Shown: piece after piece, positions 1-64,000 of the stretch
How the letters are laid out: each line of letters starts with the position of its first letter
Position numbering within the stretch: the first letter of the stretch is position 1
Virus record (IMG/VR): IMGVR_UViG_3300032167_000006
DNA from: a virus
Lineage: Duplodnaviria > Caudoviricetes
Reading direction: 5' to 3' (one strand)
DNA length: 64,000 nt
Made by a program: the position numbers and the translations under genes
The notes under the pieces: generated by a model
Seen by the model: only the letters and a program-made list of their open reading frames with translations
Databases searched by the model: none
Told to the model about the DNA's origin: nothing

Positions 1-36
1 TAATTTCAAATATTTTGTTCATTTTCCATGCTCCTT

Positions 37-261
37 TTAGTCGTTTTTACATCTAGCAGTATGCATTATTTGTGATATTTCTGTAGATGTTTTTGCTTTT
101 TTAATCCTATTAATCACTTCAGTGCCATAACAAAAATCTTTAGCAGCCCTAATAGCCTGTTTTCTATATTTGCTTAATTCATATTTTAAATTTTTTTCCG
201 ATTTTTCTGGTAATGGATTATATCTATTATCTATTGTACTAATTATATATGGGTTACTCAT
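37..261 (-). CDS. small helical phage protein (paralog of 21361..21546)
   Basis: ATG at 261 preceded by AAGGTGG; shares YRKxAIxxAKDFxY...AKTxxEISxIMxxARC with 21361..21546. Confidence 0.75.
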   Translation of the reverse strand: MSNPYIISTIDNRYNPLPEKSEKNLKYELSKYRKQAIRAAKDFCYGTEVINRIKKAKTSTEISQIMHTARCKND

Positions 262-553
262 TTTTATCCACCTTCTTTTCTTCTTCATAATATTTTTGTA
301 TTCTTCTTATTTTGTCTTGCTTAATATGCAATACCTCATTACTATTAAGTTTAGGTAATGCATTAATATCTTGAAGATATTCAATAATAGATTGAAGTTC
401 ATAAAATTCTGTAACTATTTCATGTGCATGATCTTTTATAACTTTAGGATGGTGGCCTGTTAATTTAAATCTAATTGCTTTAGAGCAGGCTTTAATTATC
501 TCACTGCATTCCTCCATAGCAACAATAAGCATATTTTTTGTTCTTCCGTTCAT
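254..553 (-). CDS. MazG-like nucleotide pyrophosphohydrolase
   Basis: start reassigned to ATG 553 (GGAGG RBS); MEECSEIIKACSK...EFYEL acidic helix pattern of all-alpha NTP-PPases. Confidence 0.6.
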   Translation of the reverse strand: MNGRTKNMLIVAMEECSEIIKACSKAIRFKLTGHHPKVIKDHAHEIVTEFYELQSIIEYLQDINALPKLNSNEVLHIKQDKIRRIQKYYEEEKKVDKNE

Positions 554-599
554 AATGACCTCCATTAATATTATTATATTATTGTAAATAATGTTGTTA

Positions 600-612
600 A
601 ACATTAAAATAA
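600..612 (+). promoter_or_regulatory. late-promoter motif RACA-N6-TAA
   Basis: AACATTAAAATAA upstream of 639. Confidence 0.7.
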
Positions 613-638
613 TGTAATATAAAGGAGGTTAAATTTCT

Positions 639-1265
639 ATGATTGCATTTGAGAAAAATCCTGCTATCTTTGATCCAGGTAGCGAGTATTGTATTACTTT
701 AGCAGCTACTAGAGGGTCATTAATAGATACTGATATATATTCTAGATTCATTTATTCATGCGAAAATAATTTTAGAAAACTTATTTTTTATAAAGGTTAT
801 AAGAGTTATCTTATGAATATGGGTTTTAATAGAGACCAAAATATGGCTAATATAACTGCTGAAATGGCAGATATACAATTGCATCATCATTTCCCAACTC
901 TTAAGCAGGCAGCTATAATGATTACTGAGCATTTACTTAATACTAAAGGATGTGCGACTACATTTGAAGTTGTTCAACTTCTTGAGGAAGCTCATAGAAA
1001 TCATTGGTTTTCTGTTATATTTTTATCTCAAACCCAGCATGAAGTATTTCATTCGGATCCTTCAAACTTTATATCATTAAAACAATGTGTTGGTAATGGA
1101 TGGAAATTTATCGATAAATATATAGATGGAATGACATTAGATATCTCATTTAAGTTATTATTACAACTTAAATTAGAAGAGCAGTATGGAGAATCATTCT
1201 CTCCTAATCTTGTTAAAGCAAGAGAGCAGATCAAAGACTGGTCACTTAAAAATCCTATGTATTAA
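639..1265 (+). CDS. His-rich, HNH-like late protein (paralog of 22635..23411)
   Basis: LHHHFPTL...H...LSQTQHEVFH; AAGGAGG RBS; late motif upstream. Confidence 0.55.
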   Translation: MIAFEKNPAIFDPGSEYCITLAATRGSLIDTDIYSRFIYSCENNFRKLIFYKGYKSYLMNMGFNRDQNMANITAEMADIQLHHHFPTLKQAAIMITEHLLNTKGCATTFEVVQLLEEAHRNHWFSVIFLSQTQHEVFHSDPSNFISLKQCVGNGWKFIDKYIDGMTLDISFKLLLQLKLEEQYGESFSPNLVKAREQIKDWSLKNPMY

Positions 1266-1272
1266 ATATAAA

Positions 1273-1295
1273 GAGATAGGGGCAATCCCTATCTC
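1273..1295 (+). terminator. stem-loop after 639..1265
   Basis: GAGATAGGG-gcaat-CCCTATCTC followed by T-rich run. Confidence 0.75.
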
Positions 1296-1316
1296 AGTTT
1301 ATTTTGCTAGCTGGTT

Positions 1317-1329
1317 GACATCTTATTAA
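1317..1329 (+). promoter_or_regulatory. late-promoter motif
   Basis: GACATCTTATTAA upstream of 1357. Confidence 0.7.
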
Positions 1330-1356
1330 ATATTAAAGAAAGGGGTGTAAATTGTT

Positions 1357-4300
1357 ATGATATTCCCTGAGAAGACTATTACAGATAATCCATTTGTGGA
1401 TAATATATTGTATTATAGTAAACTCATAGCTCTTAATTGTACAATTAAAGATGAACAAGAAGCTTTATCTCAGGAAACGCCAGAAAGTTTAAGACGAAGA
1501 GAACTTCTAATAAGTTCTATAGAAAAAACTTCTACGTATGAGGTTTATGAATCGATTCCTGAAGAAATTCTTGAAAAATATGTTACTCCTGTAAGTAATA
1601 TTGATATATATGCTAATAGCTTAGGCTCGTTACAAACATATATGAATTCATATAAAGTCAATGAGAGGAATGATATATTATCAAGGTTAAGCAATTTAGC
1701 AGCTAATATATATGCATCTCATTATGATATAATGATGAATCATTTATCTGAAATTGGCGATACTTGGATTGACGATAATAAAGAATTATTTGATAATTGT
1801 GTGAATGGTACTGCTAATTATAATAACTTATTCAAAGTAATACCATTTAAAACTAGATGTAATATTATTGGCACTTATATAAATAATTACGATAATACCA
1901 ATATAGAAGATATTGCTAATGATTTATATTCATTTGAAGTTTATATTAATAATAGAAGCGATTCTTATATAAATGGTGAATTAAATAAAATCAGTAAAGC
2001 AATGAGAGATGTGTTTATTGGTCATTATACAATAATGAAGGATAGAGGATATCTTGAAAATGCTGTATCTGATTGGATACATTTCTTTGATGATGAAAAT
2101 GCATATAAAAAGGCTATGAATGGAACAGCTACATATATGGATATGTATATGCTATTTCCAAATTATGCTATAATAGAATCTTTACTTGCTGTATTTGATG
2201 AAGATACTATACAAAATAACGGATTAGATAGAGATCCGGAATTATTAGATAATTATATTAAAAATATAGATCCAAATGGAGCTGTTAATGCATATAAACT
2301 TAATAAAGTTATGTCGGATAGATATTTAGAAAATTATAATATTTATCTAAATAGCATTTTATATTCAAAATGCTTAAATGGTACTACTGATTTTTATGAG
2401 CTTTATGATCATTTACCATTAGAGACTAGAAAAATAATACTCTCATCTATATTTGAAGAAAAAACAAATCTTCAAGAATATGCTGATTCTAAGAAATTAT
2501 TTAATGCATATCTTAATACTCTTAATAGAGAAGAGAGAAATCGTATAAAAACGGCTATCACTGTTGATATGCAGAATTATTACCCTTCGCATCATGAAGA
2601 GCTTAATAATTATTATCGTACATTAATCGGACTTCCTCCATTAGATGATAATGGTAAAGTTATGGAAGATACATTAAAAAGTACATATGATGCTGAACAT
2701 GATCAGAATATTTCGCTTACTCATAAAAAATTTATTGATCGACTTCCAGAAGGAGTATATCCAGAATCACACTGGAACCAAGAAATATATAAATTTGATG
2801 CATATGACATAGGTATATTAAATCAATATGGAATACTTGAAGACTGGCTAGTTGCATGTGGTTCAGATCTTAATAATCCGAGATATAAATATTTAAGATA
2901 TCTTGGAGACGAAAAATTAGATTTATATACTTGCAGTAAAGCTATGAACTTTCAGCTTATTGGTATCCCGACAATAGATGATTCTGAATTTAAGCGTAAA
3001 TTTACAGATACATATGTTGTAAATAGAGATTATATTATTAGAGCTGTATATTCAGAAGCACATAAATTCCAATCTGATTATTATGATAAATTTATTATAA
3101 TATTTATACTTATAAATACTATAATGGACTGTCTTACTGGCATCACTGATCATATAATCAATAGAGAAGTATTTGATTCTCGTTGTATTAAATATTTATT
3201 TGAATCTTATGGAATTCCGTTTTATTCTGAAATACCTATAAAATATCAAAAAGCAATGTTAAAGAATCTTAATACTTTAATTAAGTTTAAATCAAGTACA
3301 AGAAACATGGTTGATATTTGTTCCTTATTTGGTTTTTCTGATGTAAGAGTATTTGGATATTATTTATTCAAACAGCGTTTGATAGATGATTCTACTGGAG
3401 AGTATAATTTAAAAGATAATATATATTATGATATATCTCAATTGTACGTTCGCCATGTAAATGGTGATGAAGTAGATTATAATGGAGTTAGATATTATAA
3501 TTTACCTAAATATTTGAAATTATATCCCGTAGATGAAAATAAATATACAAAAACTATTAGTGTAGAATCAGAAAAAGATCCTGTAAGAATTTTAAATAAT
3601 GATAGTATAAAGAATGTATATATACGTGAAAAAAGTGAAGATGATAAAGGTAATGATATATACGAATTTATACCTTTTAAAGATTCAAGCTATTTCACAC
3701 AAATAAATGCTAATACTGCACCTGCAGAACTTAAATTTATAAAAGTTCCAATCGATGAGAACTTATCAGCATATAAGAATGATCCTGATTATATTGTGCC
3801 ATATGATGAAGTAGTATATCAGGATGAGGGAAATACTTGGCATGGCGGTGAAGATTATAATGTATTATATAATAAATTACTTGACCATGAATTTAATGCC
3901 GTTAAAACCAAGTATATATCAGTAGAAACAGTTACAGATATGACAGAATTATCATTCCAAGTTTCATATTTTTACAATATGCTATTTGATAATATGTATT
4001 CTGAAGATAATCTTACTGTAGAAATACCTCATATTAAAATAGGTCATAAATTTAGATTTATGGATGTAGTATGTTATTTATTCTCTTTAATGTATTTATA
4101 TAATGGATTAGAGGATAATATAATGTATTCTCCTACACAAATGCTTTATATTAAAGGATACGATTTTAATAATGATACAAATACTGTATTAAAAAATATA
4201 TTTAATTATGCACAGAAAAACCCTGTTACAGATGAGGATATAGAAAACTATAAGCGTGAATTTAATATAAATGAAAGAATATCTGAAGATGGATATGATT

Positions 4301-7206
4301 ATCGTAAAGCATTCGAGCATTGTAATATGAAAGCGTTTAATCTGGAATGCGATGTTGATAGATTAGAGACTTGGCTAAACAATAATTTCCAGATGTCTCT
4401 TGATGATTTTGTAGTACAAGATAATCCAGATCCAATGCAAGATATAACACTTAGAAGCTTTTTCTCACTTAATAACTCGTATTATCAAAAGAGTCTTTTC
4501 ACTAGCGATAACTTATACCCTGTTCAATCTAATCAAAATATTAAATATGCTTTTGGATATGAATTATTAAAAAAGACTCCTATAGAAGATATTAATGATA
4601 ATAAACATGAATATTTAGATAATAATACTGAAGTAATTACTGATTCTTCAGATACTATATATATTATGGATCATACCAAATATATTAGTAATAATAAGGG
4701 AGATTATGCTATATATTATAAATATAATCGTCAAGATGATGCATTTGAAAAATTTAATAATACAATTTATCATACAAATAAAGTATCTGGAGGATTGTAT
4801 AATAGGCTTTTCAATGGTAAGATAGCAATAGCAGATAAAAATGATAATTATATTTTTGCAGCAGATGCTTATTTCATTAAAAAAGATAAAATATATGATG
4901 AAATCATTGATGAAGAATATTTTAGAGAAGATAATAATAAGCTTAGTGATTACGATAAGATATTTAAATTTGGCGAATATTATATTTATAAAGATGGTAA
5001 ATGGGTTCTTGATGATGAAAATTGTTATGTGAAAATAACCCAAGGTACTGATGTAATTTATGATTTATTAAAAAATGCCGATAATTATGAAAATATTCTT
5101 GTTTTAGATGATGATAGTTATGTAAAAGATATAGATGGTCATTTTATAAGACTATCAGAAACAGATTTTTATAAAAAGAAAGAATCTGGTGAAGATTATA
5201 ATGGCTATGTATATACAGAAGAAGATTGCTATATTAAATCTGCAAATAATAAGAAAACAGAATTTTTCGATCCAACAGTAAAACCTAGAGTGTATTATGA
5301 AAAACTTAGTGATTATTATAATAGGACTAATTATATTATATCTGATACATATTATATATTAAATAGTAATGGTGAATATGTAGCTCAATCTAATTTAATC
5401 GATCCAAATAATTGCTATTATAAAGATGAAAATAATGAATATCATCTTGTTATAGAATCATTATCAACAGTAAAAGAATATGATGCAGATAAATATAAAA
5501 CAATTAGTTCTTTATTTATATTACAAAGCGATAATGATTATGTAGAATATACCAAAGATGGTGATATATATCTTAAGAAATTTGATATAAATAAAAGATA
5601 TGTATATAATTCTGATTTTGAATATATTACCGTATTAAATAAGAACGATACCTATGATTCAAATAATATTATGGTAGTAATTTTTAATAAAGAACTTACT
5701 TCATATAAAGAAGATAATATAATAAACACTTCATATGATCCAGAAAAATCGGACGGCGTATGGGATGAGAATGATTGGTATTATTCTGATGATTATTTAG
5801 GTGAACATTCATGGTATTATAAAAATCCAAATGGAACCACTGTAGAACCAGAGGAAGAGGAAGAAAAAGATGCTGTAGGTTCTGGATTCTATATAAAGGC
5901 ATCATCATATTTAGATGAAAATATTAAATTAATAGAAGGAAATAAATATTATTTATCTCTAGATATTAAAACTAATTTTACTGGAACCATTCAAATCGCA
6001 TGTGTAGCAGATAATACAGTATGTGATGGTAAAGGATTATTTATCAATAGCCAAGCTAGAATATATTCTGTTAAGAAAGATGAAGAACAACATATTGATC
6101 AAATATTTATAGCTAATGATATAGAACAACCTAGATTAGTATTCTTAATTTATGATTATGAAGATAATCCTATTAATTTTGGTGATTTAATCGAAATTGG
6201 TAATATTAGATTCGTTGAATCTTATAATAATAATTATATAGCTCAGGATATTCCTTCTTATGATAGATTACAAGAGCTATATAGAACAAATGAATCTATA
6301 TATAAATACCTTATTACTCTTATGGCTAATACAGATGATTTACGTACTTATAATATTTATAAGCATATATATGATTCTATGATGACTGCTAAATATAATA
6401 AAGAAGCATTTAAACTAGAAGAAGGTAGGTATGCAAAAACATATACTGATTTCTTAGAAACAAGAGATGCTGTATTATATGAAAAACTTTGCTATTTTAA
6501 ATCACTCGACCCAGATGCATTGCGTAAGCAAGTTGCTGATAATATAGTTGAAGTTTCATATGCTATTGATGACTGTATTGATACATATTCATATGGTTAT
6601 CTTTATTCATATTTCCCTGCGGTATCTGCATCATATATTCAGCAGTATATTATTAAGATTATTAACTTCTTTAAATCATGGAAAGTACATCTTTTAGGTA
6701 TTAATACTGTATATAAATTTGATGATAAATTAGAGAATACTATAAAAATTCTTGAACGTCATCAAGAGCGTATAAGAATTGATGATGCTAAGGGTAATGT
6801 ATTTATTTATGGTGGAGTTAAGATTAATCCTATGGATTCTATAACCATGAATGAAAATGGAGAAAAAGTATCGTATTCAGAGTTATTCCCTGATTTTGTT
6901 GAGCATTCACATAAATTAAATGATCATTATACTATACATGATAGAGTTAGAATTATATCTTCCACTGCAAATGGATTTGATCATTTCTATGATAGTGATA
7001 ATGAATTAATGCTTAGATTGAATAATATAGAAACTAAGGTTTCTATTGATGAAAATAATAATCTTGTAATTAATTCAGATAAGTATAGTATTTCAGTTGA
7101 AGATAAGAATAAAGCTATATTGACAACTGATGAAAGTGATCATGAAGTATTTGGAATACAACGTATTGGTGAAATAAATTCTAATACAATTGATTTAACT
7201 AATTAA
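1357..7206 (+). CDS. large virion structural protein, probable baseplate wedge/hub (1949 aa)
   Basis: long ORF, late motif upstream; YYRTLIGLPP, KNLNTLIKFKSS and IINFFKSWK blocks resemble jumbo-phage baseplate proteins; N-terminal NGTxxY repeats. Confidence 0.55.
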   Translation: MIFPEKTITDNPFVDNILYYSKLIALNCTIKDEQEALSQETPESLRRRELLISSIEKTSTYEVYESIPEEILEKYVTPVSNIDIYANSLGSLQTYMNSYKVNERNDILSRLSNLAANIYASHYDIMMNHLSEIGDTWIDDNKELFDNCVNGTANYNNLFKVIPFKTRCNIIGTYINNYDNTNIEDIANDLYSFEVYINNRSDSYINGELNKISKAMRDVFIGHYTIMKDRGYLENAVSDWIHFFDDENAYKKAMNGTATYMDMYMLFPNYAIIESLLAVFDEDTIQNNGLDRDPELLDNYIKNIDPNGAVNAYKLNKVMSDRYLENYNIYLNSILYSKCLNGTTDFYELYDHLPLETRKIILSSIFEEKTNLQEYADSKKLFNAYLNTLNREERNRIKTAITVDMQNYYPSHHEELNNYYRTLIGLPPLDDNGKVMEDTLKSTYDAEHDQNISLTHKKFIDRLPEGVYPESHWNQEIYKFDAYDIGILNQYGILEDWLVACGSDLNNPRYKYLRYLGDEKLDLYTCSKAMNFQLIGIPTIDDSEFKRKFTDTYVVNRDYIIRAVYSEAHKFQSDYYDKFIIIFILINTIMDCLTGITDHIINREVFDSRCIKYLFESYGIPFYSEIPIKYQKAMLKNLNTLIKFKSSTRNMVDICSLFGFSDVRVFGYYLFKQRLIDDSTGEYNLKDNIYYDISQLYVRHVNGDEVDYNGVRYYNLPKYLKLYPVDENKYTKTISVESEKDPVRILNNDSIKNVYIREKSEDDKGNDIYEFIPFKDSSYFTQINANTAPAELKFIKVPIDENLSAYKNDPDYIVPYDEVVYQDEGNTWHGGEDYNVLYNKLLDHEFNAVKTKYISVETVTDMTELSFQVSYFYNMLFDNMYSEDNLTVEIPHIKIGHKFRFMDVVCYLFSLMYLYNGLEDNIMYSPTQMLYIKGYDFNNDTNTVLKNIFNYAQKNPVTDEDIENYKREFNINERISEDGYDYRKAFEHCNMKAFNLECDVDRLETWLNNNFQMSLDDFVVQDNPDPMQDITLRSFFSLNNSYYQKSLFTSDNLYPVQSNQNIKYAFGYELLKKTPIEDINDNKHEYLDNNTEVITDSSDTIYIMDHTKYISNNKGDYAIYYKYNRQDDAFEKFNNTIYHTNKVSGGLYNRLFNGKIAIADKNDNYIFAADAYFIKKDKIYDEIIDEEYFREDNNKLSDYDKIFKFGEYYIYKDGKWVLDDENCYVKITQGTDVIYDLLKNADNYENILVLDDDSYVKDIDGHFIRLSETDFYKKKESGEDYNGYVYTEEDCYIKSANNKKTEFFDPTVKPRVYYEKLSDYYNRTNYIISDTYYILNSNGEYVAQSNLIDPNNCYYKDENNEYHLVIESLSTVKEYDADKYKTISSLFILQSDNDYVEYTKDGDIYLKKFDINKRYVYNSDFEYITVLNKNDTYDSNNIMVVIFNKELTSYKEDNIINTSYDPEKSDGVWDENDWYYSDDYLGEHSWYYKNPNGTTVEPEEEEEKDAVGSGFYIKASSYLDENIKLIEGNKYYLSLDIKTNFTGTIQIACVADNTVCDGKGLFINSQARIYSVKKDEEQHIDQIFIANDIEQPRLVFLIYDYEDNPINFGDLIEIGNIRFVESYNNNYIAQDIPSYDRLQELYRTNESIYKYLITLMANTDDLRTYNIYKHIYDSMMTAKYNKEAFKLEEGRYAKTYTDFLETRDAVLYEKLCYFKSLDPDALRKQVADNIVEVSYAIDDCIDTYSYGYLYSYFPAVSASYIQQYIIKIINFFKSWKVHLLGINTVYKFDDKLENTIKILERHQERIRIDDAKGNVFIYGGVKINPMDSITMNENGEKVSYSELFPDFVEHSHKLNDHYTIHDRVRIISSTANGFDHFYDSDNELMLRLNNIETKVSIDENNNLVINSDKYSISVEDKNKAILTTDESDHEVFGIQRIGEINSNTIDLTN

Positions 7207-7211
7207 AATAT

Positions 7212-7240
7212 TAGAGGCTATTATAAACTAATAGCCTCTA
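7212..7240 (+). terminator. intra-operon stem-loop
   Basis: TAGAGGCTATTA-taaac-TAATAGCCTCTA. Confidence 0.6.
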
Positions 7241-7271
7241 TTCTTATATATAAGAATGGAGGTAACAACCA

Positions 7272-8240
7272 ATGGATGAAATTAGATATCTTAAAGATTT
7301 TAATAGACCTAATGATGAATATAAAATGGGTAAGAATGGAATATTATTACCCACACAGCAAAGAGTAAACTCAAAGATTAATATTTATAATGAGCAAACT
7401 GGTGAATTAATTTTTGAGGGACATAATAAAACAGTTATTGCTGGTTCTGCTCTTACAGCAATGAAATTATTTGATCTTGATAGAAATGTTCTTGATAGAA
7501 CTCCAACATACGATGAAGAATTAGATCTTGATAAAGGAGCTAATGGAACAACAGATGAACCAACTGTACTTATAACAAATGGTAATTCTACTATTGCAGA
7601 AATTCCTGATGAATGCCAGAGAAAGATTATTGGATTCTGTGTTGGCCAGGGTGGTGCAGGTTTAGATATATCGGATGTATTTGATGTAGCGTATTGTTCT
7701 CGTATAGAACCAAATATAAATACGATTATACCATTTAGATATCCATTAAGAAAAGATGATGTTGGCGTAAATGGAGTTAATGAAGATATTTATAAAGGCC
7801 GTTCTAACTTACCAAATAAAATTGATCCAACAATAGATAGAAATGCTTATTATTTTAAAACATTTTCTAATACTCCAGCATTAGTACAAAATTATGTAAA
7901 TACAATTGGTACAGCTACAGAATCTGTAAATAAAGCTACAGTATATTCAGATTCTGCGCCTGCTGATAAAGCACAGTCTTATGTGGAACTTCATTTAAAG
8001 ATTACTAAAGAAGATTGTAGAGAATTCTTTATCGCTCATACAGGTATCGAGAACGCAAAAATCAATCAGATATCTTTAGTATCTGCATGGACCAAGAAAG
8101 TTACACTTGAAGATACTAAAGATAATAAGGAAGTAGAATATTTCCAAGATATTAGACCTTTTAGTGTAATTAATATACCTAATGAGATTATTTCTAATCA
8201 TGAAAAATCTCTTAGTATTGTATACTCACTTTACTTTTAA
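7272..8240 (+). CDS. probable baseplate/tail-attachment protein
   Basis: follows 1949-aa gene; GHNKTV, FCVGQGG, IPFRY, YYFK, EDCREFF blocks; GGAGG RBS. Confidence 0.5.
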   Translation: MDEIRYLKDFNRPNDEYKMGKNGILLPTQQRVNSKINIYNEQTGELIFEGHNKTVIAGSALTAMKLFDLDRNVLDRTPTYDEELDLDKGANGTTDEPTVLITNGNSTIAEIPDECQRKIIGFCVGQGGAGLDISDVFDVAYCSRIEPNINTIIPFRYPLRKDDVGVNGVNEDIYKGRSNLPNKIDPTIDRNAYYFKTFSNTPALVQNYVNTIGTATESVNKATVYSDSAPADKAQSYVELHLKITKEDCREFFIAHTGIENAKINQISLVSAWTKKVTLEDTKDNKEVEYFQDIRPFSVINIPNEIISNHEKSLSIVYSLYF

Positions 8241-8246
8241 ATAAGT

Positions 8247-8274
8247 TACCCGTAGGGAGTAATCCCTACGGGTA
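8247..8274. terminator. bidirectional stem-loop between convergent genes
   Basis: TACCCGTAGGGA-GTAA-TCCCTACGGGTA. Confidence 0.8.
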
Positions 8275-8278
8275 TATT

Positions 8279-8722
8279 TTATTGTAAATAAAAATATGCT
8301 TTATAAATATCTATATGTGTGGCAGGTACATCAAAAGTTACAGTATATTCAGAGCCATTTAAAGTAAAACACTCTGTAACATCTTTACCAGTTTTCTCTT
8401 GAATTATACGATAAAGAGCGTAATCACCTTCTGGTACTTCTATTGTCGCAGATATACTACCTGGATAAATTACAGTATAATTTGTTTTGATATAATTTAA
8501 ATGATTAATATCAGATACGTCCATGGTTCTAATCATATTTAAAATAATATCATCTTTTAATTTTGCGCCTGCAGATATTATAACTGTATCACTATCATCT
8601 GGATTAATTAAATCTTCTCCAATAGTAAGTCTTTCCACAAAATTAGGCACAACTTCAGCTTCCGTTATTTTATCTAATCTAATATCAAAATCTTCTGGTT
8701 CATAAAAATTATTCTGTGCCAT
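8279..8722 (-). CDS. hypothetical virion-associated protein
   Basis: overlaps upstream gene; GGAGGTG RBS favours ATG at 8722. Confidence 0.6.
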   Translation of the reverse strand: MAQNNFYEPEDFDIRLDKITEAEVVPNFVERLTIGEDLINPDDSDTVIISAGAKLKDDIILNMIRTMDVSDINHLNYIKTNYTVIYPGSISATIEVPEGDYALYRIIQEKTGKDVTECFTLNGSEYTVTFDVPATHIDIYKAYFYLQ

Positions 8723-10325
8723 CTGCATCACCTCCGCTAATCGTATTTATAGCTTTATCTAATTTTTCTGTTGATATATCACCTGTGATGCTATCAATAA
8801 TACTACCACTTAAAGCATCAGTAACACCAAATGATTCAAATACAATACGTTCACCAAGTTCTGCACGCACAAATAGTGTAATTGTATTATTGCCATTATT
8901 AGAATAATCTAAGTTTTCAAATAATCTTATACCATTTCTATATACATTTATAATATCACCATCGCAATAATCAAGTCCGCTAAAATCTATCACTGTTTCT
9001 TGATCCAAACACGTATGTATCCATCTTAAAGGAAATATTTCATTTATACCACTTAATAATACCGCAGTTCCTTTAGATTGACCACCTGCTGGGTTTGATT
9101 CTATTTTAAATTTAACAACCTGATTTGATCTAAATCCTTTGTTAAGTTTGCCTCCATTAGGTGTTCTTATATCATAATAGTTATATGAATTCGTATCTTC
9201 TTTATATATGCCAAAAGATAAATCAATGCTATTAACTATTGCCTTTTTGGATGCCTTTATAGTAACAATAAACACATCTCCTACATTAGGTGATGTGTTT
9301 TTATTGATAAGTATTTCATTTTTATCATCATTATTATCACTTATATCAGCACAATAAAATACTGTTTGGTTATTAGCTTCAATAGCTTGAGATAGCTCGT
9401 CATGTAATCTTGCTACTGCTTTAGATGTAGCAACTGAATTGCTATTTGAAAGAATATAAGAATCAGATACCAATTCTAACTTACTAACTGGGATAGTATG
9501 ATTTGCAATATTATTACCAGACATGAATTTTAAATTTGACCCTTCAGGATCTTCATTAGTGCTATCATAAACACTATTAAATATCCATACCAAATCAATA
9601 CGTCTACCCTTTTCAATTGGTTCATCAAAAATTATGGTACCATGAGTATATTCATCTCCATTTGTAATTATTTCATATCTATCTCTAGCTATAAATGTAG
9701 TACCTATACGCAATTCAAGCATATCTTGATAATTAGGAAATAAATATTCAAATTCAAAATTATTATAATATTTATCATCTTTTGAAGTTCCACAGTCATT
9801 TATACCGGCACGTATATACGTGATAGCAAATCCTAATTTGGTCATATTATCAAGACGTTCTTGAATAGTATTACCTTGTGAATCATATACATTATCCGCT
9901 GAAGTCACAGGCAATTGTATATTACCATCAATGGTTTGTAATAATACATTTTTTGTTGTAGGATCTAATAATTTATCTTTATCATTATTATAATCAAACC
10001 CACTATTATCTTCAGCATGAGAAAAATTCCTATATATAAAACCAATAATATCTTTTAAATTTGTTGGTCCATCTATACCTTCTATTGAAAGGGTGAAATT
10101 ATTAGCACTAATCTCTGGATTAAGATTTGCTGCTTCATTTATTATTTCTTGCGTTATATCTATATATTTTTTAGGATTACTATGATGAGTTATATAAATA
10201 TGATAATTTTTATCTTCACCATAGTTAATCATAAGCTCATTACATTGGCTTAAATCACATTTTTCATAAGCAAGAGGTTTAAGAGGTATTCTACCATGCT
10301 CAAATTGATCATTTAAAGATGCCAT
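8709..10325 (-). CDS. probable baseplate/fibre-anchoring structural protein
   Basis: late motif; LPVTSADNV motif; VYRNGIRLFENLDY..ITL small beta modules; SVATSKAV fibre motif. Confidence 0.55.
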   Translation of the reverse strand: MASLNDQFEHGRIPLKPLAYEKCDLSQCNELMINYGEDKNYHIYITHHSNPKKYIDITQEIINEAANLNPEISANNFTLSIEGIDGPTNLKDIIGFIYRNFSHAEDNSGFDYNNDKDKLLDPTTKNVLLQTIDGNIQLPVTSADNVYDSQGNTIQERLDNMTKLGFAITYIRAGINDCGTSKDDKYYNNFEFEYLFPNYQDMLELRIGTTFIARDRYEIITNGDEYTHGTIIFDEPIEKGRRIDLVWIFNSVYDSTNEDPEGSNLKFMSGNNIANHTIPVSKLELVSDSYILSNSNSVATSKAVARLHDELSQAIEANNQTVFYCADISDNNDDKNEILINKNTSPNVGDVFIVTIKASKKAIVNSIDLSFGIYKEDTNSYNYYDIRTPNGGKLNKGFRSNQVVKFKIESNPAGGQSKGTAVLLSGINEIFPLRWIHTCLDQETVIDFSGLDYCDGDIINVYRNGIRLFENLDYSNNGNNTITLFVRAELGERIVFESFGVTDALSGSIIDSITGDISTEKLDKAINTISGGDADGTE

Positions 10326-10354
10326 TATTATTGTCCTCCTTTATAATTATTTCA

Positions 10355-10367
10355 TTACAGAAATGTT
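10355..10367 (-). promoter_or_regulatory. late-promoter motif
   Basis: AACATTTCTGTAA (minus) upstream of 10325. Confidence 0.7.
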
Positions 10368-10391
10368 CGGCTCCTATATTTGCGCTAGATT

Positions 10392-10404
10392 AACATTTAA
10401 ATAA
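10392..10404 (+). promoter_or_regulatory. late-promoter motif
   Basis: AACATTTAAATAA upstream of 10429; back-to-back with the previous one. Confidence 0.7.
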
Positions 10405-10428
10405 ATATATAAGTTAGGAGGGATTATA

Positions 10429-10971
10429 ATGGGATTAAAAGAAAAAATTGCTGCTCGTAAACATAAACGAGAAAAAATAAAACAAGAAAAAGAACAGAAA
10501 AGGTTTAATCAAAGACAAGAAGAAATGAATAAAACTTACAAAAATAAAAAGCAAAAAAGTGATTTTAAATCTCTTCTTGCTCGTCTTAAATTTGAGACTT
10601 ATACTAAACGTCTTGTTGGTCTTGTTGTATTTGTAGGTTTAGTAGACTTGCAGCTTTCATACATTTTAGCATTTTTAGGAAAAGAACAGATTGCTGAATC
10701 ATTATCTAATCAAATTTGCGTAACACTTTTAGGTACTGTATTAGTATATGTAATAAGAGCTCATTTTGATACAAAAGCAGAAAAGAATGACGAACTTATT
10801 AGATCTGGACTTATTGTAGATAAAAAGAAAAATGTAGTTATTCCTAAAGAAGTTATAGAAAACAAAATACAAGAAATTATAAATAATTCTGGATTAGCTG
10901 ACCATATTAATGCAACATCTTGTGATACTGAAATGGAAACAGAGAATCCAGAGGATTCAAATTATGTTTAA
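10429..10971 (+). CDS. membrane protein, holin-like
   Basis: very basic N-terminus then two hydrophobic segments; late motif. Confidence 0.5.
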   Translation: MGLKEKIAARKHKREKIKQEKEQKRFNQRQEEMNKTYKNKKQKSDFKSLLARLKFETYTKRLVGLVVFVGLVDLQLSYILAFLGKEQIAESLSNQICVTLLGTVLVYVIRAHFDTKAEKNDELIRSGLIVDKKKNVVIPKEVIENKIQEIINNSGLADHINATSCDTEMETENPEDSNYV

Positions 10972-10999
10972 AATATTTTTATAAAGGAGAATATTAATA

Positions 11000-11407
11000 A
11001 TGGATAAAGATTTAATTAAATTACTTATTGAATTAGGTTTAGCTGTAGTAGCATTTATTTTAGGTAGATACATTCTTCCTAAATATAAAGGCAATATTCA
11101 AACTGCTGTATCACAGTTTGAGTTTATTTTAAAATACGCTGAATCATTCTGTGCATATGCAAGACAGTTCTTAACTACGTCTGGAGAAGAAAAGATGGAT
11201 GAAGTTGTTAAGAAATTGAAAGAATTATGTGTTAAAGAAGGTATTCAGGTAGAAGAAGAAACTTTAAGAGCTATTGCACAAAAGGCATATGACGCAATGG
11301 TAGCTGCAGAAAATAAAGCTAAGATTGTTATAGAATCACCTGCTGCAATAGAAGAAGTTAAAACCTTTGAACCTGTAGAAGCTGAAACTACTGAAGAAAA
11401 TAAATAA
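11000..11407 (+). CDS. putative holin (LL-H-like)
   Basis: single N-terminal TM; SGEEKMDEV...LRAIAQKAY pattern. Confidence 0.55.
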   Translation: MDKDLIKLLIELGLAVVAFILGRYILPKYKGNIQTAVSQFEFILKYAESFCAYARQFLTTSGEEKMDEVVKKLKELCVKEGIQVEEETLRAIAQKAYDAMVAAENKAKIVIESPAAIEEVKTFEPVEAETTEENK

Positions 11408-11412
11408 TTAAT

Positions 11413-11442
11413 TATAGGTAAGGGTTAGCGCCCTTACCTATA
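11413..11442 (+). terminator. stem-loop after holin-like genes
   Basis: TATAGGTAAGGG-ttagcg-CCCTTACCTATA. Confidence 0.75.
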
Positions 11443-11457
11443 TATTTAGGCCGGCTG

Positions 11458-11470
11458 AACATTCTTATAA
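11458..11470 (+). promoter_or_regulatory. late-promoter motif
   Basis: AACATTCTTATAA upstream of 11497. Confidence 0.7.
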
Positions 11471-11496
11471 TATTTAGATAAAGGGAGGTAATTAAT

Positions 11497-12051
11497 ATGC
11501 CGTCTTTAGATACATTGATGAGTTATCATAGACTTAAAAAAGGTCCATTAGACGATAGTGAAATTTTTTCTTCTGTAAAAGATCTTATGAACTATTGCAC
11601 TAATGGAGCTTGTTATAATGGACAACGAGTAGCTGTTGATAACGGTAATTTTATAGTTGAATATGTAATTAGAAATAATATTCCTATAATAGATATGAAG
11701 GGCTCAGAACCAATATTTAAATCTGGATTTAATTTTTCTGAAGATTCAAATACATCATATGGATTATTAGCATTTGAAGGCAAAGCAAGTAATATTATAA
11801 ATAGTAATAATTTTATTTTTGATGAAGATAACCTTAATATACTTAGTCAATTAGAGATCTTTGCTGATGATGAAGAAAATATTAAATTTGCTATAAATGT
11901 AGGTAGCGACACTACATATATTAATCAAAGTACAGCTATTACTATAGATGAAATTATACAACTATTATCTAATGAATTGACTAATATTGCTGATTTATCA
12001 GTGAAAATTTATGTTAAAGCACAAGATTATTATAATGCTTTAAATAACTAA
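11497..12051 (+). CDS. fibre-associated protein with N-terminal PLD motif
   Basis: GPLDDSE...YNGQRV, similar to N-termini of 28454 and 40729. Confidence 0.5.
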   Translation: MPSLDTLMSYHRLKKGPLDDSEIFSSVKDLMNYCTNGACYNGQRVAVDNGNFIVEYVIRNNIPIIDMKGSEPIFKSGFNFSEDSNTSYGLLAFEGKASNIINSNNFIFDEDNLNILSQLEIFADDEENIKFAINVGSDTTYINQSTAITIDEIIQLLSNELTNIADLSVKIYVKAQDYYNALNN

Positions 12052-12070
12052 ATGAGAGGAGTGAATAAAT

Positions 12071-12604
12071 ATGGCAGAATATAATCTCGGTCCTTTTAGA
12101 ATTAGGCCTAGAGGTGAATATAAAAGTGACGAAACTTATAAATATCTTGATGTAGTATCATATAATGGTGGATCATATTTATGCACTAATAATGATATTA
12201 TAGATGATATAGGATGTACAGGAGTAGAACCTACCAATTCTGCATACTGGATGCAACTTGCAAGCAAAGGTGAAACTGGTAAGTACGAAATAATGTATCA
12301 TACTATAAAGAATTTAAATGAATTTAAAGATAGTGTATGGGATTTTAATGAAACAGATAAAATATATATAAATAATGATTTTACTGATATATTGGAAATT
12401 ATAAATGTAAAACCTGGATATTGCGGTGCTATATTAACAAAAAATCGCAATTTAAAATTACCAATTAATAGTAATTTTTCAATGGATTTTAATTATGTAA
12501 ATATAGTTGATGAAAATCAATATTATTTATATACATTTATATATGCAGATATGGGCGCTGGAGAAAAATTTATATGGAATAGGACTGTGATAAACAATGA
12601 ATAG
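12071..12604 (+). CDS. tail-fibre protein with carbohydrate-binding-like N-terminal module
   Basis: GEY...YKYLDVVSYNGGSYLC...PTNSAYW..LASKG. Confidence 0.55.
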   Translation: MAEYNLGPFRIRPRGEYKSDETYKYLDVVSYNGGSYLCTNNDIIDDIGCTGVEPTNSAYWMQLASKGETGKYEIMYHTIKNLNEFKDSVWDFNETDKIYINNDFTDILEIINVKPGYCGAILTKNRNLKLPINSNFSMDFNYVNIVDENQYYLYTFIYADMGAGEKFIWNRTVINNE

Positions 12605-13670
12605 TCAAAGTATATATATGGATTCATTGAATCTACTTCATTTAAATAATCACACTCCAGTAAATAGAATATGTGATATTCATAAAAATCATAATGATTT
12701 TGTTAAAGATTTACAATATACAATAGGCAAACCAATATATAATATGGATGCCGGATTATATAAAATAATATTTGATGGTATTGAATATATTATTGATGTA
12801 TATTTTAAATTAACAGAATCTAATTTTCTTATGATTAATAGTAAATATGATATCACTATTTATGTAGCTGGAAATCCATATCCTGTAATACCATATAAAA
12901 TTAATAGTACTAATAATGGATCTTCTTATGAGATAAATACTGTTAATAGTGATATTGATACAGTTGTTATAAGTGGTGCTGAAAAAAGAATAGAATACCT
13001 TACATTCAGAAGTCAGCATGGTTCTGATAATGATATTGTAGAGATTCCATTAAAGTATTCTCTTGGTAAATTAAAAAATGGTCTTACAGATTATTTTATT
13101 ATTAATACAGCACAGCAAACTGCCCATATAATATTAAATACTTATAAAGAAATGCTAACTAATGGATTAGATTATAATTACGTTGAAGAGCTTTCTGATA
13201 GAGTAGAAGCTAATACAAAAGATTATTATATATTCTTTATAAATCGTCAGATTATTAAAATAAGTGGTGATATTTACTGTACTGATTTTAAACCTACTAC
13301 TTATAATAAGCTCATTAGTAATGAGACTATTACTGAAAATTATATTGCAACTGGAACTTATTTAAACAATAATGGTATATGGTTAAAAATAAAAAAATCA
13401 TTATTTAATATTACTGATAAAGAATTGGAATATAATGGCACTGATATTATTGTTAATAGATTTAGAAAATGGATTAAAGGAAGAATGCAATCTAATCCAA
13501 TTTATGTAGAATATGAATTATCTAATACTATTTTTAGCACAATTCTTATAGATGATTACCATATTAAAACATGGTATCCTAATACAACAATCTCATTAGA
13601 AAATAATTATGATTTTTCTATTTTTTATAAATCTCTAAAATCTGGAGGTGAAAATAATGCATTGGAATAA
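12597..13670 (+). CDS. hypothetical structural protein
   Basis: 357-aa ORF overlapping both neighbours in a late operon. Confidence 0.6.
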   Translation: MNSQSIYMDSLNLLHLNNHTPVNRICDIHKNHNDFVKDLQYTIGKPIYNMDAGLYKIIFDGIEYIIDVYFKLTESNFLMINSKYDITIYVAGNPYPVIPYKINSTNNGSSYEINTVNSDIDTVVISGAEKRIEYLTFRSQHGSDNDIVEIPLKYSLGKLKNGLTDYFIINTAQQTAHIILNTYKEMLTNGLDYNYVEELSDRVEANTKDYYIFFINRQIIKISGDIYCTDFKPTTYNKLISNETITENYIATGTYLNNNGIWLKIKKSLFNITDKELEYNGTDIIVNRFRKWIKGRMQSNPIYVEYELSNTIFSTILIDDYHIKTWYPNTTISLENNYDFSIFYKSLKSGGENNALE

Positions 13671-15000
13671 TGGACGATTTCATGGCGTTGTTACAATACA
13701 AGATACATTAAATATAACAGATAATAGATATAATGCTATTACATATAAAGATGATATTACAAAACATGGCGTAGAAGGTGTTTGTACAGGAACTATTTTT
13801 GGAAATTATGATTGCACTGATAGTTATCTAGTTGGTTTAGGTGCAATTATTGCATCAAAAAATAATAAAACAGACTCACAAACTTCTAGATATATATCTC
13901 TTGATAAAAATAATGGCATAGCAATTACAAACTTGTATGCAGGTACAAACGCTGATGTGAATAAAAATATTTATATGAGAAGTAATTCTGGCTTTATACA
14001 TCTTGCCGGCCAAAGTATTATAATAAATGATATCTGTAAATTGCGCAATGATTTAATAACAGAAGCAAATAAAATTGCTATTACTCATGATTATACTAGC
14101 ACTACTTTTGGCGATGATTCAATTATCACTAATATTAATGGATCTAATGTAAATATTGCCGGTGATACCACTGTTACCGGTGATTACATATATCTTAATA
14201 AATCAGGAACAGAAAATTCAACTTATATCAAACTTGGTACTGACGCGATAGATGGTGCAAGCGATGGTATCGATATATCTACTAATGCGAATGAAAATAT
14301 TCGTATTCAAAGTGGAAATAATATTAATTTAATGACAGATGGTGGACTAGTCAATATATCAAACAAAGCAATATCAAGCACCGATGAACATATAGCTATT
14401 AATCTTTATAAGAATTCAACTACTGATGCTGTAGTTACGACGTATGGTAATTACACTTCAGATGCTACTCGTCTTGCAGGTATTAATACAGGGCTTGTAT
14501 CAAAAAATACAGCTACTGATGAAAATAATATTAGAAATATAATACTTAATCAAGATAATGGTATATCTATTATAAATAACGCACCAAGTGATGATACAAC
14601 GTCAAATAAAAATATTTATATCGCTAGTAAAGCAGGTATTGCAAGTATTTCCAGCGGAGAATATGAAACTACTATTGATAATGGCGATGGCACTACTAGT
14701 ATTATAACCAATCCTAAAAGACGTATTAGATTGGGTGACGGGGTGGCAGGAACAGAAAAAAATGGTATAGGTATTGTCACATATGATGATAACGAGCATA
14801 TCACCATTAATAGTTCTAAAGGTACTTTAATCCTTGCAGGAAATAGCGGTGTTACTATTTCTGGCGGCGTAACAATTAATGGTAATGCTACATTAAATGA
14901 TAGCTTAATAATTACATCTGATATATATGGGACAGATGATCCTTCAACCGCTATTACCAACCCAGTTGCTGGACAGCTTTATTTTAAAATTATTTCTTAA
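13657..15000 (+). CDS. beta-rich fibre/spike protein with internal duplication
   Basis: start moved to ATG 13657 (GGAGGTG RBS); two copies of NGIxIxN...NKNIY; ends YGTDDP...GQLYFKI. Confidence 0.6.
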   Translation: MHWNNGRFHGVVTIQDTLNITDNRYNAITYKDDITKHGVEGVCTGTIFGNYDCTDSYLVGLGAIIASKNNKTDSQTSRYISLDKNNGIAITNLYAGTNADVNKNIYMRSNSGFIHLAGQSIIINDICKLRNDLITEANKIAITHDYTSTTFGDDSIITNINGSNVNIAGDTTVTGDYIYLNKSGTENSTYIKLGTDAIDGASDGIDISTNANENIRIQSGNNINLMTDGGLVNISNKAISSTDEHIAINLYKNSTTDAVVTTYGNYTSDATRLAGINTGLVSKNTATDENNIRNIILNQDNGISIINNAPSDDTTSNKNIYIASKAGIASISSGEYETTIDNGDGTTSIITNPKRRIRLGDGVAGTEKNGIGIVTYDDNEHITINSSKGTLILAGNSGVTISGGVTINGNATLNDSLIITSDIYGTDDPSTAITNPVAGQLYFKIIS

Positions 15001-15034
15001 TATTTAAAATTTTATATTAAGGAGGTGAGATAGT

Positions 15035-17419
15035 ATGGGATATTATTATTTAACAGGTGATGAAAATAAAATATATAATAGGGATCCAGCAATAAAAGAT
15101 GCCGGTTCTGCCGTATATACTCAACTTAAATTTCAGAATGGCGTTTTATATAATTCATCAAATGCAGCTATATCGAATAATACTATAAATATAACTCATG
15201 AAGGCAATAATTTCCCAATTACAATTGCAGTAGCTGCAAATGGAGTACTGACTATTACTTTTAATACTACAAGCAATAAATATTTTGGTGCTGAATATAA
15301 TACTAATACAGGTGAATGGGCTTTATCTGGCGCTGTTGGTTATGAAATTGTAGGCGGTAATGGGACTAGAACAACTGAAGTAAAAACATTTTACTTTAAT
15401 AATTACGGTTATAGTTATTCAGGAACAGGATCAAGAAGTTTTACTGTAAATTTAAATAACTATACTTCCCCTATAAAACTTAGGCTTTTATGTAACTTAT
15501 GCGATGGTTATGGTTTCGATGGAACTATACACCCATCTCAATCATTTGTTACGTTAGATACAGGTGGAGGAGCCACTGCAACATGGGAAATTAGTACACA
15601 TGAACATGTAAGCGCACCTGGTGTAAAATGTAATGATAGAACCAGTACAAGTATTACAGTTGGTGGTGGTACACATGTAAGAATGGTAAATAGTGATGGT
15701 GCTAATATTACTGGATATGATTGGGTCCCATCACCTAATACGTATACAGGATTGAAACCTTCTACGAGTTATTATTTTAAAACAGGCAATTCTTGCGATT
15801 GTGGTTCTTATATGGCAGTAAGTGGCCATGAACGAATATCAACCTTACCAGCTACACCATATTCTGAAGATACCACTCAGCACACAATAGAATTAGCTAC
15901 TGGAAGAAATAATTATGTAAGAATGACAAATGCTAAAGGAAATACTGGTGATTGGGTTAAAGCTCCATATTTTTTTGAAGGTTTGGATGAATATAAAACA
16001 TATTACTTTCAAGCTGGAGATTATTATGATGGATATGGTTACCTTGCTAGTGACGTTATACCTATAACAACTTTAGCTCATAAAGCAGTAGGAGTTCCTA
16101 CTTTTTCTAATGTAAAAACCAAAACTATGACTATTACTGCTGGTGCTAATGGTACGTATGTAAAACGTGCAAATGCAGATGGTACTGAAATGGCAAATTG
16201 TAGTTGGCAAGCATCGCCATTTACTTATGATCAATTTGAGCCTAAAACAACTTATTATTTTATTTCTGGTTATAAGTGTAATGGGTGTGGAAAAATGATA
16301 AAAAGTGGGGTATCACATACTACTACAAAAGAAAGATTTACAGTAAATGATTGTAGTGATAAAGCATCCGTTTCAGCAACAACTTTAAAAGTTATACAAA
16401 CTTGGAATGAAAAAGGATCAGAAGGAATATCATGTAAAATTACATGTAATAATAAAGAAAAAACAATATCTACTAATGGTGGTTATGCTGTATTTACAGG
16501 TTTAACTGCAGGTGGTACATATACAGTTAGCTATACAGTTACAGATGATGAAGGTAATACTTCTACAGGAAGTTATAATAAAACAACTAAGAAAGCATTT
16601 ATTAATAATGATGCCGCACATCCCATAACTAAAACATCTAGAATTATTAGATTTTCTGGTAACTCTAATTATAGCAGTGACACAATGCAACTTGCTATAG
16701 ATGATAAAGATTGGGTGAATGTGAATCAAAATACAACAACTGCAGCGTTGGATGGATTAACTCATAATACCAATCATACTTTAAAATGTAGAATAAAAGA
16801 TTGTTATGCATATACTGATAAGGGTTTATTATCATCAATTAATGATAGTAATATTGATACGCTAACAATTAAAACCCACGAATTAACATTAATAGGATCT
16901 GTTATTGAACAACATCAACATTCATTAATTACATCATGGCAAGCTAAAGTTAATGGAGCTAATACGGATAAAGATGCTATAGACGGTACTTTATTTACTT
17001 TTGGAACTTTAACTACTACTGCATCATCGGCGACTGACTATCAAACTCCCAACGATAATAATGTCAGTCAACATTTAACAAGTAATCCAGCAACAACTGG
17101 AGTTTACTGGAGCTATAATGCAGATAAAAAAGAATATGAGTTAGATAGAAATATATATTCTAACAATCTTAAATGGTATTATTGTAAATATACCATTACA
17201 GCAAATATAACAGATGGATATAATACAGTGGCTGGTACTGTTGATGGATATACTACATTTCCATATTCTATAATATATGATGAAGTAACAAAAGAAGATG
17301 GTACAAAAACAATAGGACCTAAAAAAGCGATACCTTATATTTATAATGGATCTAATTGGGTTCCTGCGGTTGCCTTTGTTCATAATGGAACTAAATTTAA
17401 AGAATCTAACGGAGAGTAG
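15035..17419 (+). CDS. FN3/Ig-like repeat fibre or adhesin
   Basis: repeats W..SP.TY.GL.P.T.YYF; FTGLTAGGTYTV; C-terminal PYIYNGSNW. Confidence 0.6.
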   Translation: MGYYYLTGDENKIYNRDPAIKDAGSAVYTQLKFQNGVLYNSSNAAISNNTINITHEGNNFPITIAVAANGVLTITFNTTSNKYFGAEYNTNTGEWALSGAVGYEIVGGNGTRTTEVKTFYFNNYGYSYSGTGSRSFTVNLNNYTSPIKLRLLCNLCDGYGFDGTIHPSQSFVTLDTGGGATATWEISTHEHVSAPGVKCNDRTSTSITVGGGTHVRMVNSDGANITGYDWVPSPNTYTGLKPSTSYYFKTGNSCDCGSYMAVSGHERISTLPATPYSEDTTQHTIELATGRNNYVRMTNAKGNTGDWVKAPYFFEGLDEYKTYYFQAGDYYDGYGYLASDVIPITTLAHKAVGVPTFSNVKTKTMTITAGANGTYVKRANADGTEMANCSWQASPFTYDQFEPKTTYYFISGYKCNGCGKMIKSGVSHTTTKERFTVNDCSDKASVSATTLKVIQTWNEKGSEGISCKITCNNKEKTISTNGGYAVFTGLTAGGTYTVSYTVTDDEGNTSTGSYNKTTKKAFINNDAAHPITKTSRIIRFSGNSNYSSDTMQLAIDDKDWVNVNQNTTTAALDGLTHNTNHTLKCRIKDCYAYTDKGLLSSINDSNIDTLTIKTHELTLIGSVIEQHQHSLITSWQAKVNGANTDKDAIDGTLFTFGTLTTTASSATDYQTPNDNNVSQHLTSNPATTGVYWSYNADKKEYELDRNIYSNNLKWYYCKYTITANITDGYNTVAGTVDGYTTFPYSIIYDEVTKEDGTKTIGPKKAIPYIYNGSNWVPAVAFVHNGTKFKESNGE

Positions 17420-17434
17420 AAATACTCTCCGTTA
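17407..17434 (+). terminator. stem-loop overlapping a stop codon
   Basis: TAACGGAGAGTA-GAAA-TACTCTCCGTTA. Confidence 0.75.
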
Positions 17435-17467
17435 ATTTTACGCGAATATGAGATGCTTTTACGGAGC

Positions 17468-17480
17468 AACATTATAGTAA
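17468..17480 (+). promoter_or_regulatory. late-promoter motif
   Basis: AACATTATAGTAA upstream of 17516. Confidence 0.7.
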
Positions 17481-17515
17481 ATTAAATATTACGTATTCTA
17501 GGGAGGAGGCAATTT

Positions 17516-18247
17516 ATGGATACAAATGCCCTTATAATATTATTGGTATCATTATTTATTATAGCTATAATAACAATAGCTGCAGCAGTGTTAGTTATTG
17601 CATCAAATAGAAAACTTATAACTACAAGTAATAGTAATAAGCAAGAACGCGAAACATTAAAAGCTCTAGCAGAACGAATAGTAGATAATTCTAATACAGA
17701 TAAAAATAATCCTGGAAAGACATTTATGAATACCATGGTCAAACTTAGAACTGCTACTAAAGAAAATTGTATAGCTGCAATGAATGAAATAGATGCAGCA
17801 AGAATTGCAATATATCTTTTTCATAATGGTACTAAATCAACTCATGGTATGCATTTCTTTAAAATGTCATGCATGTGTGAAAAGGTAGCTATCGGCAGTG
17901 GTGTTAGAGAGCGTATGATGGAGCATACAAATATTCCTATAAATTTATTTGACGAAATGTTCGAAAAGCTCAATACTTATAATAGATATATTATCATGAA
18001 TGATAAAAATGTTAATGATACTAGTCATAAAATCTTTATCTCTGCAGAAAAAATAAATTATGTGCAGCTTATTGCTATCTATGATATTGATAATAATATG
18101 CTTGGATTTATTTCTGCTGAAATGAGCACATCGTATTCAAAAGAAAGCGCCGATGAAGAAAAGAAAGTGCTTGATGGATTGTCTAAGCAGTTAACCCCTG
18201 TATTATCATTCTCAGAATATTTTAATGACCCATCTGTTACAATGTAA
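17516..18247 (+). CDS. N-terminal TM plus GAF-like domain protein (possible holin-T-like)
   Basis: hydrophobic N-terminus; RIAIYLFHNG...KMSCMCEKV...LGFISAE; own late motif and hairpin. Confidence 0.4.
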   Translation: MDTNALIILLVSLFIIAIITIAAAVLVIASNRKLITTSNSNKQERETLKALAERIVDNSNTDKNNPGKTFMNTMVKLRTATKENCIAAMNEIDAARIAIYLFHNGTKSTHGMHFFKMSCMCEKVAIGSGVRERMMEHTNIPINLFDEMFEKLNTYNRYIIMNDKNVNDTSHKIFISAEKINYVQLIAIYDIDNNMLGFISAEMSTSYSKESADEEKKVLDGLSKQLTPVLSFSEYFNDPSVTM

Positions 18248-18253
18248 TATTTT

Positions 18254-18278
18254 CAGCATGAGCGTTTTGCTCATGCTG
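18254..18278 (+). terminator. stem-loop after 17516..18247
   Basis: CAGCATGAGC-gtttt-GCTCATGCTG. Confidence 0.7.
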
Positions 18279-18295
18279 TATATTATTGTGAATTT

Positions 18296-18308
18296 GACAT
18301 TTTAATAA
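18296..18308 (+). promoter_or_regulatory. late-promoter motif
   Basis: GACATTTTAATAA upstream of 18331. Confidence 0.7.
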
Positions 18309-18330
18309 AATATTTAGGAGGTTTCAAATT

Positions 18331-19521
18331 ATGTCTAAAATTTATTCTATAAATAATGAAGAAGTCCCTTCAATCGAATATATATCAGAAATAGTTAAAA
18401 TGATTAGTGATGAGATTAAAACTCTCAATACAAATTTCAATGGATTTCCATCTATCAAAACTAATACAGAACAAATAAAAATAGATACTATAGAAAAACA
18501 AGATATAAATGCGTCATCTATTAAAACTGATCCTAGACATAGATTTATTAATGAAGCACTGTTGACCACATTTGTTAATAAACCGTCTAATTTTGAAATA
18601 GAACAATCTTTAGATGCAGTAAAGCAAGAGTTAAGAGAAGAGATTGAAAAGTCTTATATGAGAATTATAAATACTCCTAATGCTATTATTAAGCTTAGAG
18701 ATATTTATACTATATTGAATAATGAAAATGCTATAAATGGTTTATTAGATACATTATCTTATAAAGTAACTATGGAAGATTTTAAAGAGCATAAAGATTC
18801 TTACGTTCATTTAAATAATAATGATCGTAAAGCACTTAATATTCTTCTTAAATGTGTTACAAATAATTTTGCAGATTGGAATGCAAAAGATGATGAAGTA
18901 AATGCTATAAAAAATAAACCAACCTCATTACCTGCAAATGGTGGTAATGCAGATACTATAGCAAATCATGGCATTAAAGAAGTAATCAATAGAGATGATG
19001 ATGATTTAGTTGTTGGTGTATTTGGTTCAAATTATAGTAGTGATACATGTGATATTTATACTACAACTGGAGAGATTGATTCTGACTTATTTGCATCAGA
19101 ATTATCTAATATCAATGGTGGTACTGTATTATTTAAGAAAGGATCGTATAGTATTGCTGATGTATATGCTCAATTCAATAAAAAAGAGCCTATTATATTT
19201 AGAGGTGTTAATTATAAATTATCAACTTTAGCTGTAAATGATTTAGTGATGAATAATACTACATTTAAAGATATTAAGATTAAAGATTCAAAAAGTGTTG
19301 TTATTGAATCTGAAGTAGATTTAGAAAATGTAATATTTGAAAATTGTAATATCATGATTAACAAATCAAATTGCTGCAATATTAAAAATTGTATATTTAA
19401 CAATTGTAGTATTACAATACAAGGACCTATTACAAATAATATTATAAAATGTAATAGATATATTTATACTGCCCCTATAAAATATTTAGGTGGAAATAAT
19501 ATAATAACAGAAAATTTATAA
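18331..19521 (+). CDS. fibre/spike-like protein with C-terminal beta-helix
   Basis: ADWN...IKNKP, NGGNADT motifs; I/F-x-N-C repeats at C-terminus. Confidence 0.55.
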   Translation: MSKIYSINNEEVPSIEYISEIVKMISDEIKTLNTNFNGFPSIKTNTEQIKIDTIEKQDINASSIKTDPRHRFINEALLTTFVNKPSNFEIEQSLDAVKQELREEIEKSYMRIINTPNAIIKLRDIYTILNNENAINGLLDTLSYKVTMEDFKEHKDSYVHLNNNDRKALNILLKCVTNNFADWNAKDDEVNAIKNKPTSLPANGGNADTIANHGIKEVINRDDDDLVVGVFGSNYSSDTCDIYTTTGEIDSDLFASELSNINGGTVLFKKGSYSIADVYAQFNKKEPIIFRGVNYKLSTLAVNDLVMNNTTFKDIKIKDSKSVVIESEVDLENVIFENCNIMINKSNCCNIKNCIFNNCSITIQGPITNNIIKCNRYIYTAPIKYLGGNNIITENL

Positions 19522-19531
19522 ACAATAGATA

Positions 19532-19557
19532 TCCGATAGGGTTTACACCCTATCGGA
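19532..19557. terminator. bidirectional stem-loop overlapping a stop codon
   Basis: TCCGATAGGGT-ttac-ACCCTATCGGA. Confidence 0.75.
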
Positions 19558-20856
19558 ATTCTTATCCAATTCTTTAATTAAAATAATTGTATCATTTACA
19601 TACTTCATATCTACATATATACCTATAACGGTTCTTTCATTTACTATGCCATCTTCAATATGAGCAACCATTTTGCTCCAATCCATTTCATATTTAAGAT
19701 GCTGAGAATTATTAAACATAATAAAATTAAGGAACACTGCAGGGCATATTGCAATTCTTTGAGTATAATCAAGTACCATTCCAATTTCTGTTCCAGCAAA
19801 TAATTCTTTAAAATCAATATCTAATGGTTTCTTCAAATCAGTTTCATCTACAGCATATTCTGTTGATGTTAATAAAGCCCAATGATTTTGATCTTCTTCT
19901 GGTATAGTTGTTAATGAAGCTTGCATTATAGTTATAGCTGCATCATTAATACTAGGACCTGGAGTTAAGTATTTATGCTCACATCTTTCAGAATAATATG
20001 TATAACAATGTGGTGCTGTCATTTCAACTTCAACTGGAAATTCTATATTATAATTAGTTGTAATAGAATTATTTCTTTCACCATCATCCATAGAAGGCAT
20101 CTCACTCTTAATATGAACAACACAATTTGGCACTCTAATAAAATATTCATTATTGCCAGTTGTACAACGAAGTTTATACATAAATGGTATTAATGAAAAT
20201 CTATTAAGATAATTTAATACTTCTATAGGATTCTTAGGATTTCCGCTTTCAGTCAATTCAAATCCATTATCAAAAGCAATCTGTTTTATTATATCCTTTG
20301 GTACATGAATGTCCATATCTTTATTAAGAGTTTCTGTCCATCCAGCTCTATGTTTAACTTTAATAAATTCCATCATATCAAGCTGTTGTCCACGAGTATT
20401 TAATCTTATTTTATATGTGAAATTCATCTTAATAGTTTTAAATAATAATTGTAAATGCAATCCTTTATTATGTTGCACATCACTAAAGAATGTACCTTCA
20501 AAACGTGAGCGTCTTAACAATGTAGGTATTTCAGGATTACTATCTATCCATTCTCTATTATAAGAAGGATCAATATTTGGAACTATTGCTAATAATGGAT
20601 TGGTTCTTTTCATTTTTTGATCCATAGTTGATAATTTTCTAAACTCATCAAAACTATGAGTGCCATCAACATATACCGAATTAAAATATTTTTCTGGATA
20701 TTTATCTAAAAACCACTGTAACATAACCTCTGTACATACAGCAAATGCTTGTTGTTGAGATGGTAATATAACACTGGTTCTCATTAATCTAGGAGTCTTT
20801 TTAGTATATGCTTCATATGGATTAAACGGTCTTAAATTTTTATGTTGTAAAGCCAT
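19543..20856 (-). CDS. conserved late (virion) protein
   Basis: 437 aa, late motif upstream, AAGGAGG RBS. Confidence 0.55.
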   Translation of the reverse strand: MALQHKNLRPFNPYEAYTKKTPRLMRTSVILPSQQQAFAVCTEVMLQWFLDKYPEKYFNSVYVDGTHSFDEFRKLSTMDQKMKRTNPLLAIVPNIDPSYNREWIDSNPEIPTLLRRSRFEGTFFSDVQHNKGLHLQLLFKTIKMNFTYKIRLNTRGQQLDMMEFIKVKHRAGWTETLNKDMDIHVPKDIIKQIAFDNGFELTESGNPKNPIEVLNYLNRFSLIPFMYKLRCTTGNNEYFIRVPNCVVHIKSEMPSMDDGERNNSITTNYNIEFPVEVEMTAPHCYTYYSERCEHKYLTPGPSINDAAITIMQASLTTIPEEDQNHWALLTSTEYAVDETDLKKPLDIDFKELFAGTEIGMVLDYTQRIAICPAVFLNFIMFNNSQHLKYEMDWSKMVAHIEDGIVNERTVIGIYVDMKYVNDTIILIKELDKNSDRV

Positions 20857-20882
20857 AAAAGATCCCTCCTTATTTAAATTTA

Positions 20883-20895
20883 TTATTTCAATGTC
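20883..20895 (-). promoter_or_regulatory. late-promoter motif
   Basis: GACATTGAAATAA (minus) upstream of 20856. Confidence 0.7.
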
Positions 20896-20927
20896 AAGCC
20901 AAAAAAATAATAATAGTAAGGCGAAAT

Positions 20928-20954
20928 AAGAGGTAGACTATTTATCTACCTCTT
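20928..20954 (-). terminator. stem-loop overlapping a stop codon
   Basis: AAGAGGTAGA-ctattta-TCTACCTCTT. Confidence 0.65.
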
Positions 20955-21351
20955 TATCGCATTCAGATTTAAGTAAATTTAATAAAGCATCATAACAAGC
21001 TTGTATAATCATTATTTTACAGCAGTTAAGTGTTTTACCATTAGAACGATTACCAAATAGTACTTTATTTACTTCTGTCTGATAGCATGCAAAATTATCA
21101 ATAGCATATTTAAGATCATTTAGAGCAAGTTCAGATTTATCCATAGCATGATAATAAAGTTTTAAGTGATTTTTAATATAATCAATTTGAGCTTCATAGA
21201 TATCATCAAAGTATTCTCTTAATATAGATCTAAAATAATTATATCTATTACCAGTTATTGCAGACGCAATATCTATTGATTGTATGCATGCATTTTTTAC
21301 TATGGTTCGCATATGATCAATTATAAATGATATAGATTCTATAGTAAACAT
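20938..21351 (-). CDS. hypothetical protein
   Basis: ORF with GAGG RBS in minus-strand run. Confidence 0.65.
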   Translation of the reverse strand: MFTIESISFIIDHMRTIVKNACIQSIDIASAITGNRYNYFRSILREYFDDIYEAQIDYIKNHLKLYYHAMDKSELALNDLKYAIDNFACYQTEVNKVLFGNRSNGKTLNCCKIMIIQACYDALLNLLKSECDKEVDK

Positions 21352-21360
21352 AAATACCTC

Positions 21361-21546
21361 TTAACTAGAACATCTAGCATTGCTCATTATGCTAGATATT
21401 TCATCTGTAGTTTTTGCTGCATTAATTTTATCAATTATATAATCATCATATCCAAAATCTTTAGCAATCGATATAGCATCTTTCCTATAGATTTTCAATC
21501 TAACAATTCTTTCGTGTTCTTCAATTGATATTTTATCTTTTGCCAT
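21361..21546 (-). CDS. small helical phage protein (paralog of 37..261)
   Basis: AAGGAG RBS; shared motif with 37..261. Confidence 0.75.
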   Translation of the reverse strand: MAKDKISIEEHERIVRLKIYRKDAISIAKDFGYDDYIIDKINAAKTTDEISSIMSNARCSS

Positions 21547-21561
21547 TGTTGCTTCTCCTTA

Positions 21562-22014
21562 TTATTTTACATTTGTTGCTTTATTAAATGCTTTAGTTAT
21601 AGCATCGTAAATAATATCATTATCACGTAAATACATTTTATAAAGATCCCATTTATAATTATCGAGCATATGAGTGCCGATAATATCTCTAAATACCTCT
21701 ATAAAATACTTATTGATATTAACTTCTGTATTTATAGAAAGTATTCTTTCTTTTTGTCTAGATTTGATCTGATATGCGAGAACATGCATATTATTATCAT
21801 CCCTATTAATTGTAACTGTAAAGTCATAAACTACAGCTGTATTTTTAGGAAGATCTAATTCAGAAAATGAGTACTGATTGTCATCATTAATACAGCAAGA
21901 GCTTCTATTATAATCAGGATATAATCCTCTTATTTTACTTACATCTGTACCAACCAATGCAAATTTAGCAGATGCAATATGTTTGTTTTGTGTTGTGAAA
22001 ATTTCGATTTTCAT
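21562..22014 (-). CDS. hypothetical protein
   Basis: AAGGAG RBS; first gene of a three-gene minus-strand unit. Confidence 0.7.
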   Translation of the reverse strand: MKIEIFTTQNKHIASAKFALVGTDVSKIRGLYPDYNRSSCCINDDNQYSFSELDLPKNTAVVYDFTVTINRDDNNMHVLAYQIKSRQKERILSINTEVNINKYFIEVFRDIIGTHMLDNYKWDLYKMYLRDNDIIYDAITKAFNKATNVK

Positions 22015-22104
22015 TTTAATTTCTCCTTAATATGAAATAAATATTTGATAAAGGGTTTACCTTTTACACTATTATAATATGCAAATAATATTTTAAAAAA
22101 TGAC

Positions 22105-22130
22105 AGACCAAGGGATTTCTCCCTTGGTCT
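22105..22130 (-). terminator. intrinsic terminator
   Basis: AGACCAAGGGA-GAAA-TCCCTTGGTCT on minus strand, followed closely by a T tract. Confidence 0.8.
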
Positions 22131-22146
22131 ACTAAATTTATTTATT

Positions 22147-22611
22147 TTATTTCTTATTAGGTTTACGCTTTACAGGGAAGCCTTTAGATTTAAGATCCTT
22201 AACAAGATCAGTAGCCTTACCAATCTTATCCATAACAGCATCTTTAGCTTTTGTACCCTTACAGCAAGCTTTCTCAATCATAGCATTAACTGAAGCTTCA
22301 CTTTCAATAAGAAGACCAATGCTCTTAGCAGGAAGTTTATTAGCTTCAGCTACAACATCAAGAGCTTCAGCCATACTTCTAATTCCAGCATCTCTCATAA
22401 AAGGAGCTAAGAACTGAGATTCTGTGTAATAGCCCTCGCCGATCTGTACTACTGGTACCATTTCAACGGTAGCAGTATAGTTTGATTCTGCTTCTTCGAT
22501 ATCACCGTAAGCAGTTCTAACTTCAGATTCTCTTACAACACGAGCAGTATCAGGAAGATCGATTGCAGCACATTCTGCAAGAATGCTAAATGTATCTTTA
22601 ATATATGGCAT
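22147..22611 (-). CDS. probable abundant virion (internal head) protein
   Basis: start reassigned to ATG 22611 (AAGGAGG); own late motif; GCT/CTT/AAG-rich codons; basic C-terminus. Confidence 0.5.
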   Translation of the reverse strand: MPYIKDTFSILAECAAIDLPDTARVVRESEVRTAYGDIEEAESNYTATVEMVPVVQIGEGYYTESQFLAPFMRDAGIRSMAEALDVVAEANKLPAKSIGLLIESEASVNAMIEKACCKGTKAKDAVMDKIGKATDLVKDLKSKGFPVKRKPNKK

Positions 22612-22634
22612 AATAAAATACCTCCTTTTAAATT

Positions 22635-22647
22635 TTACTTTGATGTT
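22635..22647 (-). promoter_or_regulatory. late-promoter motif overlapping a stop codon
   Basis: AACATCAAAGTAA (minus) upstream of 22611. Confidence 0.6.
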
Positions 22648-23411
22648 TTGTCTTTGACAATAACACACATGATTTTATTAGTGCCAGAAGGAGCATTAGA
22701 TTTAATATCAGCGATATGATTTCTAATATCTCCTTTAATTCTATCATTTTCAGGAAGATTATAAGAACCATCAGCATTGACATATATTTTATGGTTATTA
22801 AATACTTCCATTCTTTTCTTATCAAGTTCTTCTTTAGTTGCTTGCTCTGCAGCATCTATAGCATCAAGAAGATCTGGATTTATATAATTATAATAAGATT
22901 CAATAAATGGTCTATAACCACCACGAATTTTATTAGTAGGGATAAACATATAAGAATTATGTACCATATCATGCACAGTTGCAGATAATGGTATTAATCC
23001 AACCCAAGATATGTAATGAAGATATAAAACTTCTTCTGCCACAGCATTAATATTTAAATCTTCATTCATAGCAGATCTTTTTCTAAATACAATTACACAA
23101 ATATCATATAAAGTAAATGGCGAATGATGAATTTCAATTCTTACTTTAGATTCTGCTTTATTAGTAACATTTTCTAATACAGCACATTCATTCATTCCTT
23201 CAATATTACGTAAATATCCGATAAATTGTCTATATTCAAAAGAATTTCTTACAATTCTTTCAAGGTCTGCAATATATCTATCAAATGATTTTGAATCATT
23301 AAAATCATATGGTTCCGCATCATAATAGGGTAACTCTTTTATATCTAATATGGTTGTACCACCATCAGTATAAATAGTATCAATAGGATTTAATCCCTCA
23401 ACATTCATCAT
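22635..23411 (-). CDS. His-rich, HNH-like late protein (paralog of 639..1265)
   Basis: EIHHSPFTL...LH...LSATVHDMVH; late motif. Confidence 0.55.
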   Translation of the reverse strand: MMNVEGLNPIDTIYTDGGTTILDIKELPYYDAEPYDFNDSKSFDRYIADLERIVRNSFEYRQFIGYLRNIEGMNECAVLENVTNKAESKVRIEIHHSPFTLYDICVIVFRKRSAMNEDLNINAVAEEVLYLHYISWVGLIPLSATVHDMVHNSYMFIPTNKIRGGYRPFIESYYNYINPDLLDAIDAAEQATKEELDKKRMEVFNNHKIYVNADGSYNLPENDRIKGDIRNHIADIKSNAPSGTNKIMCVIVKDKTSK

Positions 23412-23427
23412 ATTAGATCACCTCCAA

Positions 23428-23440
23428 TTACATGAATGTT
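23428..23440 (-). promoter_or_regulatory. late-promoter motif
   Basis: AACATTCATGTAA (minus) upstream of 23411. Confidence 0.7.
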
Positions 23441-23462
23441 CACCCTATTCGATTGAATTGCT

Positions 23463-24233
23463 TTATTTTAGCGTCATCGTATTTGATTCAGCTATAGAAT
23501 CTAATGCAGTTTTTGTATCTTCTATAATATCTTTATTAGTAAATTTATCAATTATAGCTTTAGCTGCATCGCATGCTACATCAGTTTTTGATTTATTTGT
23601 GCTTTTAATATCAATTTGTCTGGAAGATACTTCTGATTTAAAATATATCACTCTTTTAGATGCTAACTTATAATACTTTGAAGGCATAAATACATATTCA
23701 GTTTTACATTTAGAGCATCTTGTTTCTAATGCATCTGGATTAGTTTTACTTCTATTAAATATAAATTTATCAGTAGAATCACATTCACTACAAGTAAATG
23801 TATTAATATCTATTACATCATCATCCACATTTAAATCATATATTTCATCATCTTCAATAATATTTGTAGGGGTTGTTTCATTAGTTATGGCTGTATGATC
23901 ATGGTCTATAATATATTGATCATGCTGATGTAACTCTTTGATTTTATTTTTTAAAAATTGTAATTTTTGTTTGATGAGTTTATATTTAGTTTGAGGTATA
24001 TATTTATATATGCATAAATATGTATTATGCTCTATATCTATAAATATTACATAAGATGCATTTTGTATTGATGTGATATGTATATAACCATCTTTATTAA
24101 TATTAGATTTATATTTACCATCTGTATAAATAGCATCTGTAGACGCATAAAAACTTCTATCTATCTGTATAACTTCATCAAATACTTCATATTTATCAAA
24201 TAAGTTACATAAATCATCAAGTGTTCGTACCAT
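23463..24233 (-). CDS. hypothetical protein with zinc ribbon
   Basis: CSEC...CSKC. Confidence 0.65.
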   Translation of the reverse strand: MVRTLDDLCNLFDKYEVFDEVIQIDRSFYASTDAIYTDGKYKSNINKDGYIHITSIQNASYVIFIDIEHNTYLCIYKYIPQTKYKLIKQKLQFLKNKIKELHQHDQYIIDHDHTAITNETTPTNIIEDDEIYDLNVDDDVIDINTFTCSECDSTDKFIFNRSKTNPDALETRCSKCKTEYVFMPSKYYKLASKRVIYFKSEVSSRQIDIKSTNKSKTDVACDAAKAIIDKFTNKDIIEDTKTALDSIAESNTMTLK

Positions 24234-25209
24234 TCAATATATCCTCGCTTTGTAATTCTTCATCATCAATTTCTATTTGTTCATCTATATCTTCATAATG
24301 GATGGCTTCATCTGCTAAAGCGGAGAATCTTTCATAATGCTCTCTAAATATAGTATCTAAAGATTCATCATCTATATCACCAGCAATACTATCATCATCA
24401 GGTTGCTTGTATACAGGCTCAAAAACCACTTTTAATTTTTTAGGTTTTGGATTTTTAAATAATGTTTCATATATAGGATAGAATTTTGATTTAACAAAAT
24501 CTTCATCATTTAAATCAGTTAAACAAGCTAATTCATATAAGGCATTTGAATAATAAGCATTATAACTAAATATCTTTATAAATTTAAGAATGTCTTTACC
24601 AGTAAATCCATTTGGTAATCTACTCATAATAATCTCTGGATCTGCATAAGTGTACTGAGTATCTTCTATATATTTTAATTTATCATAATTATCTGGAGCA
24701 TGATTATGAAATTCGAATCTGCTTATAATACCATCTTTTATAAGATTTTTAAAATGCTTTGAATAGCAGTTATTAGCAATTTCATCTGAAATTTTATTTA
24801 ATACATTATTTGATAAATTATCAATATGCATATAGATACTTTCCCATTCTTCAGGAGTTCCGCCAATAAGCAAATAATGCTTTTCATGTATAATTAATAT
24901 TTCATCGCCATCTGGATCAAATCTACCAGTATTTTCTTCATATGATGAATGTAAAACTTTACTAATTATATCGCATACAGATGCATGTATTGCATCTTGA
25001 AGTTCTATAACGTGACTAAAATAATCTTTAGAAAATGAGAGAAGCATTATGAGATAATTTTCAGAATTCCATATTATATTAGAATAACAGTAAGAATCGG
25101 TATTTACTATTTTAATATTATTACCCTTAGGATTTTTTATATTTATATCACTAGAAACTTCTGATTCTGATTTTTTAAAAATCTTATTTAAAATATTTTT
25201 AATACTCAT
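24217..25209 (-). CDS. hypothetical protein with acidic C-terminus
   Basis: 330-aa ORF directly downstream of thyA. Confidence 0.65.
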   Translation of the reverse strand: MSIKNILNKIFKKSESEVSSDINIKNPKGNNIKIVNTDSYCYSNIIWNSENYLIMLLSFSKDYFSHVIELQDAIHASVCDIISKVLHSSYEENTGRFDPDGDEILIIHEKHYLLIGGTPEEWESIYMHIDNLSNNVLNKISDEIANNCYSKHFKNLIKDGIISRFEFHNHAPDNYDKLKYIEDTQYTYADPEIIMSRLPNGFTGKDILKFIKIFSYNAYYSNALYELACLTDLNDEDFVKSKFYPIYETLFKNPKPKKLKVVFEPVYKQPDDDSIAGDIDDESLDTIFREHYERFSALADEAIHYEDIDEQIEIDDEELQSEDILNGTNT

Positions 25210-25224
25210 AAATATCTTCCCTTC

Positions 25225-26106
25225 TTATATTGCCACTTCAAGTTTAACCTGAGGATTAATCTTGGCAATTTCTTTAGCATCATATCCTTTAATAGTAATA
25301 TCATCCATTGTAATATCATAGAAGTTTTTCTTTTCAGGATTAATAATAATCTCAGGATGCACTTCAATAGATTCTCTTTTAAGAATTTCTTTAGCAATTG
25401 GAATATGACGATCATAAATCTGAATATTCATCATAAAGTGTGTAAATATACCAGGTTCAAAACCAAAGTGATGAGCTACAAGCATATTAAATACAGCATA
25501 CTGTGTTGGATTAATACCACTTGCTGCTGTAAGATAGTCACATGATCTTTGATAAAGAGAACTATCAAGATATGTTTTACCATCTTTACCATGACGAACC
25601 ATAAATTGTGTTTGCATTGCACAAGGTTTAAGACCATGAGGTTTAAGTTGCTCTTGCGGATTCCAAAGTGTAAGAATATGATATCTACTATCAGGATTTT
25701 TAGCAATACTATCAAGAACATAACGATTCATAAGATCATGCTCTTTAACAATCTGACCATATGTAGCACCTATATTTCTATGACCATTTTCATCTACTCC
25801 AATTGACCAATCATCCCACCATGTAACACCATATTTATCTTTAAGAACTTCAAGATCTGAAGTCTGGTCTTGGTAAATCCAAAGGATTTCTTTAATACCA
25901 CTTTTTACAGCTACAGGCCTAAGAGTCATTACAGGAAACTCACCTTTAGAAAGATCATACTGACACATTGCACCATTAATACTTAATGTATGAGCAGGGG
26001 TTCCATCTGCCCAATGAGGTCTAGGATTAATATCTTCACAGCCTTCATTTAAAATTTTTGTAAGAATTTCCTTACAATATTCATCTGCTTTATTTACGTA
26101 TTTCAT
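25225..26106 (-). CDS. thyA: thymidylate synthase
   Basis: EILWIYQ, LKPCAMQTQF (catalytic Cys), YQRSCD, specificity Asn in GINPTQY, QIYDRH. Confidence 0.93.
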   Translation of the reverse strand: MKYVNKADEYCKEILTKILNEGCEDINPRPHWADGTPAHTLSINGAMCQYDLSKGEFPVMTLRPVAVKSGIKEILWIYQDQTSDLEVLKDKYGVTWWDDWSIGVDENGHRNIGATYGQIVKEHDLMNRYVLDSIAKNPDSRYHILTLWNPQEQLKPHGLKPCAMQTQFMVRHGKDGKTYLDSSLYQRSCDYLTAASGINPTQYAVFNMLVAHHFGFEPGIFTHFMMNIQIYDRHIPIAKEILKRESIEVHPEIIINPEKKNFYDITMDDITIKGYDAKEIAKINPQVKLEVAI

Positions 26107-26188
26107 GTCATTTTTCTCCTTTATTATATTTAATTAAAAGTATTAATATTATTAAATTTGTACAAGTCGACGTCTATTTTTCACTATG

Positions 26189-26201
26189 GACATATGTGTA
26201 A
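26189..26201 (+). promoter_or_regulatory. late-promoter motif
   Basis: GACATATGTGTAA upstream of 26228. Confidence 0.65.
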
Positions 26202-26227
26202 AGTAAAGTAAATTGGAGGTTGGTAGC

Positions 26228-26404
26228 ATGTCAGATATTACACGCGGTGTTTTAGGTCAAACTATCGATGGTGTTGTAGAATACTTCTATCCTAAGACTG
26301 AAGCCGATTTGGTTGAATGTAAAGATGGTAAAAATGTAGAAGAAAAAATAGAAGAATTGGAGTCAAAAATTAAGGAATTAGAAGAGAGAATACAAGCTCT
26401 CTAA
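26228..26404 (+). CDS. small fibre adaptor (PKT motif plus coiled coil)
   Basis: ATG 26228 after GGAGG; YFYPKTEADLV; own late motif. Confidence 0.65.
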   Translation: MSDITRGVLGQTIDGVVEYFYPKTEADLVECKDGKNVEEKIEELESKIKELEERIQAL

Positions 26405-26417
26405 TCCGATAATTTTG

Positions 26418-26430
26418 AACAAAATAGTAA
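26418..26430 (+). promoter_or_regulatory. late-promoter motif
   Basis: AACAAAATAGTAA upstream of 26458. Confidence 0.6.
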
Positions 26431-26457
26431 ATCATTTTATATTGGGAGGTAGTATAT

Positions 26458-26733
26458 TTGGAAACTAAAAAGGTTATATTAAATAAAAAAATAGACGGTA
26501 CTAGATATAGAATTCTCCCCAAGACAAGTGCTGATATTGTTACTTTTGATGATGAAATGTCTGTTAAAGAAAAAATTTTATCTATGGAAGATAATATGGT
26601 ATCTGTTGAATATGTTACTGAAACTATTGATAAAGCAGTAGAAAAATCAGTAGAAGAAACCGTAACAGAAACAATAGAAAAGACAGTAACTGATACAATA
26701 GAAGCAACGGTTTTTGATGGGGGTGAAATTTAA
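26458..26733 (+). CDS. small fibre adaptor (PKT motif; C-terminal FDGG)
   Basis: TTG start after GGAGG; ILPKTSADIV; late motif. Confidence 0.65.
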   Translation: METKKVILNKKIDGTRYRILPKTSADIVTFDDEMSVKEKILSMEDNMVSVEYVTETIDKAVEKSVEETVTETIEKTVTDTIEATVFDGGEI

Positions 26734-26736
26734 AAC

Positions 26737-27096
26737 ATGGCCGATATTAGATTTAAAAGAGGTACCGAACAAAGATGGCGTGAGCTTAATCTTTTATTAG
26801 AGAATGGCGAGCCTGGATTTGAATATGATACCGGTAAACTAAAAATAGGCGATGGTGTTCATAGATGGTTAGAGTTAGAATATGTAGGTTCACATGCTAC
26901 AAGCAATATTGAATTTATTGAAAAATATGACGACCTTCCCAGAATTGGAACAGCTAATAAACTTTATGCTGTTGCTGAAGATAAATTAATTTATTTATGG
27001 AATACTACATCGCTTAAATATGAATCTTTTGGTAGTTCGGGATCTTTTGATCCCTCTATAATATCAAATATAAATGGAGGTACAGCAAATGGCTGA
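26737..27096 (+). CDS. Mtd_N-like fibre adaptor
   Basis: IRFKRGT..W..LLENGEPGFEYDTGKLKIGDG..W..LEY, the major tropism determinant/hyaluronidase N-terminal motif. Confidence 0.75.
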   Translation: MADIRFKRGTEQRWRELNLLLENGEPGFEYDTGKLKIGDGVHRWLELEYVGSHATSNIEFIEKYDDLPRIGTANKLYAVAEDKLIYLWNTTSLKYESFGSSGSFDPSIISNINGGTANG

Positions 27097-28435
27097 AATT
27101 AATACTAGTATTCAACTTCGTCATGATACTACAGAAAATTGGGAAACCAATAAGTCTAAGGTTCTTAAAGATGGCGAGGCTGGTGTTGAATTCCAAGAGT
27201 CAGGTAAAGTGGCTCTTAAAATTGGTCGCGATGGAAAAACATGGGATGAGCTTGATTATTTTGCAAGTGCCAACCCTGCTAAAGTATATCAGGTTGAGCT
27301 TGGTGAAAACGAGCTTGATATTGATGGTATTGAGCGTGTTGTTAATGGCGCAGAGCTTCAGTCAGGCGATTTAGCTATTGTTATGTCTGGTATCGCTGGT
27401 TCTGCTAAATCATATACTTCATACGTATATGATGGTGCTAACTGGACAGCTACAGATGGTAACTACAGCGCTGATAATGTTTATTTCAAAGATGACCTTA
27501 CTGTAACTGCTGCTATTGGTACAGTTACTGCAGATGATATTTCTGATGGTAATGGCTCATACACACTTTCTGCAGGTGGTAAGAACATTGCTCAGGTTTT
27601 AGGTTCTCTCTTAGCTGAAGCTAAAGATCCTGATGTTGATCTTCCTTCAGTAACATTATCTGCATCTGGTGGTAGTGGTGAGGTTGGTACATCATATACT
27701 CTTCCCACAGCTACACTTAAAGTAGATGATGTAGGTAGTTATACTTATGGTTCTAAAGATGCTGCTGGTACTAAATATGGTGCTTTAGATACAGGTGTTG
27801 TTTTCGCTACAGGCGATATGACACTTTCTATTGGTGATAAGTCAGTATCTAATGAATCTGATTTAACAACTGACGGTAAAATTACTATTACTGCTGAGGA
27901 TACAGCTTCTCTTTATACAGATACAGCTAAGTCTTATACATTTAAGGCTACTGCAGAATATACTGCTAGCGCAGATAGAGTTCCTGTAAATAACCTTGGT
28001 GATAAAGTTGAGTCTAAAAAGATTGGTGATGGATCTGTTACTATTGATGATAAGAAAGTAACATTCACTGGTTGGAGAAAAATGTTCATGGGCACTCTCA
28101 CTGATACCAGTGCAGCATTAACTTCTGATGTGATTAGAGGTTTATCACTTGTTAGCAAACAGGCATCTAAGACAGCTCAGACTTTCACTGTTCCTGTTGG
28201 TGCTAAAAAGATTGTTGTTGCATTCCCGAATTCATTCTCTACTAAAGAGCCTGGTTTTGAATACTTTACAATGTCTTGGGAAGGTTTCTCTGGCTTCGTT
28301 TCTGCTGGTACTGTACAGGTTGCAGATGCTCGTGGCGGTGAGAATGGTTTAACTGCATACAACGTTTATACATTTACACATGCAAGTGCAACTGGTTTTG
28401 AGGCTGATACTCAATTCCGTGTTACACTTAAGTAA
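27089..28435 (+). CDS. Mtd_N-like fibre protein with C-terminal beta domain
   Basis: start at ATG 27089; IQLRHDT..NW...LKDGE.G....LKIG.DG..W.ELDY. Confidence 0.7.
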   Translation: MAEINTSIQLRHDTTENWETNKSKVLKDGEAGVEFQESGKVALKIGRDGKTWDELDYFASANPAKVYQVELGENELDIDGIERVVNGAELQSGDLAIVMSGIAGSAKSYTSYVYDGANWTATDGNYSADNVYFKDDLTVTAAIGTVTADDISDGNGSYTLSAGGKNIAQVLGSLLAEAKDPDVDLPSVTLSASGGSGEVGTSYTLPTATLKVDDVGSYTYGSKDAAGTKYGALDTGVVFATGDMTLSIGDKSVSNESDLTTDGKITITAEDTASLYTDTAKSYTFKATAEYTASADRVPVNNLGDKVESKKIGDGSVTIDDKKVTFTGWRKMFMGTLTDTSAALTSDVIRGLSLVSKQASKTAQTFTVPVGAKKIVVAFPNSFSTKEPGFEYFTMSWEGFSGFVSAGTVQVADARGGENGLTAYNVYTFTHASATGFEADTQFRVTLK

Positions 28436-28453
28436 TAAAGGAGGTAATGATTA

Positions 28454-30790
28454 ATGGCTAAGAAATATGGTGAAAACTCTACAGTAGATTTTGCTGCTGG
28501 AAACTTAATGTCATTTGGTAAATCATTTTCAAGACTTAGCGGTCAGCCTCTTGACAAATCTGAAATTTGGTATAATGACCTTGAAGCTCTTAGAGCATAC
28601 GCTCTTACAGATGCTGCATTCGTAGGTCAGAAAGTTGTTTATATTGATACAACTGCTAGCACTGTAACTCATTACAGCATTGAGCTTGATGGTTCTCTTA
28701 AAGAGATTGGTGTTAAGCCACTTGGCGATGCTGCATCAATTACAGTTAGTGAGGCCGGTGTTGTTAGTCTTAAGAATTTTGGTGTTGAGTATTATAGACT
28801 TCTTACTAGTGATGAGGAAGGTTATAAAGAAGGCGAAGCAACTTATGTTCTTCAGACTGTAGACGCTGATCATCCTTGGAAGAGTGGTCTTGTTCCGAGA
28901 GTACTTGATGGTGCTATCGCTTGGTATGAGCCTTCTAACGTAACTGTTGAGGGTCTTAATGATACAGTAGGTTCATTACAGACTTCAGTAGATGCTAATG
29001 AGCAGGCTATTGGTGCTCTTGAAACTGTAGTTGGCGATGCTACTTCTGGTCTTGTAAAAGAAGTTGCTGATAATAAGGCTGCTTTTGATGCTTTTGCTGA
29101 AGAGCATACTTACACTGATGATGATATCGATGCTAAAGTAGCTGGCGCTTTCCACTTCCGTGGTGATGCTGAGCTTGAAGTTGGCGAAGATGAAGCTTGG
29201 ACAGGTAATCTTGTTAAAGATGGAGCTGTAATTGCTTCTCCTATAAATGGCGATGTATATCAGGTTGGCGAAGTAGAGTACGCTTATGATGGTTCTAAGT
29301 GGGTTAAGCTTGGTTTTACTCTTGATCTTACAGGTTATGCTACAAAGATTGAGCTTAATACTGCTAAGGAAGATCTCCAGGGTCAGGTAGATGATTTAGT
29401 AGATGCTGATGAGGCTCTTGCTGAAAAAGATACTGAGCTTGAAGGTTTAATTGGCGGTCTTCGTACAGATGTTGATGCTATCAATAATGAGACTTCTGGT
29501 GCTGTTGCAACTGCTAAGGCTTATACAGATGATGAAATCTCTAAACTTAATGTAAGTCAGTATGCAACAACTGAGGCTCTTGGTGAGACTAATGAAGCTG
29601 TAGCTGCTAATACTGGCTTGATTACAGAGCATAAGACTCTTCTTGATACAGTTAAGGCTACTGCAGATGCTGCTGCTACACAGACAGTTGTTAATGCTAT
29701 AGATGAGAGACTTAAGACAGCTGAAGCTGGTGTTAGTACAAATGCTGGTAATATTACTACCAATACTAATGCTATTTCTGCTCTTCAGACATCACAGGCT
29801 ACTCAGGATACAGCTATCGAGAAGAATAAGACAGACCTTGCCGATTTAACAAAAACTGTTGGTACAAACACATCAGATATATCTGGCATTAAAGGACAGA
29901 TTACTTCTATTTCAGAAGCATCTAGTAAGAATACTTCAGATCTTGCTGCTCTTACAACTAGAGTAGATACAGCTGAAGGTACTATTGCTGGACATACAAC
30001 AAGTATTGGCGATAATGCTACTGCTATAGCAGGTAATAAATCACTTATTGATGCTCTTACACCTAGAGTTACTGCTGTAGAGGGTAAAGTTACAACTCTT
30101 GAGTCTGATAATACAACTAATAAATCTGCTATCTCTGCTCTTCAGGGCTTAGTTGGTGTTAAGGCTGAAGGTGAAACTGCTGCTACTGGTCTTCATAAGG
30201 CTGTAGATGATTTGGCTGCTGTTGTTGATACTAAAGCTAACACTAACGATGTATATAGCAAGACTGCCGCAGATGAAGCTATTGCTGCTGCTGTAGCTGC
30301 TGTAGATCATCTTAAGAGAAAGATTGTTGAAGCTCTCCCTGAAGTTGCTTCTGCTGATGCTAATACCATTTACATGGTTAAAGATGCTGATGCTAAGGGT
30401 GATGATAAGTATAAGGAATACATGGTTATTGATGGTGCATTTGCTTGCATTGGCGATACAACTGTAGACCTTACAAATTACGTTCAGAAAGATGATACAA
30501 CTTATACAACAGCTCTTCAGGATATTACTAATCTTAAGAATGTAGGTTCTCAGGCTAACGTACTTGAAGCTGTAAAAGTTAATGGTATAGCTCTTGAGAT
30601 AACTGATAAGGCTGTTAACATCGGTATTGCTACAGATACTGTTCTTGGTGTTGTTCTTAGCAGCACTGCAGATAATAAAGTTTCTGTTGGTGCTGACGGT
30701 ACAATGGAAGTTAATAAATTAAATGTAAATAAGCTTGTTCAGACTGAAGGCGAAGAGCTTATTCTCTTTGGCGGTACTTCTGCTAACTAA
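28454..30790 (+). CDS. long coiled-coil fibre protein
   Basis: N-terminal QPLD motif; long Ala/Thr heptad runs; VEALP..ADANTIYMV; QANVLEAVKVNG. Confidence 0.7.
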   Translation: MAKKYGENSTVDFAAGNLMSFGKSFSRLSGQPLDKSEIWYNDLEALRAYALTDAAFVGQKVVYIDTTASTVTHYSIELDGSLKEIGVKPLGDAASITVSEAGVVSLKNFGVEYYRLLTSDEEGYKEGEATYVLQTVDADHPWKSGLVPRVLDGAIAWYEPSNVTVEGLNDTVGSLQTSVDANEQAIGALETVVGDATSGLVKEVADNKAAFDAFAEEHTYTDDDIDAKVAGAFHFRGDAELEVGEDEAWTGNLVKDGAVIASPINGDVYQVGEVEYAYDGSKWVKLGFTLDLTGYATKIELNTAKEDLQGQVDDLVDADEALAEKDTELEGLIGGLRTDVDAINNETSGAVATAKAYTDDEISKLNVSQYATTEALGETNEAVAANTGLITEHKTLLDTVKATADAAATQTVVNAIDERLKTAEAGVSTNAGNITTNTNAISALQTSQATQDTAIEKNKTDLADLTKTVGTNTSDISGIKGQITSISEASSKNTSDLAALTTRVDTAEGTIAGHTTSIGDNATAIAGNKSLIDALTPRVTAVEGKVTTLESDNTTNKSAISALQGLVGVKAEGETAATGLHKAVDDLAAVVDTKANTNDVYSKTAADEAIAAAVAAVDHLKRKIVEALPEVASADANTIYMVKDADAKGDDKYKEYMVIDGAFACIGDTTVDLTNYVQKDDTTYTTALQDITNLKNVGSQANVLEAVKVNGIALEITDKAVNIGIATDTVLGVVLSSTADNKVSVGADGTMEVNKLNVNKLVQTEGEELILFGGTSAN

Positions 30791-30801
30791 TTAAAATAAA
30801 T

Positions 30802-30833
30802 TATAGAGAGGGTAAATAAATACCCTCTCTATA
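30802..30833 (+). terminator. intra-operon stem-loop
   Basis: TATAGAGAGGGTA-aataaa-TACCCTCTCTATA. Confidence 0.65.
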
Positions 30834-30878
30834 TTTTAAATATATAAATAAAAATAAATTAAAGGAGATATATTTAAT

Positions 30879-32408
30879 ATGGCTGAAAAGAAATTAAATA
30901 CACGCATAGCCCTTAAAATTGATACACTTGAAGCGTGGGAGTCTTCCTCTTTACCTCTTAAGAAAGGCGAGGTTGCTCTTGCAACAACAACTCATGGTTC
31001 AAAGAATATAGTTCTTATGAAGGTTGCTGACACTGAAGGTCAGGTTTGGTCAGCTATTCCGGATTTCGTTTATGCTAGAGCTGCTGATGTTCTTGATGTA
31101 TGTAAAGATGCTAACGATCTTACCGCATTTATCAATAACCTTATCAATGCTGCTAACTTTACAGATAATGATGCATTCAAAGCACTTGAGCAGGATGTTT
31201 CAGATAATGCTGATGCTATTGAAGTTCTCAATGGCACTGTAGATACTGCAGGTTCTGTTGCTAAAGCTATCAAGGATGCTATCGATGCTCTTGATCTTGC
31301 TAACACATATGCTGCTAAAGAGCATGATCATGTAGTTGCTGATATTACTGATTTTGATACTGCAGTAAAAGCTTATGGTTATGCTTTAGATTCAGAACTT
31401 GATGCGGTTGCTGAGGATCTTGGTGAGGAAGTAACTCGTGCTACACAGGCTGAAGAGGCTCTTGCTGGTCGTGTTAAGACTTTAGAAGATTCTAAAGATG
31501 CATATGTTGCTGCTGATACTGCTCTTAAGACAGAGCTTGCAGCTAGCATCAAATCTACAGATGACAAGATTACTGCATTCTTAAAGGATGCTGATATGAC
31601 TGAGAAAGCTGTAGATACATTAGCAGAACTTCAGAATTATATTACAACTCATGGCAATGAAGCATCAGGCATGCTTGAAGATATTGCGGCTAACACCAAA
31701 GCTATTGGCGATGAAGTAACACGTGCTACAGGTGCTGAAGAAGCTCTTGCTGGTCGTGTTAAGACTTTAGAAGATCATAAAGATGATTATGTTGGTGCTG
31801 ACACTGCTCTTAAATCAGAACTCGAAGGTAAAATCAATGCAATTGATAACCACTCACATGAGAACAAGACAGTTCTTGATGGTATTACAGCTGAGAAAGT
31901 TTCAGCTTGGGATGCTGCTGAGAAGAATGCAAAAGATTATGCTGATGGTCTTGCAGATAATTACGATGCTGCTGGTTCAGCTGCTGATGCTCTTCAGGAT
32001 GCAAAAGACTACGCAGATGGTCTTGCTGGTAACTACGATGCTGCTGGTTCAGCTGCTGATGCTCTCGCTGATGCTAAAGAGTACGCTGATGGTTTAAAGA
32101 CAACTATCGATGCTGCTTATGCTGCTGCTGATACAGCTACACTTAACAGTGCTAAAGCTTATGCTGATGGTCTTGCTGGCAATTATGATGCTGCTGGTTC
32201 GGCTGCTGATGCACTTCAGGATGCAAAAGACTACGCTGACGGTCTTGCTGGCAACTATGCTACAGCTGCACAGGGTACTAAGGCTGACACTGCACTTCAG
32301 AAGATTGAAACAACTGCTAATGGTGGTCTCGTTGTAACTAATAATAATAAGATTGATATCGACGATACTGTTACATTCGTATTTGATTGTGGTAATGCTA
32401 CCGTTTAA
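30879..32408 (+). CDS. Mtd_N-like coiled-coil fibre protein with tandem repeats
   Basis: NTRIALKIDT..W...LKKGEVA; HDHVVADITDF; AKDYADGL repeats; ATAAQGTKADTALQ. Confidence 0.7.
   Translation: MAEKKLNTRIALKIDTLEAWESSSLPLKKGEVALATTTHGSKNIVLMKVADTEGQVWSAIPDFVYARAADVLDVCKDANDLTAFINNLINAANFTDNDAFKALEQDVSDNADAIEVLNGTVDTAGSVAKAIKDAIDALDLANTYAAKEHDHVVADITDFDTAVKAYGYALDSELDAVAEDLGEEVTRATQAEEALAGRVKTLEDSKDAYVAADTALKTELAASIKSTDDKITAFLKDADMTEKAVDTLAELQNYITTHGNEASGMLEDIAANTKAIGDEVTRATGAEEALAGRVKTLEDHKDDYVGADTALKSELEGKINAIDNHSHENKTVLDGITAEKVSAWDAAEKNAKDYADGLADNYDAAGSAADALQDAKDYADGLAGNYDAAGSAADALADAKEYADGLKTTIDAAYAAADTATLNSAKAYADGLAGNYDAAGSAADALQDAKDYADGLAGNYATAAQGTKADTALQKIETTANGGLVVTNNNKIDIDDTVTFVFDCGNATV
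31428..31815 (+). repeat. duplicated ~100-bp coding segment (EVTRATxAEEALAGRVKTLED)
   Basis: copies start at about 31428 and 31713. Confidence 0.8.
31929..32262 (+). repeat. coding tandem repeat, ~72-bp unit (AKDYADGLAGNYDAAGSAADALQD)
   Basis: near-identical DNA copies; five AKxYADGL cores. Confidence 0.85.
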
Positions 32409-32430
32409 TAATATTTACATTATATTAAAA

Positions 32431-32458
32431 AAGAGGGATTATTAATTTAATCCCTCTT
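32431..32458 (+). terminator. intra-operon stem-loop
   Basis: AAGAGGGATTA-ttaatt-TAATCCCTCTT. Confidence 0.65.
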
Positions 32459-32546
32459 ATCTATAAATTAGATATAAGATGATTTTGAAATGATAGATCG
32501 TCTAGTTCTCCAAATTTTGAAATGATAAATTAAAGGAGGCATTAAA

Positions 32547-32783
32547 ATGAAAAAAATAAAAGTCCGTATGAGCCAAAAACATGACACCGAAGCTAATTGG
32601 TTAAAGGTGCCTACATTTATCCCTTCAGATGGAGAACTAATAATATACGACCCAGATGATAAAAATAAATATCCAAGAATGAAAGTTGGAGATAATAAGA
32701 CTACTATAGTAAATCTTCCATTTATATCTGGTGCGGGTGAAATACTCTATAATGAAGATGGCGAAAAAATATTTCTAATGTAA
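32547..32783 (+). CDS. stand-alone Mtd_N-like mini-protein
   Basis: QKHDTEANW...FIP..GELIIYD...KVGD...LPF. Confidence 0.7.
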   Translation: MKKIKVRMSQKHDTEANWLKVPTFIPSDGELIIYDPDDKNKYPRMKVGDNKTTIVNLPFISGAGEILYNEDGEKIFLM

Positions 32784-32852
32784 TATTATTAGATGTATTT
32801 ATATGGGATTTATATTTTAATAAATTTTATTCGCCTAGAAAGATATAAATTC

Positions 32853-32876
32853 CCCTGTGAGAGCAATCTCACAGGG
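32853..32876. terminator. stem-loop between convergent genes
   Basis: CCCTGTGAGA-GCAA-TCTCACAGGG. Confidence 0.75.
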
Positions 32877-32884
32877 ATTAATAT

Positions 32885-33280
32885 TTACTTTAATTCAGAA
32901 TATAAATCTATTAGGATTTCTTTAAATCCATTAGCATATACAGTAATTTTTGGTTCAATATAAACGCTATAATCGTTTATTTCAATTATTTTTTTCATTG
33001 AGCTAAATATAGTGTATGAATTAGAGTTGTTATTATTTATAATATTATAACAAATAATATTTAAATTATTATCATCATCTACTTTATATTCTATTCTTGT
33101 CTCTTTTTCATCATAATCAAATTTTATATTAATTACTATATCAGTATTTAACTCATAAGAGTCTTGTAATGTAATTATAAATTTTGATTCTCTATCATTT
33201 CTAACTACTGCACTTTTTGATAAAATTTTTTTATATTTGTTATCTACGATAACATCACATGATATAGAAGTATGTTCCAT
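32885..33280 (-). CDS. hypothetical protein inserted antisense in the fibre operon
   Basis: AAGGAG RBS; hairpin downstream. Confidence 0.65.
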   Translation of the reverse strand: MEHTSISCDVIVDNKYKKILSKSAVVRNDRESKFIITLQDSYELNTDIVINIKFDYDEKETRIEYKVDDDNNLNIICYNIINNNNSNSYTIFSSMKKIIEINDYSVYIEPKITVYANGFKEILIDLYSELK

Positions 33281-33372
33281 ATTAAATATCTCCTTAAAAT
33301 TATTTTATCTTAAAGTATGTAATATTTTAAAAATTAATAAATAAAAATTCCTAAAAAGGAGGGATATAAATT

Positions 33373-33681
33373 ATGGCTGAAAAAACTATTAAAAGTAGAT
33401 CAATACAAAAGCATGATATTGAAGCTAATTGGATCAAAGCCACTAATTTTATACCTAAACAAGGCGAAATTATTGTTTATGATATTGAAGTAGACGCTAA
33501 TGGCAATAATTTGACTTTGCCATCTGGTAGAACTACTCCTTATACATATGAACGTTTTAAAATTGGTGATGGTAAAACTCTTGTAAGTTCATTACCTTTT
33601 GTTATGGAAAGTATCTCAGATGCTGAAATAGATGCTATTTGTGGTGCAACTATTTATGCAGCTAGCGAGGTGATCTTATAA
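33373..33681 (+). CDS. stand-alone Mtd_N-like adaptor
   Basis: QKHDIEANW...FIPKQGEIIVYD...KIGDG...LPF; C-terminal ISDAEIDAIC. Confidence 0.7.
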   Translation: MAEKTIKSRSIQKHDIEANWIKATNFIPKQGEIIVYDIEVDANGNNLTLPSGRTTPYTYERFKIGDGKTLVSSLPFVMESISDAEIDAICGATIYAASEVIL

Positions 33682-35945
33682 TGAGTGAATACGTTTTAAC
33701 GCCTCTATCTACTTTAAAAACAGTTGCAAATACTGTTAAAGAAATTGTCGGAGTTGATGAAATTCCGTTAACCAAGATTGACCAGACAGTTGCATCTGCT
33801 GTTACTAAACCACCAGAAATTTCTGTAAATTCATCTAATGGTTTAATTACAGCTACTGCTGGATCATCATCTACATATCAACTTGCATTTCAACCTGCTA
33901 AAACTATTACACCTGCAGCAACATCACAAACTGCTGTATCTTCTGGTTATTATACTGGTGGCGCAGTTACTGTTGAAGGTGATAGTAATTTAATTGCTGA
34001 TAATATTAAAAGTGGTGTTAGTATATTTGGTGTTAATGGAACTTATGAAGGTAGTGGTGGAGGTACGAACTCGGCAGATGAATTCATTACAAAAACTATA
34101 ACAAGTTATAGTGGCAATGTTTCTTATGTTGCCAGTCAAGCATTCTACGGTTGTACTAATCTTACAACGATAAATATGCCATATTGTACCGAAATTAGAA
34201 GTAATGCATTTCAATATTGTACAAAACTTACAGATATAAGCATACCAGTTTGTACTTCAATTGGCGGCGGAGCATTTTATCAGTGTTTAAATCTTACAAC
34301 TGTAAGTTTTCCGGCATGTACTTTGATTGGATATAGTGCATTTGCTTCTTGTTCAAATCTTACAACTATAAATCTTCCAACATGTAGGACAATTAGTGGT
34401 TATGCATTTGCTTCTTGTTCAAATCTTACTAATGTAAGTTTACCAGTTTGTACTAATATTAGTAATAATGCATTTCAATATTGTAAAAGTTTAACAGTAA
34501 TAGATTTGCCTAATTGCGAACATTTTGATTCTCGTGCATTTTTAGGTTGTACTGGTTTAACTAGTATAAGCATACCAGTTGCCCGTGGTTTTGGATATAG
34601 TGCATTTCAAGGTTGTACAGGTTTAACAAGTATAAATCTACCTGCTTGTACAGGTTTAACTAAGTATGTATTTATGAATTGTACAAACCTTTCAACAATA
34701 AATATGCCTAATTGTACAGTAATATGGGATTATGCATTTTCTTCTTGTTTAGCTCTTACTAGTATGCATTTTAAAAAATATATAGGCATATGTTCTAATG
34801 CATTTTTAAATTGCGCTAATCTATCTCAAATATACTTAGAACATTCAACAATATGTGGCTTATCTAATTCAAATGCGTTTACAAATACTATGATTACATC
34901 CACTACAGGTTCAATATTTGTACCACCATTATTAGTAGATACATATAAATCTGCAACAAACTGGGCGTATTTTTCAAATATAATATTTGTTATGCATGGA
35001 TTATATGACATAACTGAGAATACAATTTTAGTTAATAATACTAAAAACTTCACTATAACTACTGTATTTGATAGTATTCCAACGAATATTTCTATTACAC
35101 CTTTAACTAATGAGTGTATATCTATATCTAATATACAAGCAAATACATCTAATATTACTTTTGATATAACATCTTATAATATTGAAGGAGAAGTAGAAAT
35201 TGAAGTATGTGCTACTGAAAATGAAGAAATTTATAAAGATATTTTTACTATACAAATATTTAATCCTATTGGTAATTTAAATGAAAAAATAAATCCAAAT
35301 TCTACTAAAATAATTAATATACCATTAAATTGTAATGGCATTACTCCAGATGATGTAAGTGTTATTTCAAATGATAATAGCTTACTTACAATATCTGATA
35401 TTGTATACGATGCAGAAAATATTACTTTCCATATAACTTCTTATAATACAAAGGTGGGCGACAATATAGGAATTGATGTGTCTATTGTTTACAATGGTCG
35501 TATTTATAATAAAGCACTAACAATAGCAGCAGTGAATGAACCATATTATTTTATTGAAGATTTAGGTGATACTTATGGATTTATTATGAATTCTAATGGA
35601 TATTATGTAAGTAATAATAAAGGAATTTCTAGATCTTACGCATTATGCAAGCTAAAAATTTTCGCTCCATATGATTGTACAATGTATCTTGATTGCATTA
35701 ATTCAGGAGAAAATGATTATGATTATGGTATATTATCTAATCTTAATACCGAGTTATCATCATCACATTCAGCAGACAGTACTTCAAATGTTTATAAATC
35801 ATTTAAAGGTTTATCAAGCACAAGTATACAGACAATATCTTATGCAATACCTGCTGGCGAACATTTTATTTATATAAAATTTATAAAAGACGGTAGTGGT
35901 AATAATAACTATGATTCATTACAATTTAAAGTAAGATTTGAATAA
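33681..35945 (+). CDS. BspA-like leucine-rich-repeat adhesin/receptor-binding protein
   Basis: many CTxIxxxAFxxCxxLTx repeats; NIKSGVSIFGVNGT fibre motif. Confidence 0.85.
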   Translation: MSEYVLTPLSTLKTVANTVKEIVGVDEIPLTKIDQTVASAVTKPPEISVNSSNGLITATAGSSSTYQLAFQPAKTITPAATSQTAVSSGYYTGGAVTVEGDSNLIADNIKSGVSIFGVNGTYEGSGGGTNSADEFITKTITSYSGNVSYVASQAFYGCTNLTTINMPYCTEIRSNAFQYCTKLTDISIPVCTSIGGGAFYQCLNLTTVSFPACTLIGYSAFASCSNLTTINLPTCRTISGYAFASCSNLTNVSLPVCTNISNNAFQYCKSLTVIDLPNCEHFDSRAFLGCTGLTSISIPVARGFGYSAFQGCTGLTSINLPACTGLTKYVFMNCTNLSTINMPNCTVIWDYAFSSCLALTSMHFKKYIGICSNAFLNCANLSQIYLEHSTICGLSNSNAFTNTMITSTTGSIFVPPLLVDTYKSATNWAYFSNIIFVMHGLYDITENTILVNNTKNFTITTVFDSIPTNISITPLTNECISISNIQANTSNITFDITSYNIEGEVEIEVCATENEEIYKDIFTIQIFNPIGNLNEKINPNSTKIINIPLNCNGITPDDVSVISNDNSLLTISDIVYDAENITFHITSYNTKVGDNIGIDVSIVYNGRIYNKALTIAAVNEPYYFIEDLGDTYGFIMNSNGYYVSNNKGISRSYALCKLKIFAPYDCTMYLDCINSGENDYDYGILSNLNTELSSSHSADSTSNVYKSFKGLSSTSIQTISYAIPAGEHFIYIKFIKDGSGNNNYDSLQFKVRFE

Positions 35946-35983
35946 ATTACTGTTTTAAAACGGAACAAAAGGAGAAAACAAAA

Positions 35984-36964
35984 ATGAAATTACAAATATT
36001 AATCCCTCAATATAAAGAGACAGAAGATATAATCAAATCTCTTCTCGATAGTATTGAGGTTCAACAAAATATAGATTTAAAAAATGATATTGGCGTTATT
36101 ATCGTCAATGATGGCACCGATATTCATCTTAGCCAAGAATTCTTTAAAAGATACTCATTTCCAATAGAGTATCATCTTAACGAGCATAAAGGTGTTTCAG
36201 CAACTCGTAATGCTTGTCTTGACCATGCAACAGCAGATTATGTTATGTTCTGTGATGCTGATGATATGTTCTACAATGCTTGTGGAATGTATATCATATT
36301 CCGTGAAATAGACAATGGTGGCTTTGATAGTTTAGTATCTGCTTTTATTGAAGAGTCACGCATTCCAGAAACAAAAGAGGTAGTATATATTAATCACGAT
36401 ATGGATTCTACCTTTGTTCATGGTAAGGTTCATCGTAGACAATATCTTATTGATAATAATATTAGATGGAATGATAATCTTACAATTCACGAAGACAGTT
36501 ATTTCAACTGCCTATGCCAACGCTTGGCACGAGAATTAAAATACTCTCAAACATCATTCTATCTTTGGAAATGGCGTGATGCTTCAGTATGTCGCCATGA
36601 CCCCAAGTATATTTTAAAAACTTACAATAATATGCTTGATAGTAACGATGCTTTGGTCGAACAGTTCCTAAATCGTCGCAGAAAAGAAGATGCTATGTTT
36701 TATGCAGTCGGCATGATTTATGATGCTTATTTTACTATGAATAAAGATGAGTGGTTAAATCAAGAGAATAAAGATTATCGCTATGCTACAGAAAAACGCT
36801 TTAAAGAATATTGGTTGAAATATAAAACCTTGCACGATGAAATTCCTAAAGATGTAAAAACACAGATTATTATGGGAATTAAAAATCGTATGTATGGTGA
36901 AGGTATGGTATTAGAAACACTTACCTTTAATGAATGGATTAAACAAGTGGAGGCAATGGTATGA
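35984..36964 (+). CDS. glycosyltransferase family 2
   Basis: ILIPQY, IIVNDG, GVSATRN, FCDADD, HEDSYF. Confidence 0.9.
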   Translation: MKLQILIPQYKETEDIIKSLLDSIEVQQNIDLKNDIGVIIVNDGTDIHLSQEFFKRYSFPIEYHLNEHKGVSATRNACLDHATADYVMFCDADDMFYNACGMYIIFREIDNGGFDSLVSAFIEESRIPETKEVVYINHDMDSTFVHGKVHRRQYLIDNNIRWNDNLTIHEDSYFNCLCQRLARELKYSQTSFYLWKWRDASVCRHDPKYILKTYNNMLDSNDALVEQFLNRRRKEDAMFYAVGMIYDAYFTMNKDEWLNQENKDYRYATEKRFKEYWLKYKTLHDEIPKDVKTQIIMGIKNRMYGEGMVLETLTFNEWIKQVEAMV

Positions 36965-37194
36965 TAATAACTGAATCTTTAAATGATGGCGCTTTAATTA
37001 AACACTATAGTGATTCTGGATTTATGCTATTACAGAATGAAACTGGGGTAAAATATTCAGATCCTATAGATATTGTTCCTTGTCCTTATACATATACAGA
37101 AACAAATGAAAAAGTAGAATCTGAAGAAATAACAGATTCTAATGAAGAAATCACCGGTGATGAATTTCTTGATATGATTAAGGAGGTATTATAA
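36961..37194 (+). CDS. small acidic fibre-accessory protein
   Basis: YSD.G..L.Q.ETGV.Y...ID...YTYTET; coupled to both neighbours. Confidence 0.55.
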   Translation: MIITESLNDGALIKHYSDSGFMLLQNETGVKYSDPIDIVPCPYTYTETNEKVESEEITDSNEEITGDEFLDMIKEVL

Positions 37195-37586
37195 TGAAAA
37201 GAAGTGAAGCTAGAGCTTTTATAGATTCTTTAATTAATTTAAGAACCTCTGCAACAGATGCACAAGCTACTAATGCGCCTGCTGTATATCCTGAGTGGAA
37301 AACAGAAGTTGAGTATGCTGTTAATGATAGAGTTTTATATAATGATATTTTATATAAAGTTATTACTGCACATACTTCACAAGAAACTTGGACACCTGAT
37401 ACAGCAGTTAGTTTATTTGCAAAAGTTCTTATTCCTAATAATAATATTACTCCTGCATGGGAACAGCCTAATAGCACCAATCCTTATATGAATGGGGATA
37501 AAGTTACTCACAAAGATAAGACTTGGGTTTCTACAATAGATAACAATGTTTGGGAACCAGGTGTTTATGGCTGGAAAGAAGTATAA
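37194..37586 (+). CDS. carbohydrate-binding (CBM5/12-like) protein
   Basis: W....Y..NDRV.Y...LYKV..AHTSQ..W.P and W.QP....Y..GDKV.H...W.S..DNNVWEPG. Confidence 0.8.
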   Translation: MKRSEARAFIDSLINLRTSATDAQATNAPAVYPEWKTEVEYAVNDRVLYNDILYKVITAHTSQETWTPDTAVSLFAKVLIPNNNITPAWEQPNSTNPYMNGDKVTHKDKTWVSTIDNNVWEPGVYGWKEV

Positions 37587-37631
37587 ATTTTAAATATAAT
37601 TCATCTTTAAATAAAGGAGGAATTAAAAAAT

Positions 37632-37826
37632 ATGTCTTTTTTAAATAAACAAGGCGTAGAACGACTATGGCAACATATAATTCTTAAACTTGGAAATAAA
37701 GTAGATAAAGTTGAAGGTAAGGGTTTATCTACAGAAGACTTTACTACAGAAGAAAAAACTAAATTAAGTAACCTCACTGAAGGCCAAATAAAAACAATAG
37801 ATGGTCAATCAGTATTTTTAATGTGA
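37632..37826 (+). CDS. small fibre adaptor
   Basis: FLNKQGVERLW; KVDKVEGKGLSTEDFT. Confidence 0.7.
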   Translation: MSFLNKQGVERLWQHIILKLGNKVDKVEGKGLSTEDFTTEEKTKLSNLTEGQIKTIDGQSVFLM

Positions 37827-37860
37827 TAAAATAAAACTTTATAAAGGAGGTTAATCCTAT

Positions 37861-38736
37861 ATGGGACAACATAGAGTCGTATTGGCAAAGCAAATTAATG
37901 GACAGATAGAATATCTGTATCCAAAAACTTATGCCGATCAAATTATATTTAGCGATACAGATACAACAACTGTTAAAACTAAAATAGATGGTATTTTAGG
38001 TAATATTGCTAATCTTATCACTGCTGATACCAATATGCAAAAAGCTATTGATGAAAAAGTAGATAAGATTACTGGTAAGGGTTTATCTACTAACGATTAT
38101 ACAAATGATGAAAAAACTAAATTAGCTGGTATAGCAGCTGGAGCTAATAAAACTGTAGTAGATACAGAATTAAAATCAGATTCTACAAACCCTGTACAGA
38201 ATAAAGTAATAGCTGCAGCAATTGCTGAATTAGCTGATGATCCTGATGTTTATGTACAGAATGATGAACCTACAGATGCTGAAGATGGTTCTATCTGGAT
38301 TGATTTAGATGGTGAAGAATCTATAGGTTTAAATAATAAAATCGATATGCCTACAGATGAAACTGGCACTATATTAAAAGGTAGTGAGGGTCAAGTATTA
38401 CAGGCTAATGGCGATGGTACAACTTCATGGGTTGATTATGTGCCTGCAGCAGTAGCTACAATAGACCTTAAAGGTGGTATAGATAACTGGACAGAATATC
38501 CTGTAGAAGGTTCAACTGCAACTCGTTACGGTCAGGTAGTTACAGTAAAAAATGCTACAATCACTCCAAATAGCTCAGTTGATTTACGTATCGACTCTGA
38601 GCAAGTAGCAATCTTTCATGAAAAATGTCTTGCTTTTGTTGCTGAAAATGAAGATGGAATAGTTACAGTATTTTGTGTTGGTCAAATTCCTCAAAATGAT
38701 TACACTATCCAAGTTAAAGTTACTGAAGTGGCATAA
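37861..38736 (+). CDS. multi-motif fibre protein
   Basis: YLYPKT, KVDK.GKGLSTNDY, STNPVQNKVI, EPTD..GSIWID, GQVL..NGDGTTSW. Confidence 0.7.
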   Translation: MGQHRVVLAKQINGQIEYLYPKTYADQIIFSDTDTTTVKTKIDGILGNIANLITADTNMQKAIDEKVDKITGKGLSTNDYTNDEKTKLAGIAAGANKTVVDTELKSDSTNPVQNKVIAAAIAELADDPDVYVQNDEPTDAEDGSIWIDLDGEESIGLNNKIDMPTDETGTILKGSEGQVLQANGDGTTSWVDYVPAAVATIDLKGGIDNWTEYPVEGSTATRYGQVVTVKNATITPNSSVDLRIDSEQVAIFHEKCLAFVAENEDGIVTVFCVGQIPQNDYTIQVKVTEVA

Positions 38737-38754
38737 TAAAAAGGAGGATTTATA

Positions 38755-39006
38755 ATGGCTATTTTAAAAGTAAAAAATAATGGTGCATGGGATAATATAT
38801 TAGGAGTAGATACCTCCAATTTTGCAACTAAAATTCCAAAGTCTGCAGATAATAACGAACTTGATTTAAAAGATGTATATGATAAAATCCCAGTCATAGC
38901 ACAAAATACTGTTAATCAAGCAGTATCAAATAGCACTTTTAGACTTAAGATCACTTATGATGACGGTACAGTTAAGCAGATTAAAGTGTTAGGAGCTGAA
39001 GTATAA
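38755..39006 (+). CDS. small fibre adaptor
   Basis: MAILKVK..GAW; C-terminal ITYDDGT. Confidence 0.65.
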   Translation: MAILKVKNNGAWDNILGVDTSNFATKIPKSADNNELDLKDVYDKIPVIAQNTVNQAVSNSTFRLKITYDDGTVKQIKVLGAEV

Positions 39007-39842
39007 TGGCTGAAATTACTAATTTCGAAATTGTTGGTTCTAATAAATCAATAGCTAAAGTTGAAGCTTCTTTAGATAATGGTAGAACTTATGGAACTAT
39101 TTGGGAAGCTGTTCAGCATACTTATACTTTGGTCCCAACAGAAGCAACTGATGTAAATGGTGATGGAACACAATATGCTTTAGAATATACTGCTACTGTT
39201 GAAAATATTGATAACTACTGGAATATTTATACACCTTTTGTTTTATATGAAGATGGTGTGGAAGTAGATACTAGTGATCTAGAACTTGAAGTAGAAGGTA
39301 AATTACCAATTATTCATCCAGATGGTTATTCAAATTATTTCGGTTATGTACCACCGGTAGGTGAATCGTATGTGTATGATGATATGTATTATATCGAAAT
39401 TGAATACAAAGGCAAAACTATCAGATCCAATCCAATACAGATACAAATAAATGCTCCAATTGAGCTCTTATCAAGAGACGTATCTATTATTGGTAGTAGT
39501 ATAAACTTAGAATATGATAGCTATGGATATGTATCTGAAACTTATGTAACACATGTAGCTACATATGAAAACATAGATTCTGATATGGAAATTTATTTCA
39601 AAGGAACAGAAGATGAAAATATGGATGGTATAACCATTGAAGATAGTGATGGTCATACTAGTATTCAGAGATGCTATCCATACGAATATATATCAGATAC
39701 AGAATGCAAATGGAAACTTTTATTAAAGCATGATGGTTATTATGAAGGAACAGATTCTGTTAGCCGTGAAATAATTGTAAATATCCCATCATCTTCAACT
39801 TATAAATCAGTTACATTAATTATTAATGAATCTATATATTAA
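39006..39842 (+). CDS. acidic beta-rich protein (possible fibre tip)
   Basis: coupled TAATG start; Tyr/Glu/Asp-rich. Confidence 0.6.
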   Translation: MAEITNFEIVGSNKSIAKVEASLDNGRTYGTIWEAVQHTYTLVPTEATDVNGDGTQYALEYTATVENIDNYWNIYTPFVLYEDGVEVDTSDLELEVEGKLPIIHPDGYSNYFGYVPPVGESYVYDDMYYIEIEYKGKTIRSNPIQIQINAPIELLSRDVSIIGSSINLEYDSYGYVSETYVTHVATYENIDSDMEIYFKGTEDENMDGITIEDSDGHTSIQRCYPYEYISDTECKWKLLLKHDGYYEGTDSVSREIIVNIPSSSTYKSVTLIINESIY

Positions 39843-39875
39843 ATTAATTAAGACTATAAAGGAGGTTAACTCTAT

Positions 39876-40712
39876 ATGGCTAAGATTATTGGTAATATAG
39901 TCGGTGTTCCTAACCCTATATCTGACTGGAATGAAACCGACGAGAATAAAGCAAGTTTTATTAAAAACAAACCGAATCTTAATTATTCAAATAGCGATCC
40001 TCTGCTTAAAGATGTCGGAGGAATTTTAGCAAATAATCATAAAGATGGATTTGATAATGTACCGATTAGTGATCTTATAACAGAATTATTATACCCATAT
40101 ACAAAACCTGTTATTAATTCATTCTCTTTAAATCCTGCTGACGGTGCTAAAGAAAAGAATGTTTCGTTAACTGTTAAATCAGCTACAGTTAAAGTAACCA
40201 AAAAGACTAAAGCAATTCAGTCAGTCAGTTTATATAAAGGCACTGCATTAGTAGAGACCAAAACTGATACTATAACTTCAGCTGGAACTACTCTTACATT
40301 TAATATCAATGAAACATTGAATGGTACGGCTGATTCAGTTTCATATACAGTAAAAGTATTAGAGGCCGGAGAAACTACTCCTGCTGTAACATCTACAAAA
40401 ACTTATAATTTTGTATATCCATATTTATATGGAGTTGTTGCAAATGGAGCTTCAATTACTGCGGATCTTATATCAAAATTTACAGCAAAAGGTATTCGTG
40501 TTAAAGGTAATCATTCTTATGAATATACTACAAATAACACTTGTCCTGTAATTGCATATCCTAAATCATATGGTACATTAAGCTCAATTATAGATCCAAA
40601 TAACTTTACACAAGATTGGGCACAACACATCGTTACAATTTCTGGTGTAGAATATTATGTATACGTTGGTGGCGCTGCCACTGCAACTGCCGCATATACA
40701 TTTAATTATTAA
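39876..40712 (+). CDS. fibre protein with C-terminal beta domain
   Basis: DWNETD..FIKNKP, VGGI, ELLYPY, VIAYP...YYVY. Confidence 0.65.
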   Translation: MAKIIGNIVGVPNPISDWNETDENKASFIKNKPNLNYSNSDPLLKDVGGILANNHKDGFDNVPISDLITELLYPYTKPVINSFSLNPADGAKEKNVSLTVKSATVKVTKKTKAIQSVSLYKGTALVETKTDTITSAGTTLTFNINETLNGTADSVSYTVKVLEAGETTPAVTSTKTYNFVYPYLYGVVANGASITADLISKFTAKGIRVKGNHSYEYTTNNTCPVIAYPKSYGTLSSIIDPNNFTQDWAQHIVTISGVEYYVYVGGAATATAAYTFNY

Positions 40713-40728
40713 TAGGAGGTAAAATATA

Positions 40729-41199
40729 ATGGGAAAAATATATAATAACCTCATAAATACAACTGCTGGCTTTAAATATAACGCTCAACAGCCATTAGAT
40801 GATAGAGAAGTTGTTCAAAGCTTTTCAGATTTAGCAGGACTTATATCTGCTAATACTGCATATGAAGGTATGAAAGTCTACGTGGTAGATGATAAAAAAT
40901 CATATGAATTAATAAATACAGAATGGAAAGCTTTAGCAACAGAAGATTATGTGAATACTGTAATTGGTAATTTAGACTTGGGTGATGGTACTAGTGGGGC
41001 TGTTGTAAATTCTGTATTATATACAGAGCAATCTTTAACAGAACCTCAGAAAGCTCAAGCTAGAACTAATATCGGTATTACTTTAGCTACTGATGAAGAT
41101 GTATTAGAAATATTATCTGTTATTGGTGCTGTAATACCAGTGACAACTTCTGATGGTAAAATATTAACAAGCAATACTGGAGCAATATACACTTTATAA
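40729..41199 (+). CDS. fibre adaptor with PLD motif
   Basis: QPLDDRE...YEGMKVYV; QSLTEPQKAQARTNIG. Confidence 0.65.
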   Translation: MGKIYNNLINTTAGFKYNAQQPLDDREVVQSFSDLAGLISANTAYEGMKVYVVDDKKSYELINTEWKALATEDYVNTVIGNLDLGDGTSGAVVNSVLYTEQSLTEPQKAQARTNIGITLATDEDVLEILSVIGAVIPVTTSDGKILTSNTGAIYTL

Positions 41200-41219
41200 T
41201 TTTTTAAGGAGAAACAAAA

Positions 41220-42017
41220 ATGATAAATGTTATTATACCTGCATATAACTGTACTGCTACTTTAGGTAGAACTCTTAGTTCACTGGTAGCACAAACAGAT
41301 CAGGATTTTATAGTCACTGTTGTAGATGATTGTTCTACTGAAGATATTAAATCTATAGTAGATGATTATAGTAATAAATTGAATATTAATTATATTCGTA
41401 ATGAGAAAAATCTTGGATGTGGCATGTCACGTCAAGTTGGAATTGATAATACAACACAAGATTTTATAACTTTCTTAGATTCTGATGATATGTTTATGCC
41501 ATATGCGGTAGAAACTTTTAATGAAGTTATTAAAGCAAATCCAAATACTGAATTTCTTCATACACATTTCTATGAACAAATTAAAATAAATGGTGAAGTT
41601 GCTTTAGTTTTAAGAGAAGATAATTTTACTGCATGTCATGGTAAATTATATAATGTATCATTACTAAGAAAATTTAATATAAGGAATTCTCCCGAAGTTA
41701 AATGGGCCGATGACTCATATTTCAATTCAATGTGTAATGCATTTATGAAGATAAGTACCATTAAAGTGATAACAATGTTATGGGCTTATAATGAGAATTC
41801 AGTTTTAAGAAAAAATGATAGCAATAGAGATAATAATAAAGTATATGATTTTCTCAATGCTATGTATTTATCAGTAAAATTCATCGTTGAAAATAACGGT
41901 GATTTAAAATTTATTAAACAAAATATACTTGATTTTCCAAATAGATTTAAAGATTTAAAAGGCAAAGAATTAGCCTTAATGAATAAAATATTAAATTACA
42001 TAAGGAGGAAGTCATAA
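41220..42017 (+). CDS. glycosyltransferase family 2
   Basis: VIIPAYN, VVDDCS, NLGCGMSRQ, FLDSDD, DDSYF. Confidence 0.9.
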   Translation: MINVIIPAYNCTATLGRTLSSLVAQTDQDFIVTVVDDCSTEDIKSIVDDYSNKLNINYIRNEKNLGCGMSRQVGIDNTTQDFITFLDSDDMFMPYAVETFNEVIKANPNTEFLHTHFYEQIKINGEVALVLREDNFTACHGKLYNVSLLRKFNIRNSPEVKWADDSYFNSMCNAFMKISTIKVITMLWAYNENSVLRKNDSNRDNNKVYDFLNAMYLSVKFIVENNGDLKFIKQNILDFPNRFKDLKGKELALMNKILNYIRRKS

Positions 42018-42784
42018 TGGCTTACGAATATACAAAATTAAGTGAAGTAGAAATACTTGAATCTCCATCATCTCCTAATATTCTTGTTGAGGATAATGGT
42101 GAAATCGTGAGGGTTCCCTCATCTAATTTAACTACATCGGCTGCACAGGTGCAGGCTGACTGGAATGAGACTGACTCTGATAGCCCTGCTTTCATTCTTA
42201 ATAAACCCGATTTAAGTTCATCTGGTGGTTCTGATTCTGGTGTTGAAACTATAAAATATTATTATGCTGGTCAATCAGATATAATAACTGTATATGCCGA
42301 TGCTGATCATACTACAATATTAGATAGCGGAAATCTCTACAATAATTTTATTTCAGGTAAAAGAGTAATACTTATAGGTGAAAGTAGCACTTCAGATGTA
42401 TTATCAGTTAGATATTATCAAACAACTTTTTCATACCACGTATATGCAACAATGTATCAGCCTCATAAAAGTAGAATACTTGATCTTGATCTTGGTTCTA
42501 CTGATATTCCATTGGGACAGATTTCTACTGGTGAAGTAGATACTAATACAGTTATATACACTGGAGATAGTAGTGGTAGTTGCTCATTTAACGGACATTC
42601 GCAAATTAACCTTAGCGATCTGGTAGAAAATATTAATAATAATTCACGTATACTTATTAACTATTCAGATACAAATACAACTTGTAGTGTAATAGCAACT
42701 TATACATTATCAAGCGGAACCTCAGCAAGTATGGTATTATTAGAACCTGGAACTACTAACCTGAAAACTGTTACTATAGAATAA
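42017..42784 (+). CDS. fibre-associated protein
   Basis: QADWNETD..FILNKP; coupled start. Confidence 0.6.
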   Translation: MAYEYTKLSEVEILESPSSPNILVEDNGEIVRVPSSNLTTSAAQVQADWNETDSDSPAFILNKPDLSSSGGSDSGVETIKYYYAGQSDIITVYADADHTTILDSGNLYNNFISGKRVILIGESSTSDVLSVRYYQTTFSYHVYATMYQPHKSRILDLDLGSTDIPLGQISTGEVDTNTVIYTGDSSGSCSFNGHSQINLSDLVENINNNSRILINYSDTNTTCSVIATYTLSSGTSASMVLLEPGTTNLKTVTIE

Positions 42785-42804
42785 TAAAATTGAGGTGATT
42801 TATT

Positions 42805-44115
42805 ATGGCAAACAACAACTTAATTACAGTTGATGTTTTGACTTCAGTATTAAGTGCTTATAAAGAGTCATTATCTAATAATGACTCTTTATATACAATC
42901 GTTGAACCTCAGGACGATGATGTTCCTATGGTGTTTATTACTGGTTCTATTCCCACATCAAAAACATATGTAAATGGTGAGATAGAATACATCTCCAAAA
43001 CATCAACTTTTAAAGCATATACAAAAATTAGACTTCAAGGAAGTTCTACTTTATCTCTTCCTAAGAAAAATTATACTATTAAATTATTTAGTGATAATAA
43101 TCGTAGTAAATCTTTAAATAAAGATTTTAGAGATTGGGGAGCTAATGATACATTCACACTCAAGGCAGATTATAATGATATTCTCCATGCAAGAAATGTT
43201 GTAAGTTCTAGACTTTGGGGTAAAGTGGTAGCTAGTAGAAGTGATTATGATTCGCTTCCTGAAGGATTAAAAAATAGCCCTAATAATGGAGCTGTTAATG
43301 GTTTTCCTGTAAAGGTTTATATTAACGGCGAATATATTGGATTATATAATTTTGTAACTCATAAAGATGCAAAATTATTTGGTATGAATGAAAATAATCC
43401 TAATCATGCCGTACTTCAAGCTGAATTTAATGATAATGGTAACAGTTCGGTGCAAAATAATCCATGCAATTTTAATACTAATTGGGATGGTACAGATAAA
43501 TACTGGAGTATAGAAGTTGGTAATGATGCAGCATATATTAAAGATAGATTTTATGAATTATATGAAAATGTGCATGGTGCCTATATAAATAATACTCCTG
43601 ACGCCATTACAAGAAGTATAGATAAGCAGAGCTTGATAGATTATTATATCTTTCAGGATGTAATTTTAGGAACAGACGGTTTAGCTAAAAATATGCTTAT
43701 AGTTACTTATGATTTAGATAAATGGTTTTTAAGTGCTTATGACTTAGATTCTACTTTTGATTTATCTTGGGAAGGAAAATTACTTAATTCTGCTAAAGTG
43801 GCATTATATGATAGTAATGTTATAAGAGATCCGTATTTAAATCATTATAGCATTCTTCCTAGAATTATTGGTAGATATTATTTTGAAGAATATGTAGAGA
43901 GATATATTGAACTCAGACAATCTGTATTAAGTGACTCTTCAATAATACAAGAATTTGAGAATTGCATCAATAATTATGGCGGAGAAGATGAGTATATTAA
44001 AGATACTATAGCTAATCCTAATATTCCTTTAGTTACTACAAATACTTTACAGTATTTAAGAACCTTTATTAAAGAACATCTTGCATATTTAGATTCTATA
44101 TATCTTAGTTATTAA
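42805..44115 (+). CDS. CotH-family kinase-like protein
   Basis: LQGSST..PKKNYTIKL, TLKADY, GFPV, DGLAKNM, YDLDSTF. Confidence 0.8.
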   Translation: MANNNLITVDVLTSVLSAYKESLSNNDSLYTIVEPQDDDVPMVFITGSIPTSKTYVNGEIEYISKTSTFKAYTKIRLQGSSTLSLPKKNYTIKLFSDNNRSKSLNKDFRDWGANDTFTLKADYNDILHARNVVSSRLWGKVVASRSDYDSLPEGLKNSPNNGAVNGFPVKVYINGEYIGLYNFVTHKDAKLFGMNENNPNHAVLQAEFNDNGNSSVQNNPCNFNTNWDGTDKYWSIEVGNDAAYIKDRFYELYENVHGAYINNTPDAITRSIDKQSLIDYYIFQDVILGTDGLAKNMLIVTYDLDKWFLSAYDLDSTFDLSWEGKLLNSAKVALYDSNVIRDPYLNHYSILPRIIGRYYFEEYVERYIELRQSVLSDSSIIQEFENCINNYGGEDEYIKDTIANPNIPLVTTNTLQYLRTFIKEHLAYLDSIYLSY

Positions 44116-44129
44116 AGGAGGGGATTTAA

Positions 44130-46673
44130 ATGGCTAAATATATTAAAACAGAAGAAGGATATAAGCTAGCCAGTGATTTTATTGGATCTGGCGGCGGTAT
44201 CAAAGAGATTGAATCTGTAAATGATATTACTGATGTAGGTATTTATAAAACTGACAAAGAAGTATATTCTGCTAGTTATGATAAAATAGAATCGTACGTC
44301 CCAGTAGCAAAGGGTTTAACCACAAAGGTTGGATTTAAGATTGAAACATATCCATCATCCTCAACTAGTAATTATATACAGCTTAGAGATTCAAAGTTGG
44401 GTACGGCATGGATTGAAGTAGATGCTAACGGTATCTATATTACTGGAACTACGACATATAACGACGAGGATATGCATTATAGTGTATCAAGCAATAGTGA
44501 GATAACACTTGATTCTACTCCTGTGGATGTTGATGGTGTAATTTATCCATCACTTAAATCTTTAGGTATAATATATTTTGAAGTCATCGATATAACGATG
44601 GAAACAGATGCAGTAGTGCATATGTATGCAACCTCTACGTATTCTGATAGTCTTACTATTAATGAGATTAGAGGTGGTATGGGAATCGAAGGCGACAATT
44701 ATAATTCTGAAATATTCAATGATCATTCAGAAGGAGCAGCCTTTGGCTCTTATGCACATTCAGAGGGTAGAACAACTCAGGCTGGCGCAAGAGCTTTTAG
44801 AGTACAATCTATTGATTATTCCACCAGAACATTTACACTTGATAGCACATCAGGATTGAAAAAAGATATGTATTGGTCTGCTCAAATCTATAATGGTGCA
44901 ACAGCATTAAATGTTAATAGATACAGCAAGATTGAATCTATAAGTGGTAATACTGTTACGGTTGTATCAATGCCTGATAATTTTAATACAACTATTGTAC
45001 CAATAGATGAGGTGCTTGATGGATTTGATAATGAAAATAATATTTTCTTCACTCCAGATAATCCTAAATTGGGAACACGTAATATAGGTTCTGCAGCACA
45101 TTCTGAAGGTAGAAATACAGTAGCAGCTAGAAAAAATGCCCATGCGGAGGGTAATAAGTCAAAAGCCCTTGGACACTCTTCTCATGCTGAAAATACAAGT
45201 ACAGTTTATGGTACTTATGCTCATGGTGAAGGTTCAAGTTATGTATATGGAAACTATGCTCACGGTGAAGGTGTAGATACATATGCTGTTGGTGAAGCAT
45301 CTCATGCTCAAGGAAGAAAAAACATTGCATATAGCTATGACTGCTATGCAGGTGGAGGAAGTTCTGTTGGGTACACACACTTATTAAACAAGGGTCTTAA
45401 TCCAACAGATAAAGATTCATGGACACAATTATGGACTAACGAAGAGCGTGATAGTTTAGAATTATTTAATGCAGCAGTAGGAAATAACTCATTTACTCAA
45501 GGTTCAAATAACTTAGTAACTGGTTTACGTGGTTCAGCCTTAGGTAAACAAAATCATGTTAGCGGTCAGGATGCAGTGGCAGTAGGTAGTTACAATACTG
45601 CAGCTGGTATGCATTCAGGTGCATTTGGTTATTCAAATGAAGTTAATACTGGTGAGTCTTTTGTAATAGGCCACTCTAATATTGTTAAATCGCCTTACAG
45701 ATCTATTGCGATTGGTAATGGTAATGAACTTGTTTCGGCTACAACAGAAGGTACTATTATTCTTGGTCGTTATGGTTCAGACGTAGAACATCCTGAAGCT
45801 ATTTTTCTTATAGGTAATGGTACTGCATCTAAGAAATCTAGTATTTTTGGTATTACTTCTAATAATGGTTTATTTCATGGTCCTGCTACTATAGTTACAG
45901 GACAATATTCTGGTGCATTAGGTTATACCAATAACGTTACAGGTGCACAAGCGTTTGCTATAGGTCATACTAATATAGTAGATCAGCATAAGGGTATTGC
46001 ATTAGGTTTAGGTAATACATTATCTAATGTTGCAGGTGATGTTAGTAGAGCTGTTGTGGGTTATTATAATGATGATACTAACAAACCTTTATTTGCAGTT
46101 GGTAATGGTACTATCACCAAAGATAAAGAAACAGGTGAAATAACTAAATATAATCGTAGTAATGCTTTAGAATTAACTACCGCTGGAGAATTAAAAATTT
46201 CACGTTTGAATTCTGGTACTCATAGCACTAATACTGTATCAGGTACTGGAGTTGGTGTTATTGGCGCAAAAAACAATGTATCTAAAAATTACAGCACTGC
46301 AATAGGATACAATAATAAAATAACCGCAGGAGATACTCATTTTGTAGTTGGACACACAAATCAAATTGTAGCTGGATATAAACACGTAGCTCTTGGATTA
46401 GGAAATAAAATTGGTAACAAGGGAGCCGGAGTACAGGGTAGAGTTGCTGTTGGTCATTGGAATGATGATACTAATCAACCTATATTTGCAGTAGGTAATG
46501 GTACAGGTACTATTGATGTTAATGGCGAAATTACCAGCGAAAATCGCAGTAATGCCTTTGCAGTATTTGATGATGGTACCATTAAAGCTCATAAAAATGC
46601 TACAGTAGATTTAGAAATAACTTATACAGATGGAACAAAATCCACATACCATTTAGTGAAGTCGGAGGTGTAA
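44130..46673 (+). CDS. YadA-head-like beta-roll tail fibre/adhesin
   Basis: AHSEG/SHAEG repeats, A.G..N repeats, FAVGNG...RSNA modules. Confidence 0.75.
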   Translation: MAKYIKTEEGYKLASDFIGSGGGIKEIESVNDITDVGIYKTDKEVYSASYDKIESYVPVAKGLTTKVGFKIETYPSSSTSNYIQLRDSKLGTAWIEVDANGIYITGTTTYNDEDMHYSVSSNSEITLDSTPVDVDGVIYPSLKSLGIIYFEVIDITMETDAVVHMYATSTYSDSLTINEIRGGMGIEGDNYNSEIFNDHSEGAAFGSYAHSEGRTTQAGARAFRVQSIDYSTRTFTLDSTSGLKKDMYWSAQIYNGATALNVNRYSKIESISGNTVTVVSMPDNFNTTIVPIDEVLDGFDNENNIFFTPDNPKLGTRNIGSAAHSEGRNTVAARKNAHAEGNKSKALGHSSHAENTSTVYGTYAHGEGSSYVYGNYAHGEGVDTYAVGEASHAQGRKNIAYSYDCYAGGGSSVGYTHLLNKGLNPTDKDSWTQLWTNEERDSLELFNAAVGNNSFTQGSNNLVTGLRGSALGKQNHVSGQDAVAVGSYNTAAGMHSGAFGYSNEVNTGESFVIGHSNIVKSPYRSIAIGNGNELVSATTEGTIILGRYGSDVEHPEAIFLIGNGTASKKSSIFGITSNNGLFHGPATIVTGQYSGALGYTNNVTGAQAFAIGHTNIVDQHKGIALGLGNTLSNVAGDVSRAVVGYYNDDTNKPLFAVGNGTITKDKETGEITKYNRSNALELTTAGELKISRLNSGTHSTNTVSGTGVGVIGAKNNVSKNYSTAIGYNNKITAGDTHFVVGHTNQIVAGYKHVALGLGNKIGNKGAGVQGRVAVGHWNDDTNQPIFAVGNGTGTIDVNGEITSENRSNAFAVFDDGTIKAHKNATVDLEITYTDGTKSTYHLVKSEV

Positions 46674-46679
46674 TAGCCT

Positions 46680-48419
46680 ATGGCGCATGCTTATCCTAAG
46701 AGTTATCTAGAATATGGTACGAGCACCACTTTCATGCCAGACGATAGTTATGACTATATTGATTTTAAAATTGAAATTGATGATTTTTCATATAATTGTG
46801 GAAGCGGTAGTGGTGGTACTATTTATGTAACACCTAATGTTTATGTAGAAGAACTTGGTAGTGGAATTTGTATTAATAATTTTAATTCTAAAAGAGAGCA
46901 AACGGTAATAAATTTTACAGCTTATCGTAATGGATCACATCTAAAGTCTATGACGATAACTCTGGCTGCAAATCCAGATGGTTATTTAGATGAAGACTTT
47001 TCTTTATATGATACAAGTATAGATTATTTAAATACTAAAAGTATTTTTTATTTAAATAATACAGATATTTCTTTAAGTAAATTAGAAATTAAATTTGTTG
47101 ATAGATTTACTAATGTATTAAGCAGCGGAAATGGTGTAATATATGAAGATGAAGACTTTACTGTTGAAAATGCAACTGGAAAGACTTTAGAAGTTACTAA
47201 TAGAAATGAATCAACTCAAGATAAAAATATAACTGTAGAGCTTTATTATTATAGTGACAATGGTAAAATTCTAATAAATACAGCGACTTTAACATTGTCT
47301 GCTAATCAAAGTGGTAATGAACCATCAAATCCTTCTGATCCGTCAGATCCTTCTAACATATCAAGTGTTTTATTTGGTGGTAAAGATTTAACTAACGCAT
47401 TATCTTTAAAACTTAATAATAAATCTGTAGCTAGTATTAAATTAGGCGGAGTTGTAATTTGGCCTTTAGTAAATACCAATTATGTAGCATCATTTTATAA
47501 AATAGAAACATATGGTGCTTCTAGTTCATATAATGAAACTACTAAAACTCTGTCACTTATATATGGAGAATCAACTATTAAAATTTATTTCAGTGGTAAC
47601 TTACCAGAATATAATAGCATAAATTCAATATCGGATTTCTGTACAATTACTGCTTCGCCTTCTAATTTACTTAATCATATTGAATTTATACCTGAAGAAA
47701 CCAATTGTTATAATATTTTAAATTATAATACTACTATAGATGATATATCTGGTACTTTATATTTCAACTTCAATCATCCAGATTACGAACCAAATATTTT
47801 AAGTTTAAATATAGTTGCAAAAGCAAGAACCCTAGTTAAAATATCTAAACCTACTTTAACCCGCTCAGATATATTTGAATACACAGGAAGCGTTATAAAT
47901 ATTGCCGATTATTATTCTGAAGAGGTTAAGAATACAGTGGATATAACTGGAAGATGTGAAGGAACCAGTCCAGGCGGTTATACTTACTATATAACACCAA
48001 AGGATGGTTATTGTTGGGAAGATGGTAGTACATCCCCAATAACGCAGTCTTTTGTAATACAAGAACCACATTATAATTATACTTTAACCTACGTACTTAA
48101 TGATAACAGTGCAGACTTCTATTGGGATACTAATGATCCAAATCCTGGAACACCAGAAATATCAGCTTCCTTAGTAAGTGATTTTGATGTTTGGGATATA
48201 GGCTCAGCTGATATACAAGTTAATGGAAACTATGTAATGGCTTACAAATCAAGTGATGCTTGGGTGGAAGATGATTATGGTTCAGGCGCTTTAGATACTC
48301 CAAGCGGTCATTATAATACAGATCCAATGTATAATGTAGGAATTGAAGTGCGTGCAACTGATCCGAATGGAGGATCTCATGCAGAAACTATCTATTTAAC
48401 TGCATATAGCACAAGATAG
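46680..48419 (+). CDS. multi-domain beta-rich adhesin-like protein
   Basis: PSNPSDPSDPS linker; YTG...G.Y...ITPKDGYCWEDGS Ig-like module. Confidence 0.55.
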   Translation: MAHAYPKSYLEYGTSTTFMPDDSYDYIDFKIEIDDFSYNCGSGSGGTIYVTPNVYVEELGSGICINNFNSKREQTVINFTAYRNGSHLKSMTITLAANPDGYLDEDFSLYDTSIDYLNTKSIFYLNNTDISLSKLEIKFVDRFTNVLSSGNGVIYEDEDFTVENATGKTLEVTNRNESTQDKNITVELYYYSDNGKILINTATLTLSANQSGNEPSNPSDPSDPSNISSVLFGGKDLTNALSLKLNNKSVASIKLGGVVIWPLVNTNYVASFYKIETYGASSSYNETTKTLSLIYGESTIKIYFSGNLPEYNSINSISDFCTITASPSNLLNHIEFIPEETNCYNILNYNTTIDDISGTLYFNFNHPDYEPNILSLNIVAKARTLVKISKPTLTRSDIFEYTGSVINIADYYSEEVKNTVDITGRCEGTSPGGYTYYITPKDGYCWEDGSTSPITQSFVIQEPHYNYTLTYVLNDNSADFYWDTNDPNPGTPEISASLVSDFDVWDIGSADIQVNGNYVMAYKSSDAWVEDDYGSGALDTPSGHYNTDPMYNVGIEVRATDPNGGSHAETIYLTAYSTR

Positions 48420-48429
48420 ATTAATTAAT

Positions 48430-48464
48430 ATACTAAGATGGGTAATTTAAACCCATCTTAGTAT
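48430..48464 (+). terminator. intra-operon stem-loop
   Basis: ATACTAAGATGGGT-aatttaa-ACCCATCTTAGTAT. Confidence 0.65.
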
Positions 48465-48495
48465 TATAAAAATATATAAAGGAGGTCTTTATACA

Positions 48496-51400
48496 ATGGG
48501 AATATTAAAAGTTAAAGATAAAGATGGAAATATAGTAAATCTTCCTGCAATTGGTAGTTCTATTAGTCATAAATGGAATGGTACAAAATTAACAGTGACT
48601 TCTAGTAGTGGCACAACAACTACTGATCTTCAAGGCGCACCTGGTAAAAATGGTAATGATTATGTTATAACTAGTGCTGATAAAGAAGAAATAGCTGGTA
48701 TGGTTCAACGTTCGGTTGAAGAAGGAATTCCTAGTTATATTTTAGAATCAGCAGAAGATTTTGCTCATAAAGTACAAAGCAGACAAAGTGGAGATAGCTT
48801 TACTTTTGCGTTTTTAAGTGATGCACATATAACAAAAAGTAGACCATATACTATTACATCTGCTTTGCATGCAAAACAAGCTTTACAAATAATCAATAAG
48901 CGCATACCTTTAGATTTTATTATACATGGTGGCGATTATACTTGGGGAGAGGATTCCGAAGATAAAAATACAACCTATGATGATTTTGAATTATATCAAG
49001 AATTAATTGGTTCAGCCATACCAAATGTGCCAAATATTCATGTTATTGGTAATCATGATGATTTACCATATCAGCCAACAGGAAAAAGATTAACACAATC
49101 AGAAACTTTTGGTATTATCGGAAGAAAAAATTTATTAGCAAATGCCGTTTGTAATATGGGTAAAAACTATGGTTATGTAGATATAGATAATAGAAAAATA
49201 AGAATTATATATCTTGACACAGAAGATAAAAGATGTTTAAAAACCCCAGATGCTGCCAATGGAGAACATCCGGACAATAAATATTATTTTTTAAATATAC
49301 ATCATATATCTAAAGAACAGCTTGATTTTATAGCATCTAATGCATTAAATTTTGAAAGTAAGCTTCCTATTAAACCAGATGAAACAGATACAGAAGCAAC
49401 AAAAAAATGGGATGAAGAATGCAAAAAAGAATTAGATAAATGGAGCATACTTTTTGTTTCGCATTGGGGTATAAATGGCCATGGGTATGATTGGTGGAAA
49501 TATCCAAGAATTGGTACAAATGCAGATGGTAATCCTATATATGATGATTTTAGATGTAATATAGGTACAATCGGTAAAATGTTAGAAGCATATAAAAGAG
49601 GTAAAAGCTTTAAAGATGATATAGAACACATGAATGATGATGGTACATCTACATTAAAAAGTGCATCTTATGATTTTAGTGATAGAATTTATAGGGTACA
49701 AAATATTTTTGCCGCACATGGTGATTCACATAATATTGATCATGAATTAATAACAGGTGAAGTATTATCTATTGGTATTCCTAATGTTGTAAATGGTAGA
49801 GAAACTGTTAGTAGGGATGGAGTTAAATATACCAAAACTGCAGATACTGAAAATGGTACAGCATTTACTATTATTACTATAGATAGAGAAAATCAAAAAG
49901 TTTATGCTGATTGTTATGGCGCTGGCTATGATATGGAATTTAATAGTAATAGCATATTAGATATGGCCGGTATAATGAAAGATAAATATTTAGCATATCC
50001 ATGGAATGATGTAGTGCAAGAAGATGGATCAATTAAAAAAGTTACACGTGTTGATATATATGATAAACCAGGATATAAAACTACTAATTATATACCTTTC
50101 CAACCTGGTGATGTTTTAAGAATTAAAGGTATTTCTATTAAAGACGATCTTGATAGAATTAATTTTTATAAATCTTATAACACTGCAAGTGTTAATGCAC
50201 CAATATCGCATGTTACTGGACCAAATAGTTTAAAAAATCAGTTTTTTGAAGTAACTATTAGTGAGGATGGATATTCTTGCGAAATTCTATTATCAAATTC
50301 AGATAGTAGTTTTAAAAATAATGCACGCTATTTACGTATATGCTCTAGCGATATTAAAGATGATGCCATTATCACAATAAATAAAGAAATTACAGGATCT
50401 GAAGTTCCAGAAATTCCTGAAGACTCAACTACTGAAGAGCCTGAAAATCCTACTCCAGATGATACTAATACTATTTACTATACTACAGAAGGTATGCTTA
50501 GTAAGAGCAAAAATATTGGTTATATAAAGGGTTATTATTTAGGTGAAGGCGGTGGAGATGCTGATGCTCAATTAGCAATACCAGAAAATAATGCAACTTA
50601 TTATGTAACTGGTTTTATTCCTTGCGTACAAAATGATGTATTGAGAATTAAAGGTATTACTTTTGATGATGCTTTAGATAGAATAGCTTTATATGGTAAA
50701 GATACAGATGGTAATTATATACCACTAAAACGTAGTTCTGGAGAGTATGATGCTATTTTTGCTCTTAATAAAGATGAAAATGATAACTATATAGATAATG
50801 GATTATTTAACACTTATAGTATTACTCCAAACGTAGAGAATGATATTATTACTATTGCTTTTAATGCGCCTACAGATATAGCAGCTGTACGTATTTGTGC
50901 AAGTTTAATTAATAATAATTCTACCGTAACTATCAATGAAAATATTGGTATAACTTATTATACCGAAGAAGGTATACTCAGTAAGAGTAACAATATAGGT
51001 TATAAACAAGGATATAGATTAGTAGATACTAAAGCTGGAAACCCTGAAGATTATGTAGATACTAATTATTTTGTAACAGGCTATATTCCTGTATCAAAAG
51101 GTGATAGTATTGTAATCAAGGGCATTAGTTTTAGCTCAGCTAATGATAGACTTGTTTGTTATACAGAAGAAAATGGTACTTATACTCGTCTTACTAGAAC
51201 TTCAGATGGAAAAACTGTAGATGTTATTCTTCAGGCAAATGACTCTAATGGTATAGCAAGACACTTCGGTACAATGAAAACTGAAACTATTGACGGTGCT
51301 TCAGTTATAACTATACGCGTCACAGAAGGTAGCGAAGCTACTTCTAAGGGAGTAGAGTATATTCGTATTTGTTCATCAAGCATTAATAATACTTCTGTTA

Positions 51401-51870
51401 TTACAGTTGCCCAGCCTCCTGTTCTTTATACCAACGAAGGTATACTTAGTGAGAGCAATAATATTGGATATAAATATGGTTATACGTTAGTTAATACTAA
51501 AAATAATAGCAATGATGAAGATTATATAGATGATACTCATTATATAACAGGTTATATCCCTTGTGTGAAAGGTAATACTATAACACTCAAAAATATTAGT
51601 TTCAGTGAATCTAGTGAAAGAATAGTTTGTTATACAGAAGAAAATGGCGTTTATACTCGTCTTTCACGTAGTACTGAATCTGATGCTATTATTTACGCAA
51701 ATGATGATGGTGCTATAACAGGACATCTTGGTACTATTAGCAGAGATATAGATAATAATACTGTAACTATAAATGTTACAGGTGGTACAAATGGAACAAC
51801 TAATTCAGTAGAGTATATCCGTATCTGCTCAAAGGATATTAATGAAAATTCTATTATAACTATTAATTAA
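48496..51870 (+). CDS. fibre-anchored calcineurin-like metallophosphoesterase with four C-terminal repeats
   Basis: FLSDAH, HGGDY, IGNHDD; N-terminal ILKVK/HKWNGTKL/GAPGKNG fibre motifs. Confidence 0.75.
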   Translation: MGILKVKDKDGNIVNLPAIGSSISHKWNGTKLTVTSSSGTTTTDLQGAPGKNGNDYVITSADKEEIAGMVQRSVEEGIPSYILESAEDFAHKVQSRQSGDSFTFAFLSDAHITKSRPYTITSALHAKQALQIINKRIPLDFIIHGGDYTWGEDSEDKNTTYDDFELYQELIGSAIPNVPNIHVIGNHDDLPYQPTGKRLTQSETFGIIGRKNLLANAVCNMGKNYGYVDIDNRKIRIIYLDTEDKRCLKTPDAANGEHPDNKYYFLNIHHISKEQLDFIASNALNFESKLPIKPDETDTEATKKWDEECKKELDKWSILFVSHWGINGHGYDWWKYPRIGTNADGNPIYDDFRCNIGTIGKMLEAYKRGKSFKDDIEHMNDDGTSTLKSASYDFSDRIYRVQNIFAAHGDSHNIDHELITGEVLSIGIPNVVNGRETVSRDGVKYTKTADTENGTAFTIITIDRENQKVYADCYGAGYDMEFNSNSILDMAGIMKDKYLAYPWNDVVQEDGSIKKVTRVDIYDKPGYKTTNYIPFQPGDVLRIKGISIKDDLDRINFYKSYNTASVNAPISHVTGPNSLKNQFFEVTISEDGYSCEILLSNSDSSFKNNARYLRICSSDIKDDAIITINKEITGSEVPEIPEDSTTEEPENPTPDDTNTIYYTTEGMLSKSKNIGYIKGYYLGEGGGDADAQLAIPENNATYYVTGFIPCVQNDVLRIKGITFDDALDRIALYGKDTDGNYIPLKRSSGEYDAIFALNKDENDNYIDNGLFNTYSITPNVENDIITIAFNAPTDIAAVRICASLINNNSTVTINENIGITYYTEEGILSKSNNIGYKQGYRLVDTKAGNPEDYVDTNYFVTGYIPVSKGDSIVIKGISFSSANDRLVCYTEENGTYTRLTRTSDGKTVDVILQANDSNGIARHFGTMKTETIDGASVITIRVTEGSEATSKGVEYIRICSSSINNTSVITVAQPPVLYTNEGILSESNNIGYKYGYTLVNTKNNSNDEDYIDDTHYITGYIPCVKGNTITLKNISFSESSERIVCYTEENGVYTRLSRSTESDAIIYANDDGAITGHLGTISRDIDNNTVTINVTGGTNGTTNSVEYIRICSKDINENSIITIN
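49950..51867 (+). repeat. four ~150-aa domain repeats
   Basis: recurring [YF]IP, IKGIxF..DR and RICxSxI..ITI blocks; boundaries approximate. Confidence 0.75.
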
Positions 51871-51917
51871 TATATTATTTAATAATATATTTAAATAATA
51901 AAAGGAGTTGAATAATA

Positions 51918-52904
51918 ATGACTAATTTACCTATTAGCGGTGAATTCAAAGTAACTGCAACATTTGGACAGCAAGGAAAATACTGGGCCAATGGCCATAA
52001 AGGTTTAGATATTGTTTGTTCGAATAAAAAAATCTATGCGACATGTGATGGTACAGTTCGTGTAGTTGCTTATGATGCAAATGGTTGGGGGCAGTATGTA
52101 TCTATTGGCGACGATAAAGGCAATAAACATCTTTTCTGCCATTTAGTAAAAGGTAGCGTAAAGGTAGTGGAAGGACAGAAAGTATCACGTACAACTGTTC
52201 TTGGTACAATGGGCACTACTGGTAATAGTACAGGCGTACATCTTCATTATCAGATTAATAACTCTAATAATACACCTATTAACCCATGTGATCATTTAGG
52301 TATTCCTAATGCTAAAGGTACTTATAATAGCAAAGATTTTCAGATCAGAGAATTATATAAAGATGATAAGAAGATTGCTTCTTGGGCTAAAGACGCTGTT
52401 TATAATCTTAAAGAAGTAAAGATTATGAATGGAGATACAGTTGGCAATTTTAATCCAACTAATAATATTACAAGACAGGAAATGGCTGTATTAGTTAATA
52501 GTTTATGTACTGTTAAAGGATATGCCTTCCCAGCTTCAACTGATCCTAATGCGTCTAAAAAATACGAAGACGATGCTACTATTGCAAGCTGGGCTAAGAA
52601 AGCTATATATGAATTAAAGAAAAAGAAACTCATGTCAGGTGATGGTACTAACTTTAATCCTAAAGCTAATATTACCCGTCAGGAAGCAGCAGTGCTTATT
52701 AATAATATTTATGCAAAACCAAATGCAGAAGCAGCAAAGTATGCTGATGATTCAAAGATTGCAAAATGGGCAAAAACAGCAGTTTATAATCTTAAACAAG
52801 CTGGTATAATGTCAGGTAAAGGATTTAATAAATTTGATCCTACAGGATATCTTACCAGACAGGAAGCTGCTGTACTTGTATCAGGTCTTATTAAGAAAAA
52901 ATAA
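51918..52904 (+). CDS. M23 peptidase with three SLH domains
   Basis: HKGLD, GTTGNSTGVHLHY; three Y.DD..IA.WAK.A...MxG....F.P...TRQE repeats. Confidence 0.88.
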   Translation: MTNLPISGEFKVTATFGQQGKYWANGHKGLDIVCSNKKIYATCDGTVRVVAYDANGWGQYVSIGDDKGNKHLFCHLVKGSVKVVEGQKVSRTTVLGTMGTTGNSTGVHLHYQINNSNNTPINPCDHLGIPNAKGTYNSKDFQIRELYKDDKKIASWAKDAVYNLKEVKIMNGDTVGNFNPTNNITRQEMAVLVNSLCTVKGYAFPASTDPNASKKYEDDATIASWAKKAIYELKKKKLMSGDGTNFNPKANITRQEAAVLINNIYAKPNAEAAKYADDSKIAKWAKTAVYNLKQAGIMSGKGFNKFDPTGYLTRQEAAVLVSGLIKKK

Positions 52905-52911
52905 TATTATT

Positions 52912-52935
52912 GGGGATGGTTTAATTACCATCCCC
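52912..52935 (+). terminator. stem-loop after M23-SLH gene
   Basis: GGGGATGGT-ttaatt-ACCATCCCC then T-rich. Confidence 0.7.
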
Positions 52936-52976
52936 TTATTATTTTTAAATATATTTTATGAAAGAAGGTATGAATA

Positions 52977-53831
52977 ATGACAAAAACAATTGGATTAGAC
53001 GCAGGGCATGGTTTACATACTGCAGGTAAACAAACACCAAATGGAATCAAAGAATGGATTTTAAATGATAAGGTTAGAGATAAGGTGGTAGAAATGCTCT
53101 CAGGGTATGATGTGAATATTATTCATACTGATAATGACGAAGGGACTGTAGATGAAGCTCTTAGAACACGTGTTAATATTTATAAAAATATTAAAGTCGA
53201 TGCATTTGTTTCAATACATCATAATGCTTATACTAGTAAATGGAATAATGCAACAGGCGTTGAAGTATTTACAGATAAAAATCCTACAAGTAAAGACAAT
53301 GAACTTGCAAATTGTATATATAGTAGATTAGTAAAATTTACTGGCCTTAAAGGTAGGGGTATAAAAAGAGAAGCTTTTACTGTAATAAATCAAAATACTA
53401 TTCCTGCTGTTTTAGTTGAAGGTGGGTTTATGGATAGTAATATAGATTATAAGGTTATCACTTCAGATTCTGGGCAAACTGCATATGCTAAAGCTGTGGC
53501 TGAAGGCTTAATAGAATTTTTAAATCTAAAAAAGAAAGTAAGTCTTACTAATAAATTATATAGGGTTCGTAAAACTTGGAATAATCCGTCCTCTCAAATA
53601 GGAGCATATTCTATTTTAGATAATGCTAAGAAAGCTTGTAAGAAAGGATATTCTGTATTTGATGATAATGGAAATATAGTATATTCAAATGCTTTAAAAT
53701 CAAATGAAGAAATCGCTAAAGAAGTATTAGCAGGAAAATGGGGTAATGATCCTGATCGTAAAAACAAGCTTAAAGCTGCTGGATATGATCATAAAGCTAT
53801 TCAAGCCATTGTAAATAAATTATATAAATAA
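52977..53831 (+). CDS. N-acetylmuramoyl-L-alanine amidase (Amidase_3) with CW_7 domain; endolysin
   Basis: LDAGHG, VSIHHNA, PAVLVEGGF; EIAKEVLAGKWGN..RK..L..AGYD..AIQ..VN. Confidence 0.9.
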   Translation: MTKTIGLDAGHGLHTAGKQTPNGIKEWILNDKVRDKVVEMLSGYDVNIIHTDNDEGTVDEALRTRVNIYKNIKVDAFVSIHHNAYTSKWNNATGVEVFTDKNPTSKDNELANCIYSRLVKFTGLKGRGIKREAFTVINQNTIPAVLVEGGFMDSNIDYKVITSDSGQTAYAKAVAEGLIEFLNLKKKVSLTNKLYRVRKTWNNPSSQIGAYSILDNAKKACKKGYSVFDDNGNIVYSNALKSNEEIAKEVLAGKWGNDPDRKNKLKAAGYDHKAIQAIVNKLYK

Positions 53832-53843
53832 AGCAAAAAATAT

Positions 53844-53867
53844 AGCAAGGGCAATTAAGCCCTTGCT
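53844..53867. terminator. bidirectional terminator
   Basis: AGCAAGGGC-aattaa-GCCCTTGCT with T tracts on both strands. Confidence 0.8.
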
Positions 53868-53880
53868 TATTCTTTTTTAA

Positions 53881-54813
53881 TTAAAATTCATGAAAATCTA
53901 CATGATCACAATTATCACATTCATATCTATATTTTGGTGGATAAGATGTAAGAACCATAGTTAAGTTTTTACGCACATTTCCTCCACATTTAGGGCATTT
54001 ATATTTTGGTTCTGAAAATTCAACTTGCATATTTAAATTACTCTTAAATAAGTGAGCATGATTATTTATATATTCTTCTCTATCTGCTAAAGTAGCTTGA
54101 GGATAATCTCCAGTTAATATACAAGTACCTTCTAAATAAGTATCAGATACTGTTAATGAATTAGATATACCTTCAGTTATATTTATAGGTTCTTCTATTT
54201 TATCGGTACCTGTAATATCTTCATCATTAATAATTTCTTTTAATCTTTCATTTATTTTAATACCGCTATATAAATTAGGTGAAGTTCCAAAATGTACATG
54301 TTTATTATTAAATACACTAAATGCATAATGCATTAATCTCGCTACAACTCTTAAAGGTACTTTGCCAGTACAAGCTCCAAAAGCTGGTATTACAATTGCT
54401 TTAAGATGGCATGTTTTTGCTTTAGCTAAGCAAGCATACGTACAGTCATAAATTACACGAGGATCAATAATTTCTTCTGGTATTCTCATTGTAGGAGTAT
54501 GTAAGATTACATGTTTACCATAGCATACTGCCATACATGAACCAACAGGTTGATAACCATAATATTTTGCATCTAATATTGTAAATACATTAGTCTGAGT
54601 CATTTCTCCTAAATATTCTATAATAGCTGCATCATATCCTCCGCTCATAACACCATAACTATTTGCAGGAGATACTATACCATCTATATCTTTATGAGTA
54701 TCCATAAAATGCCTAAAATTATCGTTAACAATTTTAAGTTCAAATGTTTCATTAAATACTTTTTTCCATTCAGCCACCATATCAGGATTTTGATCTAATA
54801 AATAAATTTTCAT
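53881..54813 (-). CDS. macrodomain protein with C-terminal zinc ribbon
   Basis: IVSPANSYGVMSGGYD, HTPTMR, PAFGACTG; CPKC...CDNC. Confidence 0.85.
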   Translation of the reverse strand: MKIYLLDQNPDMVAEWKKVFNETFELKIVNDNFRHFMDTHKDIDGIVSPANSYGVMSGGYDAAIIEYLGEMTQTNVFTILDAKYYGYQPVGSCMAVCYGKHVILHTPTMRIPEEIIDPRVIYDCTYACLAKAKTCHLKAIVIPAFGACTGKVPLRVVARLMHYAFSVFNNKHVHFGTSPNLYSGIKINERLKEIINDEDITGTDKIEEPINITEGISNSLTVSDTYLEGTCILTGDYPQATLADREEYINNHAHLFKSNLNMQVEFSEPKYKCPKCGGNVRKNLTMVLTSYPPKYRYECDNCDHVDFHEF

Positions 54814-54903
54814 GCTAAATTTCCTCTTTTCTTTAATTTTATTTAATTGTAAAAGATTACATATTTTTATAAATTAATTAAAGACAGATATTTGAAATAG
54901 CCA

Positions 54904-54916
54904 AACAATCTAATAA
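54904..54916 (+). promoter_or_regulatory. late-promoter motif
   Basis: AACAATCTAATAA upstream of 54934. Confidence 0.6.
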
Positions 54917-54933
54917 AAGGAAGGTGATATGAT

Positions 54934-57900
54934 ATGTCAATTAAAGTTCTTTCTAATATAGAACCAAAAAGACCAGATCTATATAAAGTTACTGATGGTG
55001 CATATGTTGGATACGAGAATGCAAAAATGGAAGGTGTAGATAATGTATCAGCTGCAATTGATAATATTTATGGTATTATTACAGCAGAGCCTACAATGGA
55101 ATATCATGCAGATTATCCAGAAAAACAATATTGGGCTTTGGATGATACACCAATAATAAATTTTATCTATAAAACAACTATACCTGGTAAATATACTATA
55201 AGTGTTACTCGTAATGGTATAGCAATACCAATAGCTGATAAACAACGTAGTGGTAGTGGTACAATAAGTATACAGTTACCAAAAGCTACAACTCAAGGTC
55301 TATTTGCATATGAAGTATCTATTGTAGATGGAATGGGTAATATTAATTCACTTAAATATACATTTATTTATGGTGGAGTTACAATCAGTTCTGATTTTAA
55401 TAATATTTTAAATAATAAAGTGTTTACTGTTGGAGATGATTTAACCTTTCCAATTAGTATATCATATGCGGAAGACGGTCAAAGAAATATTTCTTACTTT
55501 GTTTACGATTCTTCCGGTAAGGAAGTTAAAAAAGGTGTTAAAACTTTAGGCGATAAAGATGTAAATAATGAAACTATAGATACTGAATTTAAATTCACTA
55601 AAAAAGATTTATATACATTAAAATTAGAAGGTAATGTAAATAACGCATTATATTCAAACAAACTGGAATATTCATTTAATGTATTAAATCCTAATTCTAT
55701 AGCTGTAAGCATTACACAATGGCCTAAAAATAATCCAACAACAGATGATGCAATTTCTATAGGATATCGTGTTATTACAAATATAGATGAATTAAAAGAC
55801 AATAATGAATTATGCGCTATATTATCAATTTATAAAATAAATGATGATCTTACAGAAACAAGAATAAAATCGTTAACTACCCCACTTACTTCAGGCGATA
55901 TTAAAATGTGGAATATTGGACGTATATCATCTGATGGTAATTATAAATTAAAACTTGAAGGTGGTATAAATGGCGGTAGTATCACAGATGATATTATAGT
56001 AGACTCCATTCTATACAATTTAAGTATAGGTAAAGGCGGTAGTTCAAACTATTTAAATGATAGCCATTTAATAGCTTATTTTGATGCTAATGAAATGGAT
56101 AATGCTGATAAGGATCCATATATATGGGAATCATCTAAAAATTCTCAATACTATTTTAAATTACATGGATTGAATTATCAAACCAATGGATGGGTAACAG
56201 ATGAAAATGGGCAAAAAATGTTATCATTTACAGGCGATTCATACGGCGAAATGAGATACAAGTATACAGATGATAAAGGTAAATTACAAGATGAAGCATA
56301 TTGTCCTATGAATTATACTAATAACGGAAATACAATAGAAATATTATTCCGTAGTAAATGTATAGGTGAATTAGGCGCAAATGTTTTAACTTGTAGATAT
56401 GGCAACTCTACTGCATCTGGCGGATATATTTTAAAATATGATAATGTATCTATTGCTACTGTAGGAGATGAAAATATATCAAGAGTTATTTCAGAAGATC
56501 GTTGGACGCATGTATGTTTTGTAATCGATAATGATATTAGAGCAGAAGTAATAAAAGATAAAGTTAATTTAGAAGATTTAAATACATTTAATAGCATGAA
56601 GATATATATTGATGGATGCTTATCTGCATGTAACAGCATTGGTGATTGGAAATTTGCTGGTAATAATGATGAATCTTCAGCAAAGCAATTGTTACTCAAT
56701 GCTGCATATACAGGTTTAAATAGTTTTGGTGAATTCGGAACTTGTGATATTAAATTATTAAGAATATACGATAAAGCATTAACCTCTACAGAAGTTCTTG
56801 GTAATTATATTAGTAGTATAAGTGATATAGAAAAGAGAGTAGCAATACAAAATAAAAATAATATAGATTATGCTGATGTACCAGTCATTTATTTTATTAG
56901 AAATAAACAAGGCTATATTGGTGATACTGCTCCAGTAGAAAAAACATTTGCTACTTTAAATACCATTCAAAAGAAAGAAGGTTCTGGCCCTACATCAAAA
57001 AACTCATGGGTTAATTGTACCGTATGGTATAAGTACCATGATGATAGTGGTAACTGGTATACTGAAAAATATGAAGATGTAGATGTATATTTACAGGGTA
57101 CATCTTCATTAAAATATGCTGTTAAAAATTATAAAATTAAATTATATAAAAATTCAACAATAGAAGAAACTGGCGAATATGATGAAAATGGCAATCCTAT
57201 TATATTAAAAAAACACGGTGCAAAAAATAAAATAATACCACCTAATAAAGAAAATGATGCAACTTGGATTGTTCCGGATAGTACATATACTCTTAAATGT
57301 GATTATATGGAGCAATCTCATAAAAATAATACATGTACAGCCATTTTCTATGAAAATCTATTATCTGAAATTGTTAATACTGATGCAGTAAAAAATTATG
57401 GTGTTAATGATAAATATAGCGTTGCAAAACAACAAAAAACAACTTATTATGATGCTAATGGAGAAGAAATAACTGTAAATAAATTTAGAGATGCTATAAA
57501 TGGTTTTCCAGTAATATTATATTATAATGATAATTATATAAATGATAATACAATCGATCTTAATGAAACAGATGATTATGGCGGAAATACACAAGACGTA
57601 TATGCTGGAACTTATATGTTTAATGTAGATAAAGAAGGAAAACAATTAGGATTTGAAATAAATAGCGGTAGTAATACACCTTTAAGTTATACTGATGATG
57701 ATGGGAATGAAGTAGTATTAGATGATATTACATATGATATACTTCCATGTGTATCATTTGAAGGTACTACCAATATCGATACAAATGGTGCATGTGGATT
57801 TTATGACTACGATTTATTATCAGAAGACGATAAAAAGGGATTTTCTGATAAATATGCTTATATAGGTGCGACATTTGAACCTAGATTTACTTATGTCGAT

Positions 57901-60900
57901 GATTTAGAGAAAAAACTTGAAAAAAAATATAGAAATGAATTTATGTATGATGCTGAAGGTAATGAAACTAATGAGTATAAAACTTTAGTAGATGAAGTAA
58001 TTGCTAAATTTGTTGAAGAGGGAAAAGAATATACCGAAGATGATTTACAAACCGCTATAGATGATGCAGTAAACAATATCGTAACCCAAATTGTGGATAA
58101 TATAAAAAATCATGTAACTTTTGATAAAATGTACCAAACAATAAAATGGGTTAACGCAAATTGTAATAATGAGAAAAAGTTTAAAAATGAATTTAAAAAT
58201 TATTTTAGTTTTACATATTGTTTGGCTTATTATTTACAAATGATGGTATTTGCTCAAATAGACAATGCTGGTAAAAACGCTATGTTTGATACCTGGGGCG
58301 GTGTATTTTATCCACGTCCATATGATATGGATACACAGATGGGATTTAATAATATAGGAGAAGATGTAATTATACCATCTGCAGAAATAAATTGTTATAT
58401 GACTAAAGAGGAAATAACTGGTGATTTTAAATTATTTGCCTCTATTATTAGCGGATTGCCAGATGCGGATGGAAATGAATATGATCCAAATAAACATATA
58501 AGATTTAATTCATATAACACTCTTGTATCTAATTTATGGAATGCATTTGGTACATATTTCCATGAAGAAATAGCCAGTACGTATAAATATTTACGTGAAA
58601 AAGGAATATATAATGTAGATAATATATGTAGATTAGTAGATAGTTATACCACTGATATAATAGGGGAATCTTTTTATAATAAAGATGCAGTTTCTAAATA
58701 CATAAATGTGAATAAATACCTATTTGCTTGTCAGGGAAATAGAAGTAGTAGATATCGTAATTTTCTAGAGCAACGTATTATATTTTTAGATACCGTATAT
58801 AATTATGCTAAAAATAATTTAAATACAAATGCTGGTTTCCGTTCTGCTATAGTAAACGTTACAGGCGCTAATACTGGAGTGCTTGGTTTGACTACATATA
58901 CGCCTCAATATGTTAATATACGTGTAGGTGAAGAATGTGAAATAACTGTGTACATAGATCAAGACAGTAAATATAACTTAAATGGTACTGTTTATAACGG
59001 CGCTTTATTAACATTACCATTTGCAGGCCCTGATATATCTGTTATTATTTCTGGAGCTGGAAATATAAAAACTATTGATCATACTGCAGCATTATACCTC
59101 AAATCGTACGAAATAGAAAATTGTACAAAATTAAATAATATAGCAATTACAAATTCTTCTATGCTGGAATCTATTAAAACATTATCTAATACTTATTTAC
59201 GTAGCGTAAATTTAAGCGGTAATAGAAAATTAGTATCAGCTCTTACTTTGGCAGAATGTAAAAATCTTAAAGAAGTTGATATAAGCAATAGTGCTATATC
59301 AAGTATTTCTTTACCTGAAGGTGCTCCATTATCTTTAATAAATCTTAAAAATAGTAAAATAGGTTCATTAACTCTATCTGGATTACAATTTATTGATAAT
59401 GATGGTTTGAATCTTGAAGGATGTAATAATTTAACAACTTTAAAAATTTCAAATTGTCCAAATATAACAGAATTGGATATATCAAGTTTAATAAATCTTC
59501 AGGAATTAGTAATTGATAATATGCCAGGATTAGAGACATTAGATTTATCTTCAAGTAAATTAAATACTTTTAATATTACAAATTGTAATAATTTAAAAGA
59601 ACTTAAATTGGATGCTTGTTCTGGTAATGTGCTTAAAGACTTAAACTTGACTTCTTTGTATAGTTTGGAAAAATTATCTTTAAAAAATGCAACATGTTCT
59701 GACGGCATATTTATATCATTGCCGAAGTATATAAAAGAGTATGTTGATATGCCAAAAGACGAACAAGATAATCTAACTGAAGAAGAAAGAAAAGATTATT
59801 TATGGGGAGAGTCTTTAACCTATATAGATGTATCTGGTAGTAGTTTAAAAGAAATCAGATATGGTGGTCTTAAAAATGTAGATGATCCTGTTGCTGATAT
59901 GACTCAATTAACTAATTTAGAACGTACTACATGGGATAATTATAGTAATACGTTCAATAATTGTGGTATGATTCAAAAAATTATTAATTTTAATATTAAA
60001 GGTAGTTTGAGTGAAACATTTAGATATTGTAAGAGCTTAACATATGTTTCAGGTACTGTTGTAGATTGTACGTCTTTGGCTAGTAGCTTTTATGATTGTG
60101 AAAATATTGATGAAATTAATTTAACTTTTACTGATCCAAGACCTACAAATGCAGATAGTATATTTTACGCATGTTTTAATTTACCTGTAAGCTACATGAA
60201 TTCTATATTAGAAAGTAATACCACTATAACAAGTTTAAATAATGCATTTTATAAATGCTATAAAATAACAGGTGGTACAGTAGCTAAAGGCGGAATGCCA
60301 AATATAGCATGTTTACCAAAATTAAATTCAATGTATGGTGGATTTTTACGTTGCACTAATTTAAAATCAATACCGCAAGGATATCTTAATAATAATACTA
60401 AATTAACAAATCTAACTTATTGTTTTGGGGATTGTACTGCATTAGAATCAGTACCACATTCATTATTTAAAAATTGTACCGATCTTGAAGGATTAAGATC
60501 GTGCTTCACAGGATGCTCAGCATTATCATCATTTTTTGACAATGCAACTAATACGGAAATTAATCAGGAAGATTATAGTCCATATGATATTTTACCAGCA
60601 CCTGTATCAGGCACTAATAAAATAACAAATATATCATTTTTATTTAGCGAATGTAAAAATTTACAATTTCCTACAAACAAAAATGGAACCACTTATTCTT
60701 TATATGATTTCTTTAAAAATGCTAAAAATTTAACTCTTGCCGAAGGAACATTTATAGGATGCGGAAAGTTAACAGAAATACCAAATGGTGTTTTAAAAGA
60801 AAATACTAAATTAATATCTATTATTGGTATATTTAAAGCCACTGGATTGGAAAGTTTGCCAACCAATTTATTTGGTAATAAAACAGGAACCCATACATCT

Positions 60901-62760
60901 TTAACAAATGCTTCAGGTATATTTGCTAATTGTTTAAATATGACAGGTATAGCTTATAAATCATTATTTACTGGGGCTGAAAATATAACATCATTAGGAT
61001 ATAATAGATCTAGTCAGGCAATAATAGATAGTGCTATGTATTTATATACACTTGGAATATTTGCAAATACTAAAATTAGTGGTTATGCATCTGATTTGTT
61101 GAGTGATTTATCAAGTTTAATAAATGTATCTTGCTTATTTGCTAAGGGTACTTTATCTAATTTTAAAGGTACTAAAGATAACCCACCAACATTTACTCCA
61201 AGTTCGACTCATAGCAATTCGAATGTACTTAATACTACTTATTTTATATCTGAAGAGAAAACAGTACTAACACGCTGGTCTGATCAATTATTTATAAATA
61301 ATACCAATCTTAAATATGCTGATTATGTATTTGCTGGAAATACTGGAATGATTGGTTTTTGTGATGAAAATGGCAATGATACAAATGATGTACAATTGTT
61401 TTCAAAACAGGAAAACGATGAAGGTAAGTTTGTAAATAATACTGTAGAAAGTATAAATGGCATGTTCGCAGAGTGTTGTATTGCAAAAGAAGATACAGAT
61501 GGAGACATAACGTATATTGGTTTGCAAACGCCAATCCATAATACTATCTTTAAAGATTTAACTGCACTTGAAGATGCAAAAGATGTATTTATGAATTGCT
61601 ATGGCTTACCAGGTAAGCTTAATGCAGATATATTTGAAAATTGTCTATCTTTAGAAACAACAACAGGTATGTTTTATGGATGTAGTAATTTAGGTATAGA
61701 TGATGATAGTAATTCTATATCTATATCAAATAAGATATTTGATTATTGCAGAGATTCATTAATAGATGTATCGTATATGTTTACACAATGTGGTTTTGCT
61801 GGTAGAATCGGAATAGGAAGTGCTCCAACAAAAGATCCTGAAACTAATGAAATTATATCTTATGATAATAAAGGACTGCTTGCAGAATGTACATCACTGG
61901 TATCTGCTAAGGCCATGTTTGCTTTATGTAAAAATCTTAAAGGGGCTATACCTCAAGATCTATTCTATACTAGAGATCTTACTAGATTATATAGTAGCTT
62001 AAATAATATATCATACTTATTTAGTGGTTGTTGCGGATTAGGTAGATTTTATGGAGAACCTGCAGTAATAATAGGTGGTAATCCAGCTGTTATATATGAA
62101 GATTATATCAACAATGATGGTGATGTGGAATATAGACTTATACCAAGTAACTGGTTATCTAAATGCCCTGCTATAGCAGATATATCATATTTATTCTGTA
62201 ATATAGCTTCAAATAATAATATACCTCATATAAAAGAATCATCAGGTTTTAAAATAGATGATGATAATTATAGATTGGTACTTGATGAGTCCGTATTTTC
62301 AACTCAAATTTATATAACAAATGCTAAATTCGCATTTGCTAACATTAAGACATTAACAGGTAGTATTTCTAATGAATTTATGAAATATTGTTTATCTTTA
62401 TTAAAGGATGTTTCATTTATATTTGCAAAAAATATTAATTTAGAATCTGTTGGTGGTACTAGTGATACTGCAGTATTCCAATTATATTCTACATCTGAAG
62501 GTACTAATAATATTAATACAGCATTAAAAAATATTTCATATGCTTTTTACAGATGCGCAAATTTAACAGGATATGCTCCAGATAAAGATAAATTTAGATT
62601 TAATACATTTACAGGTATGGTGTATAATTGTCCTAATATAACTAATAAATCTATTTATGAAGGTACACAATACAGCCAAGTACCAGAAGAGTTATGGTCT
62701 GATTACTTTATTAATAGATGTGATACTCATACATGCAATTTTTCAAGAGTATTTAATTAA
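54934..62760 (+). CDS. giant virion protein: Ig-like / LamG-like / CotH-like kinase / LRR / surface repeats (2608 aa)
   Basis: WTHVCFV..LRIYDKAL; LQGTSS..KNYKIK, DNAGKN, YDMDT; LxxLxLxxC repeats; F..C..L...P..LF repeats; late motif. Confidence 0.75.
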   Translation: MSIKVLSNIEPKRPDLYKVTDGAYVGYENAKMEGVDNVSAAIDNIYGIITAEPTMEYHADYPEKQYWALDDTPIINFIYKTTIPGKYTISVTRNGIAIPIADKQRSGSGTISIQLPKATTQGLFAYEVSIVDGMGNINSLKYTFIYGGVTISSDFNNILNNKVFTVGDDLTFPISISYAEDGQRNISYFVYDSSGKEVKKGVKTLGDKDVNNETIDTEFKFTKKDLYTLKLEGNVNNALYSNKLEYSFNVLNPNSIAVSITQWPKNNPTTDDAISIGYRVITNIDELKDNNELCAILSIYKINDDLTETRIKSLTTPLTSGDIKMWNIGRISSDGNYKLKLEGGINGGSITDDIIVDSILYNLSIGKGGSSNYLNDSHLIAYFDANEMDNADKDPYIWESSKNSQYYFKLHGLNYQTNGWVTDENGQKMLSFTGDSYGEMRYKYTDDKGKLQDEAYCPMNYTNNGNTIEILFRSKCIGELGANVLTCRYGNSTASGGYILKYDNVSIATVGDENISRVISEDRWTHVCFVIDNDIRAEVIKDKVNLEDLNTFNSMKIYIDGCLSACNSIGDWKFAGNNDESSAKQLLLNAAYTGLNSFGEFGTCDIKLLRIYDKALTSTEVLGNYISSISDIEKRVAIQNKNNIDYADVPVIYFIRNKQGYIGDTAPVEKTFATLNTIQKKEGSGPTSKNSWVNCTVWYKYHDDSGNWYTEKYEDVDVYLQGTSSLKYAVKNYKIKLYKNSTIEETGEYDENGNPIILKKHGAKNKIIPPNKENDATWIVPDSTYTLKCDYMEQSHKNNTCTAIFYENLLSEIVNTDAVKNYGVNDKYSVAKQQKTTYYDANGEEITVNKFRDAINGFPVILYYNDNYINDNTIDLNETDDYGGNTQDVYAGTYMFNVDKEGKQLGFEINSGSNTPLSYTDDDGNEVVLDDITYDILPCVSFEGTTNIDTNGACGFYDYDLLSEDDKKGFSDKYAYIGATFEPRFTYVDDLEKKLEKKYRNEFMYDAEGNETNEYKTLVDEVIAKFVEEGKEYTEDDLQTAIDDAVNNIVTQIVDNIKNHVTFDKMYQTIKWVNANCNNEKKFKNEFKNYFSFTYCLAYYLQMMVFAQIDNAGKNAMFDTWGGVFYPRPYDMDTQMGFNNIGEDVIIPSAEINCYMTKEEITGDFKLFASIISGLPDADGNEYDPNKHIRFNSYNTLVSNLWNAFGTYFHEEIASTYKYLREKGIYNVDNICRLVDSYTTDIIGESFYNKDAVSKYINVNKYLFACQGNRSSRYRNFLEQRIIFLDTVYNYAKNNLNTNAGFRSAIVNVTGANTGVLGLTTYTPQYVNIRVGEECEITVYIDQDSKYNLNGTVYNGALLTLPFAGPDISVIISGAGNIKTIDHTAALYLKSYEIENCTKLNNIAITNSSMLESIKTLSNTYLRSVNLSGNRKLVSALTLAECKNLKEVDISNSAISSISLPEGAPLSLINLKNSKIGSLTLSGLQFIDNDGLNLEGCNNLTTLKISNCPNITELDISSLINLQELVIDNMPGLETLDLSSSKLNTFNITNCNNLKELKLDACSGNVLKDLNLTSLYSLEKLSLKNATCSDGIFISLPKYIKEYVDMPKDEQDNLTEEERKDYLWGESLTYIDVSGSSLKEIRYGGLKNVDDPVADMTQLTNLERTTWDNYSNTFNNCGMIQKIINFNIKGSLSETFRYCKSLTYVSGTVVDCTSLASSFYDCENIDEINLTFTDPRPTNADSIFYACFNLPVSYMNSILESNTTITSLNNAFYKCYKITGGTVAKGGMPNIACLPKLNSMYGGFLRCTNLKSIPQGYLNNNTKLTNLTYCFGDCTALESVPHSLFKNCTDLEGLRSCFTGCSALSSFFDNATNTEINQEDYSPYDILPAPVSGTNKITNISFLFSECKNLQFPTNKNGTTYSLYDFFKNAKNLTLAEGTFIGCGKLTEIPNGVLKENTKLISIIGIFKATGLESLPTNLFGNKTGTHTSLTNASGIFANCLNMTGIAYKSLFTGAENITSLGYNRSSQAIIDSAMYLYTLGIFANTKISGYASDLLSDLSSLINVSCLFAKGTLSNFKGTKDNPPTFTPSSTHSNSNVLNTTYFISEEKTVLTRWSDQLFINNTNLKYADYVFAGNTGMIGFCDENGNDTNDVQLFSKQENDEGKFVNNTVESINGMFAECCIAKEDTDGDITYIGLQTPIHNTIFKDLTALEDAKDVFMNCYGLPGKLNADIFENCLSLETTTGMFYGCSNLGIDDDSNSISISNKIFDYCRDSLIDVSYMFTQCGFAGRIGIGSAPTKDPETNEIISYDNKGLLAECTSLVSAKAMFALCKNLKGAIPQDLFYTRDLTRLYSSLNNISYLFSGCCGLGRFYGEPAVIIGGNPAVIYEDYINNDGDVEYRLIPSNWLSKCPAIADISYLFCNIASNNNIPHIKESSGFKIDDDNYRLVLDESVFSTQIYITNAKFAFANIKTLTGSISNEFMKYCLSLLKDVSFIFAKNINLESVGGTSDTAVFQLYSTSEGTNNINTALKNISYAFYRCANLTGYAPDKDKFRFNTFTGMVYNCPNITNKSIYEGTQYSQVPEELWSDYFINRCDTHTCNFSRVFN

Positions 62761-62770
62761 TACAATATTT

Positions 62771-62800
62771 ATACCCATAGGGATTACTCCCTATGGGTAT
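62771..62800. terminator. bidirectional terminator
   Basis: ATACCCATAGGGA-ttac-TCCCTATGGGTAT. Confidence 0.8.
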
Positions 62801-62805
62801 ACTTT

Positions 62806-63690
62806 TTATTTTATTTGAAGGTTTTCAACTAATTCTAAACCAGGATAATCAGATCTATATACAGCGTATGTCAATGTTGTAGTAATATTAGTTGAATTTT
62901 CATCAGTTTTATTTATAATACTAACATCACCTAATTTATCTTTATCTTCTCTATTATCATTAGTTATTTCTTTAATTTTATTATTAGAATAATTAAATGA
63001 TCCATTTTTTTTATTATACGATATAGTTATATCTACTACACCTATTAAATTAAAACCAGCTGGAAAATTATCATATATAAATGTAGCTACATCATTTTTA
63101 TCTTTTAAAGGGTAACAAAAATAAATATAATTTCCCTCATCAGCATATATTGTCAGTGTCATTTCTCTATTAGGTTTAAGTTGGCTTATTGAATCAGGAT
63201 TATTAGCAATAGGTTTAATAAAAGATTCAAAATTTTCAGCAGTACCATATAATATTCTGCTCATAACATTAATATTTTTATTAGATGTAGTAGTATTATT
63301 TTTATTATCTTTTATAGTAAGATGACATGTAGTATTATCTCTAATATTAAGTCCATTTGCTTTATAAGTTCCTTGTAAACCTGTAATATCAGGATAATAA
63401 GTATTATCACCAATTTTAAGCTCTATTTCTTTAGGTTCTCTATTAAATGAATAATTAAACGTAATAGAAGTAATTTGACCGCCCTTTTCTAAGCTAATAG
63501 GACTACCAGTAAATGCTGTAATTTTTGTAGGCTCACGAACCATTTCGCTCATTTCTTCTAATATTTCATCTATTTTTTGTTTTACAGTTATACCTTTTTC
63601 TTCATCATACCATACTGCGTTTGCACAAGTTTCAGGATGAATAAATTCACCATCTTTTTTAGCTATTGCAGCTTTTGCGATAATAGCCAT
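62806..63690 (-). CDS. fibre protein (PKT-like N-terminus, C-terminal beta domain)
   Basis: IHPETCANAV; YIYFCYP...AGF...YAVYRS, like C-termini of 27089 and 39876. Confidence 0.6.
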   Translation of the reverse strand: MAIIAKAAIAKKDGEFIHPETCANAVWYDEEKGITVKQKIDEILEEMSEMVREPTKITAFTGSPISLEKGGQITSITFNYSFNREPKEIELKIGDNTYYPDITGLQGTYKANGLNIRDNTTCHLTIKDNKNNTTTSNKNINVMSRILYGTAENFESFIKPIANNPDSISQLKPNREMTLTIYADEGNYIYFCYPLKDKNDVATFIYDNFPAGFNLIGVVDITISYNKKNGSFNYSNNKIKEITNDNREDKDKLGDVSIINKTDENSTNITTTLTYAVYRSDYPGLELVENLQIK

Positions 63691-63716
63691 AGTTATATCA
63701 CCTCATAATTTATATT

Positions 63717-63745
63717 TTCCAGGAGAGATTTATTCTCTCCTGGAA
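63717..63745 (-). terminator. stem-loop after the RNAP-like gene
   Basis: TTCCAGGAGAGA-tttat-TCTCTCCTGGAA. Confidence 0.65.
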
Positions 63746-63753
63746 TAGTATAT

Positions 63754-64000
63754 TTATTTTTTCATATCTTCTTCATAAATTTCATGTATTGTTGGCCATT
63801 TAACTTCAAGTATATCACAGCACTTACGCCATAATTCTATCATAAGTTTATTAAGCCCACCAACAAGAATTGGAGAACATATCATACGTCCATCTATAGC
63901 AGAACAAGAACTTATTGCATCAATAGGTTCATTAGGTCTAAAATCAGTATAAGGGGCATCTTCATTAGAATATAACGATTTAATAATATTCTTATTAGCA
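63754..64000 (-). CDS. C-terminal end of a phage multisubunit RNA polymerase beta-like subunit (partial)
   Basis: own translation ANKNIIK..Y....PYTDFRPNEPIDA....AIDGRMICS..VGGLNK; matches the K-x-I..P..D..RM pattern of beta-subunit C-terminal regions; not in the ORF track. Confidence 0.6.
   Translation of the reverse strand, partial: ANKNIIKSLYSNEDAPYTDFRPNEPIDAISSCSAIDGRMICSPILVGGLNKLMIELWRKCCDILEVKWPTIHEIYEEDMKK

Follow-up and report, generated by a model that had tools for sequence, protein, structure and literature searches.

Paired terminal modules in a phage gene cluster suggest a candidate segmented receptor-binding fibre

Introduction

The long tail fibre of phage T4 is built from gp34, gp35, gp36 and gp37, which assemble end to end. 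In the TP901-1 and Tuc2009 baseplates, the C-terminal part of BppU grips the receptor-binding trimer that follows (BppL) by its N-terminus, much like the joint proposed here; the sole basis of that comparison is the first gene of a chain in one metagenomic contig (L007), which combines a weak BppU_N match with the tryptophan tail described below, and the window contains no BppU or BppL homologues. A third arrangement is described in three reports (PMC13352976, PMC6872550, PMC11414711): in Klebsiella phages KP32, K11 and KP34 and in Ackermannviridae tailspike complexes, a short conserved peptide on one protein and a dedicated domain on another allow a virion to carry several receptor-binding proteins. 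In these systems the second protein bears the peptide at its N-terminus, and the peptide binds to a side domain of the first protein, producing a branch.

The stretch analyzed here (the window) is 64,000 nucleotides of a 259-kb tailed phage (IMG/VR record IMGVR_UViG_3300032167_000006). Judged from its sequence, a gene cluster in the window is probably (at roughly 0.65) a receptor-binding fibre kit in which separate proteins are joined end to end via conserved terminal modules. Unlike in the branched complexes, the putative docking peptide would lie at the C-terminus and would engage the following protein by its N-terminal cap, giving a serial joint. No sequence relation to the branched complexes was seen; none of the 24 cluster proteins had a Pfam match to gp10-like or branching domains, and a PHROGs search covering g1 to g12 only gave no match either.

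Results

Layout of the cluster

An earlier note on this DNA had described about 20 fibre-like genes, many of them short. The cluster was found to comprise 24 plus-strand genes within 26228-51870, ten of which encode 160 amino acids or fewer (g1, 58; g2, 91; g3, 119; g7, 78; g9, 102; g12, 77; g13, 130; g14, 64; g16, 83; g19, 156). Nearly all 24 begin with ATG behind an AGGAGG-type ribosome-binding site, TAA is the stop codon in 20, and no tRNA genes were found within the window. On these grounds they are separate genes, and neither stop-codon recoding nor read-through was retained as an explanation for the short open reading frames.

The first gene, g1 (26228..26404), encodes a famA N-terminal module (..DG....YPKT.AD.V; famA HMM E = 7e-29), which recurs in g2 and g15, and a short coiled coil; its tail shows none of the recognised motifs. 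In g2 (26458..26733) a famA head is followed by a short stalk and a GG plug (..TVFDGGEI). A minimal socket-plus-plug adaptor is encoded by g3 (26737..27096), with an Mtd_N head, a small beta part and the plug ..SNINGGTANG. The 448-aa g4 protein (27089..28435) has a head of the Mtd_N class and, at its C-terminus, a conserved beta-sandwich that ends in ..TQFRVTLK; g5 (28454..30790; 778 aa) carries a PLD head (residues 1-90), a long variable coiled coil and the plug ..LILFGGTSAN; and g6 (30879..32408; 509 aa) has an Mtd_N-class head, a coiled stalk and the plug ..FVFDCGNATV. An Mtd_N-class head of the g7/g9 sub-type begins g7 (32547..32783), which ends in ..DGEKIFLM. A 131-aa minus-strand open reading frame (32885..33280) lies within the cluster, and an equal-sized minus-strand gene occupies the equivalent position in L004, the nearest relative. 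The distal adaptor g9 (33373..33681), again with an Mtd_N-class head, is translationally coupled to g10 (33681..35945; 754 aa), a BspA-type leucine-rich repeat (LRR) protein (Pfam LRR_5, 5.9e-47) and probably the receptor-binding tip. Equivalents of g9 stand upstream of variable heads in L002, L006, L011, L012 and L013.

The effector domains named in the earlier note were recovered with Pfam: BspA LRR_5 in g10, CBM_5_12 in g13, CotH in g22, YadA_head in g23 and Metallophos in g25. Pfam also identified two GT2 glycosyltransferases, g11 and g20. Genes g11, g12 and g13 span 35984..37586, and the g12-g13 cassette is found downstream of LRR genes in L006 and L011 as well. The g14 product (37632..37826) has a KGLSTxDFT repeat and shares the ..DG...FLM tail with g7 (here ..DGQSVFLM); the next protein, g15 (37861..38736; 291 aa), has a famA head and a beta-rich C-terminus. 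Genes g16 (ending ..ITYDDGTVKQIKVLGAEV) and g17 (278 aa) are translationally coupled at 38755..39842. They are followed by g18 (278 aa; DWNETD..NKP motif, end ..YTFNY) and g19 (divergent PLD-like head) at 39876..41199, by g20, g21 (255 aa; DWNETD..NKP motif) and the CotH kinase-like g22 at 41220..44115 (Pfam, BLAST), and by g23 (847 aa; YadA-head-like repeats, end ..ITYTDGT..SEV) and g24 (579 aa) at 44130..48419. The last gene, g25 (48496..51870; 1124 aa), starts with 'ILKVK', as does g16, and carries a calcineurin-like phosphoesterase domain.

GG tails precede Mtd_N-class heads

Four successions of a DGG-type C-terminus by an Mtd_N-type N-terminus had been claimed, and all four were found: the tails of g2, g3, g5 and g6 precede the Mtd_N-class heads of g3, g4, g6 and g7. 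The GG tail was defined as a C-terminal [LIVMF]-x-[GCD]-G plus 1-10 residues, and belongs to no described family as far as the searches reached. Mtd_N (PF18454) was recognised by Pfam in g3 (42.2 bits against a gathering cut-off of 26.3, E = 7.6e-11); g4 (18.4) and g9 (16.7) score below that cut-off and g6 and g7 have no Pfam match, these four being assigned to the class by BLAST (g4-g6, 5e-6; g7-g9, 6e-18) and a window-built HMM. When gene order was shuffled within the window, four GG-to-Mtd_N adjacencies were reached in 43 of 200,000 shuffles and all six cognate adjacencies in 2 of 200,000.

A junction census, in which heads were classified with HMMs trained on window sequences only, covered the window and 10 contigs of 28-43% GC, and then L028. 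In the first set, a GG tail was followed by an Mtd_N-class head at 25 junctions and two GG tails were unpartnered, alongside 94 other-to-other junctions; L028 added four, for a total of 29 (window plus 11 other metagenomic contigs). These are not independent events, because many of the counts stem from one inherited g2-g7 block. Within the window there is one exception, in which an FLM tail and a 589-nt gap precede g9.

Distant cultured phages were examined too, and 10 of 15 junctions, from 8 of 12 lineages, obeyed the rule. The ten are those of Streptococcus Javan477 and Javan146 (from the tail endopeptidase, Tal, to HylP), Gordonia Catfish, Arthrobacter Qui (twice) and Persistence, a TM7 phage, Microbacterium Musetta, crAss001 (gp24 to gp25) and Cellulophaga phi13:1 (gp023 to gp024). 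Both phi13:1 proteins are flagged as MS-verified virion proteins in the record of that phage. Exceptions include the acidic tails that precede cyanophage Mtd_N fibres and the lysin B gene that precedes the fibre gene in Gordonia Hanem. No solved structure of a tail-head joint was found, the Mtd_N head matching isolated HylP structures only. The literature searched contained no description of the GG tail-Mtd_N pairing; its coverage was incomplete, so this is no proof of novelty.

A tryptophan tail and its head switch together

Some relatives have a different tail, ..L-T-W-x-[DE]-[ML].., in place of GG, and in these the next gene has a KF-type head in place of Mtd_N. The tryptophan tail was followed by a KF-type head at 7 of 8 junctions (window plus 10 contigs). 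PLD proteins end in a GG tail in about 122 cases and in a tryptophan tail in about 37; in all four tryptophan-tail contexts of PLD proteins the next head was of KF type, and a quick tree placed the four in separate tryptophan-tail clades. Both systems are present in one genome, L013, each correctly paired. Comparison thus supports joint switching of tail class and next-head class, and cognate pairing at class level is found over 12 independent contigs and in many cultured phages.

The earlier note had proposed that the pairs are orthogonal. Among the four GG joints this was not borne out. A sub-type code drawn from the syntenic block (DGGEI to g3-type, I[NH]GG to g4-type, LNGG to g6-type and FDCG to g7/g9-type heads) was contradicted by L028, in which a ..LDCGG.. 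tail lies upstream of a g6-type head and a ..FNCG.. tail upstream of a g3-type head. The four GG joints of one phage thus look interchangeable, and the motif alone cannot set the order.

This lack of sub-type specificity is what would be expected if the tails were folding or trimerisation caps, or chaperone handles, and each Mtd_N, KF, PLD or famA head attached its own protein to the baseplate or to one scaffold; adjacency would then reflect only inheritance and tandem duplication of a gene block. Genes g2 to g7 are consecutive and have indeed been passed on as a unit, in the same order, in seven other contigs (L002, L004, L006, L011, L012, L013 and L028), and one report gives attachment of fibres to the tail by the N-terminus as the rule (PMC12143355). 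Evidence against attachment to a common hub comes from the co-switching of tails and next heads in several PLD clades and inside L013, and from a rule that holds in unrelated lineages with non-paralogous upstream genes (encoding a tail endopeptidase, a pectate-lyase protein or a C-type-lectin protein). The common hub is also at odds with L004, in which g2 and g3 are one 257-aa protein (7865-8638; also in a second assembly, L005) with the tail motif placed directly before the head: ..IIVDGGEI, a 13-aa linker and the Mtd_N domain. The earlier note had named fusion of paired motifs as a check on docking. Attachment to a common hub is an improbable alternative to end-to-end joining.

The beta-sandwich, PLD and remaining modules

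A g4-type end was followed by a PLD head in 11 of 11 cases (window plus 10 contigs), or 12 of 12 with L028. Of the two beta-domain-to-PLD successions claimed earlier, g4 to g5 stands and g18 to g19 is only plausible: that pair also occurs in L004 (14388-17120), with its order kept, but no similarity could be detected between g4 and g18 in their C-terminal domains. The last 140 residues of g4 were modelled by AF2 with a pLDDT of 85. Foldseek returned no relative at E <= 0.001 and the best VIA-align hit was beta-2-microglobulin (Z 5.5, rmsd 2.8, 76 residues); as modelled, the domain has a generic Ig-like sandwich fold, for which no informative relative emerged.

The PLD head forms 951 clusters at 50% identity and starts at residue 1 in 150 of 150 representatives (the best 150 of the 951 clusters), and tblastn found no match to it in 50,697 cultured-phage genomes. 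PLD heads and g4-type terminal sandwiches are two large unnamed families. Neither fused beta-sandwich-PLD nor PLD-to-Mtd_N forms were found among the best 150 representatives or 197 PLD proteins. In the monomer model, confidence is lowest (pLDDT 41-50) over an invariant PLD stretch, NLMSFGKSFSRL.GQPLDKSE, which fits the expectation for a segment that becomes ordered on a partner.

A third pairing, of an ITYxDGT tail with a 'KSxA..IW' head, had been claimed twice. The C-termini of g16 and g23 are alike (E = 4e-4), but the N-termini of g17 and g24 are dissimilar, and a common socket on these two proteins was ruled out; one half of this pairing is thus supported. Any docking roles of the FLM and ITYxDGT tails and of the famA head are putative.

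Conservation and relatives

Megablast and blastn gave no match for the region in cultured phages, and IMG/VR scans returned one contig only. Among the metagenomic relatives (29-43% GC), amino-acid identity is 71-76% and third codon positions, at 44-49% identical, are near saturation, which implies selection at the protein level. The ends are conserved and the stalks are variable: for g5, identity is 63-90% in the head, about 20% in the stalk and 34-54% over the final 80 residues. A probable DGR was seen in L002 only; the cluster proteins had no Pfam match to reverse transcriptase or lectin. The neighbouring lysins bear SLH and CW_7 domains, which points to a probable host among the low-GC Firmicutes that have an S-layer.

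Near-saturated third positions next to conserved protein, and motifs spanning only 5-8 codons, argue against the conserved ends being DNA-level homology boxes for swapping fibre cassettes whose products make no contact. Module shuffling is nevertheless evident: a 113-aa gene in L004 is a g6 head plus an FLM tail, L027 keeps the g15-g16-g17 order and the first ~75 residues of g17 with the remainder of g17 replaced, and g9-g14 looks like a block inserted between g7 and g15. Such shuffling is equally predicted by docking, and recombination linkers are a very unlikely explanation. Least likely of all, and barely credible, is that the small genes are decaying or read-through pieces of longer fibre genes: g2 and g3 share a frame 3 nt apart (TAA-AAC between them) and are a single gene in L004, but they are split, each with its own start and ribosome-binding site, in L002, L006, L013 and L028 (gaps of 15, 2, -1 and 15 nt, in differing relative frames), every piece is conserved at the protein level, and TAA is the general stop of this genome.

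Discussion

The reading preferred here is that each fibre would be built of several separately translated, presumably trimeric proteins, which would link up head to tail, in the order of their genes, by means of conserved modules at their ends, with the T4 long tail fibre as the model. In the first joint, a strand-like C-terminal tail (hydrophobic-x-[G/C/D]-G plus 1-10 residues) would meet a small Mtd_N/HylP-type N-terminal cap; in the second, the Ig-like beta-sandwich ending g4 would meet the ~90-aa PLD head of g5; and in a third, in related phages, the tryptophan tail would meet a KF-type N-terminal cap. The chain would run g2 > g3 > g4 > g5 > g6 > (g7 or g9-g10), giving a long, mostly coiled-coil fibre with the LRR head as its tip, and further proteins may contribute lectin-like or enzyme domains (CBM, YadA-like, CotH, phosphoesterase). 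We infer the contact of paired ends, the trimeric state and the assembly order from sequence.

Whether such modules (GG/Mtd_N, tryptophan/KF, beta-sandwich/PLD and perhaps FLM/famA) make up a docking code that operates at class level across tailed phages in general is doubtful. Under such a code, fibre order and branching would be readable from gene ends alone, and because sockets outnumber plugs here (five Mtd_N heads to four GG tails, three famA heads to two FLM tails), the phage could assemble alternative or branched tips bearing LRR, lectin-like, kinase-like or phosphoesterase heads. Should the paired ends prove to be true joints, sequence would suffice to predict the order in which multi-gene fibres assemble. 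Unannotated fibres of this kind occur in many phage groups, among them gut phages, crAss-like phages, actinobacteriophages and streptococcal prophages, and an adaptor role could then be assigned to short 'hypothetical' genes beside fibre genes. Plug and socket modules might also be used to swap receptor-binding heads in phage engineering.

The Mtd_N/HylP cap, known from Mtd of Bordetella phage BPP-1, is shared with g3, which scores above the Pfam cut-off for it. The g3 protein matches the N-terminal 87 residues of the HylP structures 2YVV and 2C3F, and the gene upstream of hylP in Streptococcus prophages ends in ..QIILDGGNQ. Unlike HylP and Mtd, g3 consists of cap and plug only, with neither a catalytic beta-helix nor a C-type lectin. 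It was rejected as a phage hyaluronidase because its alignment to 2YVV is confined to HylP residues 9-93; it has 119 residues and no triple-stranded beta-helix body.

The proposed resemblance to the T4 long tail fibre lies in separate fibre proteins whose gene order is their joining order, and the N-terminus of gp37 (..IQFKRSK..LAEGELAIN..) is a weak match to the Mtd_N-class profile (E = 0.011). In contrast to the present phage, gp36 ends in ..QDFGYY without a GG tail, and the PLD head and g4-type sandwich are absent from T4. T4 has a single fibre with four parts; the phage described here has six or more parts in series, plus several more fibre proteins, and its cluster is a candidate variant of T4-like segmented fibres.

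Organization of the fibre cluster

One contig (258,973 bp, about 29% GC) contains the whole window. The 24 plus-strand genes of the fibre cluster (26228-51870; numbered within g1-g25) are flanked on one side by a thymidylate-synthase-like gene transcribed away from them (25225-26106, minus strand) and on the other by two lysins with the Pfam domains M23+SLH (51918-52904) and Amidase_3+CW_7 (52977-53831). Nearly all 24 have an AGGAGG-type ribosome-binding site 6-10 nt 5' of the ATG, 20 of them stop at TAA, and a tRNA search of the 64-kb window found none. Stop-codon recoding was therefore ruled out as the source of the short ORFs, which are ordinary separate genes. Hairpin and T-run terminators are present in the g5-g6, g6-g7 and g24-g25 intergenic gaps. 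A 131-aa minus-strand ORF (32885-33280) is embedded in the cluster, and L004, a related metagenomic contig, has a minus-strand gene of equal size and position (13286-13681).

The domains called in the earlier note were borne out by Pfam: Mtd_N in g3, BspA-type LRR in g10, CBM_5_12 in g13, CotH in g22, YadA-head repeats in g23 and a calcineurin-like phosphoesterase in g25. Two further proteins, g11 and g20, are GT2 glycosyltransferases. The small g12 and the CBM_5_12 protein g13 form a cassette (36961-37586) that also follows LRR genes in contig L006 (4543-5234), and a g12-like gene comes after the LRR gene of L011 (18698-18961); the cassette may help to assemble the LRR head.

Pairing of tails and heads in the window

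Head (N-terminal) classes were obtained from all-against-all BLAST and HMMs built from window sequences only. Mtd_N-class heads begin g3, g4, g6, g7 and g9, famA heads (..DG....YPKT.AD.V) begin g1, g2 and g15, and the PLD head (MAK.YG...NLMSFGKSFSRL.GQPLDKSE..) begins g5 and, in a diverged form, g19; the motif DWNETD..NKP is found in g18 and g21. The GG tail ([LIVMF]-x-[GCD]-G plus 1-10 residues) ends g2, g3, g5 and g6, a beta domain finishing in ..TQFRVTLK ends g4, ..DG...FLM ends g7 and g14, and ..ITY.DGT......EV ends g16 and g23.

It had been claimed that a GG tail is followed four times by an Mtd_N head, and this proved correct: an Mtd_N-class head comes next after 4 of 4 GG tails in the window. 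These four adjacencies arose in 43 of 200,000 random gene orders, and all six (adding g4 to g5 and g14 to g15) were reached in 2 of 200,000. The strict GG-tail pattern occurred in 8 of 869 six-frame ORFs of the genome, four of the eight being fibre genes. The claimed ITYxDGT pair held on one side, the g16 and g23 tails being alike (E 4e-4), and failed on the other, where the N-termini of g17 and g24 show no similarity. As the window pairs were defined on the data on which they were tested, the real test lies in other genomes.

Junctions in other genomes

Nucleotide and translated searches of cultured phages found no close relative of the fibre region. The PLD head (28454-28723) had 65 near-length homologues in a set of 5.8 billion proteins and 951 clusters at 50% identity by profile search; it matched no Pfam family, and tblastn against 50,697 cultured phage genomes gave no match. 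Together with the proteins P0001-P0197 it is a large unnamed family. In all of the best 150 of the 951 clusters the domain starts at residue 1-20, and PLD is therefore an obligate N-terminal module.

Eleven independent contexts were available (L002, L004, L006-L013 and L028; 28-43% GC, on contigs of 47 to 260 kb). For the count of junctions in the window and ten contigs, the window-only HMMs assigned the heads and fixed regular expressions the tails. A GG tail led to Mtd_N at 25 junctions, with two more GG tails lacking an Mtd_N partner; the g4-type end led to PLD at 11 of 11, a Trp tail to the alternative KF-type cap at 7 of 8, and 94 junctions joined other to other. L028 contributed four extra GG to Mtd_N junctions and one beta to PLD.

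The same contigs gave several side observations. TAG encodes Gln in late genes of L008, L010, L011 and L028, all of which have the fibre block, and not in the window's phage. The 74-kb IMG/VR contig L002, which shares the fibre block, has a probable diversity-generating retroelement (3655-8253) made up of an RT-like ORF (6973-8253) and, at 765 aa, a protein with a variable-region-like C-terminus rich in N/Y codons. A 564-aa CHAP-domain protein in the L006 fibre cluster (5264-6958) has a weak intein-splicing Pfam match. A further conserved junction joins a tail ..LG.AILG..VLA to the start MIITLMGADFSASNIGTLS.WRI (L006 13936-15987; L012 12920-16373), the L012 protein with this start being LamG-like.

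Among full-length PLD proteins, about 122 of 177 have a GG tail and about 37 of 177 a Trp tail (..RLTWQDMGV, ..ILTWKDL). Each of the four Trp-tail contexts (L007-L010) has, at the start of the following gene, a different, KF-type cap (V-x-F-x-[RK]-G....[YL]..L..D..T-L-Y-F-I..D...[LI]Y.G), and the KF-capped protein itself has a Trp tail followed by another KF-type cap. Trp-tail proteins formed six pure clades in a quick tree of PLD heads, with L007-L010 in four of the six; deep supports were weak, so the independent Trp/GG switches number between two and six. The SPbeta-like contig L013 has both systems, correctly paired, with a protein ending ..NYVWEDE before a KF head and then one ending ..HMDGGVIT before an Mtd_N head. 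Judged from these sequences, tail class and next-head class switch together, which is more than inherited gene order.

In distant cultured phages the GG rule was kept at 10 of 15 junctions and in 8 of 12 lineages, with an upstream gene that is not a paralogue. The tail endopeptidase of Streptococcus Javan477 and Javan146 ends in ..QIILDGGNQ before HylP. Other cases are Gordonia Catfish gp26 (..SVLDGGEL, then gp27), Arthrobacter Qui gp36 (..VVDGGTP, then gp37) and gp37 (..SIDGGTP, then gp38), Arthrobacter Persistence gp30 (..NFDGGSAA, then gp31), a TM7 phage (..TTIDGGSV) and Microbacterium Musetta (..NLDGGTP), each before the next gene, Cellulophaga phi13:1 gp023 (..YNLDGGNSNS, then gp024) and crAss001 gp24 (..INCGGADAFLT, then gp25); the head of gp24 is famA-like. 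Both phi13:1 proteins are MS/MS-verified virion proteins according to the database record. The exceptions were two cyanophages (acidic tails upstream), Gordonia Hanem (lysin B upstream), Gordonia Orchid (an LVSSGG stretch before the domain within the same protein) and crAss001 gp25 to gp26.

Natural fusion and conservation of the ends

The occurrence of paired motifs fused in one protein, raised in the earlier note, was confirmed for one pair. In L004, the nearest relative (260 kb), and in the independent second assembly L005, g2 and g3 form one 257-aa protein in which a famA head and stalk lead to ..IIVDGGEI and then, after a 13-residue linker, to an Mtd_N domain ending in ..KINGGKANG; the separate g2 and g3 of the window share a frame, with TAA-AAC between them. 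No fused beta-sandwich-PLD joint was found in the best 150 of 951 PLD clusters or in 197 PLD proteins.

Between g5 and its orthologues (500 to 980 aa, with stalks of varying length) identity is 63-90% in the head and 34-54% over the last 80 residues but about 20% in the coiled-coil stalk; g6 likewise has conserved ends and a variable stalk. Amino-acid identity was 71-76%, whereas third codon positions were 44-49% identical, which indicates selection on protein and argues against DNA-level recombination boxes. The terminal domain of g4 was modelled with confidence as an Ig-like sandwich (pLDDT 85). In the PLD head monomer model, pLDDT fell to 41-50 exactly across the invariant stretch NLMSFGKSFSRL.GQPLDKSE, a hint that this segment might become ordered upon a partner. 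Among solved structures, a sequence search for the Mtd_N cap returned isolated HylP structures only.

Limits of specificity

A finer code drawn from the syntenic block (DGGEI to g3-type, I[NH]GG to g4-type, LNGG to g6-type and FDCG to g7/g9-type heads) was contradicted by L028, where a g6-type head comes after ..MILDCGGAAVREY and a g3-type head after ..IVFNCGSASVNI. GG/Mtd_N pairing therefore operates at class level only, and of the proposed orthogonal pairs the class-level cognate joints held by sequence and sub-type specificity among GG joints did not. The four GG joints of the window phage are probably interchangeable as regards motif; either fibre order is set otherwise (by finer contacts, translational coupling or stepwise assembly), or assembly is partly promiscuous.

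Three cases bear on an FLM tail followed by famA. Two agree with it: g14 to g15 in the window and, in L004, a 113-aa to a 192-aa protein with a minus-strand gene in between. The third, g7 to g9, speaks against it but may be secondary, as comparison with L004 suggests that the block g9-g14, which itself ends with an FLM-tail gene, was inserted after g7 and before g15.

Two proteins outside the cluster have related motifs. In a 184-aa protein (11497-12051, plus strand) the head is PLD-like though divergent (..LMSYHRLKKGPLDDSE..; HMM E 1.3e-6), and the gene 5' of it (11000-11407) resembles a small membrane protein, not the g4-type sandwich. A famA-like motif also lies inside a 538-aa protein (8709-10325, minus strand; motif at aa 123-161), whose tail, ..NTISGGDADGTE, is GG-like. 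This match could be due to chance, or the protein could belong to the system on the baseplate side; the gene that follows it on the minus strand (8279-8731) is without an Mtd_N head.

Proposed fibre and known systems

Two pairs, GG to Mtd_N and g4 beta-sandwich to PLD, are solid as sequence associations, the ITYxDGT pair is half supported, and the docking interpretation is partly supported, in that cognate pairing holds at class level. The most likely mechanism is a serially docked fibre in which the order would be g2 > g3 > g4 > g5 > g6 > (g7 or g9-g10), with long coiled-coil spacers in g5 and g6, g3 as a minimal socket-plus-plug adaptor and g9 as a second adaptor, at the distal end, that is coupled to g10 with its LRR head. 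At the distal position of relatives an Mtd_N head bears a body of LamG-like, LRR, CotH or phosphoesterase type, as in a 795-aa Mtd_N+CotH protein (L012 12920-15307) and a 1028-aa Mtd_N+Metallophos protein (L013 18415-21501), so the enzymes of the window cluster are probably displayed on fibres. In the window Mtd_N heads (five) outnumber GG tails (four), and the heads of g7 and g9 are of one sub-type, so that the fibre may have alternative or branched tips. The corresponding slot of L004 (5381-19063) has 12 genes against 24 in the window, implying that the fibre kit is gained and lost in modules.

In the literature covered, which was incomplete, no description of the GG tail-Mtd_N pair, the Trp tail-KF pair or the PLD head was found. 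Searches of the 24 cluster proteins (Pfam; PHROGs for g1-g12) found no gp10-like or branching domains. The window fibre does not appear to be a member of the T4 or the Klebsiella/Ackermannviridae branched families. The proposed docking resembles the way in which the branched receptor-binding complexes of the latter are attached, through a peptide and a domain. In the T4 long tail fibre, proteins join end to end and gene order is assembly order. T4 differs in that gp36 is without the GG tail motif and the gp37 head matches the Mtd_N class weakly, but the correspondence of gene order with assembly order is the likeness that is proposed, from sequence alone, for the window fibre.

Follow-up and report, generated by a model that had tools for sequence, protein, structure and literature searches.

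A C-terminal glycine-glycine tail precedes Mtd_N-type heads in phage fibre gene clusters: a candidate plug-and-socket connector

Results

Tails and heads in the fibre gene cluster

The window, by which we mean the whole stretch of 64,000 nucleotides analyzed here, belongs to a phage genome of 259 kb and contains a cluster with fibre genes, P1 to P9 (Table 1). Four of the fibre proteins, P2, P3, P5 and P6, bear a tail, that is, a short C-terminus of glycine-glycine type with hydrophobic-x-[GC]-G within the last eight residues. An original prediction, made from the letters of this DNA, had placed tails on the genes starting at 26458, 26737, 28454 and 30879, and all four are present with the endings it gave. 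At all four junctions the next gene lies on the same strand and carries an Mtd_N-type head. When the pattern hydrophobic-x-[GC]-G-x(2-4)-end was applied to open reading frames (ORFs) of at least 40 amino acids across the whole 259-kb genome, only five of 869 matched; four of these were P2, P3, P5 and P6, each directly 5' of a head, which excludes chance as the source of the tails in the cluster. The fifth match is an ORF of 130 amino acids some 31 kb ahead of the window; the gene after it carries no head, and the match appears fortuitous. P1 is paralogous to the N-terminus of P2, whose helix spans residues 54-86 in the AF2 model, and a degenerate first copy of the tail motif lies upstream of the P3 tail. 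Searched at the nucleotide level, the cluster matched no cultured phage, and close relatives of P3 were absent from the viral contigs searched.

Table 1. Genes and terminator-like hairpins of the cluster, with positions in the window.
Feature	Coordinates	Strand	Length	Description
P1	26213..26404	+	63 aa	N-terminal P-K-T-x-A-D-x-V motif, then coiled coil; without G-G tail
P2	26458..26733	+	91 aa	P-K-T motif, helix; tail F-D-G-G-E-I (nt 26713-26730)
P3	26737..27096	+	119 aa	Mtd_N head (residues 4-41), short middle; tail I-N-G-G-T-A-N-G (nt 27070-27093)
P4	27089..28435	+	448 aa	Mtd_N-like head; without tail
P5	28454..30790	+	778 aa	Coiled-coil-rich fibre shaft, headless; tail L-F-G-G-T-S-A-N (nt 30764-30787)
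Terminator-like hairpin P5/P6	30802..30833	.		P6 ribosome-binding site lies downstream of the hairpin
P6	30879..32408	+	509 aa	Mtd_N-like head (custom HMM only), repeat-rich shaft; tail F-D-C-G-N-A-T-V (nt 32382-32405)
Terminator-like hairpin P6/P7	32431..32458	.		Between P6 and P7
P7	32547..32783	+	78 aa	Nearly all Mtd_N-like head, 'F-I-P' subtype; without G-G tail
P8	33373..33681	+	102 aa	Head paralogue of P7; tail-like I-C-G-A-T, 10 residues after C-G
P9	33681..35945	+	754 aa	BspA-type leucine-rich-repeat protein, candidate receptor-binding tip; without Mtd_N head

The five heads of the window all begin no more than 15 residues from the start codon. Only that of P3 exceeds the gathering score of Pfam PF18454 (Mtd_N; 26.3 bits), with 42.2 bits (43.9 bits in the genome search), while P4 (18.4), P7 (15.7) and P8 (16.7 bits) fall below it and P6 has no Pfam match. 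All five heads nevertheless align together, and a custom HMM built without P4, P6, P7 and P8 recovered P4 (E = 6e-10), P8 (9e-5), P6 (4e-4) and, only at E = 0.13, P7. Given this relationship by alignment and custom HMM at sub-threshold Pfam scores, "Mtd_N-like" is the safe label for these four. The claim that a tail precedes each gene with an Mtd_N domain is thus slightly overstated: all five genes carry an Mtd_N-type motif but only the one at 26737 passes Pfam, and a tail stands before four of the five heads but not before that at 33373, which follows the tailless gene at 32547 with a reverse-strand ORF between them. The 259-kb genome also carries weak Mtd_N-like modules in small genes that are not structural and lack neighbouring tails.

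AF2 models the P3 head (monomer, pLDDT 97-98) with a fold like that of the N-terminal domain of HylP and Mtd. Foldseek aligned it with 2DP5 at an rmsd of 1.3 A over 46 columns and with 1YU0-1YU4 at about 2 A over 36-39 columns (probability 0.5-0.84), and its sequence matches the N-terminus of HylP (E = 8e-6).

Tails and ribosome-binding sites

At the first two junctions the glycine codons double as the ribosome-binding site (RBS) of the next gene, with GGG-GGT in the P2 tail and GGA-GGT in the P3 tail spaced as Shine-Dalgarno sequences for the genes starting at 26737 and 27089. At the last two they do not: about 100 nt separate GGC-GGT of P5, and about 150 nt TGT-GGT of P6, from the start of the following gene, and P6 and P7 have AAAGGAG sites of their own. 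This is as originally predicted, and the further view that the peptide is kept for protein-level reasons also gains support, as tails persist where the RBS is intergenic: in 13 of 38 strict-or-loose tails of the survey described below the G-G codons are at least 29 nt from the head start (in about 25 of the 38 they lie 5-14 nt before it), and the same holds for Bbp9 of phage BPP-1 and for a crAss-like phage. Among tight junctions, G-G fell in the last 2-6 residues in 25/45 cases (56%) before heads versus 10/290 and 5/62 in controls (3-8%). The tail is thus not an RBS by-product, being rare at tight control junctions and kept where the RBS is intergenic. No DNA repeats were found at the window junctions, which places the conservation of the tail at the protein level. 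Recoding or read-through was rejected as a general mechanism, since tail and head share a frame in only 2 of 22 strict survey pairs and terminator hairpins lie at two window junctions.

Distribution of tail-head pairs in other phages

The C-termini of proteins encoded upstream of Mtd_N hits, which the original prediction had singled out for a survey, proved to be enriched for the tail. Across 80 unrelated viral contigs, chosen solely by the canonical Mtd_N core (located with a degenerate DNA pattern), a strict tail was found in 22/75 proteins upstream of heads and in 12/788 other genes (odds ratio 27, p = 5e-17), counts that are not fully independent because many pairs are phylogenetically related. 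Half of the tailed control genes (6 of 12) also precede divergent heads, and at tight-junction controls the strict tail was seen in 6/378. In the reverse direction, 28 of the 34 strict tails in the survey loci precede a head. The consensus of the survey tails reads hydrophobic, D/N, G, G, x, A/P, protein end.

The proteins that carry the tail have unrelated scaffolds, among them a Tal-like endopeptidase, a helical protein of 91 aa, one protein that is lectin-like and others of 60-160 aa, and mosaic families combine N-domains, heads and C-domains in many ways. In relatives (L003-L005) both tail and head types are kept at the same junctions at only about 38% identity, C-G tails before 'F-I-P' heads for example. 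The pairing also occurs in cultured phages of Streptococcus, Bacteroides, Arthrobacter and Gordonia, as well as in BPP-1. For about half of the surveyed Mtd_N genes, such as those of T4-like cyanophages and ReqiPepy6, a recognisable upstream tail is absent, so heads must also use other partners or partners encoded elsewhere. Double tails were considered as a means of recruiting two head proteins, but a second head gene lay downstream in 0/7 of them.

Further support for a physical junction between tail and head comes from the position of the heads and from a prospective test. Of 147 distinct heads, 146 are N-terminal. The sole internal one, in a natural fusion (L086), is preceded directly by F-D-G-G and a seven-residue linker, and both halves of this fusion occur elsewhere as separate families. 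For that test a protein family was independently chosen by homology to the L086 N-domain, and it bore out the pairing: the family has a double tail at its C-terminus, and a PF18454 gene comes next. Three tail-to-head junctions follow one another at this locus, and the chain breaks off at the point where a tail is lacking.

Discussion

A proposed docking connector between fibre proteins

We consider it fairly likely, from the arrangement of the genes and their conserved ends, that the tail acts as a plug and the Mtd_N head of the next protein as a socket, together forming a docking connector of fibre trimers. The recurrence of the same pairing in many unrelated phages makes it probable that the peptide clips fibre segments end to end, and we infer, as the original prediction did, that the Mtd_N trimer binds the tail as its ligand. 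The plug would be a short C-terminal peptide (a hydrophobic residue, D/N, G or C, G, a small residue, A/S/P, and the protein end within a few residues), and the socket the domain of about 50 residues that starts the next protein. Mtd_N, which is a beta-prism in Mtd and HylP, would serve as a small trimerising cap with its N-termini toward the preceding fibre, so that the three tails of the upstream trimer could seat on or in the cap and separately encoded trimers could join coaxially in gene order.

Read in this way, a protein with only a tail would start a chain, one with head and tail would extend it and one with only a head would end it, and the window would encode two multi-protein fibres. 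Chain A would run P2 to P3 to P4, with P2 as candidate initiator, P3 as candidate connector and P4 as candidate distal end. Chain B would run from P5, the candidate initiator, through P6, the candidate connector, to P7 and/or P8. P9, whose start overlaps the stop codon of P8, may be carried by P8.

Alternative explanations

The tail could instead be a self-contained terminus of the upstream trimer, serving for example as its folding nucleus or cap without touching the next protein, and precede heads only through the clustering of fibre genes. Tail and head do both sit at trimer ends, and stand-alone trimerisation domains such as those of collagen XV/XVIII have a fold like that of the head. Nor do the AF2 monomer models pack tail against head: tail and linker of the L086 fusion (residues 103-127) have pLDDT below 50, and in a P2-stop-P3 read-through the tail reaches 65-72 and forms no strand, although monomers cannot represent a trimer-on-trimer joint. 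We nonetheless regard this explanation as unlikely, given that the tail is found on unrelated scaffolds, that the last protein of each chain is without it, and that clustering alone does not predict a head after so large a share of the strict tails.

A second alternative, which we think rather less probable still, holds that the pairing is a relic or tool of gene-level modularity, either because long fibres became split at the borders of domains or because the conserved border acts as a recombination joint through which distal modules are swapped, and needs no present-day recognition between peptide and domain. The mosaic families, which share their parts in so many combinations, and the single fused form found are in keeping with it. 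The window junctions, however, have no nucleotide-level repeats and differ in their glycine codons, the motif is kept at the protein level across very different phage groups, and split pieces would still need holding together. That the tail is instead recognised by some other factor, an assembly chaperone for example or a glycosyltransferase of the cluster, seems very improbable: two GT2-like genes do lie in the same operon-like cluster, but the pairing also occurs in the small Streptococcus, Gordonia and BPP-1 genomes, with no glycosyltransferase annotated around the junctions examined, and no common third gene was seen. Least credible is the notion that the G-G codons are only the Shine-Dalgarno sequence of the next gene read in frame, which suits the close spacing at two window junctions and most survey tails but conflicts with the rarity of terminal G-G at tight control junctions and with the tails that lie far from a start or beside terminator hairpins, and which accounts neither for the first copy in double motifs nor for the C-G variant or the hydrophobic and D/N residues beside the glycines.

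Implications

The host range of phages is set by fibres that often consist of several proteins, and their attachments are usually solved structure by structure. Whether the G-G tail and Mtd_N head form a general, sequence-readable connector in many tailed phages seems to us evenly balanced. If they do, the ends of the genes would suffice to read the order, length and end points of multi-protein fibres, and annotators could assemble fibre chains from sequence. Subtypes, such as the C-G tails that accompany 'F-I-P' heads, would encode which piece joins which. This would account for many tiny "hypothetical" genes that encode only a cap or end only in a tail, and receptor-binding modules could be studied or exchanged in laboratory phages at a joint that is natural and portable. 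The connector would also provide Mtd and HylP with the partner that has been missing from their long-assumed attachment to fibres. We found no published family that corresponds to it: the literature searched held no description of the tail motif, and sequence searches of the PDB returned only isolated HylP and no virion complex of a head with a partner.

Comparison with known systems

In the long tail fibre of phage T4, the separately encoded proteins gp34-gp35-gp36-gp37 are joined end to end in gene order through unrelated, protein-specific interfaces, and one component is monomeric. To our knowledge, no repeated generic plug-and-socket pair exists in that fibre. Its likeness to the window thus lies in several gene-ordered proteins making up one fibre, the window chains being proposed from genes alone. 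Peptide-type docking of fibre modules does exist in the podophages A1002 and GP4, where a short docking segment of the rope protein recruits small fibre units by beta-sheet augmentation into chain-like fibres (PMC13730344). Those units, however, are dimers of another fold that attach side-on along the rope, not trimeric caps at chain ends.

Closer parallels are found in proteins that share the head itself. Mtd of BPP-1 (PDB 1YU0; PF18454) carries the same N-terminal domain as the window heads, and its beta-prism presumably attaches to the tail fibre (PMC10743442); a partner peptide was not described in the literature searched. Directly upstream of mtd, bbp9 encodes a putative tail fibre that ends L-G-G-I-A, one position off the strict pattern, 15 nt before mtd and with the RBS in between. 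BPP-1 has one such junction, and a retroelement diversifies its C-type-lectin tip, whereas the window has four junctions, two putative chains and no retroelement. HylP, the hyaluronidase of Streptococcus prophages (PDB 2C3F, 2DP5, 6X3M), has an N-terminus like the P3 head in sequence and predicted fold, and in phage Javan477 the Tal-like protein encoded upstream ends I-L-D-G-G-N-Q, its gene overlapping hylP. HylP is a terminal fibre with enzymatic activity at the tail tip of a siphovirus, whereas the window heads are found on non-enzymatic shafts and on tiny proteins that consist of little more than the cap.

Tails and heads in the fibre cluster

The viral record that contains the window (259 kb, about 30% G+C, completeness estimate 96%) switches strand at ~26.2 kb into a plus-strand cluster of nine proteins, P1-P9, downstream of which lie more fibre-like proteins, two GT2-like glycosyltransferases, and one peptidase. 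According to the original prediction, a C-terminal hydrophobic-x-[GC]-G peptide (tail) ends P2, P3, P5, and P6, each preceding a gene whose protein begins with an Mtd_N-type domain (Pfam PF18454; head). The four tails were confirmed from the sequence exactly as stated. The heads stood in part: all five N-termini align together and with relatives, while only P3 passed the Pfam threshold (42.2 bits), with P4, P7, and P8 sub-threshold and no Mtd_N match in the Pfam search of P6. A custom HMM of 13 canonical heads (P3 plus heads of other phages, with P4, P6, P7, and P8 excluded from the build) found P4 (E = 6e-10), P8 (E = 9e-5), and P6 (E = 4e-4), and matched P7 weakly (E = 0.13).

Coordinates of features in the window and in other loci
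Feature	Coordinates	Strand	Description
P1	26213-26404	+	P-K-T-x-A-D-x-V N-terminus
P2	26458-26733	+	P-K-T-x-A-D-x-V N-terminus; tail
P3	26737-27096	+	head; tail
P3 head model	26737-26886	+	
P4	27089-28435	+	head
P5	28454-30790	+	tail
P6	30879-32408	+	head; C-G tail
P6 direct repeats	31420-32268		units 72-285 nt, 77-86% identical
P7	32547-32783	+	head
Bidirectional hairpin	32853-32876		
Reverse-strand ORF	32885-33280	-	131 aa
P8	33373-33681	+	head; I-C-G-A-T motif
P9	33681-35945	+	leucine-rich repeats
GT2/GtrB-like genes	35984-36964; 41220-42017		
Weak Mtd_N-like modules	-135238 to -130011	-	outside the window (oriented genome)
In-frame TAG, fibre genes	L003:10020; L004:8021; L004 about 6600		Q in relatives
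Lectin-like protein	L007:1954-2976		crAss-like phage
Four-protein chain	L134:98-4223		marine viral contig

By sequence, the P3 head matches the N-terminus of the Streptococcus prophage hyaluronidase HylP (PDB sequence search), and its AF2 model, with a pLDDT of 97-98, can be superposed at 1.3 Å on HylP2 and at about 2 Å on Mtd of Bordetella phage BPP-1. The model also superposes on human collagen XV/XVIII trimerisation domains (1.6-2.3 Å, about 46 residues), a predicted likeness that fits the head as a compact trimerising unit. Across the whole genome, 5 of 869 ORFs match the tail pattern of the original prediction, four of them within P1-P9; the gene after the fifth is unrelated. A region of short genes rich in Cys, with no G-G tails nearby, encodes small proteins with weak Mtd_N-like modules: at least three (E = 1e-7 to 0.1), plus a fourth in which the motif was recognised by eye. 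The head domain appears to have been put to non-structural use here.

Several further features of the cluster were observed. The internal repeats of P6 encode a recurring shaft segment rich in alanine and aspartate. A 131-aa reverse-strand ORF, adjoined by a hairpin, separates the head paralogues P7 and P8; no family match was found for it, and it may be an inserted gene splitting a duplicated pair. P8 carries a tail-like I-C-G-A-T motif (C-G 10 residues from its C-terminal end), with which the cluster counts five tails and five heads, and its stop codon overlaps the P9 start. Both glycosyltransferase genes sit within the fibre cluster and may serve in glycosylation of the fibres.

Tails are enriched upstream of heads

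Searching with a degenerate DNA pattern that encodes the head core (G-E-x-G-x-E-x-D-T-x3-K-x-G-D-G) yielded 80 viral contigs, which carry 82 heads. As the original prediction would have it, the strict tail was enriched upstream of Mtd_N genes, ending 22/75 upstream proteins versus 12/788 among the remaining genes of these loci (odds ratio 27, p = 5e-17), or versus 6/378 when controls were confined to tight junctions (p = 6e-14); a looser form ended 16 more upstream proteins. Six of the 12 control matches actually precede divergent heads, so in the survey loci the strict tail predicts a head in 28/34 cases. The consensus of 37 distinct tails is hydrophobic (I/Y/L/F), D/N, G, G, T/A/S, A/P, and in 17 of them the chain ends exactly two residues past G-G. 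In many tails the module is fuller, with a second copy of the motif spaced about 14 residues from the first, which in P3 is degenerate. No DNA repeats were found at the tail-head junctions of the window, and the signal therefore resides at the protein level.

The G-G codons could instead be conserved as the ribosome-binding site (RBS) of the next gene. Indeed, they lie at Shine-Dalgarno distance from the next start at the P2-P3 and P3-P4 junctions, as claimed, and in about two thirds of survey tails, such that the codons are often doubly used. However, control frequencies are far too low for this reading: at tight junctions, G-G occurs in the last 2-6 residues of 25/45 proteins before heads, against 10/290 controls in these loci and 5/62 in this genome, the latter probably including P2 and P3. 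Furthermore, in 13/38 tails G-G is 29 nt or more away from the next start, and an RBS gives no account of the other motif residues. From these three lines, we infer that the peptide arose first and that its RBS use is opportunistic. Likewise as claimed, the glycine codons at P5-P6 and P6-P7 are remote from the next start, which has a separate RBS; the distances measured are about 100 and 150 nt, and each gap contains a terminator-like hairpin.

Tail-head pairing in relatives and cultured phages

On three distantly related viral contigs (L003-L005; identity to P5 about 38%), the same kind of tail stands before the same kind of head. In two of them TAG apparently serves as a sense codon within head genes, conserved R-I-Q-L-K appearing as R-I-stop-L-K, and with TAG allowed as sense a head comes after each tail of these loci. 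In the window, L003, and L004, the head after the C-G variant is of an "F-I-P/F-K-P" subtype. In-frame TAG codons in fibre genes suggest, by comparison with relatives, that TAG is reassigned in the L003 and L004 phages; the phage of the window gives clean reading frames under the standard code.

Among cultured phages, pairing was found in Streptococcus phage Javan477 (tail on a Tal-like endopeptidase, then HylP), a crAss-like Bacteroides phage (a fibre preceded by a lectin-like protein whose motif is doubled), Gordonia phage TZGordon, and Arthrobacter phages Paella and Loretta, with two successive junctions each (the motif at Loretta's first lies 17 residues before the protein end). It was absent from Rhodococcus phage ReqiPepy6 and T4-like cyanophages. 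In BPP-1, founder of the family, the putative tail fibre Bbp9 has L-G-G-I-A as its C-terminus; mtd starts 15 nt further on, and the RBS lies within this spacer.

Across all fetched loci, 146/147 distinct heads are N-terminal. The sole internal head, in a 302-aa fusion (L086), comes directly after F-D-G-G and a linker of 7 residues. Both parts of the fusion, the N-terminal domain and the head with its C-domain, are widespread as separate proteins, and a double tail ends other members of the N-domain family. G-G stands 12 residues from the basic pair of the head in the fusion versus 10 across the same-frame P2-stop-P3 junction. As a forward test, a 372-aa relative was chosen solely by homology to this N-domain and a long contig, and its downstream region inspected afterwards: its C-terminus is a double tail, and its gene overlaps one for a 203-aa protein with PF18454. 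Tails of the G-G type, or related ones, also terminate the products of the two genes upstream; the heads that come after them belong to a second subtype (K-R-S...G-E-L-A), and the chain stops at the first tail-less protein. The marine contig chain has three tail-to-head junctions; its heads are of two subtypes (K-R-S...G-E-L-A and canonical), and its tails include variants that end in F.

Proposed docking of fibre proteins

Tail-head pairing is real, non-random, and widespread. Its best-supported explanation, a proposed mechanism that we regard as fairly probable, is that the tail docks onto the head of the next protein. One chain would run from P2 (anchor motif, helix, tail) through P3 (head, spacer, tail) to P4 (head, 400-aa distal part), and another from P5 (778-aa shaft, tail) through P6 (head, repeat shaft, C-G tail) to the cap-only heads P7 and/or P8. 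Translational coupling links P8 to the leucine-rich-repeat protein P9; speculatively, P8 may be an adaptor for P9 or a partner of P7. The N-terminal P-K-T-x-A-D-x-V motif, common to P1 and P2, is also present at the start of the lectin-like protein that bears a tail in the crAss-like phage, and may be a second docking motif anchoring chain initiators.

In AF2 monomer models, the tail region of the L086 fusion had pLDDT below 50, and the P2 tail in a P2-stop-P3 read-through reached 65-72, with no strand assigned. We found no solved structure of a head together with its partner in the PDB, and no description of the tail motif in the literature. According to one paper (PMC10743442), it is presumably the fibre protein to which the beta-prism of Mtd attaches. 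In a different system, that of the rope proteins of podophages A1002 and GP4 (PMC13730344), fibre modules do dock in a peptide-type manner.
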